Position numbers and translations under genes: made by a program. Shown here one piece after another: positions 1 to 64,000 of a stretch of DNA of 64,000 nt. This DNA comes from Bacteroidales bacterium (GTDB taxonomy: Bacteria > Bacteroidota > Bacteroidia > Bacteroidales > VadinHA17). The stretch is taken from positions 218,715 to 282,714 of the forward strand of contig JAGNKY010000001.1 in the NCBI GenBank assembly GCA_017999895.1, read 5' to 3'. How positions within the stretch are numbered: position 1 is the first letter of the stretch; each line of letters opens with the position of its first letter. A model generated the notes under the pieces. That model saw nothing but the letters and a program-made list of their open reading frames with translations, was not told the DNA's origin and did no database searches.

Positions 1-166
1 TACAGATTGATAATTAGGATTGCAAAGATATAAAATCTTTAATAAATACAATTCATTTATATTGGTTAATAAAAAAATAAATTTATATCCATTGGATAAG
101 GCATTAATCTTTATATTTGCTGTTGCTTAAGGCTAATTGATGAATTCTGTCTCATAAATGTGACAA

Positions 167-757
167 ATGAAAAGGATAAAGCTTAAAGTTCTGGGAGTAT
201 CTTACAGCCAGACGCAGTCTGGCGCTTATGCTCTCATCTTGATGGAGGAGAAAGGAGAGAGGAGAATACCTATTATAATAGGAGGTTTTGAAGCCCAGTC
301 GATAGTTATTAAAATAGAGAATCTTGAACCTCCGAGGCCGCTCACTCACGATCTTTTCAAAAGTTTTGCAGATGCTTTTGGCATCGATATCACCGAAGTA
401 TTTATTTACAAACTTGAAGACGGCATATTTTTTTCTAAGCTGGTCTGCAATAGAAATGGTGAAGAACTGACTATTGATAGCCGTACTTCTGATGCAGTTG
501 CGCTCGCCCTCCGGTTTAATTGTCCTATATATACTACCGAGGAAATTATGGAAAAAGCCGGAATAACTATACCACGATCCGATTCTCAGCAACAAGATAA
601 TGAATCAGAAATGCAACCCCGCAAATCATCCGAATTCGACGCATATACTGATGAGGAACTTTATAAAATGATTGACGAGGCCGTTCAAACGGAAAACTAT
701 GAACGTGCGGCAGTAATTAGAGATGAAATTGAGAAAAGAAAGAGGCGCAAATCATAA
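167..757 (+). CDS. bifunctional nuclease family protein (DUF151/BFN) with C-terminal UVR-like helix
   Basis: 196-aa ORF. RIPIIIGGFEAQSI...PPRPLTHDLF is the typical DUF151 signature. C-terminal ENYERAAVIRDEIEKRK resembles the UvrB/UvrC UVR motif. Confidence 0.75.
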   Translation: MKRIKLKVLGVSYSQTQSGAYALILMEEKGERRIPIIIGGFEAQSIVIKIENLEPPRPLTHDLFKSFADAFGIDITEVFIYKLEDGIFFSKLVCNRNGEELTIDSRTSDAVALALRFNCPIYTTEEIMEKAGITIPRSDSQQQDNESEMQPRKSSEFDAYTDEELYKMIDEAVQTENYERAAVIRDEIEKRKRRKS

Positions 758-790
758 AGTAACATTTAGAATATATAAATATTTATAGAT

Positions 791-2740
791 ATGAAAAAGC
801 ATGTTTTTCTTTTATCTCTATTATTATTTATGTGTTTCATTCAAGGATTTTCAAGGGATTATAAAGTAAGTTCCCCCGATGGTAATATTGCTGTAACAGT
901 AACTGTTGACAAACATATTTCATGGGTTGCGGCATATAAGGGCGAACAAATACTGAGTTCGTCAAGAACTGCAATAATACTTTCCGACGGCAGAATTCCG
1001 GTGGAAAATGAATCTGTAAGAAAACCACTTACCGGCAAAGTAAATGAAATAATTACCCCTGTGGTTGCACATAAGAGATCGTCTATTAACGATAATTATA
1101 ACTACCTGACGTTGACTTTCCGGTCGGGTTTTGGTATAACATTCAGGATTTATAACGACGGCTTTGCCTACAGGTTCGAATCGGATATAAAGGATTCACT
1201 TGTAATAAAAAATGAGATATCCGAGCTTTCTTTCCCTGAAGGAACAGTTTGCTGGTTTCCTTATGAATCAGGTTTTATGTCTCACAACGAAAATACATTT
1301 GTCTATTCACTACTCGATAGTATAAACGCTAAACATCTTGCAAGTCTTCCTGTGCTTTTTAAGCCGAAGGATGTAAATGTCCTTATTACTGAATCCTCCA
1401 TTGAAGAATACCCCGGAATGTGGCTCAGAGGGGCAGGTGGAGGCAGATTAACAGGTGTATGGCCACAATATCCTGCAGAGGAGAGGCTTATAGGTGATCG
1501 GAATCTCAGAGTAACAAAAACGGAAGATTATATTGCCAGGGTTGCCGGAGAGAGGACTTATCCATGGAGGGTATTTATCATCTCGAAGGAGGACGGAGGC
1601 CTGATTGAAAGCGATATGGTTTTCCGGCTTGCTGCTCCCAACCGACTTAAGGATACCGACTGGATTAAACCGGGTAAAGTAGCATGGGACTGGTGGAACG
1701 CAAATAATCTTTATGGAGTTGATTTTAGAGCCGGAATAAACAACCAGACTTATAAGTACTATATTGATTTTGCATCAAAAAACAAACTGGAATATGTTAT
1801 ACTTGATGAAGGATGGTACAGGCGTGGTAATGTACTCGATGTGGTGCCAGGCCTCGATATTCCTGAACTATGCAGATATGCGTCGGAAAGAAATGTTGGC
1901 ATAATACTGTGGGTTGTTTTTAAAGCATTAGATGATAAACTTGATGAAGCCCTTTCAAAATTCGAAGAATGGGGCGTTAAAGGTGTGAAAGTGGATTTTA
2001 TGCAGCGCGATGACCAGAAAATGGTTCGTTTTTATTATAAAATAGCACGGAAAACTGCAGAACATAAGATGCTTGTTGATTTTCACGGTTCGTATAAACC
2101 TGATGGATTTATCAGAACATACCCAAATGCAATTACCAGGGAAGGAGTCAAAGGAATGGAACATAGTAAATGGAGCAAAGATGTTAATCCTGAACATGAT
2201 GTGACAATACCTTTTACAAGAATGGTGGCAGGGCCGATGGACTATACTCCCGGAGCAATGGTTAATATGGAAAAAGAAAATTTCCAGCCCATTTATTCAA
2301 GACCTACAAGCCAGGGGACCAGAGTGCATCAGATGGCTATGTATGTTATTTTTGAGAGCCCTCTCCAGATGCTCTCCGACAGCCCATCTAATTATGAACG
2401 TGAAAAGGAATGTACCGACTTTATTGCCAGCGTACCGGTTGTATGGGATGATATAAAAGTGTTGCAGGCAAAAACAGGCGACTATATTCTCCTTGCAAGA
2501 AAAAGCGGCAGAAACTGGTTCGTTGGAGGTATGACCGACTGGAATGCTCGTGAACTGGAACTCGACCTTTCGTTTCTTGAGCCGGGCCAGTATGTAATGG
2601 AAGTATTTCAAGACGGTGTAAATGCCGATAGATATGCGAGTGATTATAAGCATATTGTATTAGAAATTGATCGCGGAGTAAAAAACAAGATATATATGGC
2701 TCCGGGCGGTGGCTGGGTGGCAAAAATTTCGCCGAAATGA
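791..2740 (+). CDS. glycoside hydrolase family 97 (SusB-like alpha-glucosidase/galactosidase)
   Basis: 649-aa ORF with an N-terminal signal peptide. DWWNANN...[20 protein letters not shown] and downstream motifs are typical of GH97. Confidence 0.85.
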
Positions 2741-3531
2741 AACAATATCTCGATCTTCTCAATTATGTTCTCGACAACGGCGTAAGAAAGAATGACCGCA
2801 CAGGGACCGGCACAATAAGTATTTTCGGTTACCAGATGAGGTTCGATTTAAGGAATGGTTTTCCTTTGCTTACAACCAAGAAACTTCATGTCAAATCTAT
2901 TATTCATGAATTGTTATGGTTCATCAGCGGAAGCACCAATATAAAATATCTTAAAGATAACGGTGTAAAAATCTGGGACGAGTGGGCCGACAGCGAAGGT
3001 AACCTGGGACCTGTGTACGGATATCAGTGGAGATCGTGGACTACAGCCGACGGTAGAAAAATAGACCAGTTGATGAATGTGATCGAAAATATCAGAAAAG
3101 ATCCTGATTCCCGCCGCCACATTGTAAGCGCGTGGAATGTAGGAGACATAGACAAAATGGCTTTGCCGCCATGTCATCTTCTTTTTCAGTTTTATGTAGC
3201 GAACAACCAGCTCTCCTGTCAGCTATACCAGCGGAGCTGCGATATATTCCTCGGTGTACCTTTCAACATTGCATCTTATGCACTTCTTACAATGATGGTT
3301 GCCCAGGTTACAGGGCTTGAAGCTGCCGAATTTATTCATACTCTTGGCGATGCCCATTTATACCTTAATCATATTGAACAGGCAAAGCTGCAACTTACAC
3401 GCCAGCCATATCCTCTGCCCGAAATGAAAATAAATCCGGCTATTAAGGATATAAGAGATTTTGAGTATGAGGATTTCGAGCTTGTCAATTATATTGCACA
3501 TCCTCATATAAAGGCGGATATCTCGGTCTAA
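2737..3531 (+). CDS. thyA: thymidylate synthase
   Basis: 264 aa with canonical ThyA motifs (DRTGTGT, ALPPCH, GDAHLY). ATGA start/stop overlap with the upstream gene. Confidence 0.97.
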
Positions 3532-3536
3532 TTGTT

Positions 3537-4022
3537 ATGATATCAATTATTGCAGCAGTTTCAGATGACCTTGGTATCGGGAAAGATAACAAGCTTCTGT
3601 GGTATATCCCCGACGACCTTAAGCGTTTTAAGAAGCTGACAACGGGTAAGTGCGTGATAATGGGTGAAAGAACATGGGAGTCGTTGCCGGCAAAGCCCCT
3701 TCCTAACAGAAAAAATATTGTTCTTACCGACATACCGGGTAAAAGCTTCGATTGTGATTTTACCGCACACTCCATAGAGGAGGCGTTGTCGTCGTGCAGC
3801 GATTTTGATGAAGTGTTCATAATAGGCGGAGAAACTCTCTTCCGGCAATTTATGCCGATAGCGGAACGACTTTATATAACTCATGTACATGAAAAAGCTC
3901 CGGCCGATACTTATTTTCCTGAGATTGACCCGAAAACATGGAAGCAGATTTTTACCGAATACCATGAAGGGGTTCCCGGATTATATCCTGATTATACATA
4001 CATTGTTTACGAAAGAAAGTAA
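3537..4022 (+). CDS. folA: dihydrofolate reductase
   Basis: 161 aa. Has IIAAVS...IGKDNKLLW and VIMGERTWESLP motifs. Shows the classic thyA-folA pairing. Confidence 0.93.
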   Translation: MISIIAAVSDDLGIGKDNKLLWYIPDDLKRFKKLTTGKCVIMGERTWESLPAKPLPNRKNIVLTDIPGKSFDCDFTAHSIEEALSSCSDFDEVFIIGGETLFRQFMPIAERLYITHVHEKAPADTYFPEIDPKTWKQIFTEYHEGVPGLYPDYTYIVYERK

Positions 4023-4165
4023 CATTTTAAATGAATTTTTCGTATAATTATTATAGGAGCGAGTTCATTTAACAGCAAAGTTGAATATTGTAAACTCAAC
4101 TTTGAAAATTGTTTTTCAACGGGAGGTATTAGTAGTCAACCACCTCGTCCCGAAACATCAGAACA

Positions 4166-4186
4166 CCCCTCCTTGGGAAGGAGGGG
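4166..4186. terminator. GC-rich hairpin between convergent folA and clpX (second hairpin at 4076-4104)
   Basis: CCCCTCCTT-GGG-AAGGAGGGG is a perfect 9-bp stem. CAAAGTTGA-N11-TCAACTTTG lies at 4076-4104. Both sit in the convergent intergenic region. Confidence 0.5.
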
Positions 4187-4228
4187 AAATTAAAGCAAGA
4201 AAAGTAGAAATTGAATTATATCTGAATT

Positions 4229-5443
4229 TTAGGATGCTTTCAGCACCTTAATATCTATTTTCTCAAGCTTATGCTTTGCATAATCAGTAGTTATTGTAAG
4301 CTCATCGGCATTTCTCGAAGGCATATCAAACATTGCATCGAGCATAATAGCTTCGCATATTGATCTCAGACCTCTTGCACCAAGTTTAAACTCAATGGCT
4401 TTATCTACAATATAGTCAAGAGCTTCGTCGGTAAATGTGAGGTCAATATTGTCCATTTTGAAGAGTTTAATGTACTGTTTTATTATTGCATTTTTAGGTT
4501 CGGTCAGGATAGATCTAAGAGCATGGCGGTCGAGCGGGTGGAGATGGGCAATCACCGGGAGTCTTCCTATTATTTCGGGTATCATTCCGTATGCCTTAAG
4601 ATCTTGTGGGGCAATATATTGAAGCAAATTATCCTTATCAATTATTTCTCTGGTTCGTGATGCACCATAACCAACAACTGTTGTATTGAGCCTTTGGGCA
4701 ATTTTCTTTTCGATACCCTCGAAAGCTCCTCCACAGATGAAAAGTATGTTTTTGGTATCAACCGGTATCATTTTCTGTTCAGGGTGTTTTCTGCCACCCT
4801 GTGGCGGAACATTTACAATTGAGCCTTCGAGCAGTTTAAGCAATCCCTGTTGCACACCCTCGCCTGAAACATCCCTGGTTATTGATGGATTATCGCTTTT
4901 TCTGGCAATCTTATCAATTTCATCAATAAATACAATACCTCTTTCTGCGGCTTTGACGTCATAATCGGCGTTCTGAAGTAGCCTTGTGAGGAGGCTTTCT
5001 ACATCTTCTCCCACATAACCTGCTTCGGTAAGTACGGTTGCATCGACTATTGTAAAAGGCACATGAAGCATCCGTGCGATGGTCCTTGCAAGCAATGTCT
5101 TGCCCGTACCTGTTTCGCCGACAAGAAGTATATTTGACTTTTCGATTTCTATATCCTGGTCGTCCTGTTTCTGAATCAATCGTTTATAATGGTTATAGAC
5201 TGCGACCGAAATAATCTTTTTTGCTCTTTCCTGTCCGATAACATATTGATCGAGAAATGATTTTATTTCAGCAGGTTTGAGCAGATTTATAGAGTCGAAA
5301 GAAGAACTATGTCTTGGTCCAAGCTCTTCAGTCATTATACTGTAAGCCTGTTCAATGCAATGGTCACATATATGACCTTCAAGGCCGGCGACGAGTATAT
5401 TAGCCTCTTTTTTTGTTCGTCCACAGAAAGAACATCTATCCAT
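4229..5443 (-). CDS. clpX: ATP-dependent Clp protease ATP-binding subunit ClpX
   Basis: 404 aa. N-terminal zinc ribbon CSFCG...CDHC, Walker A GETGTGKT, and full-length ClpX-like sequence. Confidence 0.97.
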
Positions 5444-5448
5444 TTTTA

Positions 5449-6129
5449 TTAGCGATTTTTCGACTTTTGTAGCACTTCATCGATCATTCCATAATCTTTT
5501 GCTTCCTGGGCAGTCATCCAATAATCCCTGTCGGCGTCCTTTTCAACTTTAGAGTATGGCACACCTGTATGATATGAGATAATTTCGTAGAGTTCTTTTT
5601 TAAGTTTTACAATTTCTCTTGCGGTTATTTCTATATCCGAAGCATGGCCTTCCACACCACCCATAGGTTGATGAATCATAATACGTGAATGCTGTAGTGC
5701 TGAACGTTTTCCTTTAGTTCCTGCGCCAAGAAGAACGGCTCCCATTGAGGCAGCCATTCCTGTACATATAGTAGCAACATCGGCAGAAATGTACTGCATT
5801 GTGTCGTAAATACCCAGGCCTGCATGAACGGCACCCCCCGGTGTATTGAAATAAATCTGAATATCTTTTCCCGGATCCGTAGAATCAAGGTAAAGAAGCT
5901 GTGCCTGAATGATATTTGCAGCATAATCGTCAATCGGCAGTCCGAGGAAAATTATTCTGTCCATCATAAGACGTGAAAAAACATCCATTGTAGCCACATT
6001 AAGTTGTCTTTCCTCTATGATGGTAGGTGAGATATAGTTGTCTGAAGCGGAAATATATTGTTGCAGCGTCAGGCTACTTATACCCATCCGGCTTCTTGCG
6101 AATTTACTGAAATCGTCAGAATTACTCAT
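5449..6129 (-). CDS. clpP: ATP-dependent Clp protease proteolytic subunit
   Basis: 226 aa. ClpP catalytic context ([17 protein letters not shown]). Lies between tig and clpX. Confidence 0.97.
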
Positions 6130-6195
6130 AATATATAGATTATAATTAATTTACAAATATAATAAAACAAATTTTTATTAAGTCAACCTGATTTT

Positions 6196-7545
6196 TTATT
6201 TGAATAAGTTATTGAACTCTTCAACAGTAACTTGTTTATTTTCAATAGTAACCATTTCCTTAAGTTTTTCTAAAGCCTTTTCTTCAAGGATTTTGTCTGC
6301 AATTCTTTGTGCCTCTTCCTCATTATTAATCATCTCCTTTGCATATTTAGTTATTTGTTCGTCAGTTGCATAGAAAAGGCCATACTGATAGAATTGACGG
6401 CGAGCTATATTTTCAGCTTCTTTTATCACATCATCGGCGTCTATTTTTATATTATTGTCGCGTGCAACTTTATTGCGTATAAGCTTCCATTTAAGGTCGT
6501 TAAGAAAAGAATCGAATTCCTTTTCTATTTCCTCGGCTGTTGTTTTTTCATTAATTTTTAAAAGCCATTTTTTCAAAAAATCTTCTGGGAGATCCAGGTT
6601 TGTTTTTTCCATCAAAAGATTTTTTAAGTCGAACTTAAGTTTATAATTGCTTTCATTATTTAGAGATGCCGCAATTTCTTCATCTATTTTTTTATAGAAT
6701 TCTTCCTCAGTTGTAACAACATTTTCGCCGTAGATGAGGTCAAAAAGTTCCTGATTTATTTCGGCAGGCTGGAACCTTGAGATTTCAGAAACCGTGAATT
6801 TATAAATACCATCTGCTTTTTCTGCCTGCTCCTTTGTGATATTAAGAAGTCCGGCAATTTCGTTTTCATTTGGGAAAGCCTTTTTCAGGTCGAAGTTTAC
6901 AGAATCGCCTGGTGCTAAACCTATGAACTGTTTTTTAATGTCTTCATCCTTAATTAATGTAGCCGATAATGTTGCGTTATCATTTCTGAAAGTTTCCTTT
7001 TCTGCTTCTATATTATTTTCAGCTGGTACTATGCTTCCTTTAAGGATGTCATTTTCTTCCGATTTGTCGGCACTGACAAACTTTCCATATTGTCGGGCAT
7101 AGTTGTCAATATAGTTATTTCTCAGCTTTTCATCAATTAATATTTCATAAAAAGTCACTTTATCATCTTTGCCTACTTCTATATTGAATTCAGGTTCGAG
7201 CCCAACTTCGAATGTAAAGGTAAAATCTTCTGCCATTTCAAAATTTTTATTCTCCATATTGTTTTCATGAGGCAGAGGGTCGCCAAGTATTCGGATATTT
7301 TCACTCTGCAGGTAGTTTGCGATGCTTTCTGAAACCAATTTGTTTATTTCTTCAAGTTTAACTGCATTACCAAACATTTTTCTTATCAATCCGATTGGCA
7401 CCATTCCTGGTCTAAAACCTTTAATATTGGCTCTTTTCCTGTATTCTTTTAGAGATTTTTCAACGTTTTCTTCATAGTCAGCCTTATTAAGCTCGACTTT
7501 CAGTATGGCGTTCAGTTTATCGATGTTTTCTTTTGTTATATTCAT
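6196..7545 (-). CDS. tig: trigger factor
   Basis: The ORF track runs to 7644 but that extension reads into the tRNA. The ATG at 7545 (MNITKENIDKLNA...) gives a typical ~449-aa trigger factor with the GFRPGMVP motif. Part of a tig-clpP-clpX operon. Confidence 0.92.
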   Translation of the reverse strand: MNITKENIDKLNAILKVELNKADYEENVEKSLKEYRKRANIKGFRPGMVPIGLIRKMFGNAVKLEEINKLVSESIANYLQSENIRILGDPLPHENNMENKNFEMAEDFTFTFEVGLEPEFNIEVGKDDKVTFYEILIDEKLRNNYIDNYARQYGKFVSADKSEENDILKGSIVPAENNIEAEKETFRNDNATLSATLIKDEDIKKQFIGLAPGDSVNFDLKKAFPNENEIAGLLNITKEQAEKADGIYKFTVSEISRFQPAEINQELFDLIYGENVVTTEEEFYKKIDEEIAASLNNESNYKLKFDLKNLLMEKTNLDLPEDFLKKWLLKINEKTTAEEIEKEFDSFLNDLKWKLIRNKVARDNNIKIDADDVIKEAENIARRQFYQYGLFYATDEQITKYAKEMINNEEEAQRIADKILEEKALEKLKEMVTIENKQVTVEEFNNLFK

Positions 7546-7599
7546 TAAGTTAAAAGATAAATTAGGTTTAAATATTATAAAATTATTTATATTGATTTT

Positions 7600-7686
7600 T
7601 GGTGCGGATGAAGGGACTCGAACCCTTACGTCATTAAGACACAAGATCCTAAGTCTTGCTCGGCTACCAAATTACGACACATCCGC
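7600..7686 (-). tRNA. tRNA-Leu (anticodon UAG), type II with long variable arm, CCA encoded
   Basis: Minus strand reads GCGGATG...CAAGA-CTTAGGA-TCTTG...GGTTCGAGTCCC...CATCCGCACCA. It has a perfect 7-bp acceptor stem, a 5-bp anticodon stem with a 7-nt loop (TAG), and a T-arm consensus. Confidence 0.9.
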
Positions 7687-7737
7687 TAAAATCTTGGCAA
7701 AGTTACTGAAAAAAATTGGTATTACAATTTGAGGGGG

Positions 7738-8463
7738 TTAGCGGCGCAGTTCAAAGTTTTTGCCCAGGTAAACTTTTCTTACATGTTCATCTTCTGCGAG
7801 TTGTTCGGATGTGCCCGATTTAAGAATCTTACCTTCAAAAAGGAGATAGGCACGGTCGGTGATTGACAATGTTTCGTGAACATTATGGTCGGTGATAAGG
7901 ATTCCGATATTTTTATCCTTTAGATGGGAGACGATACTCTGGATATCTTCAACGGCAATAGGATCAACACCTGCAAACGGCTCATCGAGCAATATAAATT
8001 TCGGTTTCAGGGTAAGAGCTCTTGCGATTTCAGTACGTCGGCGTTCGCCACCTGAAAGTTGTATTCCTTTGTTTTTTCTTATTTTTTGAAGGCCAAACTC
8101 GTTGAGTAAGGATTCCAGACGTTCTTTTTGTTCTTCTTTGGAGAAACCCGATAGTTCAAGCACTGCTTTAAGATTATCCTCTACTGAAAGATTACGGAAA
8201 ACGGAAGGCTCCTGTGAAAGATATCCGATACCCTTTCTGGCTCTTTTATAAACAGGTAAAGGAGTAATATCCTCATCATCGAGATATATTTTGCCTTCAT
8301 TTGGTTTTATAAGCCCGACGATCATATAAAATGTTGTTGTTTTTCCTGCGCCGTTTGGTCCGAGAAGGCCAACTATCTCTCCCTGCACAAGTTCTACCGA
8401 AACCTGGTCAACCACTTTACGTTTACCGTATCTCTTTACTAGTTTTTCAGTGTAGAGTTTCAT
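7738..8463 (-). CDS. lptB: LPS export ABC transporter ATP-binding protein
   Basis: 241 aa. Walker [10 protein letters not shown], signature LSGGERRR, Walker B ILLDEP. LptB-like over its full length. Confidence 0.88.
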
Positions 8464-8468
8464 GGCAT

Positions 8469-9353
8469 TTATGAGGCAACAACTTCGCCGACAGTCTCTT
8501 TTTCATCTTTCATAAAGGACTCATGTTCAATCTGCTTTCTACGGTAAACACTTTTTGAAACAAGGATGCTTACTTCATATAGCAGAAACAAAGGGATACA
8601 GACAAGAATTTGTGAAAACACATCTGGCGGCGTGATAATTGCAGCAACTATAACAATTATTACAAGTGCATGACGTCTGTATTTTGTCATGAATTGAGGT
8701 GTAATTACACCTATTTGAGTAAGAACAAAAGCGAGCAGGGGGAGTTCGAAGGTAATACCGGTTGCAAGAACAATCGAAGAAATGGTTCCTATATACGACC
8801 TTATGTAAATCTGATTAACAACCTGTTCGCTAATTGAATATGAGCCGAGAAAATGAATAGATAGAGGAACAATCATATAATATCCAAAGAATACACCCAG
8901 AAAGAAAAGAAAGCTTATCCAGAAAACAGCGCCTCTGGTATATCTTCTCTCATTTGCGTAAAGAGCGGGTTTGAAAAATTTCCAGAATTCCCATATCACA
9001 TAAGGTAGGGCAATAATAATACCGGCAACAATTGATATGGTTATATGTGTGGTAAGCTGTCCCGACATTTTAATACTTATAAGCTCAAATGGTTTTCTGT
9101 TAATGCAAAGTATATCGGAATGAAGAAGAGAATTTCCGAGTTTGCAAAACAAGCTGTTAGTAAAAAATTCGGGATTTTTTGGTGCAAGAATTATTTTATT
9201 GAAAATAAAATCTTTTTCTATGAACGCTATAACTGTGAAGATGACAATTGCAAGAATAGACCTCAAAATATGCCACCTTAATTCCTCGAGATGCTCAAGA
9301 AATGACATCTCTTTCTCGTTATTATCCCTTTTTCCTTTCCTTCCTGATGTCAT
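8469..9353 (-). CDS. tatC: twin-arginine translocase subunit TatC
   Basis: [15 protein letters not shown] is the TatC N-terminal motif and six TM segments are predicted. The true start may be the internal ATG at 9308. Confidence 0.88.
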
Positions 9354-9639
9354 AAATCAAACAAAAAAAATTAGCGTGTAAAGATGATAAAACTTATTTT
9401 TCAAAACAATAGTATATTTGCATTAAGTTTTTTACTCTCCCTAACCGCCAAAAATTTTTCTTTTTAAGGAAAATTAACAGTGAAATAAAATACCTTAGAA
9501 AAATTATAATTATCTTAAATTTTTATTTAAGTATTTGTTGATTTGAATTGTGAACTATTTTAATTAAATTTGATTATAAGCAGTATAGCAAAAATTTTTA
9601 ATAAGAAAATGAGGAAAAAAGAAAGTTAAGGAAGAGAAT

Positions 9640-11832
9640 ATGGAAAATGTGGTGGAAGATAAAGTTATTCATGACTATTTAAAGAAATATTTTGGATTTG
9701 ATACGTTTAAGGGATTACAGGAACCGATAATAAAGAATGTTCTGACAGGGAGGGATACATTTGTTCTTATGCCTACAGGGGGAGGTAAGTCACTTTGTTA
9801 TCAATTGCCTGCAGTGATGAAGGAAGGTACTGCAATTGTAATATCGCCACTTATCGCTCTAATGAAAAATCAGGTTGATGCGATGAGGAATTTTTGTACC
9901 GGCGACGATGTTGCGCATTTTCTTAATTCATCGCTTACGAAATCTGAGATTAGTAAAGTTAAACAGGATGTAATATCAGGCATAACAAAGCTTCTTTATG
10001 TTGCACCTGAATCACTAACTAAAGAGGAAAACATTGAATTTCTGCAGAATATATCGGTCTCTTTTTATGCTGTCGACGAGGCGCACTGTATTTCAGAATG
10101 GGGGCATGATTTCAGACCGGAATACAGGAGAATCAGACCTATAATTGATACTATCGGCAGGTCGCCCATTATTGCACTTACAGCAACTGCAACACCGAAA
10201 GTTCAGCATGATATTCAGAAAAATCTGGGTATCCTCGAGGCCGACGTATTTAAATCATCGTTTAATCGTCCTAATCTTTATTACGAAGTTAGGCCAAAGA
10301 CAGATGCAACCAGGGAAATTATTAAATATATTAAGAATAATCCCGGGAAATCTGGTATCATATATGCATTAAGCCGGAAAAAAGTTGAAGAACTTGCTGA
10401 AACACTTAAGGTAAACGGAATAAAGGCTTTACCTTACCATGCTGGTATGGATTCAGCAACACGAACTCAGAACCAGGATAAATTCCTTATGGAAGAGGTT
10501 GATGTTATTGTAGCAACAATTGCATTCGGCATGGGTATTGACAAACCCGACATAAGATATGTTATACATTACGATATGCCAAAAAGTCTCGAAGGTTATT
10601 ACCAGGAAACAGGAAGGGCTGGAAGGGACGGAGGAGAAGGAAGGTGTATTGCTTATTATAGCTATAATGATATACAAAAGCTTGAAAAATTTATGCAGGG
10701 AAAGCCTATTGCCGAACAAGAAATTGGCAAGCAGCTTCTTCTCGAAACAGTATCTTATGCCGAATCGTCAATATGCAGGCGCAAAACCCTTTTGAATTAT
10801 TTCGGTGAGGAGTATACAAAGGAAAATTGTGAAGCTTGCGATAACTGTCTTCATCCTAAAACACAGTTTGAAGGGAGCGAATATGTTGTTAGCGTTCTCG
10901 AGGCTGTTCTCGCAGTAAAAGAAAAGTTTAAAGCCGACCATATTGCAAGCATCCTTGCAGGCAAAGCAACTTCGGCAATCAAGTCATATAAACATCATAA
11001 ACTGGAGATTTTCGGCTCAGGTAGTGAAAAAGATGAAAAATTCTGGAATATGGTTATCCGTCAGGCACTTATTGCTAAATTGCTGACCAAGGATATTGAG
11101 AATTACGGCTTGCTTAAGATTACTCAAAAAGGGAAAGAATTTCTTGAACATCCAACAGAATTTATGCTCATTGAAGACCACGATTACAGTGATGCAGAAG
11201 AAGAGGAAGGTGGCGGTTTTGGAGCAAAAACCTCCGCAGTTGATGAAGAGCTTTTCAGCATTTTGAAAGATCTCAGAAAAAAAATATCAAAACAGAAAAA
11301 TGTCCCTCCATTTGTTATTTTTCAAGACCCTTCGCTTGAAGAAATGGCAATACAATATCCGATTAATCTCGATGAACTACAAAACATAACCGGCGTAGGT
11401 GTTGGTAAAGCACAGAGATATGGGAAAGAGTTTGTGGATGTGATAAAAAAATATGTGGAAGAAAAAGAGATTATCCGCCCACTTGATATGGTGGTGAAAT
11501 CACCCGTAAACAAATCAAGCCTGAAAGTTTACATAATCCAGAGCATAGATATGAAAAGGCCACTTGAAGATATAGCCGAGGCAAAAGGGCTGGATATGGG
11601 TGAACTTATTTCCGAAATAGAGGCAATAGTTAATTCAGGCACACGAATAAATCTGGATTATTATATCAATATGGTTATGGACGAAGAACGTCAGAATGAT
11701 ATATATTCCTATTTTCGAGAAGAAGCGCAAACAGATTCTGTTGACGAGGCCATAAAAGAGCTCGGAAGCGAATTCGAAGAGGAGGAGATAAGGCTTATGA
11801 GAATAAAATTCCTGTCAGAAATGGGGAACTGA
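9640..11832 (+). CDS. recQ: ATP-dependent DNA helicase RecQ
   Basis: 730 aa. FGFDTFKGLQ, PTGGGKSLCYQLP, DEAHCISEWGHDFRPEY, the RecQ-Ct zinc motif CRR...C..CDNC, and a C-terminal HRDC-like region. Confidence 0.95.
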   Translation: MENVVEDKVIHDYLKKYFGFDTFKGLQEPIIKNVLTGRDTFVLMPTGGGKSLCYQLPAVMKEGTAIVISPLIALMKNQVDAMRNFCTGDDVAHFLNSSLTKSEISKVKQDVISGITKLLYVAPESLTKEENIEFLQNISVSFYAVDEAHCISEWGHDFRPEYRRIRPIIDTIGRSPIIALTATATPKVQHDIQKNLGILEADVFKSSFNRPNLYYEVRPKTDATREIIKYIKNNPGKSGIIYALSRKKVEELAETLKVNGIKALPYHAGMDSATRTQNQDKFLMEEVDVIVATIAFGMGIDKPDIRYVIHYDMPKSLEGYYQETGRAGRDGGEGRCIAYYSYNDIQKLEKFMQGKPIAEQEIGKQLLLETVSYAESSICRRKTLLNYFGEEYTKENCEACDNCLHPKTQFEGSEYVVSVLEAVLAVKEKFKADHIASILAGKATSAIKSYKHHKLEIFGSGSEKDEKFWNMVIRQALIAKLLTKDIENYGLLKITQKGKEFLEHPTEFMLIEDHDYSDAEEEEGGGFGAKTSAVDEELFSILKDLRKKISKQKNVPPFVIFQDPSLEEMAIQYPINLDELQNITGVGVGKAQRYGKEFVDVIKKYVEEKEIIRPLDMVVKSPVNKSSLKVYIIQSIDMKRPLEDIAEAKGLDMGELISEIEAIVNSGTRINLDYYINMVMDEERQNDIYSYFREEAQTDSVDEAIKELGSEFEEEEIRLMRIKFLSEMGN

Positions 11833-11847
11833 TTATTTACTCATAAT

Positions 11848-12942
11848 TTATTTCCATCGCTTTTTTATTGTTAAGGTTTTTAGAGAAACAATCAGTACAT
11901 AAAGCGGATAAAGTATCTCAGATACAAAGAAATACTTCGATTTTACAGGTTTGAAGGATTTCCTGATAGTTTCTTTAATCAATGCAAAGTCGGAGGCTGA
12001 TTTTATAACAAAGCCAGAGATTAGAATAAATGCCAAGGTCGGATTTAATATACAGGCAAGATACAACCCAAGTAGTTCAATATTTGTACAAAATGTTACA
12101 AGTGCAATAATAATTATATAAGGATCCTTATAGAAACCGGCCTTTGATATCCATCTGGCCCTTTGCATTAAAAGATGCATTAATGTCGGAGCAGCTGGAG
12201 TGGTAACAACTGCTTCATTGCTTTCGAGCCAGCGAATGTTTGATTTCTTTTCTTTTTTGAGTGTTTGCAGAAGGAAAATATCATCACCTGAAGCCAGATT
12301 ATATTTTAGTCCGTATGAGTGGTTAAGAAAAGTCTCCCTTTTAAAACCAAGATTTGCTCCGTTACACATGACAGGATTTCCTTGAGCCGCAGTGCCTGCC
12401 GTTATTCCCTGCAAAGCTTGCCATTCAATAATTTGAAAGGAGTTTAGAAATCTATTATTTACTTTTAACAAATTTACAGGTGCGATTATCATTTCGGGTT
12501 TGTAATGATTATAAAATGACACTACTGAGGATAACCATCGCGTTCCCATACGACAGTCGGCATCTGTTGTAAGAATAAGTTCCGAAGAAGAAACCTCGAC
12601 GCCTTTTTTAATCGCAAATTTTTTACCTGTACCGTGATTCCTTATTACCTGTAAATTTTTTATTCCATCGAATTTATTGGAAAGGTCGAATGTTGAATCA
12701 GTCGAGTTGTCATCTACAATTATTACTTCAAAAAAATCTTGAGGGTAATCTTGTTTTGAAAGACATGATAACAGTCCGGGAAGATTGTTTTCCTCATCCC
12801 GACATGCCACGACAACCGAGACTTTTATTCCCGCATTATGGGCTTTCCCCTGAAAAGGTTCAATTTCTTTGTGATACCATGCAATATGAATAAGAATTAT
12901 GGAATAAATGATAAAAGGTATGATTAAAAGCCACAACATCAA
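11848..12942 (-). CDS. membrane-associated family 2 glycosyltransferase
   Basis: 364 aa. N-terminal TM segment, VSVVVACRDEE...DDNSTD...TDADC GT2 motifs, and C-terminal TM helices. Confidence 0.8.
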   Translation of the reverse strand: MMLWLLIIPFIIYSIILIHIAWYHKEIEPFQGKAHNAGIKVSVVVACRDEENNLPGLLSCLSKQDYPQDFFEVIIVDDNSTDSTFDLSNKFDGIKNLQVIRNHGTGKKFAIKKGVEVSSSELILTTDADCRMGTRWLSSVVSFYNHYKPEMIIAPVNLLKVNNRFLNSFQIIEWQALQGITAGTAAQGNPVMCNGANLGFKRETFLNHSYGLKYNLASGDDIFLLQTLKKEKKSNIRWLESNEAVVTTPAAPTLMHLLMQRARWISKAGFYKDPYIIIIALVTFCTNIELLGLYLACILNPTLAFILISGFVIKSASDFALIKETIRKSFKPVKSKYFFVSEILYPLYVLIVSLKTLTIKKRWK

Positions 12943-13092
12943 CTATTCATTATTCGACATTCCTTGTTCGACATTCAATATTCGGTCTTTCTTTTTAGGT
13001 ATTCTTCATTCGACGTTCCTTGTTCGATCTTCGTTTAACGTTATCGTTTATAGGTAAAATGTGACTGTATAATTTTTTACCCTGCCTGTTGC

Positions 13093-16000
13093 CTATTTAT
13101 ATTCGTCCCAGCTTTTTATCACGATATCTTCTTCTTTTAGTTTACAAAAGGCCATGATAAAAGCATTTGCAAGGCGTGAGTTTGTAAGCAGGGGAATGTT
13201 ATAATCAACGGCGCTTCTTCTTATTAAATAGTCGTTATTTAATTCGCTTTGGCTCAGGTTTTTCGGAATATTAATTACCATATCCACCTTACCTGTACGA
13301 ATAAGTTCAACTGTATTTGGAGAGTTGTTTTCGTCGGGCCAGTAAGCTACTTCGGTTTCAATGCCTGCATTGGCAAGAAATTGGTGAGTGCCTCTTGTTG
13401 CATACAGTTTATAACCTTTATTGCTTAGTGTTTTTATTGCAGTAAGGAGTTCGGCTTTTGATTTTGCAGGGCCTGTGGAGAGCAATATTCCTTTTTGGGG
13501 GATTCGGTATCCTACTGAAAACATAGCTTTTAATATTGCTTCATAGAAGTCTTCACCGAGGCAACCGACTTCGCCAGTTGATGCCATATCGACTCCGAGG
13601 ACAGGATCAGCTTTTGCAAGACGTGAGAAGCTGAACTGGGGGGCTTTTACTCCGACATAATCAAGGTCGAATAATGATTTATGAGGTTTTTCGACCGGGA
13701 TGTCGAGCATAACTTTTGTGGCAAGGTCTATAAGATTTACCTTGAGTACTTTGGAAACAAATGGCATGCTGCGGCTTGCTCTCAGATTACATTCGATAAC
13801 TTTTATCTCATTATCTTTAGCAAGGAACTGAATATTGAATGGTCCGGAGATATTGAGCTCTTTTGCAATTTGTCTCGAAATACGTTTAATACGTCTGACT
13901 GTCTCAAAGTAAAGTTTCTGAGGTGGGAAAACCATTGTGGCATCGCCGGAATGTACTCCTGCAAATTCAACATGTTCGTTTATTGCGTAAGCAATTATTT
14001 CGCCCTGGCATGCCACTGCATCAATTTCCACTTCTTTTGCGTTTTCTATGAATTCTGAAACAACCACTGGATGTTGTTTTGATACTTTTGTTGCGAGGTC
14101 GAGGAAATGAGTTAGTTCATTTGCATTTGAAACGACGTTCATTGCTGAGCCCGAAAGGACGTATGAAGGACGAACAAGGACAGGAAAGCCTATTTTATTG
14201 GTGAATTCAATAATATCGTCTATGCTTGAAAGTTCTTTCCATCGGGGCTGATCTACTCCGAGAGAATCGAGCATGAAACTAAATTTATGTCTGTCTTCGG
14301 CTCTGTCGATCGAAAGTGGTGAAGTACCGAGCACTCTTACGTTTGCCAGGTGCAGCCTCATTGCAAGGTTATTGGGTATCTGTCCTCCCATTGAAACGAT
14401 AACGCCGAGAGGATACTCGAGTTCGATAATATCCATTACCCTTTCGAATGAGAGTTCATCGAAATAGAGTCTGTCGCACATATCATAGTCGGTACTTACT
14501 GTTTCAGGATTATAGTTTATCATCACCGATCGATATCCTTCTCTGCGAATAGTATTTATGGCATTTACAGAGCACCAGTCGAATTCCACACTTGATCCTA
14601 TCCGGTATGCCCCTGATCCAAGTACAATTACTGACATGCCGTCATCTTCAAACGTAATGTCGTGTTCACTGCCGCTGTATGTAAGATATAGATAATTAGT
14701 TACAGCAGGGTATTCGGCAGCGAGTGTATCTATCTGTTTTACATAAGGTTTTATGCCGAGTGCCTTTCTGAAGGCTCTTACTCTGAGAAGAGCTCTGTTC
14801 ATATCTTCAGCATTTGCCTTCAAAACGTGCCTTGCAATCTGGAAGTCGCTGAATCCAGATTCTTTAGCTTCGATGAGAATATCTCTCGGAATTTCTTCAA
14901 TAGTTTTATATTGGCTAAGGAGGTTTTTTATTTCAATAATGTTTTGCAATTTATAAAGAAACCATCTGTCGATTTTTGTCAATTCATAGATTCTGTCGAT
15001 AGATATTCCCTCATCAAGAGCCTGAGCGATTGAAAAAATCCTCATATCTGTTGGTTCGGCGAGTTCTTTTTCTACATCTGAAAAATAGATATCGCGATTT
15101 CCTGTAAATCCGTGCATTCCCTGGCCTATCATTCTTATGCCCTTTTGGATAGCTTCCTCAAAGGTTCGTCCGATTGCCATAACTTCACCTACGCTTTTCA
15201 TGCTACTTCCTATATGGTGGGATACACCTGAAAATTTATTGAGATCCCAGCGGGGTATCTTAACAACAACATAGTCGAGGGCCGGCTCGAAAAAGGCTGT
15301 TGTTGAACGTGTGACTGAGTTTTTAAGCTCATGAAGTCCGTAGCCGATTGCAAGTTTTGCCGCAATAAAAGCAAGAGGATAGCCTGTGGCTTTAGAGGCA
15401 AGAGCGCTAGAGCGCGATAATCGTGCATTTACTTCAATAACCCTGTAATCGTCTGAATCAGGGTCGAGAGCATACTGGATATTACATTCGCCTATTATTC
15501 CGATATGCCTGATTATTTTAATTGAGAGGTTTCTGAGTGAATAAAATTCACTGTTAGTAAGTGTCTGTGAAGGAGCCACAACAATGCTTTCGCCTGTATG
15601 AATTCCGAGTGGATCGAAGTTTTCCATATTGCACACTGTTATGCAATTGTCATATTTATCTCTCACTACCTCGTATTCAATTTCTTTCCAGCCCTTCAAC
15701 GATTCTTCAACGAGTATCTGGCTTGTAAATGAAAACGATTTTGATGCGAGGCTTTCCAGTTCTTCAGGAGTTGATGAAAATCCGCTTCCCAGCCCTCCAA
15801 GTGCATAAGCTGACCTAATGATGACCGGATATCCCAGCTTTTCAGCAGCATTAATTGCCTCTTCAATTGAATTTACAGCGATACTCTTTGGAGTTTTAAT
15901 ATTTATCTCTTCAAGTTTCCTGACAAAAAGCTCCCTGTCTTCCGTGTCAATAATAGCAGAGACCGGAGTGCCGAGAACCTTTACGTTATACTTTTCAAAT

Positions 16001-16314
16001 ACTCCTTTTCTGTAAAGCTCGGTTCCGCAATTAAGTGCAGTTTGACCCCCAAACGAAAGAAAAATTCCATCAGGTTTTTCTTTTGCAATCACTTTTTCAA
16101 CAAAAAAAGGATTCACCGGAAGAAAATATACCTTGTCGGCCACATTTTCAGAAGTTTGTATTGTAGCTATATTTGGGTTGATAAGTACTGTCGAAATGCC
16201 TTCTTCCCTTAAGGCTTTAAGGGCTTGCGACCCTGAATAGTCAAACTCACCTGCTTCTCCAATCTTAAGAGCGCCTGAACCAAGTATGAGCACCTTTTTT
16301 ATTTCATCAATCAT
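13093..16314 (-). CDS. carB: carbamoyl-phosphate synthase large subunit
   Basis: 1073 aa. Duplicated ATP-grasp halves and an MGS-like C-terminus. Canonical CarB sequence throughout. Confidence 0.97.
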   Translation of the reverse strand: MIDEIKKVLILGSGALKIGEAGEFDYSGSQALKALREEGISTVLINPNIATIQTSENVADKVYFLPVNPFFVEKVIAKEKPDGIFLSFGGQTALNCGTELYRKGVFEKYNVKVLGTPVSAIIDTEDRELFVRKLEEINIKTPKSIAVNSIEEAINAAEKLGYPVIIRSAYALGGLGSGFSSTPEELESLASKSFSFTSQILVEESLKGWKEIEYEVVRDKYDNCITVCNMENFDPLGIHTGESIVVAPSQTLTNSEFYSLRNLSIKIIRHIGIIGECNIQYALDPDSDDYRVIEVNARLSRSSALASKATGYPLAFIAAKLAIGYGLHELKNSVTRSTTAFFEPALDYVVVKIPRWDLNKFSGVSHHIGSSMKSVGEVMAIGRTFEEAIQKGIRMIGQGMHGFTGNRDIYFSDVEKELAEPTDMRIFSIAQALDEGISIDRIYELTKIDRWFLYKLQNIIEIKNLLSQYKTIEEIPRDILIEAKESGFSDFQIARHVLKANAEDMNRALLRVRAFRKALGIKPYVKQIDTLAAEYPAVTNYLYLTYSGSEHDITFEDDGMSVIVLGSGAYRIGSSVEFDWCSVNAINTIRREGYRSVMINYNPETVSTDYDMCDRLYFDELSFERVMDIIELEYPLGVIVSMGGQIPNNLAMRLHLANVRVLGTSPLSIDRAEDRHKFSFMLDSLGVDQPRWKELSSIDDIIEFTNKIGFPVLVRPSYVLSGSAMNVVSNANELTHFLDLATKVSKQHPVVVSEFIENAKEVEIDAVACQGEIIAYAINEHVEFAGVHSGDATMVFPPQKLYFETVRRIKRISRQIAKELNISGPFNIQFLAKDNEIKVIECNLRASRSMPFVSKVLKVNLIDLATKVMLDIPVEKPHKSLFDLDYVGVKAPQFSFSRLAKADPVLGVDMASTGEVGCLGEDFYEAILKAMFSVGYRIPQKGILLSTGPAKSKAELLTAIKTLSNKGYKLYATRGTHQFLANAGIETEVAYWPDENNSPNTVELIRTGKVDMVINIPKNLSQSELNNDYLIRRSAVDYNIPLLTNSRLANAFIMAFCKLKEEDIVIKSWDEYK

Positions 16315-16379
16315 ATAAAAGTTATTTGATGCAAAATTAGAAGAATTTTTTTCTCCTGTTTATAAGATATTAAAATAAA

Positions 16380-16414
16380 TGTATATATTTGCAATCATAA
16401 TGTATAAATATGCA
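16380..16414. promoter_or_regulatory. tandem ARG-box-like operators in the carB/argR divergent region
   Basis: TGTATATATTTGCA (16380-16393) and TGTATAAATATGCA (16401-16414) resemble the TGAAT-W4-ATTCA core. Start-to-start spacing is 21 bp, as in canonical tandem ARG boxes. The second box overlaps the argR ATG. Confidence 0.45.
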
Positions 16415-16901
16415 AAAGCTTTCAAGGCTGATAGCGATAGAAAAAATTATTTCGAATGAAGATATTTCAAGCCAGGAAGAGCTGATGGAGAAACTTGTAA
16501 GTCAGGGCATAAAATGCACCCAGGCAACATTATCAAGAAATCTTAGACAGCTTGGAGTAATAAAAGTGCCTGACGGAAAGGGAGGGTACCGTTATTCACT
16601 TGTAAAAGGGCTTATAAATGGCATGAAAGAAAGTAATAACAAAGAGAAAGGTTTTGAACTGGTTAGCGTGATCAAGAATATAATAGAAGCAAAATCGATG
16701 ATTCTGATAAAGACAAGTCCGGGTTATGCAAACAGTGTTGCTGTAACTATTGATAATGCCGGCAGATATGAAATAGCTGGTACTGTTGCAGGTGATGACA
16801 CTCTTCTTGTGATTCCGAGAGATAATGTTTCGGTTGAACATGTTCATGAAATTCTTGATATTATATTTCCAGGGATTAATTCTATATCAGGGAAGATTTA
16901 A
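16410..16901 (+). CDS. argR: arginine repressor
   Basis: 163 aa. Winged-helix N-terminus ([28 protein letters not shown]) and a C-terminal oligomerisation domain with GTVAGDDT. Confidence 0.9.
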
Positions 16902-16935
16902 AAGGTTTACAATAATTAAGAAGTTAAAAACTAAA

Positions 16936-18174
16936 ATGATGAAAGAGAAAGTTGTTCTGGCCTATAGTGGAGGCCTTGATACTTCGGTTATACTGAAGTG
17001 GTTAATTGAAAAGGGGTATGATGTAATTGCGTTTGTTGCTGACGTAGGGCAGCAGGAAGATTTTGAAGAGTGCAGGAAGAAGGCACTAATGCTCGGTGCT
17101 TCGAAAGTAGTTATAAAAGATTTGAAAAGAGAGTTTGTTGTGGATTACATTTTTAAAGCTCTTAAAGCTAATGCTATTTATGAGGACAGGTATTTACTGG
17201 GAACGGCGCTTGCCAGGCCGCTTATTGCAAGTAAGCAGATTGAGGTTGCCGAGGAGGAAGGTGCAAATGCGGTTGCGCATGGAGCTACAGGCAAAGGCAA
17301 CGATCAGGTAAGGTTTGAGTTATCTTATTATGCTCTCAAACCGGGTATAAAAGTAATTTCCCCATGGAAAGATCCTGAATTTCTTAAAACCTTCAAAGGA
17401 AGAACTGATCTTCTTAAATATGCTGCTGAGAAAAATATTCCGGTTAAGGCAAGTCTGGCAAAGCCTTACAGTGAGGATGAGAACTTGATGCATATAAGCC
17501 ATGAGGCTGGAATACTGGAGGATCCTATGTTTGCGGTTCAGAAAAATATTCTGGTTAAAATGGTAATGCCGCAGGATGCACCTGATAAGGAGACGCGGAT
17601 AGTTATTACTTTTAAAGACGGGATTCCGGTTAAGGTTCTTAACAAAGACGACGGAACAGTTAAGGAAGATCCTTACGAATTGTTTGTTTACCTCAACAAG
17701 CTGGGCGGGGAGAATGGTATAGGTTTGCTCGACATGGTTGAAAACAGGTTTGTCGGTATAAAGTCGAGAGGTGTTTATGAGACGCCTGGCGGCACAATTC
17801 TTTTTGCAGCGCACAGGGACATAGAAGGGATTGCAATGGACCGCGAAGTTATGCGCCTCAGGAATATGCTTACACCCAAATTTTCCGAACTTATATATTA
17901 TGGCTTCTGGTTCAGTCCTGAAATGGATTTCCTTATGGCGGCTATTGACAAGAGCCAGGAACTTATTGACGGTTGCGTGCATCTCAATCTTTACAAAGGA
18001 AATATACTGATTGAGGGAAGAGAGTCGCCATCATCACTTTATAACAAAGACCTTTCAAGTATGGATATAGAAGGTGGCTTTGATCAGACCGACAGTAAAG
18101 GCTTTATTAAGATAAACGCAATTAGACTTATGGCTCACAGAGCTATTATTGAATCGGGAAAGAAAAAACATTAA
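16936..18174 (+). CDS. argG: argininosuccinate synthase
   Basis: The ORF track starts at 16825 and overlaps argR. The ATG at 16936 ([17 protein letters not shown]) gives the canonical N-terminus. Confidence 0.95.
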
Positions 18175-18188
18175 AATAGAAATGTTTT

Positions 18189-19535
18189 ATGAATTACTCA
18201 AGGCTTTGGGATAAAGGCATTGTGCCTCATCCTGCAATTATAGAATTCACGTCAGGCAAGGAGAGAGAGACCGATTTGCTTCTGGCTGGCTGGGACATTG
18301 TTGGTTCTATGGCCCATGTCATCATGCTTTGCAAAGTTGGACTAATATCTTCCGAAGAAAAACATAATCTTCTGGAATCACTTCATAAACTCTTTCTCCG
18401 TTACATGAAGAGCGATCTTAAAATTGAGGATGGTGTTGAAGATATACATTCTCAGATTGAGAAGGAACTTTCGGAAATGATTGGTGCGACAGGGAGAAAA
18501 GTTCATACAGGCAGATCGCGTAACGACCAGGTTTTGCTTGCTATAAGGCTTTTCACAAGAGCAGAAATAGACGATCTTGCAGTGAGTGTACGTAATCTTT
18601 TTGATAAACTTATAGCTTTGGGTAATCAGTATAAAGAAGTATTTCTGCCGGGTTATACACACATGCAGCCGGCTATGTTATCGTCATTTGGCCTTTGGTT
18701 CGGTGGCTATGCTGAAGCTCTTACCGACGATTTATTTCTGCTTTCCGCAGCGAGAGCGCTTAATAACCGTAATCCGCTCGGAACGGCTGCAGGGTATGGT
18801 ACAACTCTCCCTCTCGACCGTAGTCTTACAACCTCATTACTTGAATTCGACGATATGATTTTTAATTCGGCTTATGCAGGAATAAATAGAGGGAAAGTGG
18901 AAGCAGCTGTTGCAGCATCTCTATCATCACTGGCGAATACTCTTTCAAAATTCAGCATGGATATTTGTCTCTTTATGACATCAGAATTCAGATTTATCGA
19001 ATTCCCCGATGAACTTATTACAGGCTCAAGCATAATGCCCCAAAAGAAAAACCCCGATGTTTTTGAACTGATAAGAGCTAAGTGTAACCTTATACAGGCG
19101 CTGCCCGCTCAGGTTAATATGTTAATCAATAATCTGCCATCGGGTTATAACCGTGATCTGCAATTACTAAAAACGCTGATATTCAATGCATTTATAGATA
19201 TTATTGAATGTGTTGATGTTATGACATTTATGCTGGGTGAAATAAAAGTAAGGTGCGACATTTTAGAAAATATACAATATAATACTATTTTCAGTGCCGA
19301 AGAAGTAAATAGAATGGTAAGGAACGGAATACCATTCAGAGATGCATATAAGGCTGTATCGGAGACATTAAAAGAGAACTCATTTCGGCAAACAAATCCT
19401 TCTGACTATAAACATGAAGGAAGCATCGGGAATTTATGCAATGATAATATTATAGCGCGGGCCGATAAGATTATGGGAAATTTTAGAAAGATAACAATTA
19501 CATACCTTGAGGAAAAGATGATGAGTTATTTATGA
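18189..19535 (+). CDS. argH: argininosuccinate lyase
   Basis: 448 aa. Fumarate-lyase signature GSSIMPQKKNPD and HTGRSRNDQV. Confidence 0.95.
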   Translation: MNYSRLWDKGIVPHPAIIEFTSGKERETDLLLAGWDIVGSMAHVIMLCKVGLISSEEKHNLLESLHKLFLRYMKSDLKIEDGVEDIHSQIEKELSEMIGATGRKVHTGRSRNDQVLLAIRLFTRAEIDDLAVSVRNLFDKLIALGNQYKEVFLPGYTHMQPAMLSSFGLWFGGYAEALTDDLFLLSAARALNNRNPLGTAAGYGTTLPLDRSLTTSLLEFDDMIFNSAYAGINRGKVEAAVAASLSSLANTLSKFSMDICLFMTSEFRFIEFPDELITGSSIMPQKKNPDVFELIRAKCNLIQALPAQVNMLINNLPSGYNRDLQLLKTLIFNAFIDIIECVDVMTFMLGEIKVRCDILENIQYNTIFSAEEVNRMVRNGIPFRDAYKAVSETLKENSFRQTNPSDYKHEGSIGNLCNDNIIARADKIMGNFRKITITYLEEKMMSYL

Positions 19536-19567
19536 ATATTTTAAATATGTTAAGATTTAAAATATTC
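19534..19567. terminator. AT-only 13-bp inverted repeat spanning the convergent argH/carA stop codons
   Basis: GAATATTTTAAAT-N8-ATTTAAAATATTC is a perfect 13-bp inverted repeat. It is a weak (AT-only) bidirectional terminator candidate. Confidence 0.35.
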
Positions 19568-20654
19568 AATTACGGTATTTTTTCAAATTTTCAATAAAAT
19601 TATCGAAAAGAAAATCGGTATCGGTAGGGCCGCCTGAAGCTTCGGGATGAAACTGCGTTGAAAAATAAAGACCTGATTTATGGATTATGCCTTCATTTGT
19701 CCGGTCATTAAGATTTATAAAGTAAGGTTGCCACTCTTTGGTTAGAGTGCTGTTATCAACAGTATAACTGTGGTTCTGAGAAGTTATATAGGCTTTGTTT
19801 GTGCCTTCCATTATTACCGGCTGGTTATGACTTCGATGGCCATATTTGAGTTTATATGTATCTGCTCCTGAAGCGAGAGCCATAAGCTGGTTCCCAAGGC
19901 AGATTCCAAAAACAGGCTTATCCCCGTTAAGTGATTTTCTGATATTTTCAATTGCTTCAGTACACATTTTCGGGTCGCCAGGTCCGTTCGATATAAACAA
20001 ACCATCGAATTCATCATTATGATAATCATAATTCCATGGTACCCTTATTACAGTAGTATCATATCGTAGAAGTAATCTGATAATATTGTATTTTACACCA
20101 CAGTCAATGAGCATTATCTTAAAAGATCCTTTTCCATATATCTTTTTTTCTTTAATACTTACCTGTTCGACAAGATTTACTTTATTAGGATCGAAAAAAT
20201 CGGCATGCATGCCGTCAGGCTCTATTTTGCCAAGCATGTCTCCTTTTTCTCTAATTCGTTTTGCAAGTGCACGGGTATCTACTCCGTATATTCCAGGTAT
20301 ATTGTTTCTAGTCAGCCATTCATCAAGGCTTTCAACAGCATTCCAATGGCTGTATTTGAATGAATAATTCGTCACAATCAATCCTGATATATGTATTGAA
20401 GACGATTCATAGTATTTAAGAATGTCATCTTCCTCTGCTTTTGAAGGTGCGCCGTAATTTCCTACGAGTGGATATGTAAGACATAATATTTGACCTCTGT
20501 ATGAAGGATCGGTGAGGTTTTCGGGGTAGCCTGTCATTGCGGTGTTGAATACAACCTCTCCGGCAGCTGGAACAGGCGCACCAAATAACTTACCTTCCCA
20601 TATTGAACCATCTTCAAGTGTAAGTTTTACACTTTTTAGTTCTTTTTTGAACAT
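19566..20654 (-). CDS. carA: carbamoyl-phosphate synthase small (glutaminase) subunit
   Basis: 362 aa. GATase class I motif GICLGNQL and a CarA N-terminal domain. Confidence 0.95.
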   Translation of the reverse strand: MFKKELKSVKLTLEDGSIWEGKLFGAPVPAAGEVVFNTAMTGYPENLTDPSYRGQILCLTYPLVGNYGAPSKAEEDDILKYYESSSIHISGLIVTNYSFKYSHWNAVESLDEWLTRNNIPGIYGVDTRALAKRIREKGDMLGKIEPDGMHADFFDPNKVNLVEQVSIKEKKIYGKGSFKIMLIDCGVKYNIIRLLLRYDTTVIRVPWNYDYHNDEFDGLFISNGPGDPKMCTEAIENIRKSLNGDKPVFGICLGNQLMALASGADTYKLKYGHRSHNQPVIMEGTNKAYITSQNHSYTVDNSTLTKEWQPYFINLNDRTNEGIIHKSGLYFSTQFHPEASGGPTDTDFLFDNFIENLKKYRN

Positions 20655-20902
20655 AGCAAAATTTTTAAATAATCAGCCAGTTTGAAAGAATCTTGCCAGC
20701 TATCGGCTTGCAAAGATAATCAAAAACAGAAACTGAAAAATTTTAATAATAAATATTTGAATATTTTGCATTAAATTTTATCATAAATTCGTGAGAATTT
20801 TGCTAAACCGTTATAATTAAATTAGTATGCAACAGGAGTTAGTAAAATATATTTTCTTATTTTTATGCCCGATTTAATAAGATTAACTTTAATATAATTA
20901 AA

Positions 20903-21730
20903 ATGAAAAAAGTTACCTTAATTGCAATAACGATGTTGCTGGTTGTTTGCGTTGCAAGCATTACTTCATGCAAGAACAAGGCCACTACTAAGGAAAAGAA
21001 GGCAAAAATAGAAAAAGAGTCTGAGGAGATTGAGACTATCAAAAAGAAAATTGAAGAGAACGTTTATCCCTTACCTACTTCGGCTGAAGTAGTAAAAATG
21101 CTTACCGATCTTGAGGTGGGCTATATGATAGGAATAACCAATCCTGCCTCTAACGCAAAAAAATACATTAAAAGTGACAAAAAGGCATTGAATCTTGGAG
21201 TATATGGTGCTGATTTAAGTTATGTTACACTTTATAATATTCAGGACAAAGTGCAGGAATATCTGGAAGCTTTGAGATTGCTGGCAAATGACCTTAACAT
21301 GGGAAGAATTTATGATGTAAGGCTTTACGACAGCATTAAAATTTATTTCGACGACAGGGACAGGCTTGTAAAATTGCTTACTAATGCATTTAATGAAACC
21401 TATCAATATTTGAGCGAGAACGAGCAGCAGAACCTTGCTCTTCTTGTTGTTGGAGGAGCATGGGTTGAGGGCTTGTACCTGACAACTCATGTTTCGGAAG
21501 AGGCTTATCATGTTGCAGGTATTTCAAAAGCTATACTCGAACAGAAAAAATCATTCGAACTATACCTCGATATAACTCAACCTTATGCAGATGATCCGAT
21601 GATAAAAGATTTTCTCAAGTTGCTCGAACCAATGAAAAAAATTTATGAAAGATTATCTACCAGCCTCACAGAACAGGATATAAAGGATATTACTGCCGCT
21701 ATTACTTTAATAAGGGAGAAGATTATTTAA
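20903..21730 (+). CDS. hypothetical lipoprotein
   Basis: 275 aa. Signal peptide with lipobox (ASITSC) and a Lys/Glu-rich linker. I recognise no family. Confidence 0.6.
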   Translation: MKKVTLIAITMLLVVCVASITSCKNKATTKEKKAKIEKESEEIETIKKKIEENVYPLPTSAEVVKMLTDLEVGYMIGITNPASNAKKYIKSDKKALNLGVYGADLSYVTLYNIQDKVQEYLEALRLLANDLNMGRIYDVRLYDSIKIYFDDRDRLVKLLTNAFNETYQYLSENEQQNLALLVVGGAWVEGLYLTTHVSEEAYHVAGISKAILEQKKSFELYLDITQPYADDPMIKDFLKLLEPMKKIYERLSTSLTEQDIKDITAAITLIREKII

Positions 21731-21742
21731 TATTTAACTAAC

Positions 21743-21774
21743 CTGAAATGATATAATAATTTGTGTCATTTCAG
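21743..21774 (+). terminator. hairpin downstream of the lipoprotein gene
   Basis: CTGAAATGA-N14-TCATTTCAG, a 9-bp stem 13 nt after the stop codon. Confidence 0.35.
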
Positions 21775-21858
21775 ATGCCGTTATGAAATTGTAGTTTAAG
21801 TTACCCGGGTCTTGAAACAGGAAAGGTATTTGATCTGTTTCCGGTCAAATTTGCACAG

Positions 21859-24800
21859 ATGAGGGAATCAGTATTACTTGCACTGATACATATCTTTGCA
21901 ATCATATCAACGGTTAATCCGGGCGGGGTCACCAGTCGCGGAAAGAAAATTCTTAGAAGCTATCTGAGAAGATATCTTAACAGAGAGCTTGAAGAAGAAT
22001 ATTTTTCTTTGTTCGAGAATAATCTGGAATTTTATTCGAATGAATTAAAAAATCTCGACCGCAGTGAGCTTGATAATGAAAATTCCTTGATTACATTCCA
22101 GATTACAAATATCTGCCGTCAGATTAAAAAAGGTCTCTTCATTGAAGAGAGAATGATTGTATTCATTCAACTTCTTGAATTTACTTTTGAAGATGGCCAG
22201 ATTACAGAGCAGGAAAAAAACATCATTGATATAGTTGCGCGTTCATTCAACATAAACCGAAAGGAATACAATAATGCTTTTGCTTTCATGATTGGAGGTC
22301 AGTTTGACAAAGTTTCTCCAGATTGTATGCTTGTAATAGAAAGTGATAACCCTCAGTACAGAACAAATTCAGGCTTTGAGAATTACAATAAGTGGAAACA
22401 TCTGTATATTAAAGGTTTCAAAGGTAATCTGTATGTTCTTCATATTGAGAGTACGGGTTCACTCCTTCTTATATACGATGGTCCACTGGCTTTATATTTT
22501 AGAGGGAGAGATATTATCGCATACCGTCCTTATCTCCTGGAAAGAGGGGTAAATATTAAAGGCCCGGGAATTGAACCTATCTATTATTCCAAGGTTTATA
22601 AAGCATTTATATTAGAAAACCTACGCGAAAAAGTTATTTTTGAAGGTCACAATATCGAATTCAGATTTAAAAATTCGGATAATGGCATAAAACCATTAAA
22701 TTTTAAGCTTGAGTCAGGCAATCTTGTCGGAATAATGGGGAGTAGCGGCGTAGGTAAAACTACTCTGCTCGATGTTTTACATGGTAAAATAAAGCCTGAT
22801 AAAGGCAATATCTTTATTAACGGCCATGACCTTTATAAAGATGCGGAAAACTTGAAGGGCCTGATCGGTTACGTTCCGCAGGATGACCTTCTGCTTGAGG
22901 AACTTACCGTTTATCAGAATCTTTATTTTAACGCAAGACTTTGTTTCGGGGATTATACAGAGCAACAGCTAAACGAAATTGTCGAGAAGATTCTCACCAA
23001 TCTTGAACTTATTGAAATTAAGAACCTTCAGGTGGGCGATGTTCTCGACAAAAAAATCAGTGGCGGTCAGCGTAAAAGGCTTAACATAGGACTTGAACTA
23101 ATGAGGGAACCTGCAGTTCTGTTTGTTGATGAACCCACTTCAGGATTATCATCGCACGACTCCAGGAATGTAATGGAAATTCTGAGAAAACAAGCCCTTT
23201 CAGGTAAGCTTGTGGTTGTAAATATTCACCAGCCCTCATCGGATATTCTTAAGCTTTTCGACCGACTATGGATTCTCGACAGGGGCGGGTATATGGTTTA
23301 TGATGGGGATCCGATAGAAGCTCTCGTTTATTTGAAAACCGAAACATCACAGGCTAACGCCGCAGAAAGCGAATGCCCAAACTGCGGAAACATTGATACT
23401 GATAATATTCTTCAGATTATTGAAGTAAAAGTTATAGACGAAAATGGTTATCCTGGCAAAGAGAGGCAAATATCACCATCAGAGTGGTACGAGAAATATA
23501 AGCGCAAAATGATGCCTAAGTTTGCAGGAGTCCCACCAAAAACACCTCTTCCTGCAAGCAACTTCAAAGTGCCGGGTAAGCTGTATCAGATAAGAACATT
23601 TATCAAGCGAAACTTTTTGAGAAAAATAGTAGACAAACAATATGTTGCTTTAAATCTCTTAGAATCGCCTGTTCTTGCATTTATCCTTGGTTATTTTTCA
23701 AAATATACTTCCGAAAATAATTACACATTTGCAGGTAATAAAAATTATCCAGTCTTTCTTTTCATGGAAGTGGTTGTTGCCCTTTTCCTTGGACTTATGG
23801 TAAGTGCAGAGGAAATATTCAGGGATAGAAAAATACTTCTTCGAGAGAAATTCCTGAATATCAGCAGACTAAGCTATCTTATTTCCAAACTTAATTACCT
23901 GTTCATTCTTTCTGCCATACAATCTTTGTTTTTTGTTGCCATTTCGAGCATGGTTCTGGAAATAAGGGGAATGTTCTGGCAGCAATGGCTAATTTTCTTT
24001 ACGACCGCTTGCTATGGTAACCTTCTGGGATTGAATTTATCGGCTGGTTTAAGAACTGTTGTAAGTATCTATATATTTATTCCGTTGATTCTTGTACCTC
24101 AGTTACTTCTGGGAGGTGCAATGATACAATTCGATGATTTGCATCCGTCGCTTACAAATAAAGAATATGTTCCGGTTATCGGTGACCTTATGGCTACAAG
24201 ATGGTCGTATGAGGCTGAAATGGTGGAAGGTTTCAAAGGAAATAGATACAATAAGCCTGTTTTCAAATATAATCTTGAAATTGAGCAAAATAATTATTAC
24301 AAAGATGAACTTATAAGAAATCTTAAAAATGAGGTTATAAGTTATGTCTTGCAAAGAAAAGATAAAGAGGGGAAGGATGTAATTGAAAATAAACTTAAGA
24401 TTTTGAAATATCATATAAATCAGCTTGCGGGTATTTCAGGAATTGCTCCTGGTAACTGGACCGCCATGATTAGTTATGAAGGATTCGATGAAAGAACGGC
24501 CGATTCAGTAAATGTTTTCTTTGGAAAGGTTCAAAAATATTTTATTGACGAGAACAAATATTATTTCAACCTTAAGCTTGAGGCTGAAAAGAAATTAGCG
24601 GAAGAGATAAAAGGCATGAGTGAAGATGAGTTTGCCACTGCATATAATAATATAAGGCTTGCAGATATTGTGCTTAACCAGACCGAATTACTTTCGGAAA
24701 AAAAATATGTGATTAATAAGGATCATTTTGTACAAAAGTCGACCCCTATATACATGAAACCTACATCAAATTACGGGAGAGCACATTTTTTTGCTCCATA

Positions 24801-24981
24801 TAAGCAGATTGGAAATATTAAAATTGACACTTTATTTTTTGATTTAATTGCCATCTGGTTGATGTCATTTGTTTTTTTCATAACCCTTTATTATAATCTC
24901 CTTTATATTTTCATACATTATCTTGAGATACGGGGATTTCCTTTCCTGAGGAAGTTTGGAAGGCATCTTATTGAAAGATGA
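21859..24981 (+). CDS. ABCG-type (ABC-2) transporter: N-terminal TerB-like domain, ATPase and permease fused
   Basis: 1040 aa. Walker A GSSGVGKTT, signature ISGGQRKRL, Walker B LFVDEPTSGL, a CPNCG knuckle, then about 6 TM helices. The ~280-aa N-terminal extension has a TerB/DjlA-like helical region. Confidence 0.8.
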   Translation: MRESVLLALIHIFAIISTVNPGGVTSRGKKILRSYLRRYLNRELEEEYFSLFENNLEFYSNELKNLDRSELDNENSLITFQITNICRQIKKGLFIEERMIVFIQLLEFTFEDGQITEQEKNIIDIVARSFNINRKEYNNAFAFMIGGQFDKVSPDCMLVIESDNPQYRTNSGFENYNKWKHLYIKGFKGNLYVLHIESTGSLLLIYDGPLALYFRGRDIIAYRPYLLERGVNIKGPGIEPIYYSKVYKAFILENLREKVIFEGHNIEFRFKNSDNGIKPLNFKLESGNLVGIMGSSGVGKTTLLDVLHGKIKPDKGNIFINGHDLYKDAENLKGLIGYVPQDDLLLEELTVYQNLYFNARLCFGDYTEQQLNEIVEKILTNLELIEIKNLQVGDVLDKKISGGQRKRLNIGLELMREPAVLFVDEPTSGLSSHDSRNVMEILRKQALSGKLVVVNIHQPSSDILKLFDRLWILDRGGYMVYDGDPIEALVYLKTETSQANAAESECPNCGNIDTDNILQIIEVKVIDENGYPGKERQISPSEWYEKYKRKMMPKFAGVPPKTPLPASNFKVPGKLYQIRTFIKRNFLRKIVDKQYVALNLLESPVLAFILGYFSKYTSENNYTFAGNKNYPVFLFMEVVVALFLGLMVSAEEIFRDRKILLREKFLNISRLSYLISKLNYLFILSAIQSLFFVAISSMVLEIRGMFWQQWLIFFTTACYGNLLGLNLSAGLRTVVSIYIFIPLILVPQLLLGGAMIQFDDLHPSLTNKEYVPVIGDLMATRWSYEAEMVEGFKGNRYNKPVFKYNLEIEQNNYYKDELIRNLKNEVISYVLQRKDKEGKDVIENKLKILKYHINQLAGISGIAPGNWTAMISYEGFDERTADSVNVFFGKVQKYFIDENKYYFNLKLEAEKKLAEEIKGMSEDEFATAYNNIRLADIVLNQTELLSEKKYVINKDHFVQKSTPIYMKPTSNYGRAHFFAPYKQIGNIKIDTLFFDLIAIWLMSFVFFITLYYNLLYIFIHYLEIRGFPFLRKFGRHLIER

Positions 24982-25009
24982 AATATATTTTTATTCAATC
25001 AATTCTACA

Positions 25010-25789
25010 ATGAATGGAATACGACCCAAAAAAAGCCTTGGACAGCATTTCCTTAAAGATACAGGCATAGCTGATAGAATAGCAGGATCACTTCTGGCTG
25101 AAGGCTGTGATTCTGTTCTCGAAATTGGCCCTGCAACTGGGGTTCTGACCAGGCCTCTTATTGAGATGGGTTTTAAGGATTTCCGGGTTGTTGAAATTGA
25201 TAGAAATCTGGTAGAATATCTTAAAAATAATCTCGGAAGTTATTGCGACATAATTGAAGGCGATTTTCTTGAGCTCGACCTTGAAAAACTTTTTCCCGGC
25301 ACTCTTGCCATAACAGGGAATTTTCCTTATAACATATCTGCTCCGATACTTTTCAAGGTACTCAGATACAGGGACAAAGTAATTGAACTGACAGGTATGT
25401 TTCAGCGTGAAGTTGCAAAGCGATTATGTGCCGTTCCTGGTTCTAAAACATACGGCATAATAAGTGTTCTTATTCAGGCATTCTATAATGTGGAATATCT
25501 TTTCACCGTTTCGGAAAATGTTTTTTTCCCACCTCCAAAGGTCAAGTCGGCGGTGATAAGAATGAGAAGAAACAACACAAAACATCTCAATTGTGACGAG
25601 GAACTCTTCTTAAAAGTTGTGAAGTCGTCATTCAATCAGCGCAGGAAAATGCTTCGTAATTCGTTGAAATCGGCTTTCAGGTTGAGATCAGAAGATAATC
25701 CATTATTACATTTACGACCGGAACAACTAACCGTTGAGCAATTTATAAATCTTACGCGCTGGGTTTCGGAAAATATAATATCAGAATGA
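25010..25789 (+). CDS. rsmA: 16S rRNA (adenine1518/1519-N6)-dimethyltransferase
   Basis: PKKSLGQHFL and EIGPATG motifs. The start is taken at the internal ATG (MNGIRPKK) rather than the ORF-track start at 24956, which overlaps the ABC gene. Confidence 0.92.
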   Translation: MNGIRPKKSLGQHFLKDTGIADRIAGSLLAEGCDSVLEIGPATGVLTRPLIEMGFKDFRVVEIDRNLVEYLKNNLGSYCDIIEGDFLELDLEKLFPGTLAITGNFPYNISAPILFKVLRYRDKVIELTGMFQREVAKRLCAVPGSKTYGIISVLIQAFYNVEYLFTVSENVFFPPPKVKSAVIRMRRNNTKHLNCDEELFLKVVKSSFNQRRKMLRNSLKSAFRLRSEDNPLLHLRPEQLTVEQFINLTRWVSENIISE

Positions 25790-27043
25790 ATATCCGATTG
25801 CGTCTACCGGATTCATCTTTGCGGCCGTATAAGCCGGAGCATACCCTGCTACAATTCCTATAACACCTGAAATAAAAATTCCAAGAAGAATGTTTCCTAA
25901 AGTCAGAAACATATTCATTTCATAGAGGTAATTAACAACAAGAGTCCCAAGAAATACGAAGAACAATCCTAAAATTCCTCCCATCAGGGACAACATGACC
26001 GATTCGGAAAGGAATTGAAGGAGGATAAAGAAACGTTTTGCACCTAGAGCTTTCTGGATTCCGATGATATTTGTCCTTTCTTTTACCGAAACAAACATGA
26101 TATTTGCTATGCCGAATCCGCCAACAAGTATAGCAAACCCGCCGATAAGCCATCCTCCGGCATTTATTCCTGCGAACACAGTATTAAATCCCTGAGTAAG
26201 AAGACTTGCCTTATTGACTGAAAAGTTAGATATTTCTCCAGGCCTGAGTCTTCTCGATACTCTAAGAATCATTGTAATTTCATCAGAAAGTTCATCAAGG
26301 GGTACCTGAGGTTTAGCTTTTATCATAATCTGAGTTTCGGCCGATCGCCTGCGTAAATTGATGAATGATTTTGCAAAGTTCAAGGGAACAAGCGTTATTT
26401 CATCCATTCCGCTGTCGCTTATTCCACCCTTACCTTCTTTTCTTATAACCCCTATAACAGTTGTTTTAAAACCGGCAATTATTATTTCCTTACCAATAGG
26501 CTCCCTGTTTTCAAAAAGTCGCGATGCAATTTCAGCACCTAAAATTGCGACATTTTTGCCGGCTTGTGCTTCGAATATTGAAAAATATCTGCCTTTTTCT
26601 ATTTCAAAATTCCTGATATCCTTATATTCTATTGTGCTTGCCAATATATTGGCATTATTTATCGAATTATTTTCAAATTTGATAACAACAGGTCTGTAAA
26701 CGGTAAAACAAGTCGATTGTGCGAACTTTGATTTGTTTGATACAGCTTCATAATCTTCAATTGAAACAGGAGGCCACTTTACAATGTCCCACCAGTTAAG
26801 ATTAGGATCGAACGACCATGGGAATTTCTGAACATAAATCACATTATCACCCAGAGTGGAAATGCTGTCACGAATTGACTTCTCCATCCAATCAAGAACA
26901 GTAAAAACTGAAATTATAGAGACAATTCCAATTGTGATACCAAAAAGTGTAAGGAAAGTTCTAAGCTTGTTTACGGAAATTGAATTGAAAGCAAAAATAA
27001 TTCCCTCCTTTATTAATCTTAGAAATATTACCTTATTTTTCAT
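25781..27043 (-). CDS. ABC transporter permease, MacB/FtsX family
   Basis: N-terminal TM segment, a MacB-type periplasmic domain, and a C-terminal FtsX 3-TM bundle (KALGAKRFFILLQFL). The likely start is the ATG at 27043. Confidence 0.85.
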   Translation of the reverse strand: MKNKVIFLRLIKEGIIFAFNSISVNKLRTFLTLFGITIGIVSIISVFTVLDWMEKSIRDSISTLGDNVIYVQKFPWSFDPNLNWWDIVKWPPVSIEDYEAVSNKSKFAQSTCFTVYRPVVIKFENNSINNANILASTIEYKDIRNFEIEKGRYFSIFEAQAGKNVAILGAEIASRLFENREPIGKEIIIAGFKTTVIGVIRKEGKGGISDSGMDEITLVPLNFAKSFINLRRRSAETQIMIKAKPQVPLDELSDEITMILRVSRRLRPGEISNFSVNKASLLTQGFNTVFAGINAGGWLIGGFAILVGGFGIANIMFVSVKERTNIIGIQKALGAKRFFILLQFLSESVMLSLMGGILGLFFVFLGTLVVNYLYEMNMFLTLGNILLGIFISGVIGIVAGYAPAYTAAKMNPVDAIGYSF

Positions 27044-27228
27044 AACATTGTCGCTCAGCGATTTCTTTTTATATAAAGAATTCAAAAATAGCAAATTTAA
27101 TTCATACCTTTATTTATTAATATTTTGGTTTAATATAATTAATTGAATTTAATCGGACTTATAAAAAAAAATTAGCTATTTTTATTCGCCCTGAAGGGAT
27201 GGCGTTTTGCAATCATAAATTACAGAAA

Positions 27229-28752
27229 ATGAGAGAAAAAAAAATTAAGAGTGCGCTTATTTCAGTGTTTTATAAGGAGGGACTGGAAGAAATTGTTAGA
27301 ATTCTTAACGATCTCGGTGTCAGAATTATATCTACAGGCGGAACTCATGATTTCATAAAAGGGCTCGGAATATCTTCCGAAGCTGTTGAAAAGCTTACGA
27401 GTTTCCCCTCTATTATCGGAGGTCGTGTGAAAACGTTGCACCCTTTGATTTTCGGCGGTATTCTTGCGCGAAGAGACAATAATGAAGATATTAATCAGAT
27501 GAGAAATTACAATATACCGGAAATAGATATGGTTGTTGTGGATCTCTATCCCTTTGAAGAAACAGTATCCTCACTGGCAGATGAGGAGGAGATAATCGAA
27601 AAAATAGATATAGGAGGCGTTGCCCTTATACGCGCTGCTGCAAAAAATTTCAACGACGTTCTGGTCGTATCGTCGAGAGCACAATATAGCAGACTTACCG
27701 AGTTGCTCAGGAAGGATAATGGGTACACTTCAATTGAAGAAAGGAAACAATTTGCAACAGAAGCCTTCAGTATTACATCAGGTTATGATGTGGCAATTTT
27801 TAAATATTTTAACCGCGAGAGATATTTCCCTGCTTTTAGAGAGAGTTTCGAACCGCCTCTCCTTTTAAGATATGGAGAAAATCCTCATCAGAAAGGAATA
27901 TTTTTCGGTAAACTTGAGGAAGTATTCGACAAGCTTCATGGGAAGGAGATATCATATAACAATCTGCTCGATATAGATGCTGCACTTTCTTTATCGTTTG
28001 AATTTTCGAATCCTGCATTTATAATTACCAAGCATACAAATGCATGTGGAGTTGCCGAAAGAGACAATATTTTCGATGCATGGAAAGATGCTCTTGCATG
28101 CGATCCTGTTTCGGCTTATGGAGGTGTTTTAGCATGTAACCGGCCTATAGATGAAAAAACCGCAAACGAGATTGACAAACTGTTTTTTGAGATAATAATT
28201 TCTCCAGGATATGAGCCTTTAGCTCTTGAGATACTTAAACATAAAAAAAACAGAATTATATTGCTACAAAAGGATTTCAACTTCTCTCCACATGTTTTCA
28301 GAAGCAACCTCAATGGAGTTTTATGGCAGGAGAGGGACAATATAACCGAAGACATAAGCCTTATGCAACCCGTTACAGTAAGGGTACCAGATAAAAGAGA
28401 ATATGACGATCTTGCTTTCGCTTTGAAAATAGTTAAGCATAGCAAATCGAATGCTATTGTCCTGGCAATGAATAAACAACTTTATGCAAGCGGTGTCGGA
28501 CAAACGTCAAGGATAGACGCACTGAAACATGCAGTGGAAAAAGCAGGTATGTTCGGATTTAATCTTAACGGTGCAGTGCTTGCTTCCGATGCTTTTTTTC
28601 CTTTTGCCGACTGTGTAGAGATGGCTCAGAAAGCAGGTATCACAGCTATAGTCCAACCTGGAGGCTCGATAAGAGATCAGGATTCGATTGACCTATGCAA
28701 TAAGCACAACATAGCAATGGTTTTTACAGGAATAAGACATTTTAAACATTAG
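27229..28752 (+). CDS. purH: bifunctional AICAR transformylase / IMP cyclohydrolase
   Basis: ALISVFYKEGL...STGGT and GGRVKTLHP motifs, plus C-terminal QPGGSIRD. The likely start is the ATG at 27229. Confidence 0.95.
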   Translation: MREKKIKSALISVFYKEGLEEIVRILNDLGVRIISTGGTHDFIKGLGISSEAVEKLTSFPSIIGGRVKTLHPLIFGGILARRDNNEDINQMRNYNIPEIDMVVVDLYPFEETVSSLADEEEIIEKIDIGGVALIRAAAKNFNDVLVVSSRAQYSRLTELLRKDNGYTSIEERKQFATEAFSITSGYDVAIFKYFNRERYFPAFRESFEPPLLLRYGENPHQKGIFFGKLEEVFDKLHGKEISYNNLLDIDAALSLSFEFSNPAFIITKHTNACGVAERDNIFDAWKDALACDPVSAYGGVLACNRPIDEKTANEIDKLFFEIIISPGYEPLALEILKHKKNRIILLQKDFNFSPHVFRSNLNGVLWQERDNITEDISLMQPVTVRVPDKREYDDLAFALKIVKHSKSNAIVLAMNKQLYASGVGQTSRIDALKHAVEKAGMFGFNLNGAVLASDAFFPFADCVEMAQKAGITAIVQPGGSIRDQDSIDLCNKHNIAMVFTGIRHFKH

Positions 28753-28770
28753 AAACAATTTAAAGCTTAT

Positions 28771-29793
28771 ATGGGATTATTTTCATTTTTAACTCAGGAG
28801 ATTGCGATAGACCTTGGCACAGCCAATACTGTCATCATTCAGAACGATAAGGTTGTAGTTGATGAGCCTTCGATAGTAGCCATCGACAGAAATACAGGCA
28901 AACTAATTGCCATCGGTGAGCAGGCAAGGCAAATGCATGGAAAGACTCATGAAAATATACAAACTATAAGACCTTTACACGATGGTGTGATTGCAGATTT
29001 TAATGCCGCAGAATTGATGATAAGAGGAATGATTAAAATGATTAATAAAAATTCCAGGCTCTACAGTCCTACTCTAAGAATGGTCATAGGCATCCCTTCC
29101 GGAAGTACTGAGGTTGAAATCAGAGCTGTGCGCGATTCCTCAGAACATGCCGGCGGGAGAGACGTTTATATGATTTATGAACCAATGGCTGCAGCAATAG
29201 GCATTGGACTTGACGTGGAAGCACCTGAAGGTTCTATGGTTGTGGATATCGGTGGAGGAACAGCCGAAATAGCAGTTATAGCTCTCGGTGGAATAGTGTG
29301 CTTTAAATCAATAAGAATTGCAGGCGACAGCTTTACATCGGATATTCAAACTTATATGCGCCACCAGCATAATATAAAGATTGGAGAAAGGTCGGCCGAA
29401 GATATTAAGATTGCCGTAGGTGCCGCCCTGCCGGATATTGATAACCCTCCTCCAGATTATATCGTTCGCGGACCAAATATAATGACCAGCCTGCCTGTAG
29501 AGATTCCGGTATCTTATCAGGAAATTGCTTATTGTCTTGATAAATCACTCTCAAAAATAGAAGCTGCAGTTTTGAACGTGCTTGAACAAACTCCTCCTGA
29601 ACTTTATTCTGATATTGTCAATAAAGGTATATTCCTTACAGGAGGAAGCTCTTTGCTTAGAGGCCTCGATAAAAGACTTACCGACAAAATAAATATTAAT
29701 TTCAAAGTAGTCGAAGATCCTTTGAGAGCCGTTGCAAGAGGTACAGCAGTTGCCCTAAAAAATATCGATAAGTTCCAGTTTCTGATGAGATGA
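28771..29793 (+). CDS. mreB: rod shape-determining protein MreB
   Basis: 340 aa with an actin-fold (DLGTANT, DIGGGTAE). Confidence 0.96.
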   Translation: MGLFSFLTQEIAIDLGTANTVIIQNDKVVVDEPSIVAIDRNTGKLIAIGEQARQMHGKTHENIQTIRPLHDGVIADFNAAELMIRGMIKMINKNSRLYSPTLRMVIGIPSGSTEVEIRAVRDSSEHAGGRDVYMIYEPMAAAIGIGLDVEAPEGSMVVDIGGGTAEIAVIALGGIVCFKSIRIAGDSFTSDIQTYMRHQHNIKIGERSAEDIKIAVGAALPDIDNPPPDYIVRGPNIMTSLPVEIPVSYQEIAYCLDKSLSKIEAAVLNVLEQTPPELYSDIVNKGIFLTGGSSLLRGLDKRLTDKININFKVVEDPLRAVARGTAVALKNIDKFQFLMR

Positions 29794-29800
29794 AGAATAG

Positions 29801-30628
29801 ATGAAAAGTCTCCTCCAATTCCTGACGAAGCATAACAGGCTTATAATATTTATTCTTCTGGAAGGAGTGGCATTCTATCTTATTTTTACTTCGAATAATT
29901 ACCATAATACTCAGCTTGTAAAAGGAATAAGAAGCTCCACTCTTGCATGGGAGTCAATAATCAAAAATATGACTAATTATTTTAGAATTAAAAAGTTGAA
30001 TGCTGAACTCCAGACAGAAAACCGAGAATTAAGAAATACACTAGAAAAAATGATTTCAGTACGTAAAGATTCCATTTTATCCGTAATTTTAATTACCACT
30101 GAAGAACCTCAATATGAGTTTATCGCGGCAGAAGTTGTCAATAATTCTGTCAACCGTCAAAAGAATTTTTTTACTCTTAATGTCGGCACAAAGCAGGGAG
30201 CGGATGTAAACATGGGAGTAATAAGTCCCAGTGGTGCGGCAGGAATTATAATCTCGGCAGGAAAGAATTATTCAGTTGCTATTTCACTTCTTAACCTTGA
30301 TTTCCGTCTTAGTGCAAAAATAAAATCGAATGATTATTTCGGCTCTCTTTCCTGGGATGGTAGTAATTATAGATATGCAATTTTGAACGATATACCGCAA
30401 CATGTATTGCTGAACAAAGGAGATACTGTTGTAACCACAGGATATTCGGCTATTTTCCCGGCCGGAATAATGGTAGGAACAATAAGTGATTTTGAAAAAT
30501 CGGGAAGTGAGTTTTATAGCATAAAAGTGAAGCTCGCTACCGATTTTAAAAAGCTTGCCCACGTATATCTAATTAAGAATAACCGCAGGCAGGAACAGAT
30601 TTCAATTGAGAAGGAATATAATGATTAA
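29801..30628 (+). CDS. mreC: rod shape-determining protein MreC
   Basis: 275 aa with an N-terminal TM segment, a coiled coil and a beta-barrel domain. Positioned between mreB and mreD. Confidence 0.88.
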   Translation: MKSLLQFLTKHNRLIIFILLEGVAFYLIFTSNNYHNTQLVKGIRSSTLAWESIIKNMTNYFRIKKLNAELQTENRELRNTLEKMISVRKDSILSVILITTEEPQYEFIAAEVVNNSVNRQKNFFTLNVGTKQGADVNMGVISPSGAAGIIISAGKNYSVAISLLNLDFRLSAKIKSNDYFGSLSWDGSNYRYAILNDIPQHVLLNKGDTVVTTGYSAIFPAGIMVGTISDFEKSGSEFYSIKVKLATDFKKLAHVYLIKNNRRQEQISIEKEYND

Positions 30629-31127
30629 CAAAGTATTAAGATATACGACTATCTATCTGGTACTTTTACTCCTGCAGGTACTGGTATTGAACAATATACA
30701 GTTTAGCGGTTATATAAATCCCTATGTTTACATTCTTTTTATACTTTTACTTCCTTATGAAACTCCGGGATGGATGCTTCTATTAGTATCTTTTCTTGGG
30801 GGTCTTATTATTGACTTCTTTACAGGCACCCCCGGAATGCATGCGGCCGCCACAGTTGCCGCTGCGTTTGTACGACCATATATTCTGATATCAATCTCTC
30901 CACGGGAAGGATATAAAGCCGAAACAGAACTATCAGCCGCTGTTTACGGGTTCAAATGGTTTGTCATTTATGCCCTTGGGATGGTTTTTGTTCATCATCT
31001 CATTCTGTTTTATCTTGAAGTATTCAGGCTGAATGATTTTTTCAGAACCCTGGCACGAGTGATTCTCAGTACAGCTTTTACCGCTGTAATTATTCTAATG
31101 CTGGAATATTTTAGAAAAGGCCGGTAA
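30621..31127 (+). CDS. mreD: rod shape-determining protein MreD
   Basis: ~168-aa polytopic membrane protein directly after mreC. The start at 30621 overlaps the mreC stop. Confidence 0.75.
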   Translation: MINKVLRYTTIYLVLLLLQVLVLNNIQFSGYINPYVYILFILLLPYETPGWMLLLVSFLGGLIIDFFTGTPGMHAAATVAAAFVRPYILISISPREGYKAETELSAAVYGFKWFVIYALGMVFVHHLILFYLEVFRLNDFFRTLARVILSTAFTAVIILMLEYFRKGR

Positions 31128-31137
31128 ATATGCAGGG

Positions 31138-32949
31138 ATGAAAGATCGTTACATTAATAGAAGAATAGTGGTTGCTACAATGATAATTGTTGCTGCATTA
31201 GTTTTAGCTGTAAGGCTTTTCACTATCCAGGTAGTTGAAACTTCATACCGTGTGTCAGCCGAAAATAATGTTTTACGTTATGTTACACAATATCCGGCCA
31301 GGGGGCTTATATATGAACGTAACCGTAAATTACTTGTTTATAATCAGGTTGCTTATGACCTAATGGTTGTTCCTGTTCAGGTTTCATTATTAGACACGAC
31401 TGAGTTCTGCAACTCACTTGGCATAACAAAAGAATATTTCAACGAACGCATGAAAGCCGCTAAAAACTATTCAAAGAGAGTGCCTTCGATATTTCTTAAA
31501 CAAATCTCGGCCGAGACGTATGCCGCATTCCAGGAAAAAATGTTCAAATTTCAAGGTTTTTATGTCCAGCCAAGAACGCTTCGTAAATATTCAAAGCCTG
31601 TTGCAGCGCATGTGCTGGGTTATGTGAGTGAAGTTGACGAAGGAATTATAAAAAAGAATCCTTACTATAAACCTGGAGATTATATAGGAACTACAGGCAT
31701 CGAGGAAGCTTACGAGAAGGAGTTAAGGGGGAAGAAAGGATTGAAAATTTATCTTGTCGACGTTTACGGTAGAGTAAAAGGCTCTTATGAAGATGGCCGA
31801 CTTGATACTGCAGCGGTTCAGGGCAAGGACGTTATTTCGACAATTGACCTCGAGCTTCAGGAATATGCGGAGATGTTAATGTGCAATAAATCAGGAAGCA
31901 TTGTGGCTATTGAGCCCGCAACAGGAGAAATATTGACTCTTGTTTCATTTCCTGCTTATGATCCATCACTTCTTATAGGCAGGGCTAGATCTGAGAATTT
32001 TCAACAACTGCAGGCTGATACTACAAAACCTATCTTTAACCGCGCAATAATGGCAGCTTATCCTCCCGGTTCGACTTTAAAGCCTGTAAATGGGCTTGTT
32101 GCTTTGCAGGAAAAAGTTATTACTCCATCAACACTTTTTGGCTGTAGCCCTGGTTATCTTTTTGTCGGATGTCATATTCATGAAACTCCGCTCGATATTA
32201 TAGGTGCAATCAAAAATTCATGCAATTCATATTTCTGCCAGGCATTCCGCAAAATCATGGAAAATCCTTCACACTCTTCGATATCGTCTGCTTATGATAA
32301 ATGGAGATTCTATCTTAATCAGCTTGGTTTCGGCCGTACAATAGGATACGATCTGGTGAATGAAAAGCCTGGTTTTTTACCCGATACCTCATTTTATAAT
32401 GACCGTTACGGGAAAAATAGATGGAAATCACTCACAATAATTTCCCTTGCAATAGGTCAGGGTGAAATAGGCGCATCACCCCTTCAGATGGCTAATGTAA
32501 CTGCCGCAATAGCAAACAGGGGTTTTTATTACAGCCCGCATCTGGTAAAGGCTATCGGTGATTCTGCAAATGTAGCGCAAAGTGTAGCTTATAAGCATAA
32601 TATATCGGTTGATTCGGTGAATTTTGAGTATATAATAAAAGGGATGGAGGAGGCAGTGAACGGAAGTGGCGGTGCAACTGCAAAAATTGCTGCAATTAAT
32701 GATATAATAATTTGTGGCAAAACAGGAACAGCTCAGAATCCGCATGGTAAAGATCATTCAATATTTGTTGCTTTTGCTCCGAAAGATAAGCCAGAAATAG
32801 CAATTGCAGTTTATATTGAAAATGCTGGTTTTGGTGCCACTTATGCTGCTCCGGTTGCCAGCCTTATAATAGAGAAATATCTTAAGGGCACGGTTTCCCG
32901 TAAGTACCTTGAAGATTATGTTATGGGATTGCAAGTGAGTAGAGAATAA
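31138..32949 (+). CDS. mrdA: penicillin-binding protein 2 (elongasome transpeptidase)
   Basis: 603 aa with transpeptidase motifs STLK, SCN and KTGT. Lies in the mre operon. Confidence 0.93.
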   Translation: MKDRYINRRIVVATMIIVAALVLAVRLFTIQVVETSYRVSAENNVLRYVTQYPARGLIYERNRKLLVYNQVAYDLMVVPVQVSLLDTTEFCNSLGITKEYFNERMKAAKNYSKRVPSIFLKQISAETYAAFQEKMFKFQGFYVQPRTLRKYSKPVAAHVLGYVSEVDEGIIKKNPYYKPGDYIGTTGIEEAYEKELRGKKGLKIYLVDVYGRVKGSYEDGRLDTAAVQGKDVISTIDLELQEYAEMLMCNKSGSIVAIEPATGEILTLVSFPAYDPSLLIGRARSENFQQLQADTTKPIFNRAIMAAYPPGSTLKPVNGLVALQEKVITPSTLFGCSPGYLFVGCHIHETPLDIIGAIKNSCNSYFCQAFRKIMENPSHSSISSAYDKWRFYLNQLGFGRTIGYDLVNEKPGFLPDTSFYNDRYGKNRWKSLTIISLAIGQGEIGASPLQMANVTAAIANRGFYYSPHLVKAIGDSANVAQSVAYKHNISVDSVNFEYIIKGMEEAVNGSGGATAKIAAINDIIICGKTGTAQNPHGKDHSIFVAFAPKDKPEIAIAVYIENAGFGATYAAPVASLIIEKYLKGTVSRKYLEDYVMGLQVSRE

Positions 32950-34373
32950 TGGAACGAAAAATTAAAATATGGGCTGCAGTTGACAAAGTAACTATTCTGC
33001 TTTTCCTGCTACTTGTATTGATAGGCTGGCTTAATATATATTCTGCAGTATATAATGAAGAGCAGAGGAAAATATTCGATTTTTCTCAGCGATACGGGAA
33101 ACAGATGGTATGGATTATCACTACGTTCCTGCTTGCTTTTGCCGTCCTCAATATTGACAGCAGGTTTTATTTCTTTTTCGGGTATTTAATTTATGGAATA
33201 TTTATTTTATTCCTATTTCTTGTTCTTTTATTCGGGAATGAGATTAATGGCACAAGAGCATGGTTTGAAATAGGTCCCTTCAATATTCAACCTTCTGAAT
33301 TCGCAAAAGCAGGTACAGCACTTGCACTTGCGAAATATCTTAACACACGCGGTCAGGAACTTACTAGACTCCAGCTGTTAATTCCGGCTGCAGCAATAAT
33401 ATTATTACCAGCATTGCTTACAGCTGCTCAGCCCGATATGGGAACAACGGCAGTTTATTTCGGTTTTTTCATTGTGCTCTTCAGAGAAGGTTTAAGCCCT
33501 TATCTTTTTTTCACAGCTTTTCTGGTAATAATCTTATCCTTTGTTGCTCTTATATTTAACGATTTGTATATTACCATACTGATTATATCGCTTGGTTTTC
33601 TGGTTGCAGCTCTTTTCATACGTAAATTTTCAACCTTGATTAAGAGTTTGATGGTTTTTGCCGTTTTTACAGGAACACTTTACCTTCTTAATTATTACCT
33701 GGTAAAAAGTTTTAGTCTCCTTTTTATTATAATATCTGGTCTGCTACTTTCGGGTATTTTCTATGGCTGGCACTTTTACAGATATAAAGCGAAAGAATTA
33801 ATGGTTATTTACTTATTTACAATTGGAAGTATTTTATATGTAAATATGGTGGATTATGGATATCATAATTTTCTCAAGCCTCATCAGCAGCAAAGAATAG
33901 ATATTTTTTTAAGATTGAAGTCCGATCCGAAAGGTGCCGGTTATAATATTAATCAGTCGGTTATTTCGATTGGTTCTGGAGGCCTCACTGGTAAAGGCTT
34001 CCTGAGAGGAACGCAGACAAAATACAAATTTGTACCTGCTCAAAGTACCGATTTTATTTTCTGTACGATAGGCGAGGAATGGGGTTTTCTGGGTTCATTG
34101 GTTGTGATATCTCTTTATGTTTTTTTAATGCTTAGGCTTATTTTTCTTGCCGAAAGGCAGAAATCATCTTTTTCAAGAATATATGGGTATGGTGTTGTAT
34201 CAATTTTGCTAATTCATTTTTTTGTCAATATTGGGATGACAACAGGCATAATGCCTGTTATCGGTATTCCTCTTCCATTTTTAAGTTACGGAGGCAGTTC
34301 GTTATGGGGTTTTACTCTGCTGCTTTTTATTTTTCTCAGACTTGATGCGGCAAGAAATGAATATCTGATATAA
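32949..34373 (+). CDS. rodA: rod shape-determining protein RodA (SEDS family)
   Basis: 474 aa with about 10 TM helices and the FtsW/RodA/SpoVE C-terminal motif PLPFLSYGGSS. Confidence 0.93.
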   Translation: MERKIKIWAAVDKVTILLFLLLVLIGWLNIYSAVYNEEQRKIFDFSQRYGKQMVWIITTFLLAFAVLNIDSRFYFFFGYLIYGIFILFLFLVLLFGNEINGTRAWFEIGPFNIQPSEFAKAGTALALAKYLNTRGQELTRLQLLIPAAAIILLPALLTAAQPDMGTTAVYFGFFIVLFREGLSPYLFFTAFLVIILSFVALIFNDLYITILIISLGFLVAALFIRKFSTLIKSLMVFAVFTGTLYLLNYYLVKSFSLLFIIISGLLLSGIFYGWHFYRYKAKELMVIYLFTIGSILYVNMVDYGYHNFLKPHQQQRIDIFLRLKSDPKGAGYNINQSVISIGSGGLTGKGFLRGTQTKYKFVPAQSTDFIFCTIGEEWGFLGSLVVISLYVFLMLRLIFLAERQKSSFSRIYGYGVVSILLIHFFVNIGMTTGIMPVIGIPLPFLSYGGSSLWGFTLLLFIFLRLDAARNEYLI

Positions 34374-34375
34374 AA

Positions 34376-34987
34376 TCAGAATGGTATCCTTATATTATGT
34401 GAAATCTGGATTCCGAATTCTTTCTCGACGTAATCTATAAGCTGTGGGAAAAATTCCATGAAGTCATCAAATAAAGAATAGTAGTTTTTTTTCAATATTT
34501 TAACTGCGAATTTTGTTTCATCCGGTAATGTTGAGCCTTTACTCAAAGCTTTAAGCACACGTTTTATTCCCTTTATTGTCTGATATGACTCGATCCAGTT
34601 ATGGATGATGAAAAAAGGCATTATTTGTTTTACTTTCTCAGGTAATAAATCGTAGTGATTTACAAGTGCACGGTAAAAGTTATATGTTACACTTTCGAGA
34701 GGCCTTCTTGAAAAGAAATCCCACTCCTTTGTCAAAAAATGATCGTAAATTATATCCACAATCACTCCGGAATATTTATGATATTTCCCTGAAAAATGCA
34801 ATTTGCTCCTCTGAACAACAGGATGTCTGTCAGTGAATGCATCAATATGACGATGAAGTATTATACCCTTACGTATCATATCAGGATATTTGAGATAATC
34901 TCTCCCTTTTACATAGTCGCCTATATAATTCCCGATGATTATCTTTTCAGAATCACCCGAAAGATATATATGTGCAAGTACATTCAT
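34376..34987 (-). CDS. acpH: acyl carrier protein phosphodiesterase
   Basis: 203 aa. The N-terminus MNVLAHIYLSG...HRHIDAFTD matches the AcpH family pattern (MNFLAHLHLA...HRRID). Confidence 0.75.
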   Translation of the reverse strand: MNVLAHIYLSGDSEKIIIGNYIGDYVKGRDYLKYPDMIRKGIILHRHIDAFTDRHPVVQRSKLHFSGKYHKYSGVIVDIIYDHFLTKEWDFFSRRPLESVTYNFYRALVNHYDLLPEKVKQIMPFFIIHNWIESYQTIKGIKRVLKALSKGSTLPDETKFAVKILKKNYYSLFDDFMEFFPQLIDYVEKEFGIQISHNIRIPF

Positions 34988-35210
34988 TACTTAGTTTCAA
35001 TAGTACAAAGAATTTGTCATATTGTTTTGTCTAACTGACAAATAAATTTACTATTACTTTTAGAATAACGGATGATTTAACACAGAATTATTGCTATTAG
35101 AATTTTCCCTTAAAAACATGAAAAAAGAATTGTAAAACAAGGTAAGGTAAGTTAATTTCTTAAATTTGCCTTTTCTTGAAACAAATTTTAGTTATCAAAT
35201 TGTAAGTTTA

Positions 35211-36554
35211 ATGGCTGTAAAGAATGTTATCATTATAGGCGCTGCTGGTAGAGATTTTCATAATTTCAATGTTTTTTTCAGGGACAATAAAAATTATAAT
35301 GTAGTTGCCTTCACTGCCGCCCAGATACCTGACATTTATGGCCGTAAATATCCTGGGGAGCTTGCCGGGAAACTCTATCCGGAAGGAATACCTGTTTTCT
35401 CCGAGGAAGAATTATCTGATTTGATAATAAGATTTAATGCAGATTTATGTGTTTTTTCGTATAGTGATGTTACTTATCAGAAAGTGATGTCAGTAAGTGC
35501 GATAGTCAACGCTGCAGGTGCAAGTTTTATGCTTCTTGGCCCTTCCGACACTATGTTGAAAAGCACAAAGCCTGTAATTGCTGTAGGCGCAGTGAGAACG
35601 GGCTGTGGTAAAAGCCAGACTTCGAGAAGGATTATCGAAATCCTTATGTCGAAAGGATTGAAAGTCGTGGCGGTTCGCCACCCGATGCCTTATGGCGATT
35701 TGCTATCGCAAAAGGTTCAGCGTTTTTCATCAATAGAAGATTTTGAAAAGTATCACTGTACCATTGAGGAGATGGAGGAGTATGAACCTCACGTGGCAAG
35801 AGGTAATGTGATATATGCCGGAGTTGATTACGAGTTTATATTGCATGAAGCTGAAAATGACCCTTCAGGCTGTGATGTAATTGTATGGGATGGTGGCAAT
35901 AACGATTTTCCTTTTTATAAACCCGATCTGATGTTAACATTAACCGACCCGCACAGGGCCGGTCATGAACTCAGGTATTATCCCGGCGAAGTGACTCTCA
36001 GACTTGCCGACGTTGTGATTATTAATAAAATTGATACTGCGCCTGCTGAAGGGATTCAGATTCTGAAAGAAAACATTAAGAGGGTTAATCCGCACGCCGT
36101 TGTTATTGAAAGTGCTTCTCCAATTAAAACGGATGATCCCTCACTTATAAAAGATAAGAAAGTGCTTGTTGTTGAGGACGGCCCAACATTGACTCACGGT
36201 GAAATGAAAATCGGTGCAGGCGTTGTAGCTGCAAAGAAATACGGCGCCCGACAGATAGTTGATCCGCGACCTTTCGCAGTGGGCAAACTAAGAGAAACGT
36301 TCAGGATCTATCCGGAAATAGGAACTCTCCTGCCGGCAATGGGCTACAGTAAAGAACAACTGCACGACCTTGAGAAAACGATTAATAATACCGATTGTGA
36401 TAGTGTGATTATTGCAACTCCTGTCAATCTTAAACGTATAATAAAAATAAATAAACCCTCGACAAGAGTTTATTATGAACTGCAAGAAACAGGCTATCCC
36501 GACCTCTCACATATACTGGATGAGTTTCTTTTGAAACACAATCTTATAAAATAG
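35211..36554 (+). CDS. cyclic 2,3-diphosphoglycerate synthetase-like P-loop protein
   Basis: IIIGAAGRDFHNFNVFFRDN N-terminus and P-loop GAVRTGCGKSQTS. The ORF-track TTG start at 35166 is replaced by the ATG at 35211. Confidence 0.7.
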   Translation: MAVKNVIIIGAAGRDFHNFNVFFRDNKNYNVVAFTAAQIPDIYGRKYPGELAGKLYPEGIPVFSEEELSDLIIRFNADLCVFSYSDVTYQKVMSVSAIVNAAGASFMLLGPSDTMLKSTKPVIAVGAVRTGCGKSQTSRRIIEILMSKGLKVVAVRHPMPYGDLLSQKVQRFSSIEDFEKYHCTIEEMEEYEPHVARGNVIYAGVDYEFILHEAENDPSGCDVIVWDGGNNDFPFYKPDLMLTLTDPHRAGHELRYYPGEVTLRLADVVIINKIDTAPAEGIQILKENIKRVNPHAVVIESASPIKTDDPSLIKDKKVLVVEDGPTLTHGEMKIGAGVVAAKKYGARQIVDPRPFAVGKLRETFRIYPEIGTLLPAMGYSKEQLHDLEKTINNTDCDSVIIATPVNLKRIIKINKPSTRVYYELQETGYPDLSHILDEFLLKHNLIK

Positions 36555-36560
36555 CATATT

Positions 36561-37640
36561 TCATCGTTTTACGCGTGCATTTCCTTCCCAGATGCTCCAT
36601 ACTTGCTCTTCATCGGCCGGCTGGCAGTAATCTGTGAGGAATGTCGTTGCCATGGCTCCTGTTGCCCATCCAAACTGAATCCATTTTTCCTGTTCCCATC
36701 CTTTCAGGATAGCATAGAGCATGCCGCCAACGAAACCGTCGCCCCCGCCTATACGGTCGAGAACATGAATCTCTCTTGGCTCTACAACATGCCATCTGTT
36801 TCCTTCAAGCATGATCGCACCCCACAGATGAAGATTCGAACTTATTACCTGCCTGAGAGTATTTGCAAAGACTTCAGTTTGCGGATAAGCTTTTTTAACC
36901 CTGCTTATCATTTCCTTGAAGCTATCTATTTTTGATGCAAGTCCTTTGCCGCCTTCTTCGGGCCCTTTGATCCCCAGACTTAGCTGAAAATCTTCCTCAT
37001 TGCCGATAAGTATGTCGGAAAGCAAAGCAATTTCGCAGAAAGCAGCTGAGAGTTCCTTCTCACGGTTTTTCCAGAAGGAAGCTCTGTAATTCAAGTCGAA
37101 TGAGACTCTTGTACCGTATTTTTTAGCAGTGCGTGCAAGTTCAAGGCAGAAATTACTTGTTTGGGAAGAGAGGGCACAGATTAGTCCGGAGATATGGAGT
37201 ATCTGAACGCCTTCTTTTCCGAAGAGTCTTTCGAGGTCGAAATCGTTGATATTAAGTGTTCTTCCAACTTCACCGGCCCGGTCATTATAAACTCGCGGTC
37301 CTCTTGGCCCATAGCCTGTGTCAGCTATGTTGAACTGATGACGGTAACCCCATGGGCCGCCCTGTTCAACTTCGACACCTTCCCATGAAATGTGACGGCT
37401 TGCAAGATCATCCTTAATAAACCTCGCAATCGGGCTGTCTTTTACAAATGTAGTAAGGACTTTCACAGGCAGGCCAAGATATGACGATACACTTGCAACA
37501 TTCGTTTCAGCGCTTGTTGCTTGCATTATATAAATATTGCTACAATGTACAGGCTGATAATTCACCGGGGTGATACGAACGCCCATACTTGTAGGTACAA
37601 CAAGCGACCACATAAAATTTTTTTTCAATTCAATGCTCAT
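36561..37640 (-). CDS. PfkB-family sugar kinase (2-keto-3-deoxygluconate kinase-like)
   Basis: 359 aa with the ribokinase-fold C-terminal motif DRIGGGDGFVGGMLY. Confidence 0.85.
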   Translation of the reverse strand: MSIELKKNFMWSLVVPTSMGVRITPVNYQPVHCSNIYIMQATSAETNVASVSSYLGLPVKVLTTFVKDSPIARFIKDDLASRHISWEGVEVEQGGPWGYRHQFNIADTGYGPRGPRVYNDRAGEVGRTLNINDFDLERLFGKEGVQILHISGLICALSSQTSNFCLELARTAKKYGTRVSFDLNYRASFWKNREKELSAAFCEIALLSDILIGNEEDFQLSLGIKGPEEGGKGLASKIDSFKEMISRVKKAYPQTEVFANTLRQVISSNLHLWGAIMLEGNRWHVVEPREIHVLDRIGGGDGFVGGMLYAILKGWEQEKWIQFGWATGAMATTFLTDYCQPADEEQVWSIWEGNARVKR

Positions 37641-37647
37641 GTTATAA

Positions 37648-38988
37648 CTAAAATTTTTCTCTTAACTTTTTGCCTTCTTCTTCATAACCAGGCTTATTGA
37701 GAAGTGCAAACATATTTTTCTTGTATGCTTCAACGCCCGGCTGGTCGAAAGGATTTACATCAAGTATATAACCGCTTATTGCACATGCCATTTCAAAGAA
37801 ATAAATCATCTGCCCTAAATAATAAGCATCAAGGGCCGGAATGTTTAACTTAATTACAGGAACGCCTCCTTCATGATGTGCAACTATTGCACCTGTTTCA
37901 GCACATTTATTAACTTCACAAATCTGCTTTCCAGCAAGATAATTAAGTTGATCGGGATCGTCCTTTTCAAACGGTATTTTGACTTTTTCAAGGGTTGATT
38001 TTACAGATAATATAGTTTCGAAAAGAATCCGCTGCCCTTCCTGAATGTATTGCCCCAATGAATGCAGGTCGGTTGTGAACTCGGCTGAAGCCGGGAAAAT
38101 TCCTTTGCCTTCTTTGCCCTCGCTTTCGCCATAAAGTTGTTTCCACCATTCGGCAAAATAGTGGAGTTTGGGGTTGAAGCTGACGAGAATTTCCACATTT
38201 TTCCCTGATTGCAATAACAAATTTCTTGTCGCAGCATAAACTAATGCGGGGTTATTCAGTGGATTCTTACTATCGAGAGTTAATTCTTTAGCGGCTCTTG
38301 CACCGTTTATAATTTCCTTTATATCGAAGCCGGCCACTGCAATAGGAAGAAGACCTACAGGAGTCAGAACCGAGTAACGTCCGCCTACATCGTCAGGAAT
38401 TTCAAATGTTTCGTATCCGTTAAGTTCTGCAAGTGACCGAAGAGCTCCTTTTTTTGCATCGGTTATCGCAACAATCCTGTCGGCAGCTATCGATTTGCCG
38501 TATTTTCTTTCCACATGGTCTTTGAGAAGTCTGAATGCTATAGCCGGTTCCATCGTTGTGCCCGATTTGGATATCACAACCACCGAATAATTCCGGTATT
38601 CTAGTATCTCGAGAAGTTCAGCCATATATTCCTCGCATACATTATGCCCAGCATATATTATCTGATGAAATTTTTCTTTTCTTATCTGAGGAAAAGAGTG
38701 AGAGAGGGCTTCTATTACTGCTCTTGCACCAAGGTAAGAACCTCCTATTCCTACTACCACTGTAGTATCCGACACCGATCTTAAGTGCTTTGCAATTTTT
38801 TCTATCCTTCCAATCTGTGGTAGAATATTATCAGGAAGTTTTATCCAGCCCAGGTAATTATTTCCTGCACCAGTCCCTGAGACAAGCTGCTCCAGATGTC
38901 TGACAGACTGTTTTGAGTGGGCAGCTATCTCCTCATAAGAAATATACTTTTCCACCCATTTTAGATTAATGCTGATATTCTCTTTCAT
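37648..38988 (-). CDS. pgi: glucose-6-phosphate isomerase
   Basis: 446 aa with SIS domains (GIGGSYLG, DDVGGRYSVLT, GQHA-like). Confidence 0.95.
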   Translation of the reverse strand: MKENISINLKWVEKYISYEEIAAHSKQSVRHLEQLVSGTGAGNNYLGWIKLPDNILPQIGRIEKIAKHLRSVSDTTVVVGIGGSYLGARAVIEALSHSFPQIRKEKFHQIIYAGHNVCEEYMAELLEILEYRNYSVVVISKSGTTMEPAIAFRLLKDHVERKYGKSIAADRIVAITDAKKGALRSLAELNGYETFEIPDDVGGRYSVLTPVGLLPIAVAGFDIKEIINGARAAKELTLDSKNPLNNPALVYAATRNLLLQSGKNVEILVSFNPKLHYFAEWWKQLYGESEGKEGKGIFPASAEFTTDLHSLGQYIQEGQRILFETILSVKSTLEKVKIPFEKDDPDQLNYLAGKQICEVNKCAETGAIVAHHEGGVPVIKLNIPALDAYYLGQMIYFFEMACAISGYILDVNPFDQPGVEAYKKNMFALLNKPGYEEEGKKLREKF

Positions 38989-39044
38989 TTTAATTTAATA
39001 TTTAGATTTTCTTTTCATAGAACATCCGTGTCAGGTACAAATAT

Positions 39045-39078
39045 AAAAAAGCCGTCGGAATTATTTCGACGGCTTTTA
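39045..39078 (-). terminator. rho-independent terminator for the GIN-domain gene
   Basis: On the minus strand, AAAAGCCGTCG-N10-CGACGGCTTTTTT: a 9-bp GC-rich stem followed by a T-run, 19 nt after the stop. Confidence 0.65.
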
Positions 39079-39096
39079 ATTAAAAATCAATATTTT

Positions 39097-39819
39097 TTAT
39101 CTTTTTCTAATTCTGCCTGCGCTCGATGATCTTGCATCAATATATTTCGGATTTCCATCATAAACTACATCTCCAGCACTTGAAACTTTTGCAACGAGTT
39201 TTTCTGTAACATAAATTTCTGCATCTCCTGCGCTTGAAACATTAATATTTGCTTCTTTTACCTTGAAATCGAAAGCATTAAGATCTCCGGCACTACTCAA
39301 AGAAGCATTAAGGGTCTCTGCTTCCCCTGATAACTTAATATTGCCTGAGCTGCTAATTTCAATGTCAACATATTTTGCATATAATTCTAAAGTTATATCG
39401 CCGGCACTACTTGAACTGAGAGATATATATTCACATCTTATGGGCGTTTCAGCGATTATATCACCTGCGCTGCTTGTCTTCAACGACCTTATATTTTTCA
39501 TCGTAACATAAACTTTCTTCGTTTTGGCGCTGCGTATGGAGACATTATCGAAATATACATTCAGTATGCCGCCTTTTACTTCAGTGACGATATATTCATG
39601 AAGATTCTCATCGGCTTCCACTCTAATACTTTCCCTCTCTCCCTGGCTAAGGTATACATCAATACCGGTGCTAACCCTGATGCCGTCGAAATAGGGAGCA
39701 GGCCTTTCTTTTGTTACAACGTTTCCATTTCCGGTTACAGACCTGTAAAACTGCGCATTAACAGAAACGGTGAGAAAAATGAAGGAAATGACCGTTATAA
39801 TAATTCTGTTGGTTTTCAT
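39097..39819 (-). CDS. head GIN domain (DUF2807) beta-helix protein, secreted
   Basis: 240 aa. Signal peptide plus repeated SSAGD/SSSG(D/N)I strands, typical of the putative autotransporter-adhesin head GIN domain. Confidence 0.7.
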   Translation of the reverse strand: MKTNRIIITVISFIFLTVSVNAQFYRSVTGNGNVVTKERPAPYFDGIRVSTGIDVYLSQGERESIRVEADENLHEYIVTEVKGGILNVYFDNVSIRSAKTKKVYVTMKNIRSLKTSSAGDIIAETPIRCEYISLSSSSAGDITLELYAKYVDIEISSSGNIKLSGEAETLNASLSSAGDLNAFDFKVKEANINVSSAGDAEIYVTEKLVAKVSSAGDVVYDGNPKYIDARSSSAGRIRKR

Positions 39820-39946
39820 TTATTTTCCAGTTTTATTTTTAATACAAAGACATTCTATTTTTCAAAATGATGCATGATAGATAAATACTAATTTATGTAA
39901 AGATTAAATACTTATTATTAAAACACAGAAAAGAATGATAATAATT

Positions 39947-41497
39947 TTAATCCGCCTTTCCCGAACTTCCTTCACTACTTTCGGTGTCAGCCTTTGAAAC
40001 CAACGGTTTCATCTGGGGGAAAAAGATGACATCCTGTATAGAGGGCTGGTTGGTCATAAGCATTGTAAGTCTGTCTATGCCAATACCCATGCCTGAGGTA
40101 GGAGGCATGCCATATTCAAGTGCCCTTATAAAATCATAATCAATGAACATAGCCTCATTGTCTCCCTTTTCCGACAACTTAAGCTGCTCTCTGAACCTCT
40201 CCATCTGGTCAATAGGATCATTTAGTTCGGAATATGCATTTGCAATCTCCCTGCAGTTGATGAACAGTTCGAATCTCTCAGTAACACCTGGTTTACTACG
40301 ATGCTTCTTTGTAAGGGGTGACGTCTCGACAGGATAATCAATAATAAAAGTAGGCTGTATAAGCTTATTTTCACATTTTTCTTTGAAAATAGCGTCAATA
40401 AGTTTCCCTTTGCCCATTGTTGGATCATGCTCAATGTTAAGGCTGTCGCATACTTTTCGCAGAGAGGCTTCATCCATACCGTTAATGTCAAAGCCTGTCG
40501 TTTCCTTTATCAGATCGAGCATAGGTATTCTTGGATAGGGAGGCTTCAGGTCAATAATCTGGTCGCCGTATGTTATTTCTGTTGTGCCATGAAGATCGAG
40601 AGCCACTTTCTGAATTATCTCCTCTGTGAACGACATCATCCAGAGGTAATCTTTGTAAGCAATATATATTTCCATTACGGTGAACTCAGGATTATGGGTT
40701 CTGTCCATGCCTTCATTCCTGAAGTCTTTGGCAAATTCATATACTCCTTCATAACCTCCGACAATAAGGCGTTTCAAATACAGCTCATTGGCAATCCTCA
40801 GGTACAAAGGGATATCGAGTGCATTGTGATATGTGATAAACGGCCTTGCATTTGCACCTCCTGGGATCGGCTGAAGAATCGGAGTTTCGACTTCGAGATA
40901 ACCGCGCGAGTCAAAGAGCTCTCTCATTGATTTGATGAGAGCTGTCCTTTTCTTAAAGACATCCTTTACATTAGGATTTACTATAAGATCGACATACCTC
41001 TGTCTGTATCTTAGTTCGGGATCTGATACGGCATCGTATAAAATACCGTTCTTCTCTTTTACAATCGGCAGCGGATGCAACGATTTGCACAGTAAAGTCA
41101 ATTCCTTTACATGAACTGTTGTTTCTCCGGTCTGGGTTTTAAAAACAAAACCTTTAACACCGATTATATCGCCGATATCGAGCAAACGTTTGAAAAATTT
41201 ATTGTAAAATGTTTTATCCTCACCCGGGCAGAGATCATCACGCCGAATGTATATCTGAATTCTTCCAGTGGAATCCATTAACTCGGCAAAGGAAGCATTC
41301 CCCATGATTCGCCTCGACATCACTCTTCCGGCAATGCTTACATCGCTGTAATTATTCTTTTCAGGTGAGAAATTTTCGAGTATCTCTGCGGCGTATGCAT
41401 TTGTTTTATATTCCGCAGCAGGATAGGGATCGATGCCCATTGCTCTTATCTCCTCGAGCGCTTTGCGCCTGATTATCTCCTGTTCGCTTAAATTCAT
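39947..41497 (-). CDS. lysS: lysine--tRNA ligase (class II)
   Basis: 516 aa. OB-fold N-domain and class II motifs (FRNEG, GMGIGIDRL). Confidence 0.96.
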   Translation of the reverse strand: MNLSEQEIIRRKALEEIRAMGIDPYPAAEYKTNAYAAEILENFSPEKNNYSDVSIAGRVMSRRIMGNASFAELMDSTGRIQIYIRRDDLCPGEDKTFYNKFFKRLLDIGDIIGVKGFVFKTQTGETTVHVKELTLLCKSLHPLPIVKEKNGILYDAVSDPELRYRQRYVDLIVNPNVKDVFKKRTALIKSMRELFDSRGYLEVETPILQPIPGGANARPFITYHNALDIPLYLRIANELYLKRLIVGGYEGVYEFAKDFRNEGMDRTHNPEFTVMEIYIAYKDYLWMMSFTEEIIQKVALDLHGTTEITYGDQIIDLKPPYPRIPMLDLIKETTGFDINGMDEASLRKVCDSLNIEHDPTMGKGKLIDAIFKEKCENKLIQPTFIIDYPVETSPLTKKHRSKPGVTERFELFINCREIANAYSELNDPIDQMERFREQLKLSEKGDNEAMFIDYDFIRALEYGMPPTSGMGIGIDRLTMLMTNQPSIQDVIFFPQMKPLVSKADTESSEGSSGKAD

Positions 41498-41593
41498 CCC
41501 GACGGCTTTTTTAAAGTTCTTGCAAATATAGAAAAACTTATACAGCCGTGCCGTTATTTGATTGAATAAGATATTACTATTTAAAATTAAAAG

Positions 41594-43051
41594 TTATATA
41601 GAGATGAATTTTGGTTCATATATTTCTCTTCGGAATTCAATCTCTTTTAGTGCTTCCTCTGGTGAGGATGAATTTCCGCATGCATATTGTACGAATAGTG
41701 AGGCACCCAGTACAGTTGTTTCAGACTTGTCGATAACAATAACTGGTACGCCTGTAAAATCGGCACGTAGCTGGTTCCACAGTTTGTTTTTCGAGCCACC
41801 TCCCACACATAGAATTGTGTCGGTACGAAAACCACCTGCTTTTTCGAGCGCTTCCTTGCCTTCTTTGAGCCGCAGTGCAAGTGACTCGAGCATTGCCCTG
41901 TATATCTCATCACGCGTAGTATCCATGGTAAGGCCTGTTATCTGGCCCCCGGGCTTACCCTTTAATTCTTCATAAAATTTAGGAACTACCTTTACGCCGT
42001 TACATCCCGGAGGTAATTTAGAAGCACCATCTATCATCACTTCATAGACATTTTCCTTTACATCGGAATAAAGAACCCTTCTTGCCCATTCGAGCATTCC
42101 TGATGCTATCCACTGGTTACCTATGTCAAAAAGGCCTGGAATAGGATCGAGTTCAGTAGTTATGCCTTTTTCGAGTTGTTCCGGCCCTGATTCGAAGGAT
42201 GAAGATCTTACCATAAGTATTTCCCAGGTGCCCGAACTGAGCACCGGCTGATTCACTCCCGCGCCTGACCCGAAAAGTGCAAACTGTGTATCATGGCCTG
42301 TGGCAACAACAGGCAGACCTTCAGGAAGTTCAGTTTCAAAAGATGCCTTTCTGATTACTTTTCCAATAACAGTGCCGGGCTCGACAGGTTTACCGAGTTT
42401 TTCTATCGGGAAGCCGATACGCGAAAGTATATTTTCGGAAAATGTTCTTTTTCTCTGATTTGTAACCATCGAGGTGCCAGCCATTGTCATGTCGTTAACC
42501 ATTTCTCCTGTAAGAAAACATGCAAATATTGAAGGCATAAAGAGAAACAGATGCGACTTCTCCACGAGAGCGGGTTTATTTTCGACGAACCAGATAAGTT
42601 TGTTTATGGTATTGAAGTTGAAAGGGAGAACGCCAGCCTCAGAATAAAGTTCATAAGGTGAGATATATTTACTTATATTCTCCATAATAGAGCTGGTTCT
42701 TTCACATTGCCATGATATTACCGGATAAAGCATGTTGCCATTTCTGTCGAACAATGTTCCGTCAACGCCAAAGGTTGTGATCGTTATTCCTGCAATATCT
42801 TTCTTATTTATTGCTGAAATGACCTTCCTCGATGCCATACACATTTTTTCCCATATCTCGTTTACATCCCATATTTTTCCATCTGGGAAGAACGGGTCGG
42901 GTTTTGTGTTGTTAAGAGCCGATTCGCTTGCAATGATATCCCCTTTATTGTTCAGTGCCGCTACCCTTACATTGGTTGCGCCGCAGTCGAAAACGATAAC
43001 GATATTCCCTTTTTTCCTATGATCTGTGACAATCTGTTTTATCTGTGTCAT
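41594..43051 (-). CDS. FGGY-family carbohydrate kinase (fuculo/rhamnulo/xylulokinase-like)
   Basis: VFDCGATNVRV N-terminal motif and GGGSKN C-terminal motif. The start is taken at 43051, just downstream of the GntR stop, not at 43186. Confidence 0.85.
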   Translation of the reverse strand: MTQIKQIVTDHRKKGNIVIVFDCGATNVRVAALNNKGDIIASESALNNTKPDPFFPDGKIWDVNEIWEKMCMASRKVISAINKKDIAGITITTFGVDGTLFDRNGNMLYPVISWQCERTSSIMENISKYISPYELYSEAGVLPFNFNTINKLIWFVENKPALVEKSHLFLFMPSIFACFLTGEMVNDMTMAGTSMVTNQRKRTFSENILSRIGFPIEKLGKPVEPGTVIGKVIRKASFETELPEGLPVVATGHDTQFALFGSGAGVNQPVLSSGTWEILMVRSSSFESGPEQLEKGITTELDPIPGLFDIGNQWIASGMLEWARRVLYSDVKENVYEVMIDGASKLPPGCNGVKVVPKFYEELKGKPGGQITGLTMDTTRDEIYRAMLESLALRLKEGKEALEKAGGFRTDTILCVGGGSKNKLWNQLRADFTGVPVIVIDKSETTVLGASLFVQYACGNSSSPEEALKEIEFRREIYEPKFISI

Positions 43052-43073
43052 CTGTGTACTATTATTCAGGTTT

Positions 43074-43799
43074 TTAGAATGTTCCGAAGATTGAATATTT
43101 CTGAGTGTTGCAATATATTGAAGAATAAACGAATAAGTCAGGTATGTTTGTTTCCATTTTTCTTTCGAGATGAAGGACCGGTTCACCTTTTGCTATGCCG
43201 AGGAATTTATTGATTTTTGGTGATGCGTTTATTGCTCTTATTCTTTGTTCACCCCCTTTTATTTCAACGTTGTAATGATCGCGAAGAATCTGGAACAGAG
43301 AGCTGTCTTTGAATTCTCGCGATGTAAATCCCGGCAGGTTGAGGTTAACGATATAGTTGATATCATAAAAAATCGGGGATCCCTCGAGAAGTCTGAGTCG
43401 CTCCATATAGATGCAGCCCGATTTTTTTTCAATTTCCGATAGCGGGAACATAAAGCCTTCGGGCCATGGTTTTATTACAGGTTTGACGATGATATCTGTT
43501 TTGAGGTTTCTGTTTCCTGCTGCGGACGTTGTTCCGGCTGCGGAAAGGATGCCTATTTCTCTGGGAGGTTTATTTACGATGCTTCCTTTACCCTGGCGTT
43601 TGGTTATCAATCCCTCCGAAGCGAGAGCCGCAAGAGAGAGTCGCACTGTAGGCCTGGTCATATTATAAATGCGGCACAGTTCATTCTCCGACGGCAATAG
43701 ATCGCCTTCTCTGTAAACGCCGTCGATGATTTGTTTACGCAGCGTCTCATAGAGCGACCGGTATAAAGGAAGAGGTTTCATATTCGAAACGGATTCCAA
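43074..43799 (-). CDS. GntR/HutC-family transcriptional regulator (wHTH + UTRA)
   Basis: 241 aa. LPSENELCRIYNMTRPTVRLSL is a GntR wHTH, and the C-terminal domain is UTRA-like. Confidence 0.88.
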   Translation of the reverse strand: MESVSNMKPLPLYRSLYETLRKQIIDGVYREGDLLPSENELCRIYNMTRPTVRLSLAALASEGLITKRQGKGSIVNKPPREIGILSAAGTTSAAGNRNLKTDIIVKPVIKPWPEGFMFPLSEIEKKSGCIYMERLRLLEGSPIFYDINYIVNLNLPGFTSREFKDSSLFQILRDHYNVEIKGGEQRIRAINASPKINKFLGIAKGEPVLHLERKMETNIPDLFVYSSIYCNTQKYSIFGTF

Positions 43800-43886
43800 T
43801 AAAATACAAAAGTTGTAAAGATTGGGATTAATTCAAAATATTAAAGCCGGATAAAAGGATAATAATTTCTGCAGTTGTGACCGCAC

Positions 43887-44314
43887 ATGGCAGATTTAAA
43901 GAATGTATATGGGGCTATCAACAGGGATATGGCTTATGATGCCCTTGAAGACTTTGCGAAGAAATGGGGTGCTAAATATGCCTATGCAATAAAATCCTGG
44001 AAAGATAACTGGGATGAGCTTACGGCTTATTTTGATTACCCACAGGAGATCCGAAAAATCATTTATACCACTAATGCCATTGAAAGCCTGAACGGTTATA
44101 TCCGGAAATACACTAAAACCAAAACTCTCTTCCCTGATGACCAGGCAGCCTTGAAAGCTGTATATCTGGCTATTGCAAATAAAGAGAAAAAATAGACCAT
44201 ACCCATTAAAGACTGGGGAAATGTTATAAATTAATTTATTATTATATTTGGAGATAGATGTGGCGTTATTTAAACCTGGCAACTACCAGTTTACACACAA
44301 ATATTTACAGGCTC
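43887..44314 (+). pseudogene. IS256-family transposase remnant (C-terminal ~115 codons only, internal TAG)
   Basis: YPQEIRKIIYTTNAIESLN...KTKTLFPDDQAALKAVYLAI matches the IS256/mutator C-terminus. TAG at 44193-44195 occupies the position expected for Trp (KK*TIPIKDWG continues in frame). The ~300 N-terminal codons are missing. A possible right end lies near 44314. Confidence 0.75.
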
Positions 44315-44341
44315 TAAATTTTTGTATAAAACTAAATTGCT

Positions 44342-45514
44342 ATGTATCAAAAATACCTTTTTTTTCTAGTTTTGTTTACATTCTCATGTAATTCCGGGAA
44401 TAATGTTCTTTACGAATTTAATCCCGAAGTCATTAATAAAAATGAAATCAAGCTTTCCGATATAGCTGATGAGATCACTTACATCCCGCTGAATTATCAA
44501 TACCCTTTAGGACTTTGCCATAAGATTGAAATTACAGACAATTCAATTTATGTATCAGTAAGTGATATTGGTATAATAGCTTTTAGCAGGAATGGGCAAT
44601 TATACAGAAAAATTGGGAATATAGGAAGAGGGCCGGGAGAATACCGTAACGGCTTGAAATTCGCTGTCGATGATAAAAATGAAAGAATATATGTTTTAGA
44701 CCAGGGTATAAAAATTAAAGTCTATTCAAAGTCCGGCAATTTTATAAGAGATATTCCCCTGCAGGATTATGAAGTTTATTTTGATGATATTGACTTTTAT
44801 AATTCCAGTTTATTTTTATCTGAATATATTGGTATTGGTAAGGCAGTATATAACTGGATAATTATAGACACACTTGGCAATTTAATCAGCCACAAAAAAA
44901 ATTCTGTTCCTTCATTTAAAAGTATCTTGATCCCTGGGGGAGGGACCTATAAATTTGAAAACAGAATATTTTACTGGAATTGTTATAACGATACTATATT
45001 TTCAATTTCTCCAGATTTAACATGTAAACCATCATTTTTATTTAGCCCAGGAGAACATAGATTACCAAGATCACAGTATTATTCAGAAGGAAAGAAGTTA
45101 TCTGATTATATGTTACTTAATAACATATTTGAAACAAGACGCTTCTGGGTGATTGTATATTACTTAAAAGCGAAAGGGGCAATCGTCCTTATTGAAAAAA
45201 TAAGTAATAAATCATTTTATGTAGATCTTGAAACTGAATCAATACCTTGGATTAGTTTTACTAATCATGGTGGTATTTTGGATGATCTTGACGGTGGGCC
45301 CAAGTTTCAGCCGTTTGGCTATTTCGAGGAAAATGGTCAGGAATATATTATGGGATTACTGGAACCTTATATACTCAAAACTCACGTTGCCGGCATCGAA
45401 TTTAAAAATTCTAGTACCAAATACCCAAGGGGAAAAGAAGAGTTAAAAAAACTTGCTGACCGACTTAATGAAACTGACAACAAGATACTTGTAATAGTGA
45501 AACTTAAAAAATAA
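44342..45514 (+). CDS. exported six-bladed (NHL-like) beta-propeller lipoprotein, paralogue 1 (no adjacent peptide gene)
   Basis: 390 aa. Lipobox-like FTFSC, GRGPGEY motif, DDLDGGPKFQP motif, and a conserved C-terminal tail KELKKLADRLNETDNKILVIVKLKK. Confidence 0.8.
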   Translation: MYQKYLFFLVLFTFSCNSGNNVLYEFNPEVINKNEIKLSDIADEITYIPLNYQYPLGLCHKIEITDNSIYVSVSDIGIIAFSRNGQLYRKIGNIGRGPGEYRNGLKFAVDDKNERIYVLDQGIKIKVYSKSGNFIRDIPLQDYEVYFDDIDFYNSSLFLSEYIGIGKAVYNWIIIDTLGNLISHKKNSVPSFKSILIPGGGTYKFENRIFYWNCYNDTIFSISPDLTCKPSFLFSPGEHRLPRSQYYSEGKKLSDYMLLNNIFETRRFWVIVYYLKAKGAIVLIEKISNKSFYVDLETESIPWISFTNHGGILDDLDGGPKFQPFGYFEENGQEYIMGLLEPYILKTHVAGIEFKNSSTKYPRGKEELKKLADRLNETDNKILVIVKLKK

Positions 45515-45586
45515 ATTATGCTTAGCTGAAGAAATGAATAAGTTGTATATGAACACAATAAAAAGCCATAATATAGTTTCGAAAGA

Positions 45587-47224
45587 ATGAGAAGAATAAA
45601 AGAGGATAATACTGTTTCAGTAGTACAAAGAGCGATTAAGTATTTTCGGATTCCAGTCACAAAAAGTTCGGTGAAAGAAGCTCTCAAATCAAATTCTTAT
45701 TATCCTACTTTAAGAAGTATTTGCGATGTACTTAATGAATGGAAAATAGAACACTACCCTTTAAAATACGAACAGGAAGAAATAAGAGAATTACCTGCTC
45801 CATATATAGTCCATTTTAATGTTGGCGGCGGTAAACTGGCATTTGTTTCAAAAACCGGGGATGATATAGTAACATATTATGAGTCGTATTACTCTAAAAG
45901 AGTGACTGGTTATGAGGAATTTTTAAAGAAGTGTTCAGGTGCGGTAATTTTATTAAATCCTGATGAAAAGTCGGGCGAGAAAGATTACCGTGTAAAATTC
46001 CAGAGTGAAATAATAGATAATGTTATTTTACCGGTTTCAATACTAACATTCCTGCTTTTCATAATTCTGACTATAATAAACAAATTGATTGCAGGCGGTT
46101 TAATGTATGATAAGGCAGCATATTTTTTATTATTAACAAAAGCTTCAGGGATTGCGCTTTCCACTTTATTGATTTTTCATGAATTCGAGATACAATCGGC
46201 ATTAACTAATAAGTTATGTCATCTTAATAAAGCAACGAATTGTAATACTGTTTTGAATGATAAAGCCTCGAAAATATTCGGATGGTTTGGGTGGGCTGAT
46301 GCCGGGTTTATATATTTTACCGGCGGTTTACTGTTTTTATTGCAAGGTTCCGGTTCAGGTTATTTTTCATTACTTGCATTATTATCAGCTCTTTCATTAC
46401 CCTATCCGGTGTTTTCCATATATTATCATGGCGTTGTACTTAAAAAATGGTGTCCGATGTGCCTGGGTGTCCAGCTTATATTGATTCTTGAGTTTATTTT
46501 ACTTTTCCGGCAATTTTCAGATTTAAATATTTCTTTAAAAAGTATATCAGATTTTATTATAACCTTTTTATTAACAGGATTAATTTATATTCTATTTATC
46601 ACATACATAAAGGAAAAACAGTCAAATGAAATTAATCGTTATCAATACCTTTCTTTTAAGAGAAATCCTGCAGTTCTCAATGCTTTATTGGCGGAGCAGA
46701 CATTTTATGATATACCTGCTACAGAAACCAGTTTAATATTTGGCAGGAAGGAAGCTACTTTACATGTAACGGCCTTTTTAAGCCTTCATTGTTCACATTG
46801 TGCAAGGGCTTTCAATAAAATAAAAGACTTAATTAAATCTGGAGTTGACACAAATTTTAATATCATATTGATTGCTGCGGAAATTGATATAATGAATGCT
46901 TTATATTATTTAAAACGTAATAATAAAGATGATGAAGCGCTGGATTTGCTTTATGAATGGTATAACAGAGATCCCTATTCGAAATATAAAATTTCAGATA
47001 AATATTGCATTCCGGAACTGGAAAATATACCTGAAACGTTAAAAGAAGAGAATGTCAGAATTTTCAAAGAATGTAAAGTAAGCGGTACTCCGACGTTTTT
47101 TATAAATGGATATAAACTTCCGGCACAATATGATATTACAGATATTAAATATTTTATAGAGTTTTTTGTAAATAATGAAAGTACGAATATTAAAAGAGAA
47201 GAAATTCAAAAAGGCATAAAATAA
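45587..47224 (+). CDS. C39-like (non-catalytic) domain / VKOR / thioredoxin fusion protein
   Basis: 545 aa. The N-terminal ~130 aa have a peptidase-C39 fold pattern but no Cys at the catalytic position. Next come 4-5 TM helices with loop Cys pair C-x8-C (LCHLNKATNC) and KWCPMC (46451-46462), then a C-terminal DsbA/Trx domain with CSHC (46790-46801) and cis-Pro GTPT. Confidence 0.85.
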   Translation: MRRIKEDNTVSVVQRAIKYFRIPVTKSSVKEALKSNSYYPTLRSICDVLNEWKIEHYPLKYEQEEIRELPAPYIVHFNVGGGKLAFVSKTGDDIVTYYESYYSKRVTGYEEFLKKCSGAVILLNPDEKSGEKDYRVKFQSEIIDNVILPVSILTFLLFIILTIINKLIAGGLMYDKAAYFLLLTKASGIALSTLLIFHEFEIQSALTNKLCHLNKATNCNTVLNDKASKIFGWFGWADAGFIYFTGGLLFLLQGSGSGYFSLLALLSALSLPYPVFSIYYHGVVLKKWCPMCLGVQLILILEFILLFRQFSDLNISLKSISDFIITFLLTGLIYILFITYIKEKQSNEINRYQYLSFKRNPAVLNALLAEQTFYDIPATETSLIFGRKEATLHVTAFLSLHCSHCARAFNKIKDLIKSGVDTNFNIILIAAEIDIMNALYYLKRNNKDDEALDLLYEWYNRDPYSKYKISDKYCIPELENIPETLKEENVRIFKECKVSGTPTFFINGYKLPAQYDITDIKYFIEFFVNNESTNIKREEIQKGIK

Positions 47225-47292
47225 CCTATTGAGAAAATGATGATTAAAAAATGGAAATATATTATTGCAGGGAATAGACGAGCAGAAATATT

Positions 47293-47383
47293 GGCAGAGG
47301 GCATAGGGCTGAGAGCAAAGGGTAAAATTATACTGCAATCCACGCTATTCTCCTCGTTCTTAGCTCTTTGCTCTCAGCCCTTT
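47293..47383. repeat. heptanucleotide-array hairpin element, copy A
   Basis: GGCAGAG GGCATAG GGCTGAG AGCAAAG, a 28-nt spacer, then TCTCCTC GTTCTTA GCTCTTT GCTCTCA GCCCTTT. It contains a perfect 15-bp inverted repeat (47306-47320 / 47366-47380). Confidence 0.8.
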
Positions 47384-47435
47384 ATAAAGAGAGGAGGTAA
47401 GCCTATGTGCAGATAATACTATTCCGTGACTTCGG

Positions 47436-47455
47436 TTGCGGCCTGTGAAAGGATA
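47436..47455 (+). promoter_or_regulatory. conserved cassette box 1 (TTGCGGCCTGTGAAAGGATA)
   Basis: The 20-mer occurs 4 times in the window, always 47-48 nt upstream of a precursor-peptide ATG. Confidence 0.6.
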
Positions 47456-47503
47456 CAGCAGGAAAAAGTAAAAAATAAATTGTTTAACTAAAAACATAAA
47501 ATT

Positions 47504-47761
47504 ATGAAAAAATTAAGTAAATTGCAGATTAATCCGGAAAGAATTATGAAGAATGAAGAACTGAAAATTCTGAGAGGTGGAGATTATGACTCTGGTTGTG
47601 GGAATTATACAGAGTGGTTTTGTGATGTGCATTACGATGGAGTTTATGCTTTTTCAGGCATAGCCTGTGGCACACAAGAATATATTTCTGGTGTCTGTCA
47701 ACAACTAAATTATGAATGTTCTTGTACACAAACATGGACTCCCATGCCTATCATTAATTAG
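47504..47761 (+). CDS. double-glycine-leader Cys-rich peptide precursor P1 (26-aa leader + 59-aa core, 6 Cys)
   Basis: The leader MKKLSKLQINPERIMKNEELKILRGG is conserved with three paralogues. The core has 6 Cys and ends in an NYECSC motif. The gene sits immediately upstream of the propeller/C39-ABC/HlyD genes. Confidence 0.85.
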   Translation: MKKLSKLQINPERIMKNEELKILRGGDYDSGCGNYTEWFCDVHYDGVYAFSGIACGTQEYISGVCQQLNYECSCTQTWTPMPIIN

Positions 47762-47874
47762 TATTAAAATTATAAATTGGAGAGTCAGAGGATAGTATTA
47801 ATTAAATTGAGTAAACAACCTCTGGTTCCTTTTCTTCATAATTTCATTTTGAAATTTATATTTTTTGTTCTGCT

Positions 47875-49179
47875 ATGATAAAAAAAATATACATGTTTTT
47901 TCTTCCAGTTGTATTAATGATTTTTCTTGCCCTAAAATGCACTGAATTTTGTATAGACAAAAATATAATAGACAAAAATATAATTGAAGAAATTGACATT
48001 CAGAGTAAAATTGGAAAATATGAAATCGTTAAATTGAGTCAATTTAGTTCTTCAATAAAATATTTACCTCTGATATTAGATGGTGAACATAAAATTAACA
48101 GGATTGTACAAGTAGATTTTACTCCAGACAAGATTCTAATTAGCGATGGGAAAGAATGCCTGTTACTTACTGCAGATGGATCATTTATTAGAAAAATAGG
48201 AGATACAGGCAGGGGACCCGGTGAATATAATATTATTTCAAATATAAGCTTTGGATCAAATAGTACTATTTTTATTCAATCGGCTAATGGTATTTTTCTA
48301 GAGTTTTCTGATGAAGGAACTTTGATTAATATTTCCAAAGTTCCTTCAAATTATTCACATGACTACTATATAGGATCGTGGATACAAGTAAATGACTCAT
48401 TGTTTTTCGGGCAAACTCCAATAACAACAGGGAAGGAATCAACAAAAGCTATATTATTCAATAAAAATGGTAAGATTATTAAGGAATATAAAAACTATAT
48501 TCTGCTTGACAGGCAAATAAGAATGTTTACCACAGATGACAGCGAAGCATCTTATTACTCATATAATGGCAGGATATATTATAAAGAAAAACTGAGCGAT
48601 ACATTATTTTACCTCGACGACAATTTCGATTTATTGCCCAGAATGACTTTTAGGCTGGGTAAATATTTAATGCCTAAAAAATACCGCGAAAACATAAGCT
48701 TTGGTCAATCCTTAAGCCCAAAGTTTAACTACATTTTCATAGAAAATGTTTATGAAACTCAACACTATTTATTGCTGGATTGTGAGTTTAACAGATACTT
48801 TCCGGCAAAACGAATTACACCTAAAATAATACATGGAGTGGAAATCTGGCAAAATACTTTGAATGTTCTGGGATTTTATAATAAACAAAATAGGACTCTT
48901 GTTTTTATTGAGCCAACATCGACAGATAATCCTTTGTACACCTCAGGGCTTTATAATGACATTGATGCCGGTCCAAGATTTTTTCCTATGAAGCAGGTCG
49001 ATGACTCAACTATGGTAATGTGGGTTGATTCTAAACAGCTTAAGGATCATATTGCAAGTGAGGAATTTAAAAATGCCAAGCCTCTATATCCTGAAAAGAA
49101 GGAAGAGTTGAAACATCTGGCCAACAGTCTTAAAGAAACCGATAATCCGGTTTTGATGATTGTACGTTTGAAAGAATAA
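47875..49179 (+). CDS. exported six-bladed beta-propeller protein, paralogue 2
   Basis: 434 aa. Signal/anchor N-terminus, GRGPGEY, NDIDAGPRFFP, tail LKHLANSLKETDNPVLMIVRLKE. A 15-bp in-frame tandem duplication lies at 47956-47985 (DKNIIDKNII). Confidence 0.85.
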   Translation: MIKKIYMFFLPVVLMIFLALKCTEFCIDKNIIDKNIIEEIDIQSKIGKYEIVKLSQFSSSIKYLPLILDGEHKINRIVQVDFTPDKILISDGKECLLLTADGSFIRKIGDTGRGPGEYNIISNISFGSNSTIFIQSANGIFLEFSDEGTLINISKVPSNYSHDYYIGSWIQVNDSLFFGQTPITTGKESTKAILFNKNGKIIKEYKNYILLDRQIRMFTTDDSEASYYSYNGRIYYKEKLSDTLFYLDDNFDLLPRMTFRLGKYLMPKKYRENISFGQSLSPKFNYIFIENVYETQHYLLLDCEFNRYFPAKRITPKIIHGVEIWQNTLNVLGFYNKQNRTLVFIEPTSTDNPLYTSGLYNDIDAGPRFFPMKQVDDSTMVMWVDSKQLKDHIASEEFKNAKPLYPEKKEELKHLANSLKETDNPVLMIVRLKE

Positions 49180-49181
49180 AT

Positions 49182-51479
49182 ATGTCCGAATTTCCTTTCT
49201 TCAAGCAGCTCGATTCCATGGATTGCGGTCCGACGTGTCTGCGCATGATAGCCAGGTTTTACGGGAAATCATATTCATTACAATATCTGCGTTCAAGGTC
49301 ATTTCTTACAAAAGCGGGTGTTTCGATGCTTGGCATCAGTGAGGCAGCCGAGAGCATCGGTTTCCGCACCCGCGGCTACCGCCTCACCTGGGAACAACTA
49401 CGTGACGAGGTACCACTCCCATGTATTGTTCACTGGAGTCAAAGGCATTTTGTCGTAGTGTACAATATCGAGAAGAAGAAGAAAGCTTGGGGCTTGGGGC
49501 GGAGGGCGGAGGGCAGAGTGCGGAGAGCAAAGGATATGGAGCAGGGAGCAAGAGGCGAAGAGCGCAGAGCATACAATTCAGAAACCATAGTTTATGTTGC
49601 CGATCCTGCCTCCGGTCTTCTTAAATACACCAGAGATGAGTTCCTTAAATGCTGGTATAGTACGAAAACCGATGGTGTTCAGGAAGGCGCCGCACTGTTG
49701 CTGGAGCCGTCACCTGATTTCTACCGCCAGGAAGACGAAGAAAAGGGTAAACTTAAATTCACATATCTGCTTGGTTATATAAAGCCTTACAAAAAGTTCA
49801 TCCTGCAGCTTATGCTTGGAATGCTCACCGCAAGCATAATCAGCCTTATATTTCCTTTTCTTACACAATCTCTTGTTGATACCGGTATCGGAAACAGCAA
49901 CATTGCATTTGTCATTCTGGTTCTTGTCGCCCAGTTGATACTTAGTCTCAGCCAGACAGCCAACGGACTGCTGCGTAACTGGATAAGCCTACACGTCACA
50001 AGCAGGATAAGCATCTCCCTTATATCTGATTTTCTAATTAAACTGATGAGACTTCCTATTTCGTTCTTCGATACAAAAATGATCGGAGATATAATGCAAA
50101 GAATAGGCGACCATAACCGCATAAAAACATTCCTTACCGATTCTCTTATCAGTATAATATTTGCCGTTATTACTCTAGTTATGTACACCATTATTATGGC
50201 TACATATAACCTTGCGATACTCGGAGTCTTTCTTGTCGGCAGTGCCTTATACATAGGCTGGGTCGTTCTTTTTCTCAAACGCCGCCGCGAACTCGATTAC
50301 AAGCGTTTTCAGCAAAGCGCGGCTAACCAGAGCAACATAGTACAGCTTATTACAGGGATGCAGGAGATAAAGCTTAACAACTGTGAGAAACAAAAACGGT
50401 GGGAATGGGAAAGGATACAGATAAAGCTCTTTAAGGTAAGCTTAAAGAGTATGATGCTTAACCAGAATCAGCAGCTCGGAGCAGTTTTGATAAACCAGAC
50501 GAAAGATATCTTTATTTCCTTCCTCTCGGCTATGGCTGTCATTCGCGGCGAGATGACCCTTGGTATGATGATGGCCGTTCAGTATATAATAGGTCAGCTC
50601 AATGCACCGATACAACAATTCATCGGTTTTACTCAGGCGGCTCAGGATGCAAGGATAAGCCTCGAGCGGCTTGGCGAGATACACAACCGTGAGGATGAGG
50701 AGAAGCCGGAAGACTATAAGATAAGAGACATTCCTGTAGATAAAGATATAGAGATAAAAAACCTTGTTTTTCAGTACGAAGGTCCTCATTCTGAAAAAGT
50801 ACTGGATGACATTTCGTTGGTTATTCCGGCAAAAGGTGTAACAGCTATTGTTGGAACAAGTGGAAGCGGTAAAACAACACTTATAAAGTTGCTGCTTGGG
50901 TTTTATGCTCCCGTGAAAGGGGGAATCTATCTGAACGGGACTCCTCTCAACCGGTTCAGCCAGAGTGAGTGGCGCAAAAGGTGCGGTGTTGTAATGCAGG
51001 AAGGATTCATCTTTTCCGATACTATTGCCGGAAACATAGGACTGATAGATGAAATTCCCGACAGGGAAAAGATAGACAAGGCATCCGATACGGCTAACAT
51101 CAAAGATTTTATCGAGGGCCTGCCGCTTGGGTATAATACCAGAATCGGCAATGACGGACATGGTCTGAGTACAGGTCAGAAACAAAGGATACTGATTGCC
51201 CGGGCAGTTTATAAAGAGCCTGATTTTATCTTTTTTGATGAGGCAACCAACGCTCTTGATGCAAAAAACGAAAAGACAATTATGGACAATCTGGGCAGCT
51301 TTTTTGAGGGTAAAACGGTTGTGATTGTTGCACACCGTTTGAGCACTGTAAAGAATGCCGATCAGATAGTGGTTCTCGAAAAAGGCAAGATAGTGGAGAA
51401 AGGAACGCATAATGAACTTGTTAAGATGAAAGGGGCGTATTATAACCTTGTGAAAGATCAGCTGGAACTGGGGAATTGA
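49182..51479 (+). CDS. peptidase-C39 domain ABC transporter (bacteriocin-type exporter) carrying an in-frame repeat insertion
   Basis: 765 aa. C39 triad context (QLDSMDCGPTC, HWSQRHFVVV, VADPASG), 6 TM helices, Walker A GTSGSGKTT, signature LSTGQKQR, Walker B IFFDEAT. Confidence 0.92.
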   Translation: MSEFPFFKQLDSMDCGPTCLRMIARFYGKSYSLQYLRSRSFLTKAGVSMLGISEAAESIGFRTRGYRLTWEQLRDEVPLPCIVHWSQRHFVVVYNIEKKKKAWGLGRRAEGRVRRAKDMEQGARGEERRAYNSETIVYVADPASGLLKYTRDEFLKCWYSTKTDGVQEGAALLLEPSPDFYRQEDEEKGKLKFTYLLGYIKPYKKFILQLMLGMLTASIISLIFPFLTQSLVDTGIGNSNIAFVILVLVAQLILSLSQTANGLLRNWISLHVTSRISISLISDFLIKLMRLPISFFDTKMIGDIMQRIGDHNRIKTFLTDSLISIIFAVITLVMYTIIMATYNLAILGVFLVGSALYIGWVVLFLKRRRELDYKRFQQSAANQSNIVQLITGMQEIKLNNCEKQKRWEWERIQIKLFKVSLKSMMLNQNQQLGAVLINQTKDIFISFLSAMAVIRGEMTLGMMMAVQYIIGQLNAPIQQFIGFTQAAQDARISLERLGEIHNREDEEKPEDYKIRDIPVDKDIEIKNLVFQYEGPHSEKVLDDISLVIPAKGVTAIVGTSGSGKTTLIKLLLGFYAPVKGGIYLNGTPLNRFSQSEWRKRCGVVMQEGFIFSDTIAGNIGLIDEIPDREKIDKASDTANIKDFIEGLPLGYNTRIGNDGHGLSTGQKQRILIARAVYKEPDFIFFDEATNALDAKNEKTIMDNLGSFFEGKTVVIVAHRLSTVKNADQIVVLEKGKIVEKGTHNELVKMKGAYYNLVKDQLELGN
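49485..49575 (+). repeat. 13-unit heptanucleotide array embedded in frame in the C39 domain
   Basis: GCTTGGG GCTTGGG GCGGAGG GCGGAGG GCAGAGT GCGGAGA GCAAAGG ATATGGA GCAGGGA GCAAGAG GCGAAGA GCGCAGA GCATACA. It encodes AWGLGRRAEGRVRRAKDMEQGARGEERRAY between the catalytic His and Asp. Confidence 0.85.
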
Positions 51480-51573
51480 TGCTTTTGCCTCTCCCGGCAC
51501 TCCCAAAATGGGGAGGTGTAGCGTGGTATAAGAGAAATAAGCCCCCCATTTTTGGGGGTTGGGGGGCAAAATA

Positions 51574-52899
51574 ATGGGATGTCAAACAGATAAAACTTAC
51601 ATGCCGGAACTTAACAAACAAGAGATTCGCAGTCCTGAGATGCAGGAGGTGATGTCGGGGATACCCGGAAGTATTATTAGATGGGGGTTGTTCATCTTTT
51701 TTGGTATAGTAATAATCTTTATTGCAGGGAGTTACTTTATAAAAAATCCCGAGATTGTTACAGTTCCTGTTGTTATTACCACTCAGAATCCGCCGGTTTC
51801 CATTGTTGCAAAATCAGGGGGCGAGATAGATAAATTATATGTTTCGGAAGGCTCGACGGTCGGGGAAGACGATGTTATAGCATTAATAAGTAACACATGC
51901 AATTATGACGACGAGAAAAGGCTTAAACGGTTCATTTCAGTCTTCGATGATAAGACGGACTGGGCAGTTATTGTTCGTATGCAACAGTCTCCTCCCGACC
52001 TGTCGTTAGGTGAAATACAAAGCGAATATGTCAGTTTTCAGAAAGTATGGAAAGAGATGAAGGATTATCTCGATCAGGCATATATTCCTTCAAAGCTGAG
52101 TCTTCTTGAAGAGCAAATAACCAGAAAGAAAGAATATAACGATGAGCTTGTCCGTCAGAAGGAGCTTCTTACGGAAGATCTTCTTCTTACAAGAAACAGT
52201 TTTGAACGCGATTCCATTCTATTTCATAGGCAGAGTTATTCGATATCGGTAAATGAATTTGAGAAATCGAGGCAGGCTTATATTCAGAAGCAATATTCCT
52301 ACAGTGTTTTCAATGCATCGCTAAAAAATAATGAGGCGGAATTTTTGCGTCTTAATGAAACACGGCTTGACCTGGAGATACAATATGAAAAAGAGCTGAA
52401 GCAATACATTTTTGCTATTGAAGAGTCGCTTCAGTTACTGAGGAGTTCAATATCACAGTGGGAAGAAAAGTATTTGATTAGAAGTCCGGTAGAAGGGAAA
52501 GTTACATTTAACAGGACACGGTATGAGAATCAGTCAATAAAGGTAGGAGAAACTTTTGCTGTGGTTATACCCGGTAATGCTTCTGAGGTTATTGCACGTG
52601 CAGTTATACCTGTGTCCGGATTTGGGAAGGTCAACACAGGGCAGTCTGTTAACATAAAGCTTTCCGGCTTTCCATATATGCAATATGGAGTATTGAAGGG
52701 AAGGATTTATTCCGTATCACAGGTACCCGGTGAGGAAGGTTTTATTGCAGAGATAGAGCTTACCGGGGGAATGACGTCAACATACAGGGAAAAAATAAGG
52801 TTCATTCATGAAATGAGCGGAACAGCCGATATTATTACCGGTAACAGCAGGCTGTTATATAGGTTTATTAAACCGATAAGAAGCATAATAAGCGAATAA
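51574..52899 (+). CDS. HlyD-family membrane fusion/adaptor protein
   Basis: N-terminal TM segment, a long coiled coil, and a C-terminal beta-barrel (GMTSTYREKIRF...GTADIITG), typical of bacteriocin-exporter accessory proteins. The start is ATG 51574 or 51601; the ORF track used TTG 51559. Confidence 0.88.
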   Translation: MGCQTDKTYMPELNKQEIRSPEMQEVMSGIPGSIIRWGLFIFFGIVIIFIAGSYFIKNPEIVTVPVVITTQNPPVSIVAKSGGEIDKLYVSEGSTVGEDDVIALISNTCNYDDEKRLKRFISVFDDKTDWAVIVRMQQSPPDLSLGEIQSEYVSFQKVWKEMKDYLDQAYIPSKLSLLEEQITRKKEYNDELVRQKELLTEDLLLTRNSFERDSILFHRQSYSISVNEFEKSRQAYIQKQYSYSVFNASLKNNEAEFLRLNETRLDLEIQYEKELKQYIFAIEESLQLLRSSISQWEEKYLIRSPVEGKVTFNRTRYENQSIKVGETFAVVIPGNASEVIARAVIPVSGFGKVNTGQSVNIKLSGFPYMQYGVLKGRIYSVSQVPGEEGFIAEIELTGGMTSTYREKIRFIHEMSGTADIITGNSRLLYRFIKPIRSIISE

Positions 52900-52935
52900 G
52901 AAATTATTAAATTTTGCTGTGTTCAAAACGCCTTA

Positions 52936-52995
52936 TGTCCGGTTTTGACCGATATTGTCCGATATTGTCCGATTTTGACCGAAAATTACCGAAAA
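52936..52995. repeat. six tandem degenerate 10-bp repeats (TKWCCGRWWW)
   Basis: TGTCCGGTTT TGACCGATAT TGTCCGATAT TGTCCGATTT TGACCGAAAA TTACCGAAAA, starting 37 nt after the hlyD stop. Confidence 0.8.
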
Positions 52996-53089
52996 TTTCC
53001 CATTATTTTTTGTTGTTATTTGAAACTATTTGCTTAACTTTTTATCCGTTAGCTGTTAAAAGGTTATAGTGAAACATCAATGATAATAG

Positions 53090-53386
53090 GGAACGGATAT
53101 AAGGTTTTCGAGAGTTGACGAACGTCTTAAGCGTATTGCAAATGTTCTGCTCATTAATGCCAGTTTTACCGACAACCTTGGACTATTATACGGTAAAATG
53201 GGGATCGCGATATTTTTATATCAATATAATTTTGAATATAATAGAAAGGCAAGGTCAGAAATATTGGCAGAGGGCATAGGGCTGAGAGCAAAGGGCAAAA
53301 TTATACTGCAATCAACACTGTTCTCCTCGTTCTTTGCCCTCCGTTCTTTGCCCTTAGCCTTCAGCCACTTAACAGAGAGGAGGTAA
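53090..53386 (+). pseudogene. start-less open frame: LanC-like N-terminal fragment fused in frame to heptad element copy B
   Basis: After a TGA TAA TAG triple stop, the frame reads ...RLKRIANVLLINASFTDNLGLLYGKMGIAIFLYQYN... This GLL-G-K-x-GIA-hydrophobic pattern resembles the first helical repeat of LanC-like cyclases. The frame then runs through the repeat. Confidence 0.3.
53266..53370. repeat. heptanucleotide-array hairpin element, copy B
   Basis: The left arm is identical to copy A. The right arm is TCTCCTC GTTCTTT GCCCTCC GTTCTTT GCCCTTA GCCTTCA GCCACTT. About 190 nt (53253-53441) are homologous to 47282-47455. Confidence 0.8.
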
Positions 53387-53421
53387 GCCTATGTGCAGAT
53401 AATACTATCCCGTGCCTTCTG

Positions 53422-53441
53422 TTGCGGCCTGTGAAAAGATA
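53422..53441 (+). promoter_or_regulatory. conserved cassette box 2 (TTGCGGCCTGTGAAAAGATA)
   Basis: 19/20 match to box 1, 47 nt upstream of the P2 ATG. Confidence 0.6.
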
Positions 53442-53488
53442 AAACAGGGAAGAATAAAAATAAATTATTTAACTAAAAATATAAAACT

Positions 53489-53716
53489 ATGAAAAAAATT
53501 GGTAAATTGCACATAAATCAGGATAAGATTATGAAGAATGAAGAACTTTTAGTACTTCAGGGAGGTTATGGAAGTGAGTGTGGTTTCTTGTGTTGTGTTT
53601 ATCTTGGTTCATCATTACTTTACTGCGGTGTCGGTTGTGGTGATAGTGCATTCGGAGCAGAAGCTAATTGTAATATGGAGTTCGGCCAATATGGATATAA
53701 CTGTAAATGCTGGTGA
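53489..53716 (+). CDS. double-glycine-leader Cys-rich peptide precursor P2 (26-aa leader + 49-aa core, 8 Cys)
   Basis: Leader MKKIGKLHINQDKIMKNEELLVLQGG. The core has 8 Cys and ends YNCKCW. Confidence 0.85.
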   Translation: MKKIGKLHINQDKIMKNEELLVLQGGYGSECGFLCCVYLGSSLLYCGVGCGDSAFGAEANCNMEFGQYGYNCKCW

Positions 53717-53802
53717 TTAAACTGAGTTAATTGAATCTCCTGTTATGAACATAAGATATTTAACTTGGTGATTGAAATAATAGGAGACTCTAATTTTAAA
53801 AT

Positions 53803-55071
53803 ATGAAGGAAGCTATTCTTTTTATTGGCTTGTTAATATCAATTATTCGTTGTTCATGCTCTTTTCATGAAAAAACGGATAATAATTTATATCATATTGA
53901 CATAGAAGCTAATATGCATAAAATGCAGCAGATCAATCTTAGTAAGTTTACAAAAAGTATTGAATACCTTCCTATGGAGATAAAGGATAATTTGGCATTT
54001 ACCGGAATTTGGGAGTGTGTGTTTTCTGATAAATACTTTTTAGCTAAAGATATTTCTAAATGTCTGCTTTATGATTATAATGGTAAATTAATTTCTATAA
54101 TCGGGAATCGTGGGCGAGGGCCTGGAGAGTATCAATATGTCAATAATGTGGCATTTGGTTTGAATAAGATTTATTTGCAAAGTTTAAGGGATTTAATGGA
54201 ATACGGTTTTGATGGTTCTTTTCATGATATACACAGGAATTTATTTTTTTTCAAAAGCTATTATGTGGGAAAATGGTTACCTCTGAACGATTCATTGTTT
54301 TTTGGAAAAATAGAGACTATAGTTGGGAATGAACCGTGCAAGGCATTAATATTTGATTTAAACGGGAACACTGTAAAGGAGTTTAAAAACTATATCATTT
54401 TTCAACGGGAGAAACCTTTATCCAGTGAAACGGAACGTCATGCAAATATCTATCGTTTTCAGAATGAGATCTTTTTTAAAGAATTACATAATGATACATT
54501 ATTCTATTTATCAGAACAGTTGGAACTTATACCAAAATATGTAATCGATCTGGGACAATACACTGTTCCAGTTTCGATAAGAAAACTTTTGATTATTCCG
54601 GAGAATAATTATATGACTGTAAATAATGTCTTTCAAACTTCAGATTATTTGTTCCTTGATACAAACTTCGGTTCACATTTTCCTGCTAGAAGATTGACAC
54701 CTATAAAATTACCAATATTTAATATTGAATCATATTATAACACTCAAGATGTATTGGGCATATTCGATAGAAGGAATAAAGAATTAATTTTTTGCAGTCC
54801 AACCAGCACAGATAATCCGTTATTTACTACAGGTTTTTATAATGATGTTGATGCCGGCCCGAGGTTCTTTCCAAAGGTGCAGGTCGATGACTCAACTATG
54901 GTAATGTGGGTTGATTCTAAACAGCTTAAGGATCATATTGCAAGTGAGGAATTTAAAAATGCTAAGCCTCTATATCCTGAAAAGAAGGAAGCGTTGAAAC
55001 ATCTGGCCGACAGTCTGAGTGAGTACGATAATCCTGTACTGATGTTTGTAACTTTCAAGAGTGAAAAATGA
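53803..55071 (+). CDS. exported six-bladed beta-propeller protein, paralogue 3
   Basis: 422 aa. Signal peptide with Cys (IIRCSC), GRGPGEY, NDVDAGPRFFP. The 3' 137 nt are near-identical to paralogue 2. Confidence 0.85.
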   Translation: MKEAILFIGLLISIIRCSCSFHEKTDNNLYHIDIEANMHKMQQINLSKFTKSIEYLPMEIKDNLAFTGIWECVFSDKYFLAKDISKCLLYDYNGKLISIIGNRGRGPGEYQYVNNVAFGLNKIYLQSLRDLMEYGFDGSFHDIHRNLFFFKSYYVGKWLPLNDSLFFGKIETIVGNEPCKALIFDLNGNTVKEFKNYIIFQREKPLSSETERHANIYRFQNEIFFKELHNDTLFYLSEQLELIPKYVIDLGQYTVPVSIRKLLIIPENNYMTVNNVFQTSDYLFLDTNFGSHFPARRLTPIKLPIFNIESYYNTQDVLGIFDRRNKELIFCSPTSTDNPLFTTGFYNDVDAGPRFFPKVQVDDSTMVMWVDSKQLKDHIASEEFKNAKPLYPEKKEALKHLADSLSEYDNPVLMFVTFKSEK

Positions 55072-55110
55072 TAACCAATAGGTAATAGGAAAACAAGGTC
55101 AGGGATATTA

Positions 55111-55208
55111 GCGCAGAGGGTAGTGCATACGAAGCGAAGTAGAGTCCTGAGCATTGAGAGAGCTCAGAAATCAGAGTTATTCTTTGCCCTCAGCTCCCCT
55201 TTGCCCGC
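55111..55208. repeat. heptad element copy C, left part (interrupted by the IS)
   Basis: GCGCAGA GGGTAGT GCATACG AAGCGAA GTAGAGT ... TCTTTGC CCTCAGC TCCCCTT TGCCCGC. It ends at the IS256 target-site duplication. Confidence 0.7.
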
Positions 55209-56560
55209 GAGGGTGTTCAAAAAAGTGTGTCAAAGAGTAAGTAATAAAAAATAGATTTGACACATGGAAAATAAGGAACGAAAACGGACGCCTCGAATAG
55301 AGGAACTGATTCCTGACTCTGAGAGGCGGGAGCAGGTATTAAACAGGTTATACAAAGGGGAACCCATACTTGGGGATGGAGGCATATTTACAGAAATGCT
55401 TCAAGCCTTTGTCAATGCAGCCCTTGAAGGGGAGATGGATCATCATCTGAAAGGGGGAAAAGGTGGATGCCAGGGCAACAGGCGCAACGGTCATACGCAC
55501 AAGGTAGTAAGAAGCACAGCAGGTCCATTTGAAGTTCATACTCCCCGGGACCGGGATGGGGAACACGAACCCATTCTGATTAAGAAATGGGAAAGGGAAC
55601 TTGGGACCGGTCTGGATGATATCATACTGAGTTTATATGCACGAGGACAATCGGTTGAAGATGTTCGGTATCAGTTGCGCAGGTTGTATGGATTAGAAGT
55701 GAGCGCAGGAGCGATAAGTGCGGTTACCGACCGTGTCTGGAGCGAGATTACCCAATGGCAGGAAAGGCCTCTGTCACCATTACAGGTAATAGTTTACCTG
55801 GATGCAATTCATTACAAGGTAAGGGAATCAGGTCAGATTATCTCCAAGGCGATATATACGGTTTATGGGGTAGATGTAAATGGAGAGCGAGATGTACTTG
55901 GGCTTTATCTGAGCGACAATGAAGGCTCGCGACAATGGGGTCTCATCCTTGAAGATATCAAGCGCAGAGGAGTGGATGATGTCTTATTCTTTTGTGTAGA
56001 TGGGCTTAAGGGGTTCAAAGAGGTGATTGAACAGGTATATCCTGAATCGATCCTGCAGCGCTGTATTGTTCATATGGTGCGAACATCGACACGGTTTGTA
56101 AGTGACAAAGATATTAAGGCAGTGTGTTCAGATCTGCGCAAAATTTACTCTTCAGCAGACAGGCAGCATGCGGAAATTGCCATGGAAGCCTTTGGTGAAA
56201 AATGGGGCAAATACCCTGAGATAAAGCCAAAATGGGAAGAGAACTGGGAAGAGTTGATGGCATTTATGGATTATAGCTCCAATATCCGCAGGATGATTTA
56301 TACGACCAATCCAGTAGAAGCTCTTCACCGAATTATGCGCAAGGTCACAAAAACAAAAGGAGCATGGATCAATGACAAGGGATTATTAAAACAGCTATAT
56401 TTAGCACTTAAGTACAACGAAAAAAGCTGGAAACGTAAAGCCTTCAACTGGCTTCCGATCCATAGAGAGCTCATTGAAAAGTTTGGAGACAGGTATGCAA
56501 AATTTGTTGTCCAATAAGTTTACCCGAAAAAGAAAATGACACACTTTTTTGAACATACCC
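55209..56560 (+). mobile_element. intact IS256-family insertion sequence (1352 bp)
   Basis: Terminal inverted repeats GAGGGTGTTCAAAAAAGTGTGTCA (left) and TGACACACTTTTTTGAACATACCC (right), with 19 bp perfect. Flanked by the 8-bp direct repeat TTGCCCGC (55201-55208 and 56561-56568). Confidence 0.9.
55264..56517 (+). CDS. IS256-family (mutator-type) transposase
   Basis: 417 aa and full length. DAIHYKV...CVDGLKGF...IVHMVR...IYTTNPVEALH are typical of Transposase_mut. Confidence 0.93.
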   Translation: MENKERKRTPRIEELIPDSERREQVLNRLYKGEPILGDGGIFTEMLQAFVNAALEGEMDHHLKGGKGGCQGNRRNGHTHKVVRSTAGPFEVHTPRDRDGEHEPILIKKWERELGTGLDDIILSLYARGQSVEDVRYQLRRLYGLEVSAGAISAVTDRVWSEITQWQERPLSPLQVIVYLDAIHYKVRESGQIISKAIYTVYGVDVNGERDVLGLYLSDNEGSRQWGLILEDIKRRGVDDVLFFCVDGLKGFKEVIEQVYPESILQRCIVHMVRTSTRFVSDKDIKAVCSDLRKIYSSADRQHAEIAMEAFGEKWGKYPEIKPKWEENWEELMAFMDYSSNIRRMIYTTNPVEALHRIMRKVTKTKGAWINDKGLLKQLYLALKYNEKSWKRKAFNWLPIHRELIEKFGDRYAKFVVQ

Positions 56561-56763
56561 TTGCCCGCCGTATCCGCCGGCTGGCAGAGAAGGCGGGTGC
56601 CCTCTGCCCTGCGCTCCTTGCTCTCCCGAATCTCGGGACTGCGTCGCTTCGCTCCTTGTGTGCTCTGTGCCAATCTTTCGCAGTCTTTCAATCAGCTACA
56701 GCTTGCAAAGCTTCCGCCTCTTTCCTTCTGCCTATCGCCTTTCGCCTTCTTCCCTGACTTCGG
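56561..56763. repeat. heptad element copy C, right part
   Basis: C/T-rich heptads (TCTGCCC TGCGCTC CTTGCTC ... TGCCTAT CGCCTTT CGCCTTC TTCCCTG). A ~48-nt core (56663-56710) is shared with copy D. Confidence 0.75.
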
Positions 56764-56783
56764 TTGCGGCCTGTGAAAGGATA
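56764..56783 (+). promoter_or_regulatory. conserved cassette box 3 (TTGCGGCCTGTGAAAGGATA)
   Basis: Identical to box 1, 47 nt upstream of the ATG at 56831. Confidence 0.6.
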
Positions 56784-56830
56784 AATCAGGAAAACTGAAT
56801 AAAATTTATTAATTTTAAAAAATAATGGTT

Positions 56831-57073
56831 ATGAAAACACTTGGAAAATTAAAAATCAATCAGGGGAAAATTATTAAAAATGAGGAGCTGGTACAGATAA
56901 GAGGAGGTTATTCTTACTTTATCTGTCATGCTATATGTAGTGGTGGTTTGGATGACTATATCGGTTTCTCATCTACTTGTGATGAAATGGATTGGCAATG
57001 CGCAAGGGGACAATGTATTGAATTTTACAATCAGGTTTTTTATAATTGTGAGTGCGCTTGCGTCAATGGTTAA
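56831..57073 (+). CDS. double-glycine-leader Cys-rich peptide precursor P3 (26-aa leader + 54-aa core, 8 Cys)
   Basis: Leader MKTLGKLKINQGKIIKNEELVQIRGG. The second ATG is preferred over the ORF-track 56825 because it gives the same 26-aa leader and the same 47-nt box spacing as P1 and P2. The core ends YNCECACVNG. Confidence 0.85.
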   Translation: MKTLGKLKINQGKIIKNEELVQIRGGYSYFICHAICSGGLDDYIGFSSTCDEMDWQCARGQCIEFYNQVFYNCECACVNG

Positions 57074-57279
57074 ATCTACTAAATAAAAAATAATATACAA
57101 ATTGTTTAAAAGCTTTTTAGTCGTTTAATGATGTTGAATTATTTAGTGCCATGTCAGCTTAATTAATGTTTTTTATTGCATAAAAATGTTAAAATAAAAT
57201 GTAATATTACAAAAAGAGGAAGAATAATTACTTAAATTGGCATGGCACTTTTACTTAATTAAATTTATCATAGAGTTCG

Positions 57280-58617
57280 ATGTTAAATTTATTTACTAAT
57301 CAATTAAATATAATTAATAAATTAATTTTCCCAATCTGTCTGATTGTCTTATTAATAGCGTCACGCTGCTTATCAAAAAGGCCGATAAATATATTACCGC
57401 TTATTGATATAGAAGCAAATATAAATAATATGCAGAAAGTTTATCTCAGTGAATTTACCGATAATATATGGTATGTTCCTCTTGAAAGTAATCCAGACTT
57501 TTTATTATACTGGACTTATAATAACTTATCGGATTTCTCCGAAAACTATATTTTGTATTCTGATGGAAAGATGTGCCTTCTATATGATAATGAGGGACGA
57601 TTTATCCGACCAATTGGCAAACAGGGCAGAGGTCCGGGAGAATATATAGGAATAGATTATATAGCATTGATAAATGAAAAAATATTTATACATGACTATT
57701 TTACCGATGATCTATTAGAATATAATATTGATGGAACTTTTATAAACCGTAACAAGAGTGGTTTTACTGGACATGACAAATACCGTCTGAGAGATGCAAT
57801 TATGATAAATGATTCAATGATTTTCGGAAATATTCAAAACTATACAGGTCATGAAGAATATAAGGCTTTGATTGTTGATAAAAAGGGGAACATTAAATAT
57901 CCTTATAAAAACTATATTTTCTTTGACTTAAAACCTGGTGTGCCACATGCTCAGGAAATGGGGGAGGGTGCAATATTCTCCAGATTTGGAGAAATAATTT
58001 ACTTTAAAGAACCATTTAATGATACCTTATTCCAGATTGATAATCAATTTCGACTTATACCTTTTTATATTTTTAACTTTGGTAAATACAAGTTTCCACT
58101 ATCAGAAAGGGGTAAAGCCTGGGCCGATATAGATCTTTCTTCATATATTTTTTTGAATGAAATTTTTCAGACAAAAAACTATTTATTTGTTTCATGTAGA
58201 TTAGGTAAGTATTTTCCAGCAAAAAGAATAACGCCTGAAATAATACGTACACCGAGTAATAAAGATTATATCCAATGGTATAACACACAATCGGTATTAG
58301 GTATTTTTGATGAGAGAAAAGGAGATATTGTTTTCTCTGAGCCTACCAGTACAAACAATCACTTATTTACATCAGGGATTTACAATGATATTGATGCAGG
58401 ACCAAGATTTTTCCCCGATAAGATGGTAAATGATTCAACTATGATGATGAAAATCAAATTTGACTATCTTGTAGAACATATTGAAAGCAATGATTTTAAA
58501 TATAATATTCCGAAATATCCTGAAAGAAAGAAAAAACTTGAAATGCTTGTAGATAGTCTGAAAAAGGTTGAATTTGATAATCCTGTATATATGTTTGTAA
58601 CCTTTAAGTCTAAATGA
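57280..58617 (+). CDS. exported six-bladed beta-propeller protein, paralogue 4
   Basis: 445 aa. TM/signal with Cys (IASRC), GRGPGEY, NDIDAGPRFFP, tail DNPVYMFVTFKSK. Confidence 0.85.
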   Translation: MLNLFTNQLNIINKLIFPICLIVLLIASRCLSKRPINILPLIDIEANINNMQKVYLSEFTDNIWYVPLESNPDFLLYWTYNNLSDFSENYILYSDGKMCLLYDNEGRFIRPIGKQGRGPGEYIGIDYIALINEKIFIHDYFTDDLLEYNIDGTFINRNKSGFTGHDKYRLRDAIMINDSMIFGNIQNYTGHEEYKALIVDKKGNIKYPYKNYIFFDLKPGVPHAQEMGEGAIFSRFGEIIYFKEPFNDTLFQIDNQFRLIPFYIFNFGKYKFPLSERGKAWADIDLSSYIFLNEIFQTKNYLFVSCRLGKYFPAKRITPEIIRTPSNKDYIQWYNTQSVLGIFDERKGDIVFSEPTSTNNHLFTSGIYNDIDAGPRFFPDKMVNDSTMMMKIKFDYLVEHIESNDFKYNIPKYPERKKKLEMLVDSLKKVEFDNPVYMFVTFKSK

Positions 58618-58660
58618 AATTCCCTTTCTTCAAGCAGCTCGATTCCATGGATTGCGGCAA
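58614..58660 (+). pseudogene. orphan 5' end (15 codons) of a C39-ABC transporter gene
   Basis: ATGAAATTCCCTTTCTTCAAGCAGCTCGATTCCATGGATTGCGG encodes MKFPFFKQLDSMDCG. Positions 58623-58657 are 35/35 identical to 49194-49228. It overlaps the propeller stop, as the intact gene does, then runs directly into heptad element D. Confidence 0.8.
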
Positions 58661-58828
58661 GACCTTTCTCTGCCAATCCTTCGCTGTCTTTCAGCCAGCT
58701 AAGGCTTACAAAGTCTGAGCTCTGTGCTCCTTGCCCTCAGCCCTTCGCCCTGTGCCCTGCGCTCTGTGCTTCGTGCCTCACGCCTCTCGCGTCACGCCTC
58801 ATGCCTCACACCTTTTCCGTGCCTCCGA
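58661..58828. repeat. heptad element copy D (13 consecutive NNGCYCT units at 58717-58807)
   Basis: GAGCTCT GTGCTCC TTGCCCT CAGCCCT TCGCCCT GTGCCCT GCGCTCT GTGCTTC GTGCCTC ACGCCTC TCGCGTC ACGCCTC ATGCCTC, preceded by the core shared with copy C (58668-58713). Confidence 0.85.
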
Positions 58829-58848
58829 TTGCGGCCTGTGAAAGGATA
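58829..58848 (+). promoter_or_regulatory. conserved cassette box 4 (TTGCGGCCTGTGAAAGGATA)
   Basis: Identical to boxes 1 and 3, 47 nt upstream of the ATG at 58896. Positions 58829-58926 match 56764-56861 at 97 of 98 nt. Confidence 0.6.
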
Positions 58849-58895
58849 AATCTGGAAAACTGAATAAAATTTATTAATTTTAAAAAATAATGGTT

Positions 58896-59126
58896 ATGAA
58901 AACACTTGGAAAATTAAAAATCAATCCTGAAAAGTTGATGAAAAATGAGGAATTAATGACATTGAGAGGGGGATATAGCGGTGGTATAGTATTATGGTGT
59001 TTAGCTGTTGGGCCTACTTGTGTTCTACATAATATGCCCGGAAATTGTGATTGGGTATATAATGACACCATTTGTAGAATTGAATGTCCTAATTATATAG
59101 GAGTTTATTACTGTTTTTCAGAATAG
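58896..59126 (+). CDS. double-glycine-leader Cys-rich peptide precursor P4 (26-aa leader + 50-aa core, 6 Cys)
   Basis: Leader MKTLGKLKINPEKLMKNEELMTLRGG (second ATG preferred). The core has 6 Cys. Confidence 0.85.
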   Translation: MKTLGKLKINPEKLMKNEELMTLRGGYSGGIVLWCLAVGPTCVLHNMPGNCDWVYNDTICRIECPNYIGVYYCFSE

Positions 59127-59147
59127 GAGTTGATTTAAGATTAATTT

Positions 59148-59176
59148 AAAGAAGGGGGACTTCAACTCCCTTCTTT
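59148..59176 (+). terminator. hairpin between P4 and propeller 5 (possible partial terminator/attenuator)
   Basis: AAAGAAGGG-N11-CCCTTCTTT followed by AATTTT, 22 nt after the P4 stop. Confidence 0.45.
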
Positions 59177-59188
59177 AATTTTGATAAG

Positions 59189-60424
59189 ATGATAATAAAA
59201 ATAAACATGAAGATAAATATGAAGATAAATATGGGGACATTTGATAAGTTATTATCAAATGTTTTAATTCTTTCATTATTGGCAATTAGCTGTAGAACCT
59301 CAAGTACTAAGGCCGACAGTCATATAATCACTTTTAACTTAAATAAGCTTCCCAAAATTTCAGAAGTAAAATTATCAGATCTTGGATTTACTGACATTGA
59401 ATATATCCTACTGGAAACAAATGATCAAAGCATGGTCCCAATGATTAACAATGTATTATTTGGGGATAACTACTTTTTAACACTTTTTTTTACGAATATA
59501 CTTATGTATAGATATGATGGAAAGTTTGTTACAAAAATAGGAACAGAAGGAAGAGGCCCGGAAGAGTTTACTGTTGTTCATGATGTAGATATCAATAGAA
59601 ATAATCAAAAAATTTATTTGGCTGATGGGTGGCAAAAGAAATTTTATGTTTATTCAGAAAGCGGGGGATTTGTTAATACATTTCGGACTTATATTCAAGG
59701 CAATATTTCCTTTAGATTCACTGAAGATGGAATTTTATGCTACAATAAGAATTCACTTGGGAATGTTGAAAACAGTTATACTTTGATTGATACTTCAGGT
59801 AAAATCATAAAAAATTTCCCTAATAAGTATCTTTGGAATTTAAGACAAAAAAATACAGTCATTTTTAATGAGAACCTTTTTTATCGTTTTAATAACAAGC
59901 TTTATAAGAAAGAGATTTATTCTGACACTATATTTATTTTCGAACATTCTTATTTTAAACCTCACTTAATTATTAAGCATGGGGATAAATTATTAACCAC
60001 GAAAGCACGCTCAGAATATGACCCAAGAATACTTTCAGAAAAGTTTATATCACAAAAGAATCTTTTTGAATTTGGTGATTATATTTATTATGAGTTTACT
60101 TATGATTCTAAAAGAAATGAGGGTATTACTTTTAAAGGTTTTATTGGTTCAAAAAAAGATAACACTCAGTTCTTAATTAATTCTGAAAATGGTATAGTTA
60201 ATGATCTGGACGGTGGGCCTGGTTTTTGGCCTAAAACTATAAAAGATGACCGCACGGTTGTTTCATGGGTTGAGGCTTTGAAATTAAAGAAATATATTGA
60301 TTCAGATTTGTTTAAAAATTCAACTCCCAAATACCCTGAAAAGAAGAAAGAGCTTGAAAAACTTGCAAACAGTCTTAAAGAGACCGATAATCCGGTTTTG
60401 ATGATTGTACGATTGAAAGAATAA
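59189..60424 (+). CDS. exported six-bladed beta-propeller lipoprotein, paralogue 5
   Basis: 411-aa ORF. The likely true start is ATG 59231 (MGTFDKLL...LLAISC lipobox). GRGPEEF, NDLDGGPGFWP, and a tail near-identical to paralogue 2. Confidence 0.85.
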   Translation: MIIKINMKINMKINMGTFDKLLSNVLILSLLAISCRTSSTKADSHIITFNLNKLPKISEVKLSDLGFTDIEYILLETNDQSMVPMINNVLFGDNYFLTLFFTNILMYRYDGKFVTKIGTEGRGPEEFTVVHDVDINRNNQKIYLADGWQKKFYVYSESGGFVNTFRTYIQGNISFRFTEDGILCYNKNSLGNVENSYTLIDTSGKIIKNFPNKYLWNLRQKNTVIFNENLFYRFNNKLYKKEIYSDTIFIFEHSYFKPHLIIKHGDKLLTTKARSEYDPRILSEKFISQKNLFEFGDYIYYEFTYDSKRNEGITFKGFIGSKKDNTQFLINSENGIVNDLDGGPGFWPKTIKDDRTVVSWVEALKLKKYIDSDLFKNSTPKYPEKKKELEKLANSLKETDNPVLMIVRLKE

Positions 60425-60554
60425 ATAAAACTGTAGTCCGGCCACTGACGGGCGATAGAAATGGATTTAAAGTTTATATAAAGTATAACCGATTGATCAA
60501 TAAACTGCTTTTATAATTTGTTGATATTTAATGTATAACTAAAACTATATTTCT

Positions 60555-61706
60555 ATGAAAAGGTTTTTAATCCAGCTTCTGTTTTTTGGCCTGTATAATA
60601 GTATTTTTTGCCAGCAGTTGCCTGTTTTAAATCTTTCTTCAGCAATTGGAAACCTTGAAAATATTACTTTAAGCGACTTTGTCGAATCCGTTACATATAT
60701 TCCTCTTGCCACCACTTATGACTGTCTCGTAGATAAGAATCCGAAAGTTTATGTTACCAAAGATTACATAGTAACAGTAACGTTTTTAAGGTGTCTTGTT
60801 TTCAACCGAAAGAATGGGGAATTTATACGTGAGATTGGGAGTTATGGCCGCGGACCCGGGGAATTTCAGAACGCCAGAGGGTTCTTAAACGAACATATTC
60901 CTGCATGTTACTTTAATGGATGGAATGGAAATCTGGTCAAGTATTCGATTGACGGCGCTTTCAGGGGAAATGTAAGGATACCTGGTTTTAAAGATAACTT
61001 CGATTCTCTTTCTCTCCCAATGAATTATTCTTATCTGAACGATTCAATTATAGTATGTGATCTTTTGATTGCTTCCGGAATCGAACCCAATTCACTAATG
61101 ATATTTAATGAGAAGGGCGAAGCCTTAAAGATTTTTCCTAACAGAAATATTTTAGAAACTAAACGAAATTTTGTGCTTCGAACCGGCGAAACGAGTTTTT
61201 ACCATTTTAACAACAATTTATTCTTTCAAAGTATGTACAATGATACTGTATTCCGGATATCCATCGACAAAATAACTCCATATTTTATTCTCAACCGTGG
61301 TAAACATAGTCCTCCGTTTGAATCAAAATGGTGGTCATTCGACAAGCAACTGCAATCAAATTTTATTTCTCAACCGGTATATCTTGAAAATGAGCGATAC
61401 ATCTCATTCAATTTCTATCTGAGCAAGAATAAATATTTTGCACTGTATGATAAATCATTGAAATTACTTAAAGTCACCGACAATAACTCCGGAATTAAGA
61501 ATGATATTGATGGATTCATGAATATAACATTCGATTCTATGAATTGGGAAGGAGAGTTGATTGGCATTCTTCAGGCAAATGAACTGGTAAGCTGGATAGA
61601 AAAGAATCCTGAAAAATTCAAAAAACTGAATCCTGCATTACAGAAATTAGGGAATATCGGGATGTGGGATAATCCGGTAGTTATTATCGGAAAATATAAG
61701 AGATAG
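60555..61706 (+). CDS. exported six-bladed beta-propeller protein, paralogue 6 (most divergent, no adjacent peptide gene)
   Basis: 383 aa. Signal peptide, GRGPGEF, a degenerate C-terminal motif (NDIDGFMNITF), tail DNPVVIIGKYKR. Confidence 0.8.
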   Translation: MKRFLIQLLFFGLYNSIFCQQLPVLNLSSAIGNLENITLSDFVESVTYIPLATTYDCLVDKNPKVYVTKDYIVTVTFLRCLVFNRKNGEFIREIGSYGRGPGEFQNARGFLNEHIPACYFNGWNGNLVKYSIDGAFRGNVRIPGFKDNFDSLSLPMNYSYLNDSIIVCDLLIASGIEPNSLMIFNEKGEALKIFPNRNILETKRNFVLRTGETSFYHFNNNLFFQSMYNDTVFRISIDKITPYFILNRGKHSPPFESKWWSFDKQLQSNFISQPVYLENERYISFNFYLSKNKYFALYDKSLKLLKVTDNNSGIKNDIDGFMNITFDSMNWEGELIGILQANELVSWIEKNPEKFKKLNPALQKLGNIGMWDNPVVIIGKYKR

Positions 61707-62292
61707 GGATTCGTCATATTTTACTGTATACAAGATAGATAATGATGCCTGTACAAATCAAATAATTTTGTTGATTAATACTTTTTATTCTTTTACCACG
61801 GAGCGCACGGATTGGCACGGAATGAATCCGTGTTAACCCGTGAATTCTAAGATAAAAACAAATTTTTAAACGATTTTTTGTTGATAAGTTATTACATAGG
61901 GTGTTTGTCTCCGTGGTGAATTATTCCTGTTATTACTCATTGTGACACCAAAAATATTAATATTGATTATCAATGTTGTATTATGTAGCGACCTGAAAAA
62001 GTGCAGAAAACAAGGAATGAGTGTTATTTTTTATGCGGAGGGGAATGTCTTTAACATACTTTTCTTAAATTCCAGAAACAACATATTTCTGTTTTTCTAC
62101 AAAAATATATAAAAATATAAATATATTAAACAGCTACAAAGTAAAGAATCCTTCATGAAAAAAGTATAGAATATTAGTTTTTTATCTTTACTTGTAAATA
62201 CAAGTTAAAATTCTTATTTTAGCACTCTCATAAAATTCATTTATCAGGGATAAATTGATTTTTAAATATATCCGTAAGTTAATAAATGTAAG

Positions 62293-63555
62293 ATGGCAAC
62301 TCCCGTAATAATGCCAAAGCAAGGCCAATCGGTCGAAACCTGTGTTATAATGACCTGGTTTAAAAATAAAGGCGATTATGTAAAAACTGGCGATATTCTA
62401 TGTTCTTACGAAACAGATAAAGCCTCTTTCGAGCTCGAGTCACCTGCCGAAGGATCTCTTCTCGAGATATTTTTCCCCGAAGGAGCGGAGGTGCCTGTCC
62501 TGACGAATATTGCAGTAATTGGCAGGGAAGGCGAGGATATAGAGGCTTTCAGACCTGGCTCTGCCGGTGCTTCGGCCCCAGCCGAAACATCGAAAAAAGA
62601 AACTTTAGAACAAGCGACTGCCGAATCTACGGTTTCATCCCTTTCTGTAACAGAAACAGGAGGGAAGATACGCATATCGCCGCGTGCCAGAAACCTTGCC
62701 CTTGCAAAGGGAGTGCCTATTACACAGATAAAAGGCACCGGCCCCAACGGAAGAATAATTGTAAGAGACATCGAGAATGCCCTTAAAGGTTATACGCCTT
62801 TGGAGGCAACTAAAGAGCCTGAGCCTGCCTTATCCGGTACAGAAAACGAATACACAGATAAACCGCTTTCGAATGTAAGAAGGATTATTGCAGGTGCTAT
62901 GCATGCTTCACTGCAGAATTCTGCACAGCTCACCCACCACATGAGCGCAGATGTGAGAAAACTCCTCGAGGCAAGGAAAAAGATAAAAGAGGAACGTGCA
63001 TCGGGTAAGAGCGTGCCCGACATCACACTGAACGATATGGTTTGTTTTTGTGTGATAAAAGCCCTGAGGAAGTTTCCTGAGGCGAACAGCCATTTCCTTG
63101 GAGATTATATCCGTATCTTCAATAGTGTACACCTTGGCCTTGCTGTGGATACCGAACGCGGATTGATGGTTCCTGCCATAAAAAATGCATGCCGGATGAC
63201 TCTTCCCGTTCTTTCGAAAGAGCTGAAGTCTGCCGCTGAGGCGTGTCGTAAGGGGAACATCAACCCCGAACTGATTCAAAGCACAGCCGCCTCATTCACC
63301 GTCACAAACCTTGGTGCATACGGCGTGGAAATGTTTACACCGGTAATCAATCTTCCACAGGTTGCTATACTGGGTGTTTGTACTATAACATACCGGCCGG
63401 CCGACATTAGCAACGGAGTGATGGGATTCATCCCGGTCATCGGCCTGTCACTCACTTACGACCACAGAGCCATAGACGGCGGACCGGCAACACTATTCCT
63501 GAAAGAAATCAAAGAACAGATTGAAGGTTTTAACTTTAATGAACATATAACATAA
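62293..63555 (+). CDS. 2-oxoacid dehydrogenase E2 (dihydrolipoamide acyltransferase)
   Basis: 420 aa. Lipoyl domain (ETDKASFE), E3/E1-binding domain (ISPRARNLALAKGV), catalytic DHRAIDG. Confidence 0.93.
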   Translation: MATPVIMPKQGQSVETCVIMTWFKNKGDYVKTGDILCSYETDKASFELESPAEGSLLEIFFPEGAEVPVLTNIAVIGREGEDIEAFRPGSAGASAPAETSKKETLEQATAESTVSSLSVTETGGKIRISPRARNLALAKGVPITQIKGTGPNGRIIVRDIENALKGYTPLEATKEPEPALSGTENEYTDKPLSNVRRIIAGAMHASLQNSAQLTHHMSADVRKLLEARKKIKEERASGKSVPDITLNDMVCFCVIKALRKFPEANSHFLGDYIRIFNSVHLGLAVDTERGLMVPAIKNACRMTLPVLSKELKSAAEACRKGNINPELIQSTAASFTVTNLGAYGVEMFTPVINLPQVAILGVCTITYRPADISNGVMGFIPVIGLSLTYDHRAIDGGPATLFLKEIKEQIEGFNFNEHIT

Positions 63556-63588
63556 TGAAGAATAATTTGAAGATGAGGAGAATGGGAA

Positions 63589-63641
63589 ATGACTACTGAA
63601 TGACTACTGAATGACCATTGAATGACCATTGAATGACATTC
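63589..63641. repeat. 11-bp tandem repeat, about 4.8 copies (ATGACYAYTGA)
   Basis: ATGACTACTGA ATGACTACTGA ATGACCATTGA ATGACCATTGA ATGACATTC, in the E2-E1 intergenic spacer. Confidence 0.85.
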
Positions 63642-63697
63642 TAATTAAAAACTACACCATTGCAGTATTAAAAACTAAAATATTATTAATTCAGACT

Positions 63698-64000
63698 ATG
63701 CCAAAAAGCCTTAACATTTATCCCGGAGAAGTCAGAAAACCGGGTTTTATCGAATTCGGTAAAATTCCTTTGAATCAGTATGACAGGTCAATCGAAGAAG
63801 AGCGTGTAAACTATTCTGATGCCGATTTTATAAGGATATACCGCGACATGGCTATTATACGCGAGTTCGAGACGATGCTCAACAGCATCAAAACGAAGAA
63901 CGAATACAGAGGCATATCCTATAACCATCCAGGGCCTGCACACCTTTCGATAGGTCAGGAAGCGGCCGCCGTAGGCATGGCTTATACCCTCGGCATCGAC
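63698..64000 (+). CDS. 2-oxoacid dehydrogenase E1 component alpha subunit (5' partial, runs off the window)
   Basis: MPKSLNIYPGEV...IYRDMAIIREFE...GPAHLSIGQEAAAVG is typical of a TPP-dependent E1 alpha N-terminus. The frame is open to the window end. Confidence 0.85.
   Translation, partial: MPKSLNIYPGEVRKPGFIEFGKIPLNQYDRSIEEERVNYSDADFIRIYRDMAIIREFETMLNSIKTKNEYRGISYNHPGPAHLSIGQEAAAVGMAYTLGID

Follow-up and report, generated by a model that had tools for sequence, protein, structure and literature searches.

A Bacteroidales locus pairing predicted cysteine-rich double-glycine peptides with DUF5128 propeller lipoproteins

The bacteroidetocins are the nearest characterised system to the locus described here. 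A bacteroidetocin unit consists of four genes, which encode a five-transmembrane (5-TM) protein, the peptide, a thiol oxidoreductase and a C39-ABC exporter, and no immunity protein has been found. Activity requires the thiol oxidoreductase as well as the 5-TM protein, which is an accessory factor needed for toxin activity and not for immunity. Among Bacteroidales there are immunity proteins that are lipoproteins (BcpI and BcdI) and arrays of orphan immunity genes (AID), as well as the BSAP toxins, whose producers have, beside the toxin gene, an orthologous surface molecule that is not targeted (review PMC11901371). The known immunity proteins of class II microcins are small and reside in the inner membrane (PMC12219008).

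Organization of the island and its export genes

We analysed a 64,000-nucleotide stretch of Bacteroidales DNA (the window), in which positions 43887-61706 contain four peptide genes with double-glycine (GG) leaders, six DUF5128 propeller genes, a single gene for a C39-like/VKOR/thioredoxin (Trx) fusion, a C39-ABC gene, an HlyD gene and IS256 copies. This region is flanked by genes for lysyl-tRNA synthetase, a sugar kinase and a GntR protein on one side and by an E2 acyltransferase gene on the other. All of the elements that an initial annotation had listed were recovered where it had placed them, and profile matches bore out its statement that one VKOR-Trx fusion, one C39-ABC and one HlyD serve the whole region. 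Its description of the region as mostly more AT-rich than the flanks held for the peptide, propeller and VKOR parts (29-34% GC versus 41-44% in the flanks), but not for the ABC and HlyD genes (43-46% GC) or the IS256 copies. By its base composition and IS elements, the region is a putative accessory island. One of these elements, a full-length IS256-type transposase gene that the initial annotation did not emphasise, lies within it (55264-56517).

Table 1. Features of the peptide-propeller region, in window coordinates
Feature	Coordinates	Strand	Evidence
IS256-family transposase, C-terminal remnant at left edge of island	43887..44195	+	NCBIfam NF033543 transpos_IS256, E 2.3e-31, profile positions 235-337 only
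Propeller P1, 390 aa, DUF5128 lipoprotein, unpaired	44342..45514	+	PF17170 87 bits, PF16288; no leader match upstream
C39-like/VKOR/thioredoxin fusion, 545 aa, predicted disulfide-forming membrane oxidoreductase	45587..47224	+	PF07884, PF13462 (Thioredoxin_4); CPMC and CSHC motifs
Conserved non-coding leader, peptide A: palindromic GC-rich repeat (47283-47382), then three-hairpin RNA-like motif (47368-47466)	47283..47466	+	Repeat D6; covariance model R1 78.3 bits, E 2.4e-11
Peptide A, 85 aa: 26-aa GG leader, 59-aa core, 6 Cys	47504..47761	+	Leader HMM E 2e-15
Propeller P2, 434 aa, partner of peptide A	47875..49179	+	PF17170
C39 peptidase-ABC exporter (PCAT)	49182..51479	+	PF03412, PF00664, PF00005
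HlyD-family membrane-fusion (adaptor) protein	51559..52899	+	PF13437; TIGR01843 E 2.5e-29
Conserved non-coding leader, peptide B: repeat rich in GC, then RNA-like motif	53256..53452	+	D6, 89% identical to peptide A copy; R1 at 53348-53452, 71.6 bits
Peptide B, 75 aa: GG leader, 49-aa core, 8 Cys	53489..53716	+	Leader HMM
Propeller P3, 422 aa, partner of peptide B	53803..55071	+	PF17170; repeats D1, D2
IS256/Mutator-family transposase, full-length, between cassettes B and C	55264..56517	+	PF00872, E 4.9e-90
Partial RNA-like motif (helices 2 and 3 only) 5′ of peptide C	56749..56794	+	R1 32.7 bits, E 0.005; alignment
Peptide C: GG leader, 54-aa core, 8 Cys	56825..57073, likely start ATG 56831	+	Leader HMM
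Propeller P4, 445 aa, partner of peptide C	57280..58617	+	PF17170
Scar directly after P4 stop, 52 nt	58618..58669	+	Repeat D7; 88% identical to first codons of C39-ABC gene
Partial RNA-like motif 5′ of peptide D	58815..58862	+	Repeat D3, 91% identical to peptide C copy; alignment; under R1 reporting threshold
Peptide D: GG leader, 50-aa core, 6 Cys	58890..59126, likely start ATG 58896	+	Leader HMM
Terminator-like hairpin between peptide D and P5, 13-bp stem then T run	59146..59178	+	Folding -18.7 kcal/mol, z-score -2.1
Propeller P5, 411 aa, partner of peptide D	59189..60424	+	PF17170 91 bits
Propeller P6, 383 aa, unpaired, well-conserved orthologue group	60555..61706	+	PF17170, PF16288

The C39-ABC exporter has the Cys/His/Asp triad. 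The loop that joins its catalytic His and Asp is enlarged in frame by a GC-rich insertion of low complexity (49485-49583), which in orthologues ranges from 0 to about 75 aa. The N terminus of the VKOR-Trx fusion matches positions 20-132 only of the Peptidase_C39 profile (E 0.0084 for the window protein; an orthologue scores 47.6 bits), so this C39-like domain lacks the catalytic-Cys region. The island has no gene for an outer-membrane exit component. The RNA-like motif that precedes the peptide genes is structured, shows covariation and is absent from Rfam.

In the other complete loci, LanC-like genes (13 of 17) and a GT4 glycosyltransferase gene (11 of 17) lie 5′ of the VKOR gene. The window has neither, and the IS256 remnant and P1 occupy their usual place. 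Since these genes are usual elsewhere, the window represents a reduced variant. The initial finding that LanB/LanM genes are missing is correct for the window, but does not extend to LanC-like genes in related loci. With LanC-like and GT4 genes present in most related loci, the mature products may carry modifications that are not considered here.

Peptide-propeller pairs within and beyond the window

The leader HMM identified exactly four ORFs in the window (E 1e-13 to 1e-16), matching the initial report of four short ORFs with a common 26-aa GG leader and 6, 8, 8 and 6 Cys. Seventeen invariant positions are common to the four peptides, nearly all of them inside the leader, and the same HMM retrieved 898 cluster representatives among 1.84 billion (E ≤ 1e-3; clusters at 50% identity). 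The leader-peptide pattern is far beyond chance. Peptide A also scored 24.9 bits against TIGR04149, for which the cut-off is 25. The cores are anionic, and 211 of 231 (91%) have an even number of Cys residues; among homologues of peptide C, which form one core class, Cys residues are lost pairwise. The window cores had been described as 49-59 aa long and unrelated-looking. The lengths are correct, but each core falls in a class that is present in other genomes: peptide A has a homologue (P0001) at 96% identity, and the class of peptide D also includes P0003, P0008, P0012 and P0017. An AF2 model of the peptide C core (pLDDT about 87) has a beta-beta-alpha-beta arrangement with no match among known toxins.

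The six propellers, assigned to the six-bladed type, all pass Pfam PF17170 (DUF5128), with PF16288 (DUF4934) as a further match. The GRGPGE(Y/F) motif reported for these exported proteins is present in five of the six, but P5 has GRGPEEF. The AF2 model of P2 (pLDDT 90.4) has PDB 4RAA as its best fold match (E 6e-17). A highly conserved C-terminal quarter and conserved polar motifs (GRGPGE, NDT, YNDIDxGPRFFP and DNP) are common to all paralogues, and the long hypervariable loops include 156-167, 207-224 and 261-287. A lipoprotein signal is present in at least 90 of 119 propeller homologues, and only five of those 90 have the acidic surface-export signal.

In all four cassettes a propeller gene follows the peptide stop codon, with gaps of 113 (A-P2), 86 (B-P3), 206 (C-P4) and 62 nt (D-P5), in agreement with the 60-210 nt given initially. 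Genome-neighbourhood statistics showed that this one-to-one pairing is genuine and conserved well beyond the source genome. A propeller gene lay at most 600 nt downstream on the same strand in 118 of 133 evaluable leader-peptide genes (81 sources), recurring in many Bacteroidales genomes from families ranging from Rikenellaceae to Prolixibacteraceae, and gene order was kept in 18 complete loci. Core identity correlated with propeller identity (Mantel r 0.44, 0 of 999 permutations). With candidates drawn from only one other locus, the cassette whose core matched best also had the best-matching propeller in 62 of 69 comparisons (core identity ≥ 50%), versus 35% by chance. For example, the core closest to that of peptide B (L007, 60% identity) precedes a propeller that is the most similar to P3 of 103 ranked. 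DUF5128 is a large, paralogue-rich family with many members that lack peptides, and an expanded lipoprotein family might merely happen to lie near peptide genes; the pairing frequency, the tracking of core class with propeller clade and the conserved gene order make so meaningless an adjacency very unlikely, and we give it almost no weight.

Unpaired members occur on both sides. Fifteen of the 133 leader peptides lack a propeller, several of them instead preceding a divergent 354-aa propeller relative, while 39 of 152 propellers lack a peptide, as do about half of the close propeller relatives in a propeller-anchored metagenome sample. In the window the peptide-less propellers are P1 and P6, the two such paralogues noted initially. 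Orthologues of P6 (70-80% identical) occur in many metagenomes without peptides, standing alone among unrelated genes, and one genome has ten tandem propellers with neither peptide nor exporter in the locus.

Sliding identity revealed that the window cassettes are mosaic, with leaders and propeller 3′ ends 70-100% identical and bodies 30-55% identical. The 3′ end of P3 is 95-100% identical to that of P2, the last 60 nt of P5 are 96% identical to those of P2, and units A and C retain 82% identity beyond the propeller stop codon. Together with the ABC-start scar after P4, the IS elements inside and next to the island and the co-inheritance of core class with propeller clade, this mosaicism supports the earlier proposal of diversification by cassette exchange. 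The core and propeller body would be exchanged by recombination between conserved flanks, namely the upstream element and leader on one side and the propeller 3′ end and ABC gene start on the other.

Possible functions of the pairs

As judged from its sequence, the island comprises several cassettes for anionic double-glycine peptides that are exported, rich in disulfides and similar in kind to class II bacteriocins or microcins. Going by what is established for these families and by bacteroidetocin precedent, C39-ABC would cleave after GG while exporting the core, the C39-like domain of the fusion would help to recruit the leader, and VKOR-Trx would form three to four disulfides on the periplasmic side. 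The best reading of the comparative evidence, held tentatively and with a probability just short of even, is that each peptide is a toxin and the adjacent propeller its cognate protective lipoprotein. Each peptide would then be a polymorphic antagonistic effector, the downstream lipoprotein would act in the envelope of the producer by binding or neutralising the peptide that it matches, and peptide-less propellers would be orphan protection genes. The rarity of propeller-less peptides relative to peptide-less propellers is the asymmetry expected of toxin and protection genes. Also in favour are the pairing and co-inheritance of core and propeller, the lipoprotein signals, the mosaic cassettes, and the diversity and even Cys numbers of the cores. 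Several observations argue against this reading: the conserved polar motifs might belong to a catalytic or ligand site that the propellers have in common, and not to a protein that only binds; about half of the close propeller relatives have no peptide partner; the island lacks an outer-membrane exit; the fold predicted for the peptide C core resembles no known toxin; and the LanC-like and GT4 genes of related loci leave room for product modification.

A propeller might instead serve production, as a periplasmic escort, foldase or maturation factor dedicated to one peptide: it would bind the exported cognate core, aid its disulfide pattern or further modification, and hand it on for release. 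One-to-one adjacency and co-inheritance suit a specific binder of any kind, the polar motifs and C-terminal quarter suggest a common site or partner (e.g., the Trx domain or HlyD), a lipoprotein would reside in the compartment where VKOR-Trx acts, and enzymes occur among NHL-type propeller folds. Bacteroidetocin likewise needs an accessory without a role in immunity, the 5-TM protein, whose gene is missing from the island. Nevertheless, we consider a production role somewhat unlikely, as arrays of up to ten propellers without peptide or exporter and stand-alone P6-type propellers are hard to explain in this way, and one enzyme per substrate would be unusual where all cassettes depend on the same VKOR-Trx and the same exporter.

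It is also conceivable, if unlikely, that DUF5128 lipoproteins are envelope targets or receptors and that the peptide-adjacent copy is a resistant allele acquired with the toxin. The BSAP arrangement is a precedent, abundant arrays of stand-alone paralogues are expected of a family with its own cellular role, and the long hypervariable loops fit as well, but one genome has four to six different propellers and not just one exchanged allele, and the acidic surface-export signal is rare. Quite unlikely is a signalling or recognition function, in which a secreted peptide ligand and its cognate lipoprotein receptor would constitute 'pherotypes' for kin recognition or quorum sensing. GG-leader/PCAT export also serves signalling peptides, peptide C weakly matches the ComC family, and a conserved regulatory leader of its own precedes each peptide gene. 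Moreover, polymorphic ligand/receptor cassettes with orphan receptors exist in other bacteria, as exemplified by Rap-Phr. However, the conserved gene set contains nothing for signal transduction, such as a kinase, a regulator or a transmembrane output domain, several different pairs are retained in one genome, and 47-aa cores with three to four disulfides are atypical of pheromones.

Returning to the toxin and protection reading, peptide-propeller pairing is, as initially suggested, not part of the published bacteroidetocin model, and it appears to be undescribed within the literature searched, in which DUF5128 was not mentioned. The 400-aa propellers differ from the small inner-membrane proteins that confer class II microcin immunity, which counts against a protective role, as does the lack of an immunity protein in bacteroidetocins. 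Bacteroidetocin loci have no propeller; the island has propellers and no 5-TM gene. The precedents within Bacteroidales that we count in favour of toxin and protection genes are the thiol oxidoreductase of the bacteroidetocins, the lipoproteins BcpI and BcdI, and the AID arrays.

Gene content of the island and its export machinery

The initial annotation had described window positions 43887-61706 as an island in which Cys-rich double-glycine (GG) leader peptides are paired with exported propeller proteins and share a single set of export and disulfide-forming genes. All of these parts were found. Across the 64-kb window the leader HMM identified exactly four peptides (A to D) and the propeller HMM exactly six ORFs (P1 to P6), and the remaining parts were recognized by their Pfam domains. 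Peptides A, B, C and D are paired with P2, P3, P4 and P5, respectively, P1 and P6 are unpaired, and all island genes are on the plus strand. Most of the island had also been called AT-rich; this held for the peptide, propeller and VKOR genes (29-34% GC versus 41-44% in the flanks) but not for the ABC and HlyD genes or IS256 (43-46%). The intact IS256-type transposase and the IS256 remnant are about 40% identical by eye over their shared C-terminal part, which would make them two distinct elements of the IS256 family and not duplicates of a single one. The sole Rfam match at the gathering level across the window was a tRNA gene on the minus strand (7603-7686).

Features of the island and copies of the RNA-like motif, in window positions
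Feature	Position	Strand	Remark
IS256 C-terminal remnant	43887-44195	+	left edge of island
Propeller P1	44342-45514	+	
VKOR/Thioredoxin_4 protein	45587-47224	+	545 aa
RNA-like motif	47368-47466		
Peptide A	47504-47761	+	
Propeller P2	47875-49179	+	
C39-ABC exporter	49182-51479	+	
HlyD adaptor	51559-52899	+	
RNA-like motif	53348-53452		
Peptide B	53489-53716	+	
Propeller P3	53803-55071	+	
IS256/Mutator transposase gene	55264-56517	+	full
RNA-like motif	56749-56794		partial copy before peptide C
Peptide C	56825/56831-57073	+	
Propeller P4	57280-58617	+	
RNA-like motif	~58815-58862		partial copy before peptide D
Peptide D	58890/58896-59126	+	
Propeller P5	59189-60424	+	
Propeller P6	60555-61706	+	

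The exporter contains a PF03412 domain (105 bits) followed by ABC_membrane and ABC_tran, and the catalytic residues Cys15 (DCGPTC), His89 (RHFVVV) and Asp141 (VADP) are visible in its translation. A GC-rich, low-complexity, in-frame insertion of 33 codons (49485-49583) lies in the loop that joins the catalytic His and Asp of the C39 domain, and its DNA resembles the (CTGAGC/CTGTGC/CTGCGC)n repeats of the intergenic regions 5′ of the peptides. Insertions in the same loop of orthologous exporters range from 0 to about 75 aa. An HlyD-family adaptor gene is present in the island. Neither the island nor the conserved neighbours contained an OEP/TolC-type gene, although one could lie elsewhere in the genome.

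The protein annotated initially as a CLD-VKOR-Trx fusion contained the VKOR (PF07884, 54 bits) and Thioredoxin_4 (PF13462, 47.5 bits) domains, with the motifs KLCHLNKATNC, WCPMC and HCSHC in its translation, and a partial Peptidase_C39 match at its N-terminus (E 0.0084 in the window protein, 47.6 bits in an orthologue). This match begins only at profile position 20, indicating that the catalytic-Cys region is absent from the fusion and bearing out the initial CLD-VKOR-Trx annotation. From knowledge of these families and the bacteroidetocin precedent, the C39-ABC exporter (PCAT) would cleave after GG and export the core, VKOR-Trx would oxidise the core on the periplasmic side, and the C39-like domain of the fusion may help to recruit the leader.

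The earlier statement that the island lacks LanB/LanM and radical SAM genes was borne out. No LanB, LanM, LanC or glycosyltransferase gene was found in the 64-kb window. Radical SAM genes, absent also from the conserved neighbour clusters, occurred only in L005 and L006, which represent one related locus type. Neither the ORFs and Pfam domains of the island nor the conserved neighbours included a gene for a 5-TM-type protein.

Comparison of 18 complete loci revealed a common order of LanC-like, GT4, VKOR-Trx, (peptide-propeller)n, ABC, HlyD and (peptide-propeller)n. The window keeps this order without the LanC-like and GT4 genes, with the IS256 remnant and P1 at their position. Among the other 17 complete loci, a LanC-like gene was present upstream of the VKOR gene in 13 and a GT4 gene in 11, suggesting that the peptides may be modified further in most hosts. 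These genes, a GT4 glycosyltransferase and one or more distant LanC-like genes, were noted in the related loci L001, L004-L006, L008, L012, L017, L020, L039, L042, L050, L060, L063, L068 and L070, with a GT2 gene in addition in L001. RND pump genes also recurred near the peptide loci (13-15 of the loci examined).

Peptides and propellers as linked cassettes

The leader of all four window peptides is 26 aa long and terminates in (R/Q)GG (leader HMM E 1e-13 to 1e-16), and nearly all of the 17 positions that are invariant among the peptides fall inside it. The cores are 49-59 aa long and contain 6, 8, 8 and 6 Cys residues in peptides A, B, C and D, respectively. At least 300 proteins were recovered with a profile built from the four peptides; their leader hardly varies (MKKLxKLQINPEKLMKNEELxxLRGG) and their cores differ widely. 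An exhaustive leader-family search of 1.84 billion cluster representatives gave 898 matches at E<=1e-3, of which 420 reached E<=1e-10. The median length of 231 distinct cores was 47 aa; 211 of the 231 had an even number of Cys residues (6 in 63%, 8 in 18%), 95% were anionic (median net charge -4), and Tyr was the first residue in 78%. Two cysteines are kept or lost together among members of the peptide C class, the pattern expected of a disulfide pair. The peptide C model had no structural match in the PDB better than E 1.1, and so gave no hint of the mode of action. Peptides A, C and D scored 24.9, 16.1 and 13.6 bits against TIGR04149 (curated cut-off 25) and B was unmatched, while 21 of 33 peptide-family members matched this model at E<=0.01; most of the family falls short of the curated cut-off. 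By sequence, we take the leader to be a divergent branch of TIGR04149.

The initial annotation had made enrichment of GG-leader peptides beside this propeller family in other genomes a test of its proposal, and such pairing was found. In the genomic contexts of three distant peptides, a DUF5128 gene follows every peptide, together with genes for a C39-like/VKOR/Trx protein, a C39-ABC exporter and an HlyD/AprE-type adaptor. A scan of GTDB with one genome per species returned 74 loci, nearly all from Bacteroidales MAGs (Rikenellaceae, Prolixibacteraceae, Marinilabiliaceae, Draconibacterium, Mariniphaga and Lentimicrobiaceae); the one cultured isolate was Draconibacterium mangrovi GM2-18 (L070). 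The nearest public relatives are likewise Bacteroidales MAGs. We identified 142 leader-peptide ORFs in 81 sources, 133 of which were evaluable, and 118 of these have a propeller gene on the same strand that begins no more than 600 nt downstream. After several of the 15 others comes a 354-aa ORF with a weak hhalign relation to the propellers (probability 51%, E 1.5e-4). Viewed from the propellers of these loci, a leader peptide precedes 113 of the 152 evaluable genes and is lacking from 39. Among the 86 evaluable propellers of a metagenome sample anchored on propellers, 40 had a leader peptide in front and 46 had none; many of the peptide-less propellers come after another propeller. We conclude that the pairing is conserved and extends beyond a local accident. 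No description of it was found in the literature searched.

In one further locus, L160, a distant propeller gene (4227-5618; 28% identity to P2) has about 100 nt 5′ of it a small ORF whose core contains Cys and whose GG leader is of another type (...LSTEEMKEIKGG). The pairing may therefore reach other leader families.

Core and propeller identities were correlated (Mantel r 0.44, 0/999 permutations). As a control for shared ancestry, each pair was tested against another locus with at least two pairs, such that the candidates came from one genome. The best core partner was also the best propeller partner in 62 of 69 comparisons at a core identity of >=50% (35% by chance) and in 164 of 225 at >=40% (36% by chance), comparisons that are not fully independent and that physical linkage alone could give. 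Taken as sequence evidence, these results show that the cassettes persist as units; contact between the two products does not follow from them.

DNA alignment of the four window units revealed a mosaic. Identity between units is 70-98% over the upstream element and leader and 30-55% over the core and propeller body. High identity returns at the 3′ ends of the propeller genes, where the last 150-240 nt of P2 and P3 are 95-100% identical and the last 60 nt of P2 and P5 are 96% identical. Directly after the P4 stop codon lies a 52-nt segment (58618-58669, repeat D7) that matches the 5′ end of the C39-ABC gene at 88% identity and encodes EFPFFKQLDSMDCG... The ABC gene is directly 3′ of the propeller gene at P2 and in many other loci, and the segment is a scar left by the duplication or recombination of a peptide-propeller-ABC unit.

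All six propellers exceed the PF17170 (DUF5128) cut-off (47.7-91 bits versus 22.9), with PF16288 (DUF4934) as a second match. An AF2 model of P2 (pLDDT 90.4, pTM 0.86, 24-25 strands) best matched PDB 4RAA (E 6e-17, TM 0.64-0.76) and then NHL domains, and the sequence search agreed; the model thus predicts a six-bladed propeller fold for the DUF5128 proteins. The 4RAA entry is B. fragilis BF0058, a "putative exported protein" from structural genomics with no assigned function. The GRGPGE motif aligns with the NHL repeats of TRIM2/3/71. Conservation, taken loop by loop, peaked in the GRGPGEY loop and over the C-terminal quarter (residues 340-434), and three long loops (156-167, 207-224 and 261-287) vary.

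In a heuristic scan, at least 90 of 119 homologues had a hydrophobic N-terminus followed by Cys; the corresponding window signals are ...FTFSC, ...LALKC, ...IIRCSC, ...IASRC, ...LAISC and ...SIFC. Only 5 of those 90 had at least two acidic residues shortly behind the Cys. Because such residues form part of the published Bacteroidetes lipoprotein export signal, their rarity suggests that the propellers are mostly periplasm-facing lipoproteins.

P6 orthologues are 70-80% identical over many metagenomes, and a P6-type propeller stands alone in one locus (L082, 10001-11167). Maribellus maritimus (GCA_022267315.1; L083, 3597-16383) carries ten tandem propeller genes beside an AcrB-type pump with no leader peptide; this array includes a P6 relative (38% identity).

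Window propellers also contain invariant D-T-L and D-S-T triplets, for example at P2 241-245 (NDTLF) and 376-379 (DDST). These fit the general O-glycosylation motif of Bacteroidetes, D(S/T)(A/I/L/V/M/T), a fit that would agree with an exported location. In gut Bacteroides, DUF5128 propellers may be paired with small "NVEALA" proteins. Searches for NVEALA returned nothing that describes peptide-propeller pairing in the literature searched, in which DUF5128, DUF4934 and DUF4933 are also unmentioned. BamA is the target of bacteroidetocins, which raised the question of a link to BamH, the six-bladed propeller in the BAM complex of Bacteroidetes; no evidence relating BamH to DUF5128 was found.

A candidate RNA element upstream of the peptide genes

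A conserved element of about 100 nt with three predicted hairpins lies about 30-40 nt 5′ of the peptide start codons, and the last hairpin has an invariant loop (UGAAAGGAUAAAU). When a structure drawn by hand was applied to a MAFFT alignment of 48 copies, 86.7% of cells paired, falling to 33-53% when the partners were slid by 1-3 columns, and compensatory changes were present in 11 of 17 pairs. A covariance model gave 92 matches in 1.0 Mb searched on both strands. All were on the peptide strand, and 87 ended 10-120 nt 5′ of a leader-peptide ATG (loci L001-L081). In the alignment derived from the model, compensatory changes occurred in all pairs of helices 2 and 3 and the covariation score was 0.276, compared with 0.109 for shuffled and 0.035-0.061 for slid controls, although an alignment fitted to the model leans towards the structure. 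Single-sequence folding recovered the hairpins with z-scores that were not significant, and so the case for RNA structure is one of covariation. An Rfam scan of the element gave no match at the gathering or a permissive threshold. We propose the element as a candidate new cis-regulatory RNA.

Just 5′ of the motif are GC-rich palindromic or low-complexity repeats (47283-47382 and 53256-53355), and similar GC-rich tracts occupy 56560-56750 and 58670-58815. Copies of repeat D6 are 89% identical and have an exact 30-mer in common, and the same repeat type is found 5′ of the motif in most other genomes. A strong hairpin resembling a terminator (13 bp, then a T run; 59146-59178) separates peptide D from P5 and overlaps a sub-threshold Rfam match to the Bacteroidetes FopS sRNA family (28.6 bits versus a gathering threshold of 56). 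This hairpin may attenuate read-through into the P5 gene.

Possible roles of the propeller and comparison with known systems

The reading that we favour, and hold to be just short of probable, is that the propeller is the cognate protective partner of an antagonistic peptide. We favour it because the two genes are tightly adjacent and inherited together, because orphan propellers are common (39/152 and 46/86) while orphan peptides are rare (15/133), because propeller arrays occur without any peptide, and because Bacteroidales use comparable proteins: the published cases (AID systems, BcpT/BcpI and CDCL/BcdI) include the lipoprotein immunity proteins BcpI and BcdI, as well as orphan-immunity arrays (PMC11901371). 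Against it, bacteroidetocins have no immunity protein, microcin immunity proteins are small membrane proteins, and the conserved polar motifs of the propellers could mark a catalytic site. The proposal of toxin/immunity modules made in the initial annotation is plausible on these sequence patterns.

Other readings assign the propeller a different part in the same conserved pairing. It would serve the peptide itself if it were a peptide-specific escort or foldase, which we consider unlikely. It could also be the peptide's own target in a resistant allelic form, as with BSAP toxins (PMC11901371), an arrangement that we regard as rather improbable, and a ligand/receptor pair would be more doubtful still. 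To meaningless adjacency, which the recurrence of the pairing across 81 sources opposes, we give almost no credence. With the propeller as protective partner, the wider picture is a tentative one that we rate as possible, somewhat less firmly than the protective role itself: DUF5128 lipoproteins would be specific partners of disulfide-rich peptides and, together with PCAT/HlyD, a leader-recognising VKOR-Trx oxidase and a structured RNA leader of their own, would form undescribed recombining cassettes for interbacterial antagonism, with about 900 peptide types and with stand-alone arrays as orphan protection banks.

If true, this would provide the first functional handle on DUF5128/DUF4934, paralogue-rich Bacteroidota lipoproteins with a crystal structure (4RAA), and would extend the GG-leader peptide toxins of Bacteroidota past bacteroidetocins by about 900 clusters with cognate partners. 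The natural peptide/propeller pairs offer material on the evolution of binding specificity, the upstream element offers a candidate new cis-regulatory RNA, and the cultured carrier D. mangrovi GM2-18 makes these hypotheses directly testable.

Several known systems resemble the locus in part. The sublancin glycocin cluster (sunA-sunT-bdbA-sunS-bdbB) combines a GG-leader Cys-rich peptide with a C39-ABC exporter and dedicated thiol-disulfide oxidoreductases, and glycocin systems contain a GT2 S-glycosyltransferase and a small membrane immunity protein. The peptide type, exporter and oxidoreductases are alike here, and related loci, though not the window, add glycosyltransferases; unlike the window, glycocin systems are not known to have a propeller, VKOR fusion or cassette arrays. 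TIGR04149 ("GG-Bacteroidales", NCBIfam) has a related leader type but is defined as a radical-SAM-modified RiPP family, whereas the window has no radical SAM gene.

Polymorphic toxin/immunity cassettes (Zhang et al. 2012, PMC3482391) share a conserved N-terminal trafficking part before a variable effector, a cognate gene directly downstream, orphan protection-gene arrays and recombination at conserved flanks, and the Bacteroidales proteins BcpI and BcdI share the lipoprotein character of the partner. In contrast to large multidomain toxins, the effectors here are disulfide-rich peptides of roughly 50 aa that would be exported by a PCAT, and a six-bladed propeller partner was absent among the cases retrieved. 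Class II microcins (e.g. MccV, CvaAB-type) are Gram-negative peptides with a GG leader, often Gly-rich and sometimes disulfide-bonded, whose immunity proteins are small inner-membrane proteins (<=216 aa) encoded next to the toxin gene (PMC12219008). They resemble the window peptides in export by a PCAT with an HlyD-family adaptor and differ in having no dedicated VKOR-Trx, propeller or multi-cassette array.

Bacteroidetocins are the Bacteroidota counterpart, being Cys-containing GG-leader peptides with C39-ABC export and a thiol oxidoreductase in the locus. They have a 15-aa leader and a 42-aa mature peptide with 2-4 Cys, and their four-gene locus, in which HlyD is not listed, includes a 5-TM protein and a thiol oxidoreductase, both required for activity, with no immunity protein or propeller (Coyne et al. 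2019, PMC6671954; Matano et al. 2021, PMC8546649). By this published description the two are set apart in leader length, in peptide size and Cys number, and in the 5-TM gene: the window has 26-aa leaders, anionic cores of 49-59 aa with 6-8 Cys and an HlyD gene; it lacks a 5-TM protein, carries several cassettes in one locus and has a DUF5128 propeller behind every peptide. By analogy, the locus would work like a PCAT-exported class II bacteriocin or microcin system with a dedicated oxidase, as bacteroidetocins do. Relative to all of these systems, the DUF5128 propeller is a new, consistently coupled component.

Follow-up and report, generated by a model that had tools for sequence, protein, structure and literature searches.

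Divergent six-bladed propellers paired with exported cysteine-rich peptides in a Bacteroidales cassette island: candidate immunity lipoproteins

Why should an island that appears equipped to export several small peptides through a single set of genes devote a separate, divergent propeller to each of them? The question is raised by the window analysed here, a stretch of 64,000 nt from a Bacteroidales bacterium, in which six related open reading frames (p1 to p6, 383-445 aa, all on the + strand) lie among the peptide genes, with a single C39-ABC exporter, a single HlyD protein and a single VKOR-thioredoxin oxidase for the entire island (Table 1). An initial annotation had described them as an exported family of NHL-like propellers, each the variable partner of a peptide, and all six reading frames are present where it had placed them.

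Table 1. Features of the island, with positions in the window
Feature	Position	Strand	Evidence
Mutator/IS256-family transposase fragment, island left border	43887..44195	+	Pfam Transposase_mut E 2.1e-24, profile positions 276-373 only
p1, DUF5128 propeller lipoprotein (predicted), orphan	44342..45514	+	PF17170 E 1.3e-24
VKOR + thioredoxin fusion (thiol oxidoreductase)	45587..47224	+	Pfam VKOR 2.1e-14, Thioredoxin_4 2.9e-12
Conserved 5' element, cassette 2: hairpin then invariant CCTGTGAAAGGATA... stretch	47422..47462	+	
Peptide 1, 85 aa: GG leader + 59-aa core, 6 Cys, net charge -7	47504..47761	+	TIGR04149 leader E 1.3e-5
p2, partner of peptide 1	47875..49179	+	PF17170 1.5e-17; AF2; Foldseek
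Peptidase-C39 ABC exporter (PCAT)	49182..51479	+	Pfam Peptidase_C39 3.3e-30, ABC_membrane, ABC_tran
HlyD-family membrane fusion protein	51559..52899	+	Pfam HlyD_3 E 4e-9
Conserved 5' element, cassette 3 (mini-ORF 53379-53402)	53408..53448	+	
Peptide 2, 75 aa: GG leader + 49-aa core, 8 Cys	53489..53716	+	Leader alignment, composition
p3, partner of peptide 2	53803..55071	+	PF17170 1.6e-12
Intact Mutator/IS256-family transposase, between cassettes 3 and 4	55264..56517	+	Pfam Transposase_mut E 4.9e-90
Conserved 5' element, cassette 4	56750..56790	+	
Peptide 3, 82 aa: GG leader + 54-aa core, 8 Cys	56825..57073	+	Leader match/alignment, composition
p4, partner of peptide 3	57280..58617	+	PF17170 1.8e-19
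Exporter-gene 5' end stub, right after p4 stop codon	58618..58669	+	88% DNA identity to 49189-49240; tblastn exporter residues 3-20
Conserved 5' element, cassette 5	58815..58855	+	
Peptide 4, 78 aa: GG leader + 50-aa core, 6 Cys	58890..59126	+	Leader alignment, composition
p5, partner of peptide 4	59189..60424	+	PF17170 1.1e-25
p6, orphan propeller, most divergent copy	60555..61706	+	PF17170 2.3e-22

The six propellers are distant relatives, with pairwise protein identities of 25-46%, in keeping with the figure of less than 50% that had been estimated by eye. All six match the Pfam family PF17170 (DUF5128, '6-bladed beta-propeller') at 47.7-91 bits (E 1.6e-12 to 1.1e-25), above the gathering score cut-off of 22.9 bits, and on these profile scores their membership is not explained by chance similarity. 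DUF4934 is likewise matched by all six, above its gathering score in five; p3, at 19.1 bits, falls under the cut-off of 27. An AF2 model of p2 is a six-bladed propeller (pLDDT 92.3) whose best Foldseek match is 4raa (E 3.4e-18, TM 0.64/0.76), the structure of BF0058 from Bacteroides fragilis, and a profile built from the six sequences matches both 4raa and the NHL domains of TRIM2/3/71 (E 1.5e-19). The description of the family as NHL-like thus stands, with the canonical NHL motif present in only one blade. Resemblance to the NHL-repeat propellers of TRIM2/3/71 and Brat extends to the profile match (E ~1e-19), six blades and a GxGxGxF-type motif; those proteins, however, are eukaryotic, cytosolic and RNA- or protein-binding, and a common function cannot be inferred. 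That the island family is the known DUF5128, with a solved structure in 4raa, had gone unrecognised in the initial annotation. With the DUF5128 proteins of Bacteroidetes the island propellers share family, best fold match and lipoprotein-like N-termini; the family has no assigned function, and the island branch adds a conserved C-terminal module (PTSTDNP...NDIDAGPRFFP; three helices and a closing strand) that matches no Pfam model, the DUF5128 model spanning only about residues 30-310.

As had been claimed, a hydrophobic N-terminus followed by Cys, of lipoprotein type, is present in all six, and a lipobox Cys occurs in 93 of 111 family members, with few acidic residues after it. In Bacteroidetes lipoprotein sorting, a scarcity of acidic residues after the lipobox Cys argues against surface export, so the propeller and the thioredoxin domain would lie together in the periplasm. 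Their prediction as exported lipoproteins with an NHL-type fold is supported. The motifs reported for the whole set proved less uniform. GRGPGE(Y/F) occurs once per propeller except in p5 (GRGPEEF); D-x-D-(A/G)-G-P-x-F-x-P is found in p1 to p5, with DVD in p3 rather than the D(I/L)D first described, and is replaced in p6 by DIDGFMNITF; the KYPEKK...NPVL tail is clear in p2 to p5, partial in p1 and reduced to DNPVV in p6.

Each of p2 to p5 lies 63-207 nt downstream of its own gene for a Cys-rich peptide with a GG leader. A hairpin separates the peptide gene from the gene that follows it, and a conserved 5' element precedes every peptide gene; in cassette 2 this element comes after a GGAGGT box and a mini-ORF of 3 codons at 47393-47416. 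That every peptide has its own divergent propeller holds in the window, in other genomes and in metagenomes; the pairing is general, beyond this island. Across 28 Bacteroidales MAG loci, a GG-leader, Cys-rich peptide gene lies 30-380 nt upstream of at least 22 of the 64 full-length propellers, and in a peptide-anchored metagenome scan a propeller follows every one of the 59 peptide genes for which 900 nt or more of downstream sequence was available. Scan matches with no peptide downstream were dismissed as chance, flanking homology being absent. Peptide type co-varies with propeller type (Mantel r = 0.50, p <= 5e-4; 54 non-redundant pairs), and for 19 of the 29 peptides with a recognisable relative the best propeller match is the propeller of the related peptide. 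Relatives of p4 at 54-64% identity (L020, L025, L010, L035) carry related peptides, and the orthologue of peptide 2 (L002/L116) pairs with a propeller closest to p3 among peptide-paired propellers. A literature search found no publication on DUF5128-peptide gene pairing.

The cassettes are mosaic in structure. DNA identity reaches 82-100% in their flanks, against ~40-55% over the core peptide and propeller body, the conserved left flank comprising the RNA-like 5' element and the leader, and the right flank the propeller 3' end and an exporter-gene stub. The last ~260 nt of p3 are 85% identical to p2 in DNA, set against ~45% for the full-length protein. Exporter 5' stubs after propellers recur in at least nine metagenome cassettes besides this island, and such stubs mark displaced cassettes. 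One metagenome contig (L075) matches the window at 99.9% identity as far as the p5 stop codon, beyond which it carries a different cassette; the rearrangement falls precisely on a cassette boundary. Peptide-propeller units would be swapped as cassettes by recombination between the conserved flanks, with the 5' element and leader-coding DNA serving as the left arm and the propeller 3' end and exporter gene start as the right.

Neither p1 nor p6 has a peptide gene upstream, as had been observed, nor the conserved 5' element. A survey of orphan propellers elsewhere had been proposed, and it places relatives of both behind type-specific peptide genes: the closest p1 relatives (43-50% identity) all have a Cys-rich peptide gene ahead of them, most of the encoded peptides having CCxC near the core start, and the relatives of p6 in L017 (74% identity) and L035 (68%) come after genes for a 'YCLCxC..IPLAWW.CYSSV' peptide. 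In two loci (L024, L006) intact propellers are preceded by the decayed remnants of a leader, and long arrays of peptide-less propellers occur in three (L003, L007, L012). The likening of p1 and p6 to orphan immunity genes of polymorphic toxin loci fits these peptide-bearing relatives, the decayed remnants and the exporter stubs. Distant peptide-less copies of DUF5128 may have unrelated roles.

The initial annotation had named immunity by sequestration, extracytoplasmic maturation and reception as possible roles, without choosing among them. Recurrence of the peptide-propeller unit in dozens of other genomes suggests that the propeller may protect against its own peptide. We tentatively propose, placing the idea somewhat below an even chance, that each propeller is the cognate periplasmic lipoprotein immunity protein for the peptide encoded upstream. 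The island would then be a locus of several cassettes, dedicated to exported peptides rich in disulfides and comparable to the loci of class II bacteriocins or bacteroidetocins. Judging by domain content, the C39-ABC exporter and HlyD protein would cleave the double-glycine leader and export each peptide, and the VKOR-thioredoxin protein would oxidise it in the periplasm; the propeller, on the periplasmic side, would bind its own folded peptide through its variable body and keep it off an envelope target in the producer. Peptide-less propellers (p1, p6 and the tandem arrays elsewhere) would be orphan immunity genes retained against the peptides of neighbours. By analogy, one propeller per peptide beside common export and oxidation genes resembles the layout of a bacteriocin-immunity cassette. 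General linkage, type co-variation and cassette mosaicism also seem to count in its favour, as do the lipobox pattern, which points to the periplasm, and an NHL-type fold that would offer a binding scaffold. Precedents are found in the LanI lipoproteins and in the periplasmic proteins that confer immunity to envelope-acting T6SS effectors. Tsi1 is itself a partial propeller (PMC3391265). Against immunity, the peptide cores (62 of 63 net negative, median -4) are unlike typical membrane-active bacteriocins and may not be toxins, charge complementarity between propellers and peptides is absent, physical linkage alone could yield their co-variation, and known bacteroidetocin producers are without any immunity genes (PMC6671954).

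The conserved C-terminus, too, suggests from its sequence a docking to some conserved partner, for which pure sequestration would have no need. Here the main rival enters, which we consider rather unlikely: that the propeller is a cargo-specific periplasmic escort or folding adaptor, needed for peptide production or release rather than protection, whose variable body holds the cognate peptide after export and whose C-terminal module docks on the VKOR-fusion thioredoxin domain, on the complex of exporter and HlyD, or on an exit route at the outer membrane. Two modules are indeed apparent across 111 members from many genomes, the C-terminal ~90 residues being about twice as conserved as the propeller body (entropy 1.0 vs 2.0 bits). 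This conservation may, however, be structural, reflecting in the model the closing strand and covering helices of the propeller, and gene conversion reinforces it within this window. Escort would also suit the conserved peptide-propeller-exporter gene order, the exporter start codon in this window lying 3 nt past the p2 stop codon, the invariable position of the propeller after the peptide, and the need of peptides with 6-8 Cys for folding help in a phylum without general disulfide machinery (PMC6671954). Yet intact propellers often stand without a peptide, some of them closely related to paired ones; a cargo-less escort is unlikely to be kept, and since a protein serving only its own peptide should decay along with that peptide, the intact orphans favour immunity. 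No earlier case of a propeller acting as escort in the export of class II peptides is known to us.

Six-bladed propellers also include peptidyl-alpha-hydroxyglycine lyase, and virginiamycin B lyase is a propeller resistance enzyme. An extracytoplasmic enzyme that matures its peptide like the former, or inactivates it like the latter, is nevertheless improbable. Virginiamycin B lyase is among the distant Foldseek matches (E ~4e-7, TM 0.36-0.39), ScyF, an NHL protein encoded in a biosynthetic cluster, is weakly similar (E 4e-5, far under the cut-off), and the family-invariant D242, D362 and D364 (the last two in N-D-x-D-(A/G)-G-P), with N207 and N424, could form a metal site. However, the six paralogues have no conserved His and no recognisable catalytic constellation, the nearest structures to the p2 model are NHL-domain binding scaffolds and one uncharacterised protein, and an enzyme would normally be common to all peptides, as the exporter and oxidase are, not present as one divergent copy each. 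Core C-termini are diverse, only 6 of 63 ending in Gly, and the residue directly after the leader is mostly Tyr, which argues against amidation or glutaminyl cyclisation. The missing His and the diverse C-termini together favour, as far as sequence can, immunity or escort over a peptidyl-alpha-hydroxyglycine lyase-type enzyme. Least probable of all, and by our reckoning very much so, is that the peptides are signals, and that each propeller captures its peptide to initiate perception or uptake. Anionic peptides unlike classical antimicrobial ones, the regulatory look of the 5' element before every peptide gene, and the use of double-glycine leaders by pheromones (one peptide matches ComC weakly, E 0.008) would be in line with this; but no kinase, regulator, TonB-dependent transporter or other transducer lies beside the cassettes in the island and related loci examined, the propellers have no extra domain, and extreme core diversification combined with the swapping of cassettes is characteristic of conflict systems rather than of signalling.

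Comparison with known systems bears on the immunity reading. As in Gram-positive class II loci and those of LanI proteins (NisI, SpaI), an immunity-like gene directly follows each peptide gene, a hairpin separates the two, the exporter is common to several cassettes and orphan immunity genes occur; as with LanI, the partner is predicted to be held by a lipid anchor on the membrane's trans side. The propeller fold, however, is unrelated to class II four-helix bundles or LanI, and, the host being diderm, the protein's site of action would be the periplasm. Polymorphic toxin loci (CDI, Rhs) likewise hold a variable toxin and partner between conserved recombination arms, displaced cassettes that retain a piece of the conserved gene next door (in the island, the 5' stub of the exporter), toxin-less partner genes, and related strains differing at cassette boundaries; but their toxin is the C-terminal tip of a large protein, whereas the island candidate is a small free-standing leader peptide, and beta-propellers were stated not to be found among immunity proteins in that survey (Zhang et al. 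2012, PMC3482391). Bacteroidetocins (proposed class IIf; Coyne et al. 2019, PMC6671954) share the double-glycine leader, even Cys number, C39-ABC exporter, dedicated thiol oxidoreductase and Bacteroidetes genome. Their loci encode a 5-TM protein and have neither an immunity gene nor a propeller, whereas the island has no such TM protein but HlyD, one propeller per peptide and one exporter common to several cassettes; its leaders are ~26-28 residues against 15-16, and its cores ~48 aa, anionic, with 6-8 Cys, against 42 aa with 4 Cys (PMC6671954).

Some smaller features of the island may be recorded. The transposase fragment at its left border is 40% identical to the intact transposase (tblastn), the N-terminal domain of the VKOR-thioredoxin protein is weakly C39-like (pairwise E 0.004), and the C39 domain of the exporter carries a repeat-encoded low-complexity insert. 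A 12-nt tandem repeat at 59201-59233 occupies the 5' end of p5, the true start of which may thus lie further downstream.

The predicted exported propellers of the island are regular genomic partners of small cysteine-rich peptides, as the initial annotation had proposed. In a genome scan yielding 28 related loci, nearly all labelled as Bacteroidales, Rikenellaceae or Bacteroidetes MAGs, at least 22 of 64 full-length propellers have a gene for a Cys-rich peptide with a GG leader upstream, on the same strand and 30-380 nt away; the sample was drawn with patterns like p2, from an alignment closer than that of all six paralogous propeller ORFs (p1 to p6), and the leader model used for peptide detection, built from four sequences, missed at least one real peptide (locus L026). 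A second sample was anchored on the peptides, by scanning metagenome contigs with an 18-nt piece of the element that lies upstream of peptide genes. This gave at least 129 matches; among those listed, a peptide gene lies within 200 nt downstream in 71, the next gene encodes a propeller in all 59 peptide matches with at least 900 nt of downstream sequence, and, of the 58 that have no peptide, 55 are chance hits in which the flanking homology is absent. Types of peptide and of propeller vary together across 54 non-redundant pairs (Mantel 0.50, p <= 5e-4), and for 19 of the 29 peptides with a recognisable relative the propeller of that relative is the single best propeller match.

The two propellers at the island edges, p1 and p6, were suspected of being orphans, and relatives elsewhere bear this out: both are of paired types that follow peptides in other loci. 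p6 is 74% and 68% identical to propellers (in L017 and L035) located after 'YCLCxC..IPLAWW.CYSSV' peptides, while the closest relatives of p1 (43-50% identity) all come after a gene for a Cys-rich peptide, in most cases one with a CCxC motif. Other loci contain decayed leader remnants upstream of intact propellers and long arrays of propellers without peptides. Propellers display the genomic traits expected of bacteriocin immunity proteins, in that they adjoin and are co-inherited with their peptides, and orphan copies occur.

The island has a low GC content (0.31-0.39 versus about 0.42 on both sides), carries all of its genes on the + strand and is flanked by housekeeping genes, namely a GntR regulator and FGGY kinase on the left and a 2-oxoacid dehydrogenase E2 subunit on the right. 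Its order runs from a transposase fragment through p1, a VKOR-thioredoxin fusion, peptide 1, p2, a C39-ABC exporter, HlyD, peptide 2, p3, an intact IS256/Mutator-family transposase, peptide 3 and p4 to a stub of the exporter gene, peptide 4, p5 and p6. The intact transposase divides the island between cassettes 3 and 4 (each cassette being a peptide-propeller unit numbered after its propeller). The fragment adjoining p1, the 3' part of a related transposase (40% identity), may mark the cause of the missing p1 peptide gene.

Positions of features in the window (nt), except where another locus is named
Feature	Position	Remark
Low-GC island	43.9-62.0 kb
Propeller ORFs p1 to p6 (+)	44342, 47875, 53803, 57280, 59189, 60555	start positions
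Transposase 3' fragment	43887-44195
IS256/Mutator transposase	55264-56517	intact
C39-like region of VKOR-thioredoxin	45587-46010	N-terminal ~135 residues
5' element	47422-47462, 53408-53448, 56750-56790, 58815-58855
GGAGGT box with mini-ORF	47393-47416, 53379-53402
GC-rich 7-nt repeats, upstream of 5' elements	47293-47322, 53266-53297, 56730-56748, 58714-58813
GC-rich 7-nt repeats, in exporter gene	49485-49533
Peptide-propeller spacer hairpins	~47781-47825, 53736-53787, 57146-57248, 59146-59178	last is strongest, 13-bp stem
p2 in-frame tandem repeat	47953-47984	15-nt unit x2.1
p5 5' tandem repeat	59201-59233	12-nt unit x2.8, in frame
Exporter 5' stub	58618-58669	52 nt; residues 3-20; 88% DNA identity
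Stretch matched by L075	56668-60427	99.9% identity
LanC-like fragment and two glycosyltransferases	L017 14944-18215, L024 15350-18556	positions in those loci

Alignment of cassettes 2 and 3 in 60-nt windows gave 60-93% identity from the 5' element through the leader, about 35-60% over the core peptide and the bulk of the propeller, rising to 80-100% over the final ~200 nt of the propeller, a pattern repeated in cassettes 4 and 5. In 18 of the 44 evaluable metagenome cassettes among the matches listed, no more than 400 nt separate the propeller stop from an exporter start, and in at least nine metagenome cassettes this start is a stub of 20-118 codons; stubs also occur in several MAG loci, and the one in the window directly follows the p4 stop codon. 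Metagenome contig Ga0116184_10010827 (L075) is 99.9% identical to window 56668-60427 and diverges exactly at the p5 stop codon. Beyond this codon come a stub of the exporter gene, then another cassette, in which the peptide gene is degenerate (37 aa, GG changed to GV) and the propeller has 398 aa, and finally the leader of peptide 1. This amounts to a rearrangement between strains at the edges of cassettes. Taken together, the identity profile, the stubs and this divergence delineate a predicted exchange unit extending from the 5' element and leader, through the core and propeller body, to the propeller 3' end and exporter 5' end. The C-terminal conservation of the propellers goes beyond gene conversion within one genome, since among 111 relatives drawn from many sources, residues 346-434 have a mean column entropy of 1.0 bit and residues 36-345 one of 2.0 bits.

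By profile, the propellers are members of the known but uncharacterised DUF5128 family (PF17170), all six scoring above its gathering threshold (47.7-91 bits versus 22.9; E 1.6e-12 to 1.1e-25). DUF4934 is also matched by all six, in p3 below the gathering score, and NCBIfam gave nothing for the propellers but sub-threshold ScyF matches. Full-length-strength matches (E <= 1e-30) to the family profile fall into 1,660 clusters at 50% identity. The estimate by eye of less than 50% identity between paralogues holds (25-46% overall), the last ~90 alignment columns being far more alike than the rest (up to 82%, p2 versus p3). The shared motifs listed in the initial annotation are present in the paralogues, although p5 (GRGPEEF), p3 (DVD) and, most strongly, p6 depart from them.

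NHL propellers are defined by six tandem repeats with a Gx(2)GxGxGxF motif. The six-paralogue profile owes its match to the NHL domains of TRIM2/3/71 (E ~1e-19) to one canonical blade, at about profile residues 75-147, which matches each TRIM2 NHL blade, the other blades being too divergent to score; it also matches 4raa, an uncharacterised exported protein of B. fragilis. An AF2 model of one paralogue, p2 (111 homologues, pLDDT 92.3), agrees with the suggested NHL-like fold, being six-bladed with three C-terminal helices and a closing strand after the last blade, and Foldseek returned 4raa as its best PDB match (E 3.4e-18, TM 0.64/0.76), with NHL domains next. All six ORFs have the hydrophobic N-terminus followed by Cys noted previously; 93 of 111 relatives likewise have a Cys after this segment, mostly preceded by Ser at -1, and acidic residues are rare in the five positions following the lipobox Cys. 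From this scarcity and the known rules of lipoprotein sorting in Bacteroidetes, we infer that the propellers are lipoproteins that are not flipped to the cell surface. The tandem repeat at the 5' end of p5 encodes MKINMKINMKIN ahead of the signal peptide, and translation therefore probably begins downstream of the annotated start; that in p2 encodes DKNIIDKNII just past the lipobox Cys.

The four precursors of the island share a near-identical leader of ~26-28 residues, M(V)MK.LGKL.IN..K.MKNEEL..LRGG, followed by cores that are unrelated in sequence (49-59 aa, 6 or 8 Cys). Among 63 distinct cores from related loci, a net negative charge is found in 98% (median -4) and a positive one in none; Cys accounts for 14% of residues, Gly for 13% and aromatics for 16%, the Cys count is even in 87%, and six end in Gly. 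Together with the VKOR-thioredoxin gene, this composition points to disulfide-rich mini-proteins, with oxidation inferred to occur in the periplasm; a comparable oxidation logic has been proposed for bacteroidetocins (PMC6671954). A homologue search with peptide 2 found three proteins only, as small peptide genes are rarely called. We found no charge complementarity between the anionic peptides and the propellers. In gut Bacteroides, NVEALA-type small proteins are paired with such propellers; neither the window nor the 28 loci contain an NVEAL-like ORF, and a full-text literature search found no mention of NVEALA.

By analogy, the island would work like a class II bacteriocin or bacteroidetocin locus. 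Bacteroidetocin (class IIf) loci are defined by a GG-leader Cys peptide, a C39-ABC exporter and a thiol oxidoreductase (PMC6671954), all of which the island has, with HlyD and propellers in addition. Conversely, the gene for a five-transmembrane protein that lies beside the bacteroidetocin peptide gene and is required for production has no counterpart among the island ORFs, and, compared by length and Cys count, the island cores (~48 aa, 6-8 Cys) are longer than bacteroidetocins, which have 4 Cys. The island likewise differs from loci for radical SAM-modified RiPP precursors of the TIGR04149 type, which combine a leader above the cut-off with a radical SAM neighbour: the best island leader, at 24.9 bits, falls just short of the cut-off of 25, the remaining ones have a lower score or none, and the island contains no radical SAM gene. 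PADLOC returned no match, and a full-text literature search found nothing on DUF5128/PF17170 or NHL propellers paired with peptide genes.

Of the roles that may be considered for the propellers, that of cognate periplasmic immunity proteins ranks first, although we hold it tentatively, at somewhat less than an even chance. Each peptide has one divergent partner, whereas the export and oxidation genes are common to all; linkage is strict, peptides and propellers co-vary, intact partners are kept after loss of the peptide gene, and the cassettes turn over in the manner of conflict systems. Furthermore, the fold is a binding scaffold without a recognisable catalytic constellation and, by sequence rules, would share its side of the membrane with the oxidised peptide. 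Known immunity systems offer partial parallels. LanI-type proteins have the same lipobox Cys signal, as judged by sequence rule, but a SpaI/NisI-like fold in place of the six-bladed propeller. Bacteroidetocin producers have no immunity gene (PMC6671954), and a 2012 survey of polymorphic toxins did not find beta-propellers among immunity proteins (PMC3482391). The uniformly anionic cores are a caution against taking these candidate toxins as toxic.

The main rival, possible but on the unlikely side, is that each propeller acts as a cargo-specific escort or folding adaptor; this would best account for the conserved C-terminal module and for the fixed position of the propeller gene ahead of the exporter gene, but leaves the many orphan propellers unexplained. 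It is tempting to speculate further, with fainter expectation, that such periplasmic escorts are what is missing from a two-step route by which Bacteroidetes would secrete disulfide-rich peptides: the variable propeller body would hold one peptide type and the conserved C-terminal module would pass it to a common oxidase and outer-membrane exit. An enzymatic role is improbable: although peptide-amidating lyases are also propellers, these have a conserved His-based Zn site and Gly-ending substrates, whereas the six paralogues share no invariant His, core termini are diverse and there is one propeller copy per peptide. A function as receptors, the last of the roles initially suggested, seems very improbable given that the locus encodes no transducer.

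DUF5128 and its '6-bladed beta-propeller' lipoprotein relatives make up a family that is very large, highly diversified and functionally blank, and the strict, repeated and co-varying link to exported disulfide-rich peptides provides this branch with its first testable functional hypothesis. If it is true, the propellers would represent a new immunity (or escort) fold in the peptide-mediated competition of diderm bacteria, the arrays without peptides would be explained as orphan immunity stores, and the anionic, Cys/Gly/Tyr-rich peptides would constitute a class distinct from bacteroidetocins. It would also imply a cassette-exchange mechanism with defined recombination arms, and the conserved 5' RNA-like element could be used to mine further loci of this kind. 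Under the escort route, the large DUF5128 expansions of Bacteroidales would, in place of generic lipoproteins, form a repertoire of adaptors that handle peptides.

The 5' element is a conserved non-coding stretch lying ~35-50 nt ahead of each peptide gene's start codon, found exactly four times in the window versus 0.12 expected by chance, and also in eight related loci (L002, L004, L009, L014, L017, L020, L025 and L026) and at least about 70 metagenome loci. It comprises a 7-bp hairpin (CCGUGAC-N4-GUUGCGG) followed by an invariant stretch (CCUGUGAAAGGAUAAAUCAGG; CCUGUGAAAGGAUAAA). In 32 copies, 89.7% of the hairpin cells pair, supporting the short hairpin only, and 497 of 500 shuffles have a lower covariation score. 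Numerous substitutions alter one side alone, replacing a G.U pair by a Watson-Crick pair or the reverse, a pattern that points to base pairing in + strand RNA. RNAalifold gave a weak consensus (-5 kcal/mol) for 11 copies of the longer upstream region. Rfam has no family for the element; its sole match, MIR529, is a chance match to a GC-rich hairpin repeat.

Just upstream of the element hairpin, and after a further hairpin (CCTTTC...GAAAGG), a GGAGGT box is followed after 7 nt by a three-codon mini-ORF. Equivalents occur in most related loci, but cassettes 4 and 5 lack both. The mini-ORF reads ATG TGC AGA TAA in the window and mostly ATG CGA AGA TAA (M-R-R-stop) elsewhere, with GTG or TTG starts in some loci, and may be a translated leader or attenuator; Shine-Dalgarno sequences are rarely used by Bacteroidetes, where a translated leader would be unusual. 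Each 5' element is preceded by GC-rich repeats of 7-nt period (GGCAGAG, TCTGTGC, GCCTCAC), and similar repeats fill intergenic regions beside propellers in other MAGs (L011, L012). Repeats of the 7-nt kind within the exporter gene encode an Arg/Gly/Ala-rich insertion in a C39-domain loop, and the exporter of L010 has a different low-complexity insert at the same site. Every peptide-propeller spacer contains a stable hairpin with a U-rich tail; as possible partial terminators, these could keep peptide expression high relative to that of the propeller. A sigma-70 promoter scan is uninformative for Bacteroidetes.

Related loci have no consistent recurrent neighbours besides the exporter, HlyD and VKOR genes. 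An RND pump gene is found in eight, and LanC-like and glycosyltransferase genes in three. In L017 and L024, the VKOR-thioredoxin gene is immediately preceded by a LanC-like fragment and by two glycosyltransferases, of which one matches the 'GT4-conflict' family; none of the three occurs in the window. The N-terminal region of the VKOR-thioredoxin protein itself weakly resembles a C39 peptidase domain (pairwise E 0.004), with Tyr in place of the catalytic Cys, and may be a leader-binding domain that recruits the precursors.

Follow-up and report, generated by a model that had tools for sequence, protein, structure and literature searches.

Among the peptide toxins of Bacteroidales, the bacteroidetocins form a proposed class IIf of small ribosomal, GG-leader, Cys-containing anti-Bacteroidales toxins; their production depends on a C39-ABC exporter and on a thiol oxidoreductase encoded nearby, which full activity requires (PMC6671954). 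Secreted with disulfide bonds, they kill related Bacteroidetes via BamA (PMC8546649). A leader of 15-16 aa precedes a mature peptide of 42-48 aa that is somewhat basic and mostly carries 4 Cys in conserved positions, and the genes form a four-gene region encoding a 5-TM protein, the peptide, the thiol oxidoreductase and the C39-ABC exporter (PMC6671954). The GG-Bacteroidales radical-SAM peptide system comprises a TIGR04149 precursor, TIGR04148/TIGR04150 radical SAM proteins and a TIGR04157 glycosyltransferase (PMC4573289, PMC8939145). In Firmicutes, the glycocins (the sublancin/glycocin F family, some with three disulfides) combine a leader and PCAT with glycosyltransferases and with cluster-encoded thioredoxin-like proteins dedicated to making their several disulfides (PMC12457901). 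The locus described here appears, from its sequence, to be a variant of these GG-leader, PCAT-exported, disulfide peptide systems, distinguished by a beta-propeller partner and a C39-like/VKOR fusion.

Organization of the locus

A single locus, rearranged and belonging to a system widespread in Bacteroidales, spans 43.9 to 61.7 kb of the window (the whole 64-kb stretch of DNA that was analysed). All of its ORFs could be assigned, and a gene for a 5-TM protein is not among them. In 76 related loci, drawn from Bacteroidales/Bacteroidia metagenome-assembled genomes and one isolate, Puteibacter caeruleilacunae, the gene order is VKOR fusion, peptide, propeller, ABC exporter and HlyD. The canonical locus also has LanC-like, GT2 and GT4 genes; the window holds only remnants of GT4 and the LanC-like gene, and tblastn found no glycosyltransferase gene in it beyond the GT4 remnant. 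The features are as follows.

43887..44195, + strand: 102-aa ORF at the left locus edge, fragment of an IS256-type transposase, by eye like the C-terminal part of the 55264-56517 transposase
44342..45514, + strand: propeller 0, orphan, 390 aa (Pfam DUF5128 87.4 bits, DUF4934 34.8 bits)
45522..45587, + strand: 3' remnant of a GT4 gene, last 22 codons (tblastn of the GT4 of relative L001: residues 397-418, 77% identity)
45587..47224, + strand: C39-like/VKOR/thioredoxin fusion, 545 aa (Pfam VKOR 54.2 bits, Thioredoxin_4 47.5 bits)
47397..47472, + strand: two-hairpin motif, copy 1, 5' of P1 (covariance model R1, 82.7 bits)
47504..47761, + strand: P1 precursor, 85 aa (26-aa GG leader, 59-aa core, 6 Cys)
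47875..49179, + strand: propeller 1, cognate partner of P1, 434 aa (DUF5128 64.2 bits)
49182..51479, + strand: PCAT ABC exporter, 765 aa (Pfam Peptidase_C39 105 bits, ABC_membrane, ABC_tran)
51559..52899, + strand: HlyD-family membrane fusion/adaptor protein (TIGR01843 102.5 bits, below cutoff; Pfam HlyD_3)
53093..53260, + strand: 5' remnant of a LanC-like gene (tblastn of the L001 LanC-like protein: residues 5-60, 75% identity)
53383..53458, + strand: two-hairpin motif, copy 2, 5' of P2 (R1, 75.4 bits)
53489..53716, + strand: P2 precursor, 75 aa (26-aa leader, 49-aa core, 8 Cys)
53803..55071, + strand: propeller 2, 422 aa (DUF5128 47.7 bits)
55264..56517, + strand: intact IS256-family transposase between cassettes 2 and 3 (Pfam Transposase_mut 302.6 bits, NF033543 360.7 bits)
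56726..56800, + strand: two-hairpin motif, copy 3, 5' of P3 (R1, 60.0 bits)
56831..57073, + strand: P3 precursor; the ORF opens at 56825 and the second ATG, at 56831, gives 80 aa (26-aa leader, 54-aa core, 8 Cys)
57280..58617, + strand: propeller 3, 445 aa, member of propeller alignment A4 and paralogue of propellers 1 and 2
58618..58657, + strand: 5' stub of an ABC exporter gene directly after propeller 3 (39/40 nt match 49189-49228; repeat family D15)
58813..58865, + strand: two-hairpin motif, copy 4, 5' of P4, limited to the hairpin part (model positions 24-76 of R1, 49.0 bits)
58896..59126, + strand: P4 precursor; the ORF opens at 58890 and the second ATG, at 58896, gives 76 aa (26-aa leader, 50-aa core, 6 Cys)
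59189..60424, + strand: propeller 4, 411 aa (DUF5128 91 bits, DUF4934 27.3 bits)
60555..61706, + strand: propeller 5, 383 aa, second propeller after P4 (DUF5128 80.1 bits, DUF4934 73.7 bits)

A rearrangement breakpoint, marked by the GT4 remnant, lies at about 45525, where identity with metagenome relatives begins. The ABC stub after propeller 3 is the footprint of a displaced cassette, and ABC 5' fragments after propellers also occur in other loci. Along the cassettes, identity is 80-100% in the upstream region and leader and drops abruptly to 35-45% at the leader/core junction, while propellers 1 and 2 agree again over their final ~250 nt, at 85-100% identity (repeat family D1). Strain-level rearrangements occur at 98.6-99.9% identity. 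Diversification has visibly proceeded by cassette recombination and displacement plus point divergence.

The precursor family

A first-pass annotation of this DNA had proposed four paralogous precursors with gapless 26-aa leaders ending in GG and hypervariable cores with an even number of cysteines. All four ORFs are present at the positions listed above, and their leaders align as described given the second ATG in P3 and P4, a start also used by public gene calls for the P3 sequence (P0001) and a close P4 variant (P0004). The core lengths (59/49/54/50 aa) and Cys counts (6/8/8/6) agree with the translations, and the C-terminal motif is found in P1-P3 as NYECSC, YNCKC and YNCEC. Searching all six frames of the 64-kb window with a regex for the leader gave exactly these four matches and no further copy.

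In the alignment, the leaders end in RGG or QGG at residue 26 and carry hydrophobic residues at -4 (L/I), -7 (L/V/M) and -12 (M/I). The precursors have 85 close homologues, and the residue pattern at -4, -7, -12 and GG is conserved in homologue sets of 85 and 136. The leader is of the double-glycine type (Leu -4, Leu -7, Met -12). P1 reaches 24.9 bits on the TIGR04149 leader model (cutoff 25), P3 16.3 and P4 13.7, and P2 has no match to it. Such a leader, together with the intact C39-ABC exporter and HlyD adaptor of the locus, bears out the conserved secretion signal that had been proposed. The hypervariable payload is equally evident: paralogue identity is 62-73% in the leaders vs 19-26% in the cores, and the leader is near-invariant across about 930 clusters at 50% identity.

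An even Cys count in four precursors is weak alone (chance 1/16). Across the family the rule is strong though not absolute, with even counts in 114/121 non-redundant cores (binomial p = 2.5e-26) and in 105/114 cores of an independent set from a representative library. The disulfides suggested at first pass are likely, both on this ground and because a VKOR-thioredoxin gene adjoins the peptide genes in 33 related loci. Among core pairs at 40-90% identity, Cys columns are 89% conserved vs 42% in other columns. The first core residue is Tyr in 96/121 and 96/114 cores (about 80%), 96% of cores have a net negative charge (median -4), and the median core length is 47 aa. The cores are also rich in Cys, Gly and Tyr. 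The family is large, lives in environmental Bacteroidales and is uncharacterised.

Upstream of each of P1-P4 lies one copy of a two-hairpin motif, for which covariation is seen in alignment A6. No Rfam family matching the motif was found.

The oxidoreductase fusion and the exporter

The first-pass annotation spoke of a VKOR fusion. The VKOR domain is indeed there, but a C39-like domain, an extra TM helix and a DsbA-like thioredoxin had been missed. The protein consists of the C39-like domain (residues 1-130, Cys changed to Asn8), the extra helix TM0, the VKOR core, TM5 and a DsbA/BdbD-like thioredoxin. Its redox cysteines are Cys211/219 and the CxxC at 289-292 in the VKOR core and the CxxC at 402-405 in the thioredoxin; C211, C219, C289, C292, C402 and C405 are invariant in 78 sequences, as are Asn8 and His76. 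The loop Cys pair, membrane CxxC and thioredoxin CxxC of bacterial VKOR-thioredoxin oxidases are all present. The N-domain aligns in register with the C39 domain of ABC exporters (hhalign E = 6e-4), PF03412 is precomputed on some homologues of the fusion, and its AF2 model gives Foldseek matches to PCAT1, BdbD and DsbA-like proteins. By these likenesses the N-domain is a degenerate, catalytically dead C39-like domain whose Cys is replaced by Asn.

The Synechococcus VKOR structure has five TM segments, a cytoplasmic N-terminus and a periplasmic thioredoxin domain. The fusion departs from the five-TM topology of the bacterial VKOR-thioredoxin oxidases that replace DsbB, having six predicted TM segments: there are six hydrophobic stretches, among them the extra helix TM0 at about 145-168, and a 130-aa N-domain without a signal. 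Six TM segments predict that the N-domain and thioredoxin are on the same membrane side. The K+R counts are 4.5+2.0+4.0 on the N-domain/thioredoxin side vs 0.9+0.3+0.4 on the other. All soluble and redox parts are thus predicted to lie on one side of the membrane, possibly the cytoplasmic one, which the predicted charge bias favours.

The exporter scores 435 bits on TIGR03796 and 400 bits on TIGR01193 of NCBIfam, both below cutoffs. In the alignment its C39 catalytic Cys/His/Asp are intact (DCGPTC, HFVVV, ADP). The C39 domain also holds a GC-rich low-complexity insert.

Propeller lipoproteins

The five propellers that were scanned (0, 1, 2, 4 and 5) match PF17170 (DUF5128) with 47.7-91 bits, for a gathering cutoff of 22.9, and most propellers begin with a signal peptide followed by a Cys. 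The AF2 model of propeller 1 (pLDDT 92.1) has as best Foldseek match 4RAA (BF0058), an uncharacterised exported protein of B. fragilis (E = 1.9e-17), followed by NHL domains. No enzymes appear near the top of the list, and the modelled propeller looks like a binding scaffold. The N-terminus of propeller 0 (FLVLFTFSC) is signal peptide- or lipobox-like, and the regex scan of the window found no peptide leader near it. Propeller 5 has no peptide gene of its own, and the order peptide-propeller-propeller recurs in other loci.

Pairing of peptide and propeller is the rule across the 76 related loci, where a propeller gene follows the peptide gene for 102/114 peptides with enough downstream sequence. 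The first-pass annotation had overlooked these partner genes, as well as the 5' motif, the displaced cassettes and the loss of glycosyltransferase genes. Seen from the propeller, a peptide gene lies upstream in 94/129 cases; the remaining ~27% are orphans, often in arrays. Core and propeller identity co-vary (Mantel r = 0.55, p = 0.001), and no propeller pair more than 75% identical has cores less than 64% identical. Among paralogues the C-terminal ~90 aa of the propeller are strongly conserved (42-82% identity vs 26-41% in the body). The conserved polar residues, read from alignment A4, mostly belong to a per-blade repeat with an xDSxxF-like motif. Repeated polar motifs of this kind are typical of structural blade signatures.

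Proposed function and alternatives

The reading we favour, at a probability of about one half, is that each cassette encodes a polymorphic bacteriocin-like peptide, exported by PCAT/HlyD, and its cognate propeller as putative immunity protein. A cassette consists of the 5' two-hairpin element, the precursor gene and the gene of a cognate six-bladed NHL-like propeller lipoprotein, with one machinery common to all cassettes. As in the homologous PCAT and thiol-oxidoreductase bacteriocin systems that have been characterised, the fusion would oxidise the even-numbered cysteines to 3-4 disulfides, and PCAT would cut after GG and export the core, the HlyD-type adaptor completing the exporter. Less firmly suggested are the functions at either end: the peptides most likely act as narrow-spectrum antagonistic agents, and the propeller lipoprotein is most likely a cassette-specific binding partner that guards the producer. 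Recombination would bring in new cassettes and displace old ones, between homology arms formed by the conserved leader/5' element and by the propeller 3' end/ABC 5' end.

Several observations pull against parts of this reading. The acidic cores are unlike most membrane-active bacteriocins. Bacteroidetocin producers lack an immunity protein (PMC6671954), so that in the Bacteroidetes phylum immunity cannot be taken for granted. Linked genes that are simply inherited together could also produce the core-propeller correlation without any co-adaptation, and the conserved C-terminal ~90 aa could have a shared catalytic or docking role instead of one in immunity. The propeller might be a cassette-specific maturation, chaperone or release factor for peptides that are still PCAT-exported and disulfide-bonded, for example escorting or releasing the folded peptide at the outer membrane or catalysing a further modification. 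Its gene does lie between precursor and exporter genes in one co-directional string, the C-terminal module and polar residues might form a common docking or active site, and some enzymes, virginiamycin B lyase and Drp35 for instance, are six-bladed propellers. These enzymes, however, come far down the Foldseek list, the top structural neighbours being binding domains, and the polar residues are mostly the structural blade repeat. Orphan and arrayed propellers without a peptide gene are expected of immunity genes, not of maturases, and a general release factor need not diverge in step with each core. A maturation role is on balance unlikely. That peptide and propeller form a ligand-receptor pair for signalling or for pherotype-like kin or self recognition seems more improbable still. 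Specific pairing with co-variation is also expected of such pairs, NHL propellers serve as ligand-binding domains, the cores are acidic, not cationic, and PCAT-exported GG-leader peptides include pheromones (P3 has a weak ComC-family match, 16.4 bits, cutoff 20.4). Yet a transmembrane or signalling output domain is absent from the propeller, and the loci show no consistent linkage to a two-component system or any other regulator. A pherotype is usually one per strain; several cassettes plus orphan propellers per genome fit an arsenal with immunity better.

Two further explanations concern the state of the locus and the chemistry of its products. The deletion of LanC-like, GT2 and GT4 genes and the IS256 copies suggest that the window locus may be partly decayed; alternatively, the peptides may normally bear further modifications. 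Outright decay, leaving an IS-ridden, non-functional remnant whose regularities are only historical, would account for the one intact IS256 copy and one fragment, the GT4, LanC-like and ABC remnants and the strain-level rearrangements. It is highly improbable, given that four precursors, six propellers, the VKOR fusion, PCAT and HlyD are all intact ORFs, that the exact P1 sequence is present on 13 independent metagenome contigs and that the 5' motif is intact before all four peptide genes. Least credible is that P1-P4 are TIGR04149 precursors matured by a radical SAM/SPASM enzyme, an idea that draws on the leader matches and on the GT4 of the near-identical relative L001, which is close to TIGR04157 (glyco_rSAM_CFB; 301.7 bits, E = 8e-90, cutoff 400). 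Every leader match falls under its cutoff, the locus has no radical SAM gene among its assigned ORFs, and the place beside the peptide is taken by the VKOR-thioredoxin fusion. No CxxxCxxC motif occurs in ORFs of at least 150 aa in window positions 1-39,000, and no recurrent radical SAM-like family was found in the 76 loci.

An extension of the bacteriocin-immunity reading joins leader-guided cytoplasmic disulfide formation, propellers as a new immunity class and a 5' RNA element co-regulating the cassettes; the combination is tentative, and the odds are against its holding in full. The dead C39-like domain would bind the 26-aa leader, the extra TM helix would flip the VKOR-thioredoxin module, turning its quinone-linked relay towards the cytoplasm, and the tethered core would be oxidised before PCAT cleavage and export. 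Propeller immunity proteins against peptide bacteriocins would be swapped together with the core by recombination.

If true, this would reveal that environmental Bacteroidales have a large, entirely uncharacterised family of secreted peptides rich in disulfides (~900 clusters at 50% identity), governed by a fixed leader, a core that starts with Tyr, 6 or 8 Cys, acidic charge and an obligatory propeller partner. The few Bacteroidota peptide toxins known so far would gain new members, compact disulfide scaffolds would be on offer as a natural library, and a beta-propeller lipoprotein would join the candidate immunity proteins. The fusion lets one ask whether oxidative folding, as with other RiPP modifications, can be directed by a leader and perhaps take place in the cytoplasm. 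Experiments could be done in a cultured carrier, Puteibacter caeruleilacunae JC036 (locus L076).

Comparison with known systems

CDI/Rhs orphan modules and the orphan immunity islands of Bacteroidales are arrays of toxin-immunity cassettes with displaced or orphan modules. The present locus resembles such arrays in its conserved 5' part, sharp identity break, displaced-module footprints and orphan partner arrays. It differs in that the toxin candidate is a small PCAT-exported peptide, not a C-terminal domain of a large protein, and the partner a ~400-aa beta-propeller lipoprotein. As of 2012, beta-propellers had not yet been reported among the immunity proteins of polymorphic toxin systems (PMC3482391), a point that weighs against the proposed immunity role.

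With the glycocins the window shares PCAT and a cluster thioredoxin-like oxidoreductase, and its canonical relatives have glycosyltransferase genes. In glycocins the GT2 is of the SunS/GccA type, is encoded beside the precursor and glycosylates its Cys/Ser/Thr, and an additional, glycosylated Cys is frequent, whereas Cys counts are even here. Two domains make up the GT2 of the relatives, which among solved structures is nearest to TarS, GalT1 and chondroitin synthase, with no SunS-type enzyme among the structural matches listed. Unlike in glycocins, it goes with GT4 and a LanC-like protein, and all three genes are missing from the window.

The GG-Bacteroidales radical-SAM system likewise has a C39-ABC exporter and HlyD; its leader type is probably the same, P1 scoring just under the TIGR04149 cutoff, and the GT4 of the canonical locus resembles its TIGR04157 at a score below the cutoff. 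In contrast to that system, a radical SAM/SPASM protein is lacking and the C39-like/VKOR/thioredoxin fusion stands where the maturase would be; the cores are rich in Cys, present in even numbers, and behind each precursor comes the gene of a propeller lipoprotein.

Bacteroidetocins share with the present system the phylum, a GG leader, paired Cys, an adjoining thiol oxidoreductase and a C39-ABC exporter. P1-P4, however, have an unrelated 26-aa leader and acidic cores of 49-59 aa with 6-8 Cys. Bacteroidetocin loci contain a 5-TM gene and no immunity gene, propeller or HlyD, whereas the locus described here has propeller partners, HlyD, a C39-like domain on the oxidoreductase and multi-cassette arrays.

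Locus organization and related loci

Between 43.9 and 61.7 kb the window carries a polymorphic cassette system in which GG-leader peptides with an even number of cysteines are each accompanied by a propeller lipoprotein. A PCAT/HlyD exporter and a protein combining C39-like, VKOR and thioredoxin domains serve the cassettes, which bear a dedicated structured 5′ element and recombination footprints. The pattern seen in the first-pass annotation is real and belongs to a richer system than was then apparent. Pfam and NCBIfam scans delimit a single co-directional locus with housekeeping genes at both ends, lysyl-tRNA synthetase to the left and a 2-oxoacid dehydrogenase E2 to the right. The order is:

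IS256 fragment
propeller 0, orphan
545-aa VKOR/thioredoxin protein (the VKOR fusion)
P1, precursor peptide, + strand, leader MKKLSKLQINPERIMKNEELKILRGG, core of 59 aa
propeller 1
C39-peptidase ABC exporter
HlyD adaptor
P2, precursor peptide, + strand, leader MKKIGKLHINQDKIMKNEELLVLQGG, core of 49 aa
propeller 2
intact IS256 transposase
P3, precursor peptide, + strand, second ATG at 56831, leader MKTLGKLKINQGKIIKNEELVQIRGG, core of 54 aa
propeller 3
P4, precursor peptide, + strand, second ATG at 58896, leader MKTLGKLKINPEKLMKNEELMTLRGG, core of 50 aa
propeller 4
propeller 5

Scanning a genome collection with the leader alignment yields 76 loci, hosted by MAGs of uncultured Bacteroidales, Rikenellaceae, Prolixibacteraceae, Marinilabiliaceae and Lentimicrobiaceae, with Puteibacter caeruleilacunae JC036 as the sole isolate. 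According to HMMs built from the window proteins, the 76 loci contain 155 propeller, 33 VKOR fusion, 40 ABC and 24 HlyD ORFs. The recurrent order is VKOR fusion, peptide, propeller, ABC and HlyD, with additional peptide-propeller cassettes beside it.

In 12-14 loci the neighbourhood of the system also includes an RND-type transporter and another membrane-fusion protein, 3′ of HlyD (L015, L025 and 10-12 others), and a TolC-like outer membrane factor is found in two loci. The exporter gene contains an insert at 49470-49590 with related intergenic copies at 47283-47382, 53256-53355, ~56540-56720 and ~58700-58800; in homologous exporters the same insert is of low complexity and ranges from 0 to ~70 aa. 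An apparent indel in the exporter (717-aa and 765-aa calls on near-identical contigs) was rejected as a matter of start-codon choice, the DNA being 99.9% identical over the full length.

Precursor peptides

Four small + strand ORFs within 46-60.5 kb are those that the first-pass annotation had read as precursors, at the coordinates it gave. As it claimed, their leaders align without gaps, the cores of P1-P4 have 6, 8, 8 and 6 cysteines, and the motifs NYECSC, YNCKC and YNCEC are present; 13 leader positions are invariant. The second-ATG starts proposed for P3 and P4 agree with public gene calls for an 80-aa protein with the P3 sequence (P0001) and a 76-aa close variant of P4 (P0004). Scanned by regex in six frames, the 64 kb contain no such leaders besides those of P1-P4.

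A profile of the four peptides recovers 85 homologues, nearly all from metagenomes and Bacteroidales MAGs, with leaders that hardly vary (MKKLxKLQINxEKLMKNEELxTLRGG) and cores that are unrelated. Searched against 1.84 billion cluster representatives, the profile matches 930 clusters (50% identity) at E <= 1e-3 and 472 at E <= 1e-10. Among 121 cores, non-redundant at 60% identity, cysteine counts of 6 (80 cores), 8 (19), 4 (12), 10 (1) and 7 (5) are found. An even number occurs in 114 of the 121 (binomial p = 2.5e-26) and in 105 of 114 cores of an independent representative set; because these counts hold family-wide, the even number first noticed in P1-P4 is a family rule and no four-sequence coincidence. 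Tyrosine opens the core in 96/121 and 96/114 members of these two core sets, overall composition is 13% Cys, 12.5% Gly and 8.8% Tyr, and 96% of cores have a net negative charge (median -4). In 188 core pairs of 40-90% identity, cysteine columns are conserved at 89% vs 42% for other columns. [quoted passage not shown] Against PDB sequences, the cores of P3 and P4 had chance matches only (E > 0.1).

The conserved 5′ element

The sequence TTGCGGCCTGTGAAAGGATAAA lies ~60 nt before the ATG of all four window peptide genes, and numerous other MAGs also have it 5′ of their peptide genes. Aligned, 44 distinct copies fold as two hairpins: one has a variable stem of 7 bp, the other a stem of 4 bp that closes an invariant loop, UGAAAKGAUAAAU. 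In this alignment 88% of cells are paired vs 23-47% when the partners are slid, 7 of 11 pairs show changes on both sides, and the covariation score is 0.247 vs 0.133 for shuffled alignments, with 0 of 500 shuffles as high. Searching 891 kb with a covariance model gives 69 copies, every one on the strand of the peptide genes; the window has four, only 5′ of P1-P4. In the related loci a leader ATG follows 64 of 65 copies at a distance of 24-122 nt, and about half of the peptide genes carry the element. It is read as a putative structured RNA in the 5′ leader or a putative regulatory site linked to the cassette. Rfam has no family for the motif; the region gave only a MIR529 match, rejected as a chance match to a GC-rich hairpin, and a FopS-like one.

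A second type of upstream element (GGCAAAGATAAAGTTTTAAnCGGATTGGCAGCCAGGCC..ATGAAATCCG) takes the place of the two-hairpin motif 5′ of about half of the peptide genes (L010, L026, L032, L034 and others); the two types have only a GCRAAGATAA box in common. The invariant loop GGAUAAAUC of the second hairpin (e.g., 47447-47459) is complementary at 8 of 9 positions to GAUUAAUCC, the leader codons for (Q)INP (e.g., 47528-47536), which could be chance in A/U-rich sequence or long-range pairing. The sub-threshold FopS sRNA match at 59111-59180 (28.6 bits vs a gathering score of 56, E = 0.97) overlaps P4 at its 3′ end and also the terminator-like hairpin behind it, and is probably due to chance.

The propeller partner

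A DUF5128/DUF4934 protein of 411-445 aa is encoded 3′ of each window peptide gene. A leader HMM identifies 124 peptides in total, and 102 of the 114 with enough downstream sequence to be judged are followed by a propeller gene at a median gap of 117 nt. A peptide gene lies upstream of 94 of 129 full-length propellers away from contig edges; ~27% are orphans, roughly a third of which sit directly after another propeller, like window propeller 5. In most family members the N-terminus is a signal peptide with a cysteine behind it, which makes them lipoproteins, facing either the periplasm or the cell surface. The AlphaFold2 model (116-sequence alignment; pLDDT 92.1, pTM 0.87) has as its best PDB structural match 4RAA, the uncharacterised exported protein BF0058 of B. 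fragilis (E = 1.9e-17; target-normalised TM-score 0.76). Eukaryotic NHL domains and a DUF4221 protein come next, with enzymes of the same fold only far lower in the list; the PDB sequence search returns NHL repeats only. NVEALA-type peptides, neighbours of Bacteroides propeller genes, are absent from the window and the related loci.

The propeller 4 ORF, whose start codon is putative, opens (59189-59235) with a threefold tandem repeat, ATGAAAATAAAT, encoding MKIN MKIN MKIN before the signal peptide. In locus L048 (8045-8440) a copy of the upstream motif and a decayed leader (MKKLNKIKLISGISLNERELIQLRGGY) precede an intact propeller gene, which looks like an orphan propeller caught losing its peptide.

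Cassette exchange

Between window cassettes, protein identity is 62-73% in the leaders, 19-26% in the cores, 26-41% in the propeller bodies and 42-82% in the C-terminal 90 aa of the propellers. DNA identity is 80-100% across the leader and ~250 nt upstream, drops sharply to 35-45% where the core begins and remains 40-55% along the propeller; in cassettes 1 and 2 it returns to 90-100% over the last ~250 nt. Straight after the propeller 3 stop, 40 nt encoding EFPFFKQLDSMDCG match the start of the ABC gene at 39 of 40 positions, the footprint of a displaced cassette that formerly stood before the exporter gene. Elsewhere propellers are followed by ABC 5′ fragments, of 125-180 aa in L036, L077, L033 and L050 and of 100-180 aa with L047 included, that match the exporter only at its N-terminal end, around the C39 domain; these are either remnants of displaced cassettes or stand-alone C39 domains. 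Rearrangements at strain level are seen among near-identical metagenome contigs (98.6-99.9% identity). In the 98.6% strain (L002, 8311-11486; compare window 47504-49164 and 58714-58932) a second peptide-propeller cassette, whose upstream region is an 88% match to that of P4, lies directly behind cassette 1 in place of the ABC/HlyD genes, a case of cassette reshuffling at strain level.

Possible function of the peptide-propeller pair

Across 89 unique pairs, core identity correlates with propeller-body identity (Mantel r = 0.55, p = 0.001): where propellers are >75% identical the cores are always >=64% identical, and cores >=50% identical always accompany propellers >=44% identical. The pair is thus inherited as a unit, and its two members are possibly co-adapted. 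Argued purely from genomic logic, the reading preferred here is that the peptides are antagonistic and each propeller gives immunity to its own peptide, with a probability of about 0.5. A 2012 survey states that beta-propellers had not been found among polymorphic toxin immunity proteins (PMC3482391). PADLOC defence models matched none of P1, propellers 0, 1 and 5 or the VKOR fusion. The main rivals would give the propeller a different role: as a maturation or release factor for its peptide, which is unlikely, or as the receptor of a ligand-receptor signalling pair, which is less likely still.

Proposed oxidation of the precursors

Pfam assigns two domains to the 545-aa VKOR fusion:

residues 181-305, VKOR domain
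residues 379-525, Thioredoxin_4 domain

Six cysteines never vary among 78 homologues: the pair C211/C219 in the VKOR loop and those of two CxxC motifs, one at 289-292 and one, in the thioredoxin domain, at 402-405. The N-terminal 130 residues have no Pfam match in the window protein; hhalign matches them, in register, to the C39 domain of the adjacent exporters (E = 6e-4), and about twenty homologues carry a precomputed PF03412 match. In the AF2 model this domain has a pLDDT of ~90, and the model's top Foldseek match is the peptidase-containing transporter PCAT1, followed by BdbD, ScsC and DsbA proteins. The position of the catalytic cysteine is an invariant Asn (motif EDNT) and the His is invariant; this is a C39-like domain unable to cleave and hence presumably a leader-binding module. 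A PDB sequence search with the VKOR-thioredoxin part gave no match at E <= 0.01.

An additional conserved hydrophobic helix (~145-168) between the C39-like domain and the VKOR core brings the predicted membrane segments to six, which would place the C39-like domain, the VKOR cysteine loop, the CxxC and the thioredoxin on one side of the membrane. The N-domain is without a signal peptide. Mean K+R counts of the short loops in 78 sequences are 4.5, 2.0 and 4.0 on the redox side vs 0.9, 0.3 and 0.4 on the other, so that by the positive-inside rule the redox side would be the cytoplasm. This suggests that disulfides are formed on the precursor, directed by the leader, before export; such leader-guided cytoplasmic oxidative folding by an inverted VKOR is put forward tentatively, as somewhat improbable. 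VKORs of inverted topology form a precedent, for which the literature search gave no citable example. PCAT-type transporters export already cross-linked lanthipeptides. They also export already cross-linked glycocins (PMC12457901).

Genes lost from the window

In three near-identical contigs (L001, L002 and L006) a GT4 gene precedes the VKOR gene with overlapping stop and start, and genes for a GT2 of two domains and a weakly LanC-like protein, as well as a small ORF, also precede it. Of the related loci, 15 extend far enough to be judged; 12 of them have LanC-like/GT2 genes no more than 6 kb upstream of the VKOR gene, and a GT4 family recurs in 20 loci. The GT4 is closely related to TIGR04157 (301.7 bits vs a cutoff of 400), the glycosyltransferase of the GG-Bacteroidales rSAM system. 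No GT gene is present in the window, where two remnants are found:

45522-45587, GT4 remnant, last 22 codons
53093-53260, LanC-like gene remnant, codons 5-60

Further modifications, sugars among them, may be made by the canonical system; here disulfides would be the only modification of the peptides, unless GT or LanC-like copies lie elsewhere in the genome. A 67-aa ORF ahead of the L001 LanC-like gene was rejected as a precursor, its translation being without a GG leader. Window positions 52926-53217, 3′ of HlyD, are 94.6% identical to the region upstream of that LanC-like gene and contain direct repeats TGTCCGAT(A/T)TTG(T/A)CCG around 52935-52995; this may be a duplicated promoter or operator of the canonical operon.

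Comparison with known systems

The literature search found no description of the peptide family, the propeller partner or the C39-like/VKOR fusion. The NCBIfam label TIGR04149 ("rSAM-modified RiPP") very probably does not apply: the leader scores lie at or below the cutoff, and no radical SAM gene turned up in the locus, among ORFs of 150 aa or more at window positions 1-39,000 (CxxxCxxC motif) or as a recurrent family in the 76 related loci. Glycocins have the logic in common (PCAT, cluster-encoded thioredoxins, GT) but not the enzymes, and glycocin identity was rejected, since the GT2 of the relatives is not SunS-like in a PDB search and the window is without a GT gene. The closest characterised system is that of the bacteroidetocins, GG-leader, cysteine-containing Bacteroidetes toxins. 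Their production depends on a thiol oxidoreductase encoded nearby and on a C39-ABC exporter (PMC6671954), and BamA is the target (PMC8546649). Differences from the window system lie in leader length (15-16 aa), size, cysteine number and charge; the bacteroidetocin gene set includes a 5-TM protein and is without propeller, HlyD or immunity gene.
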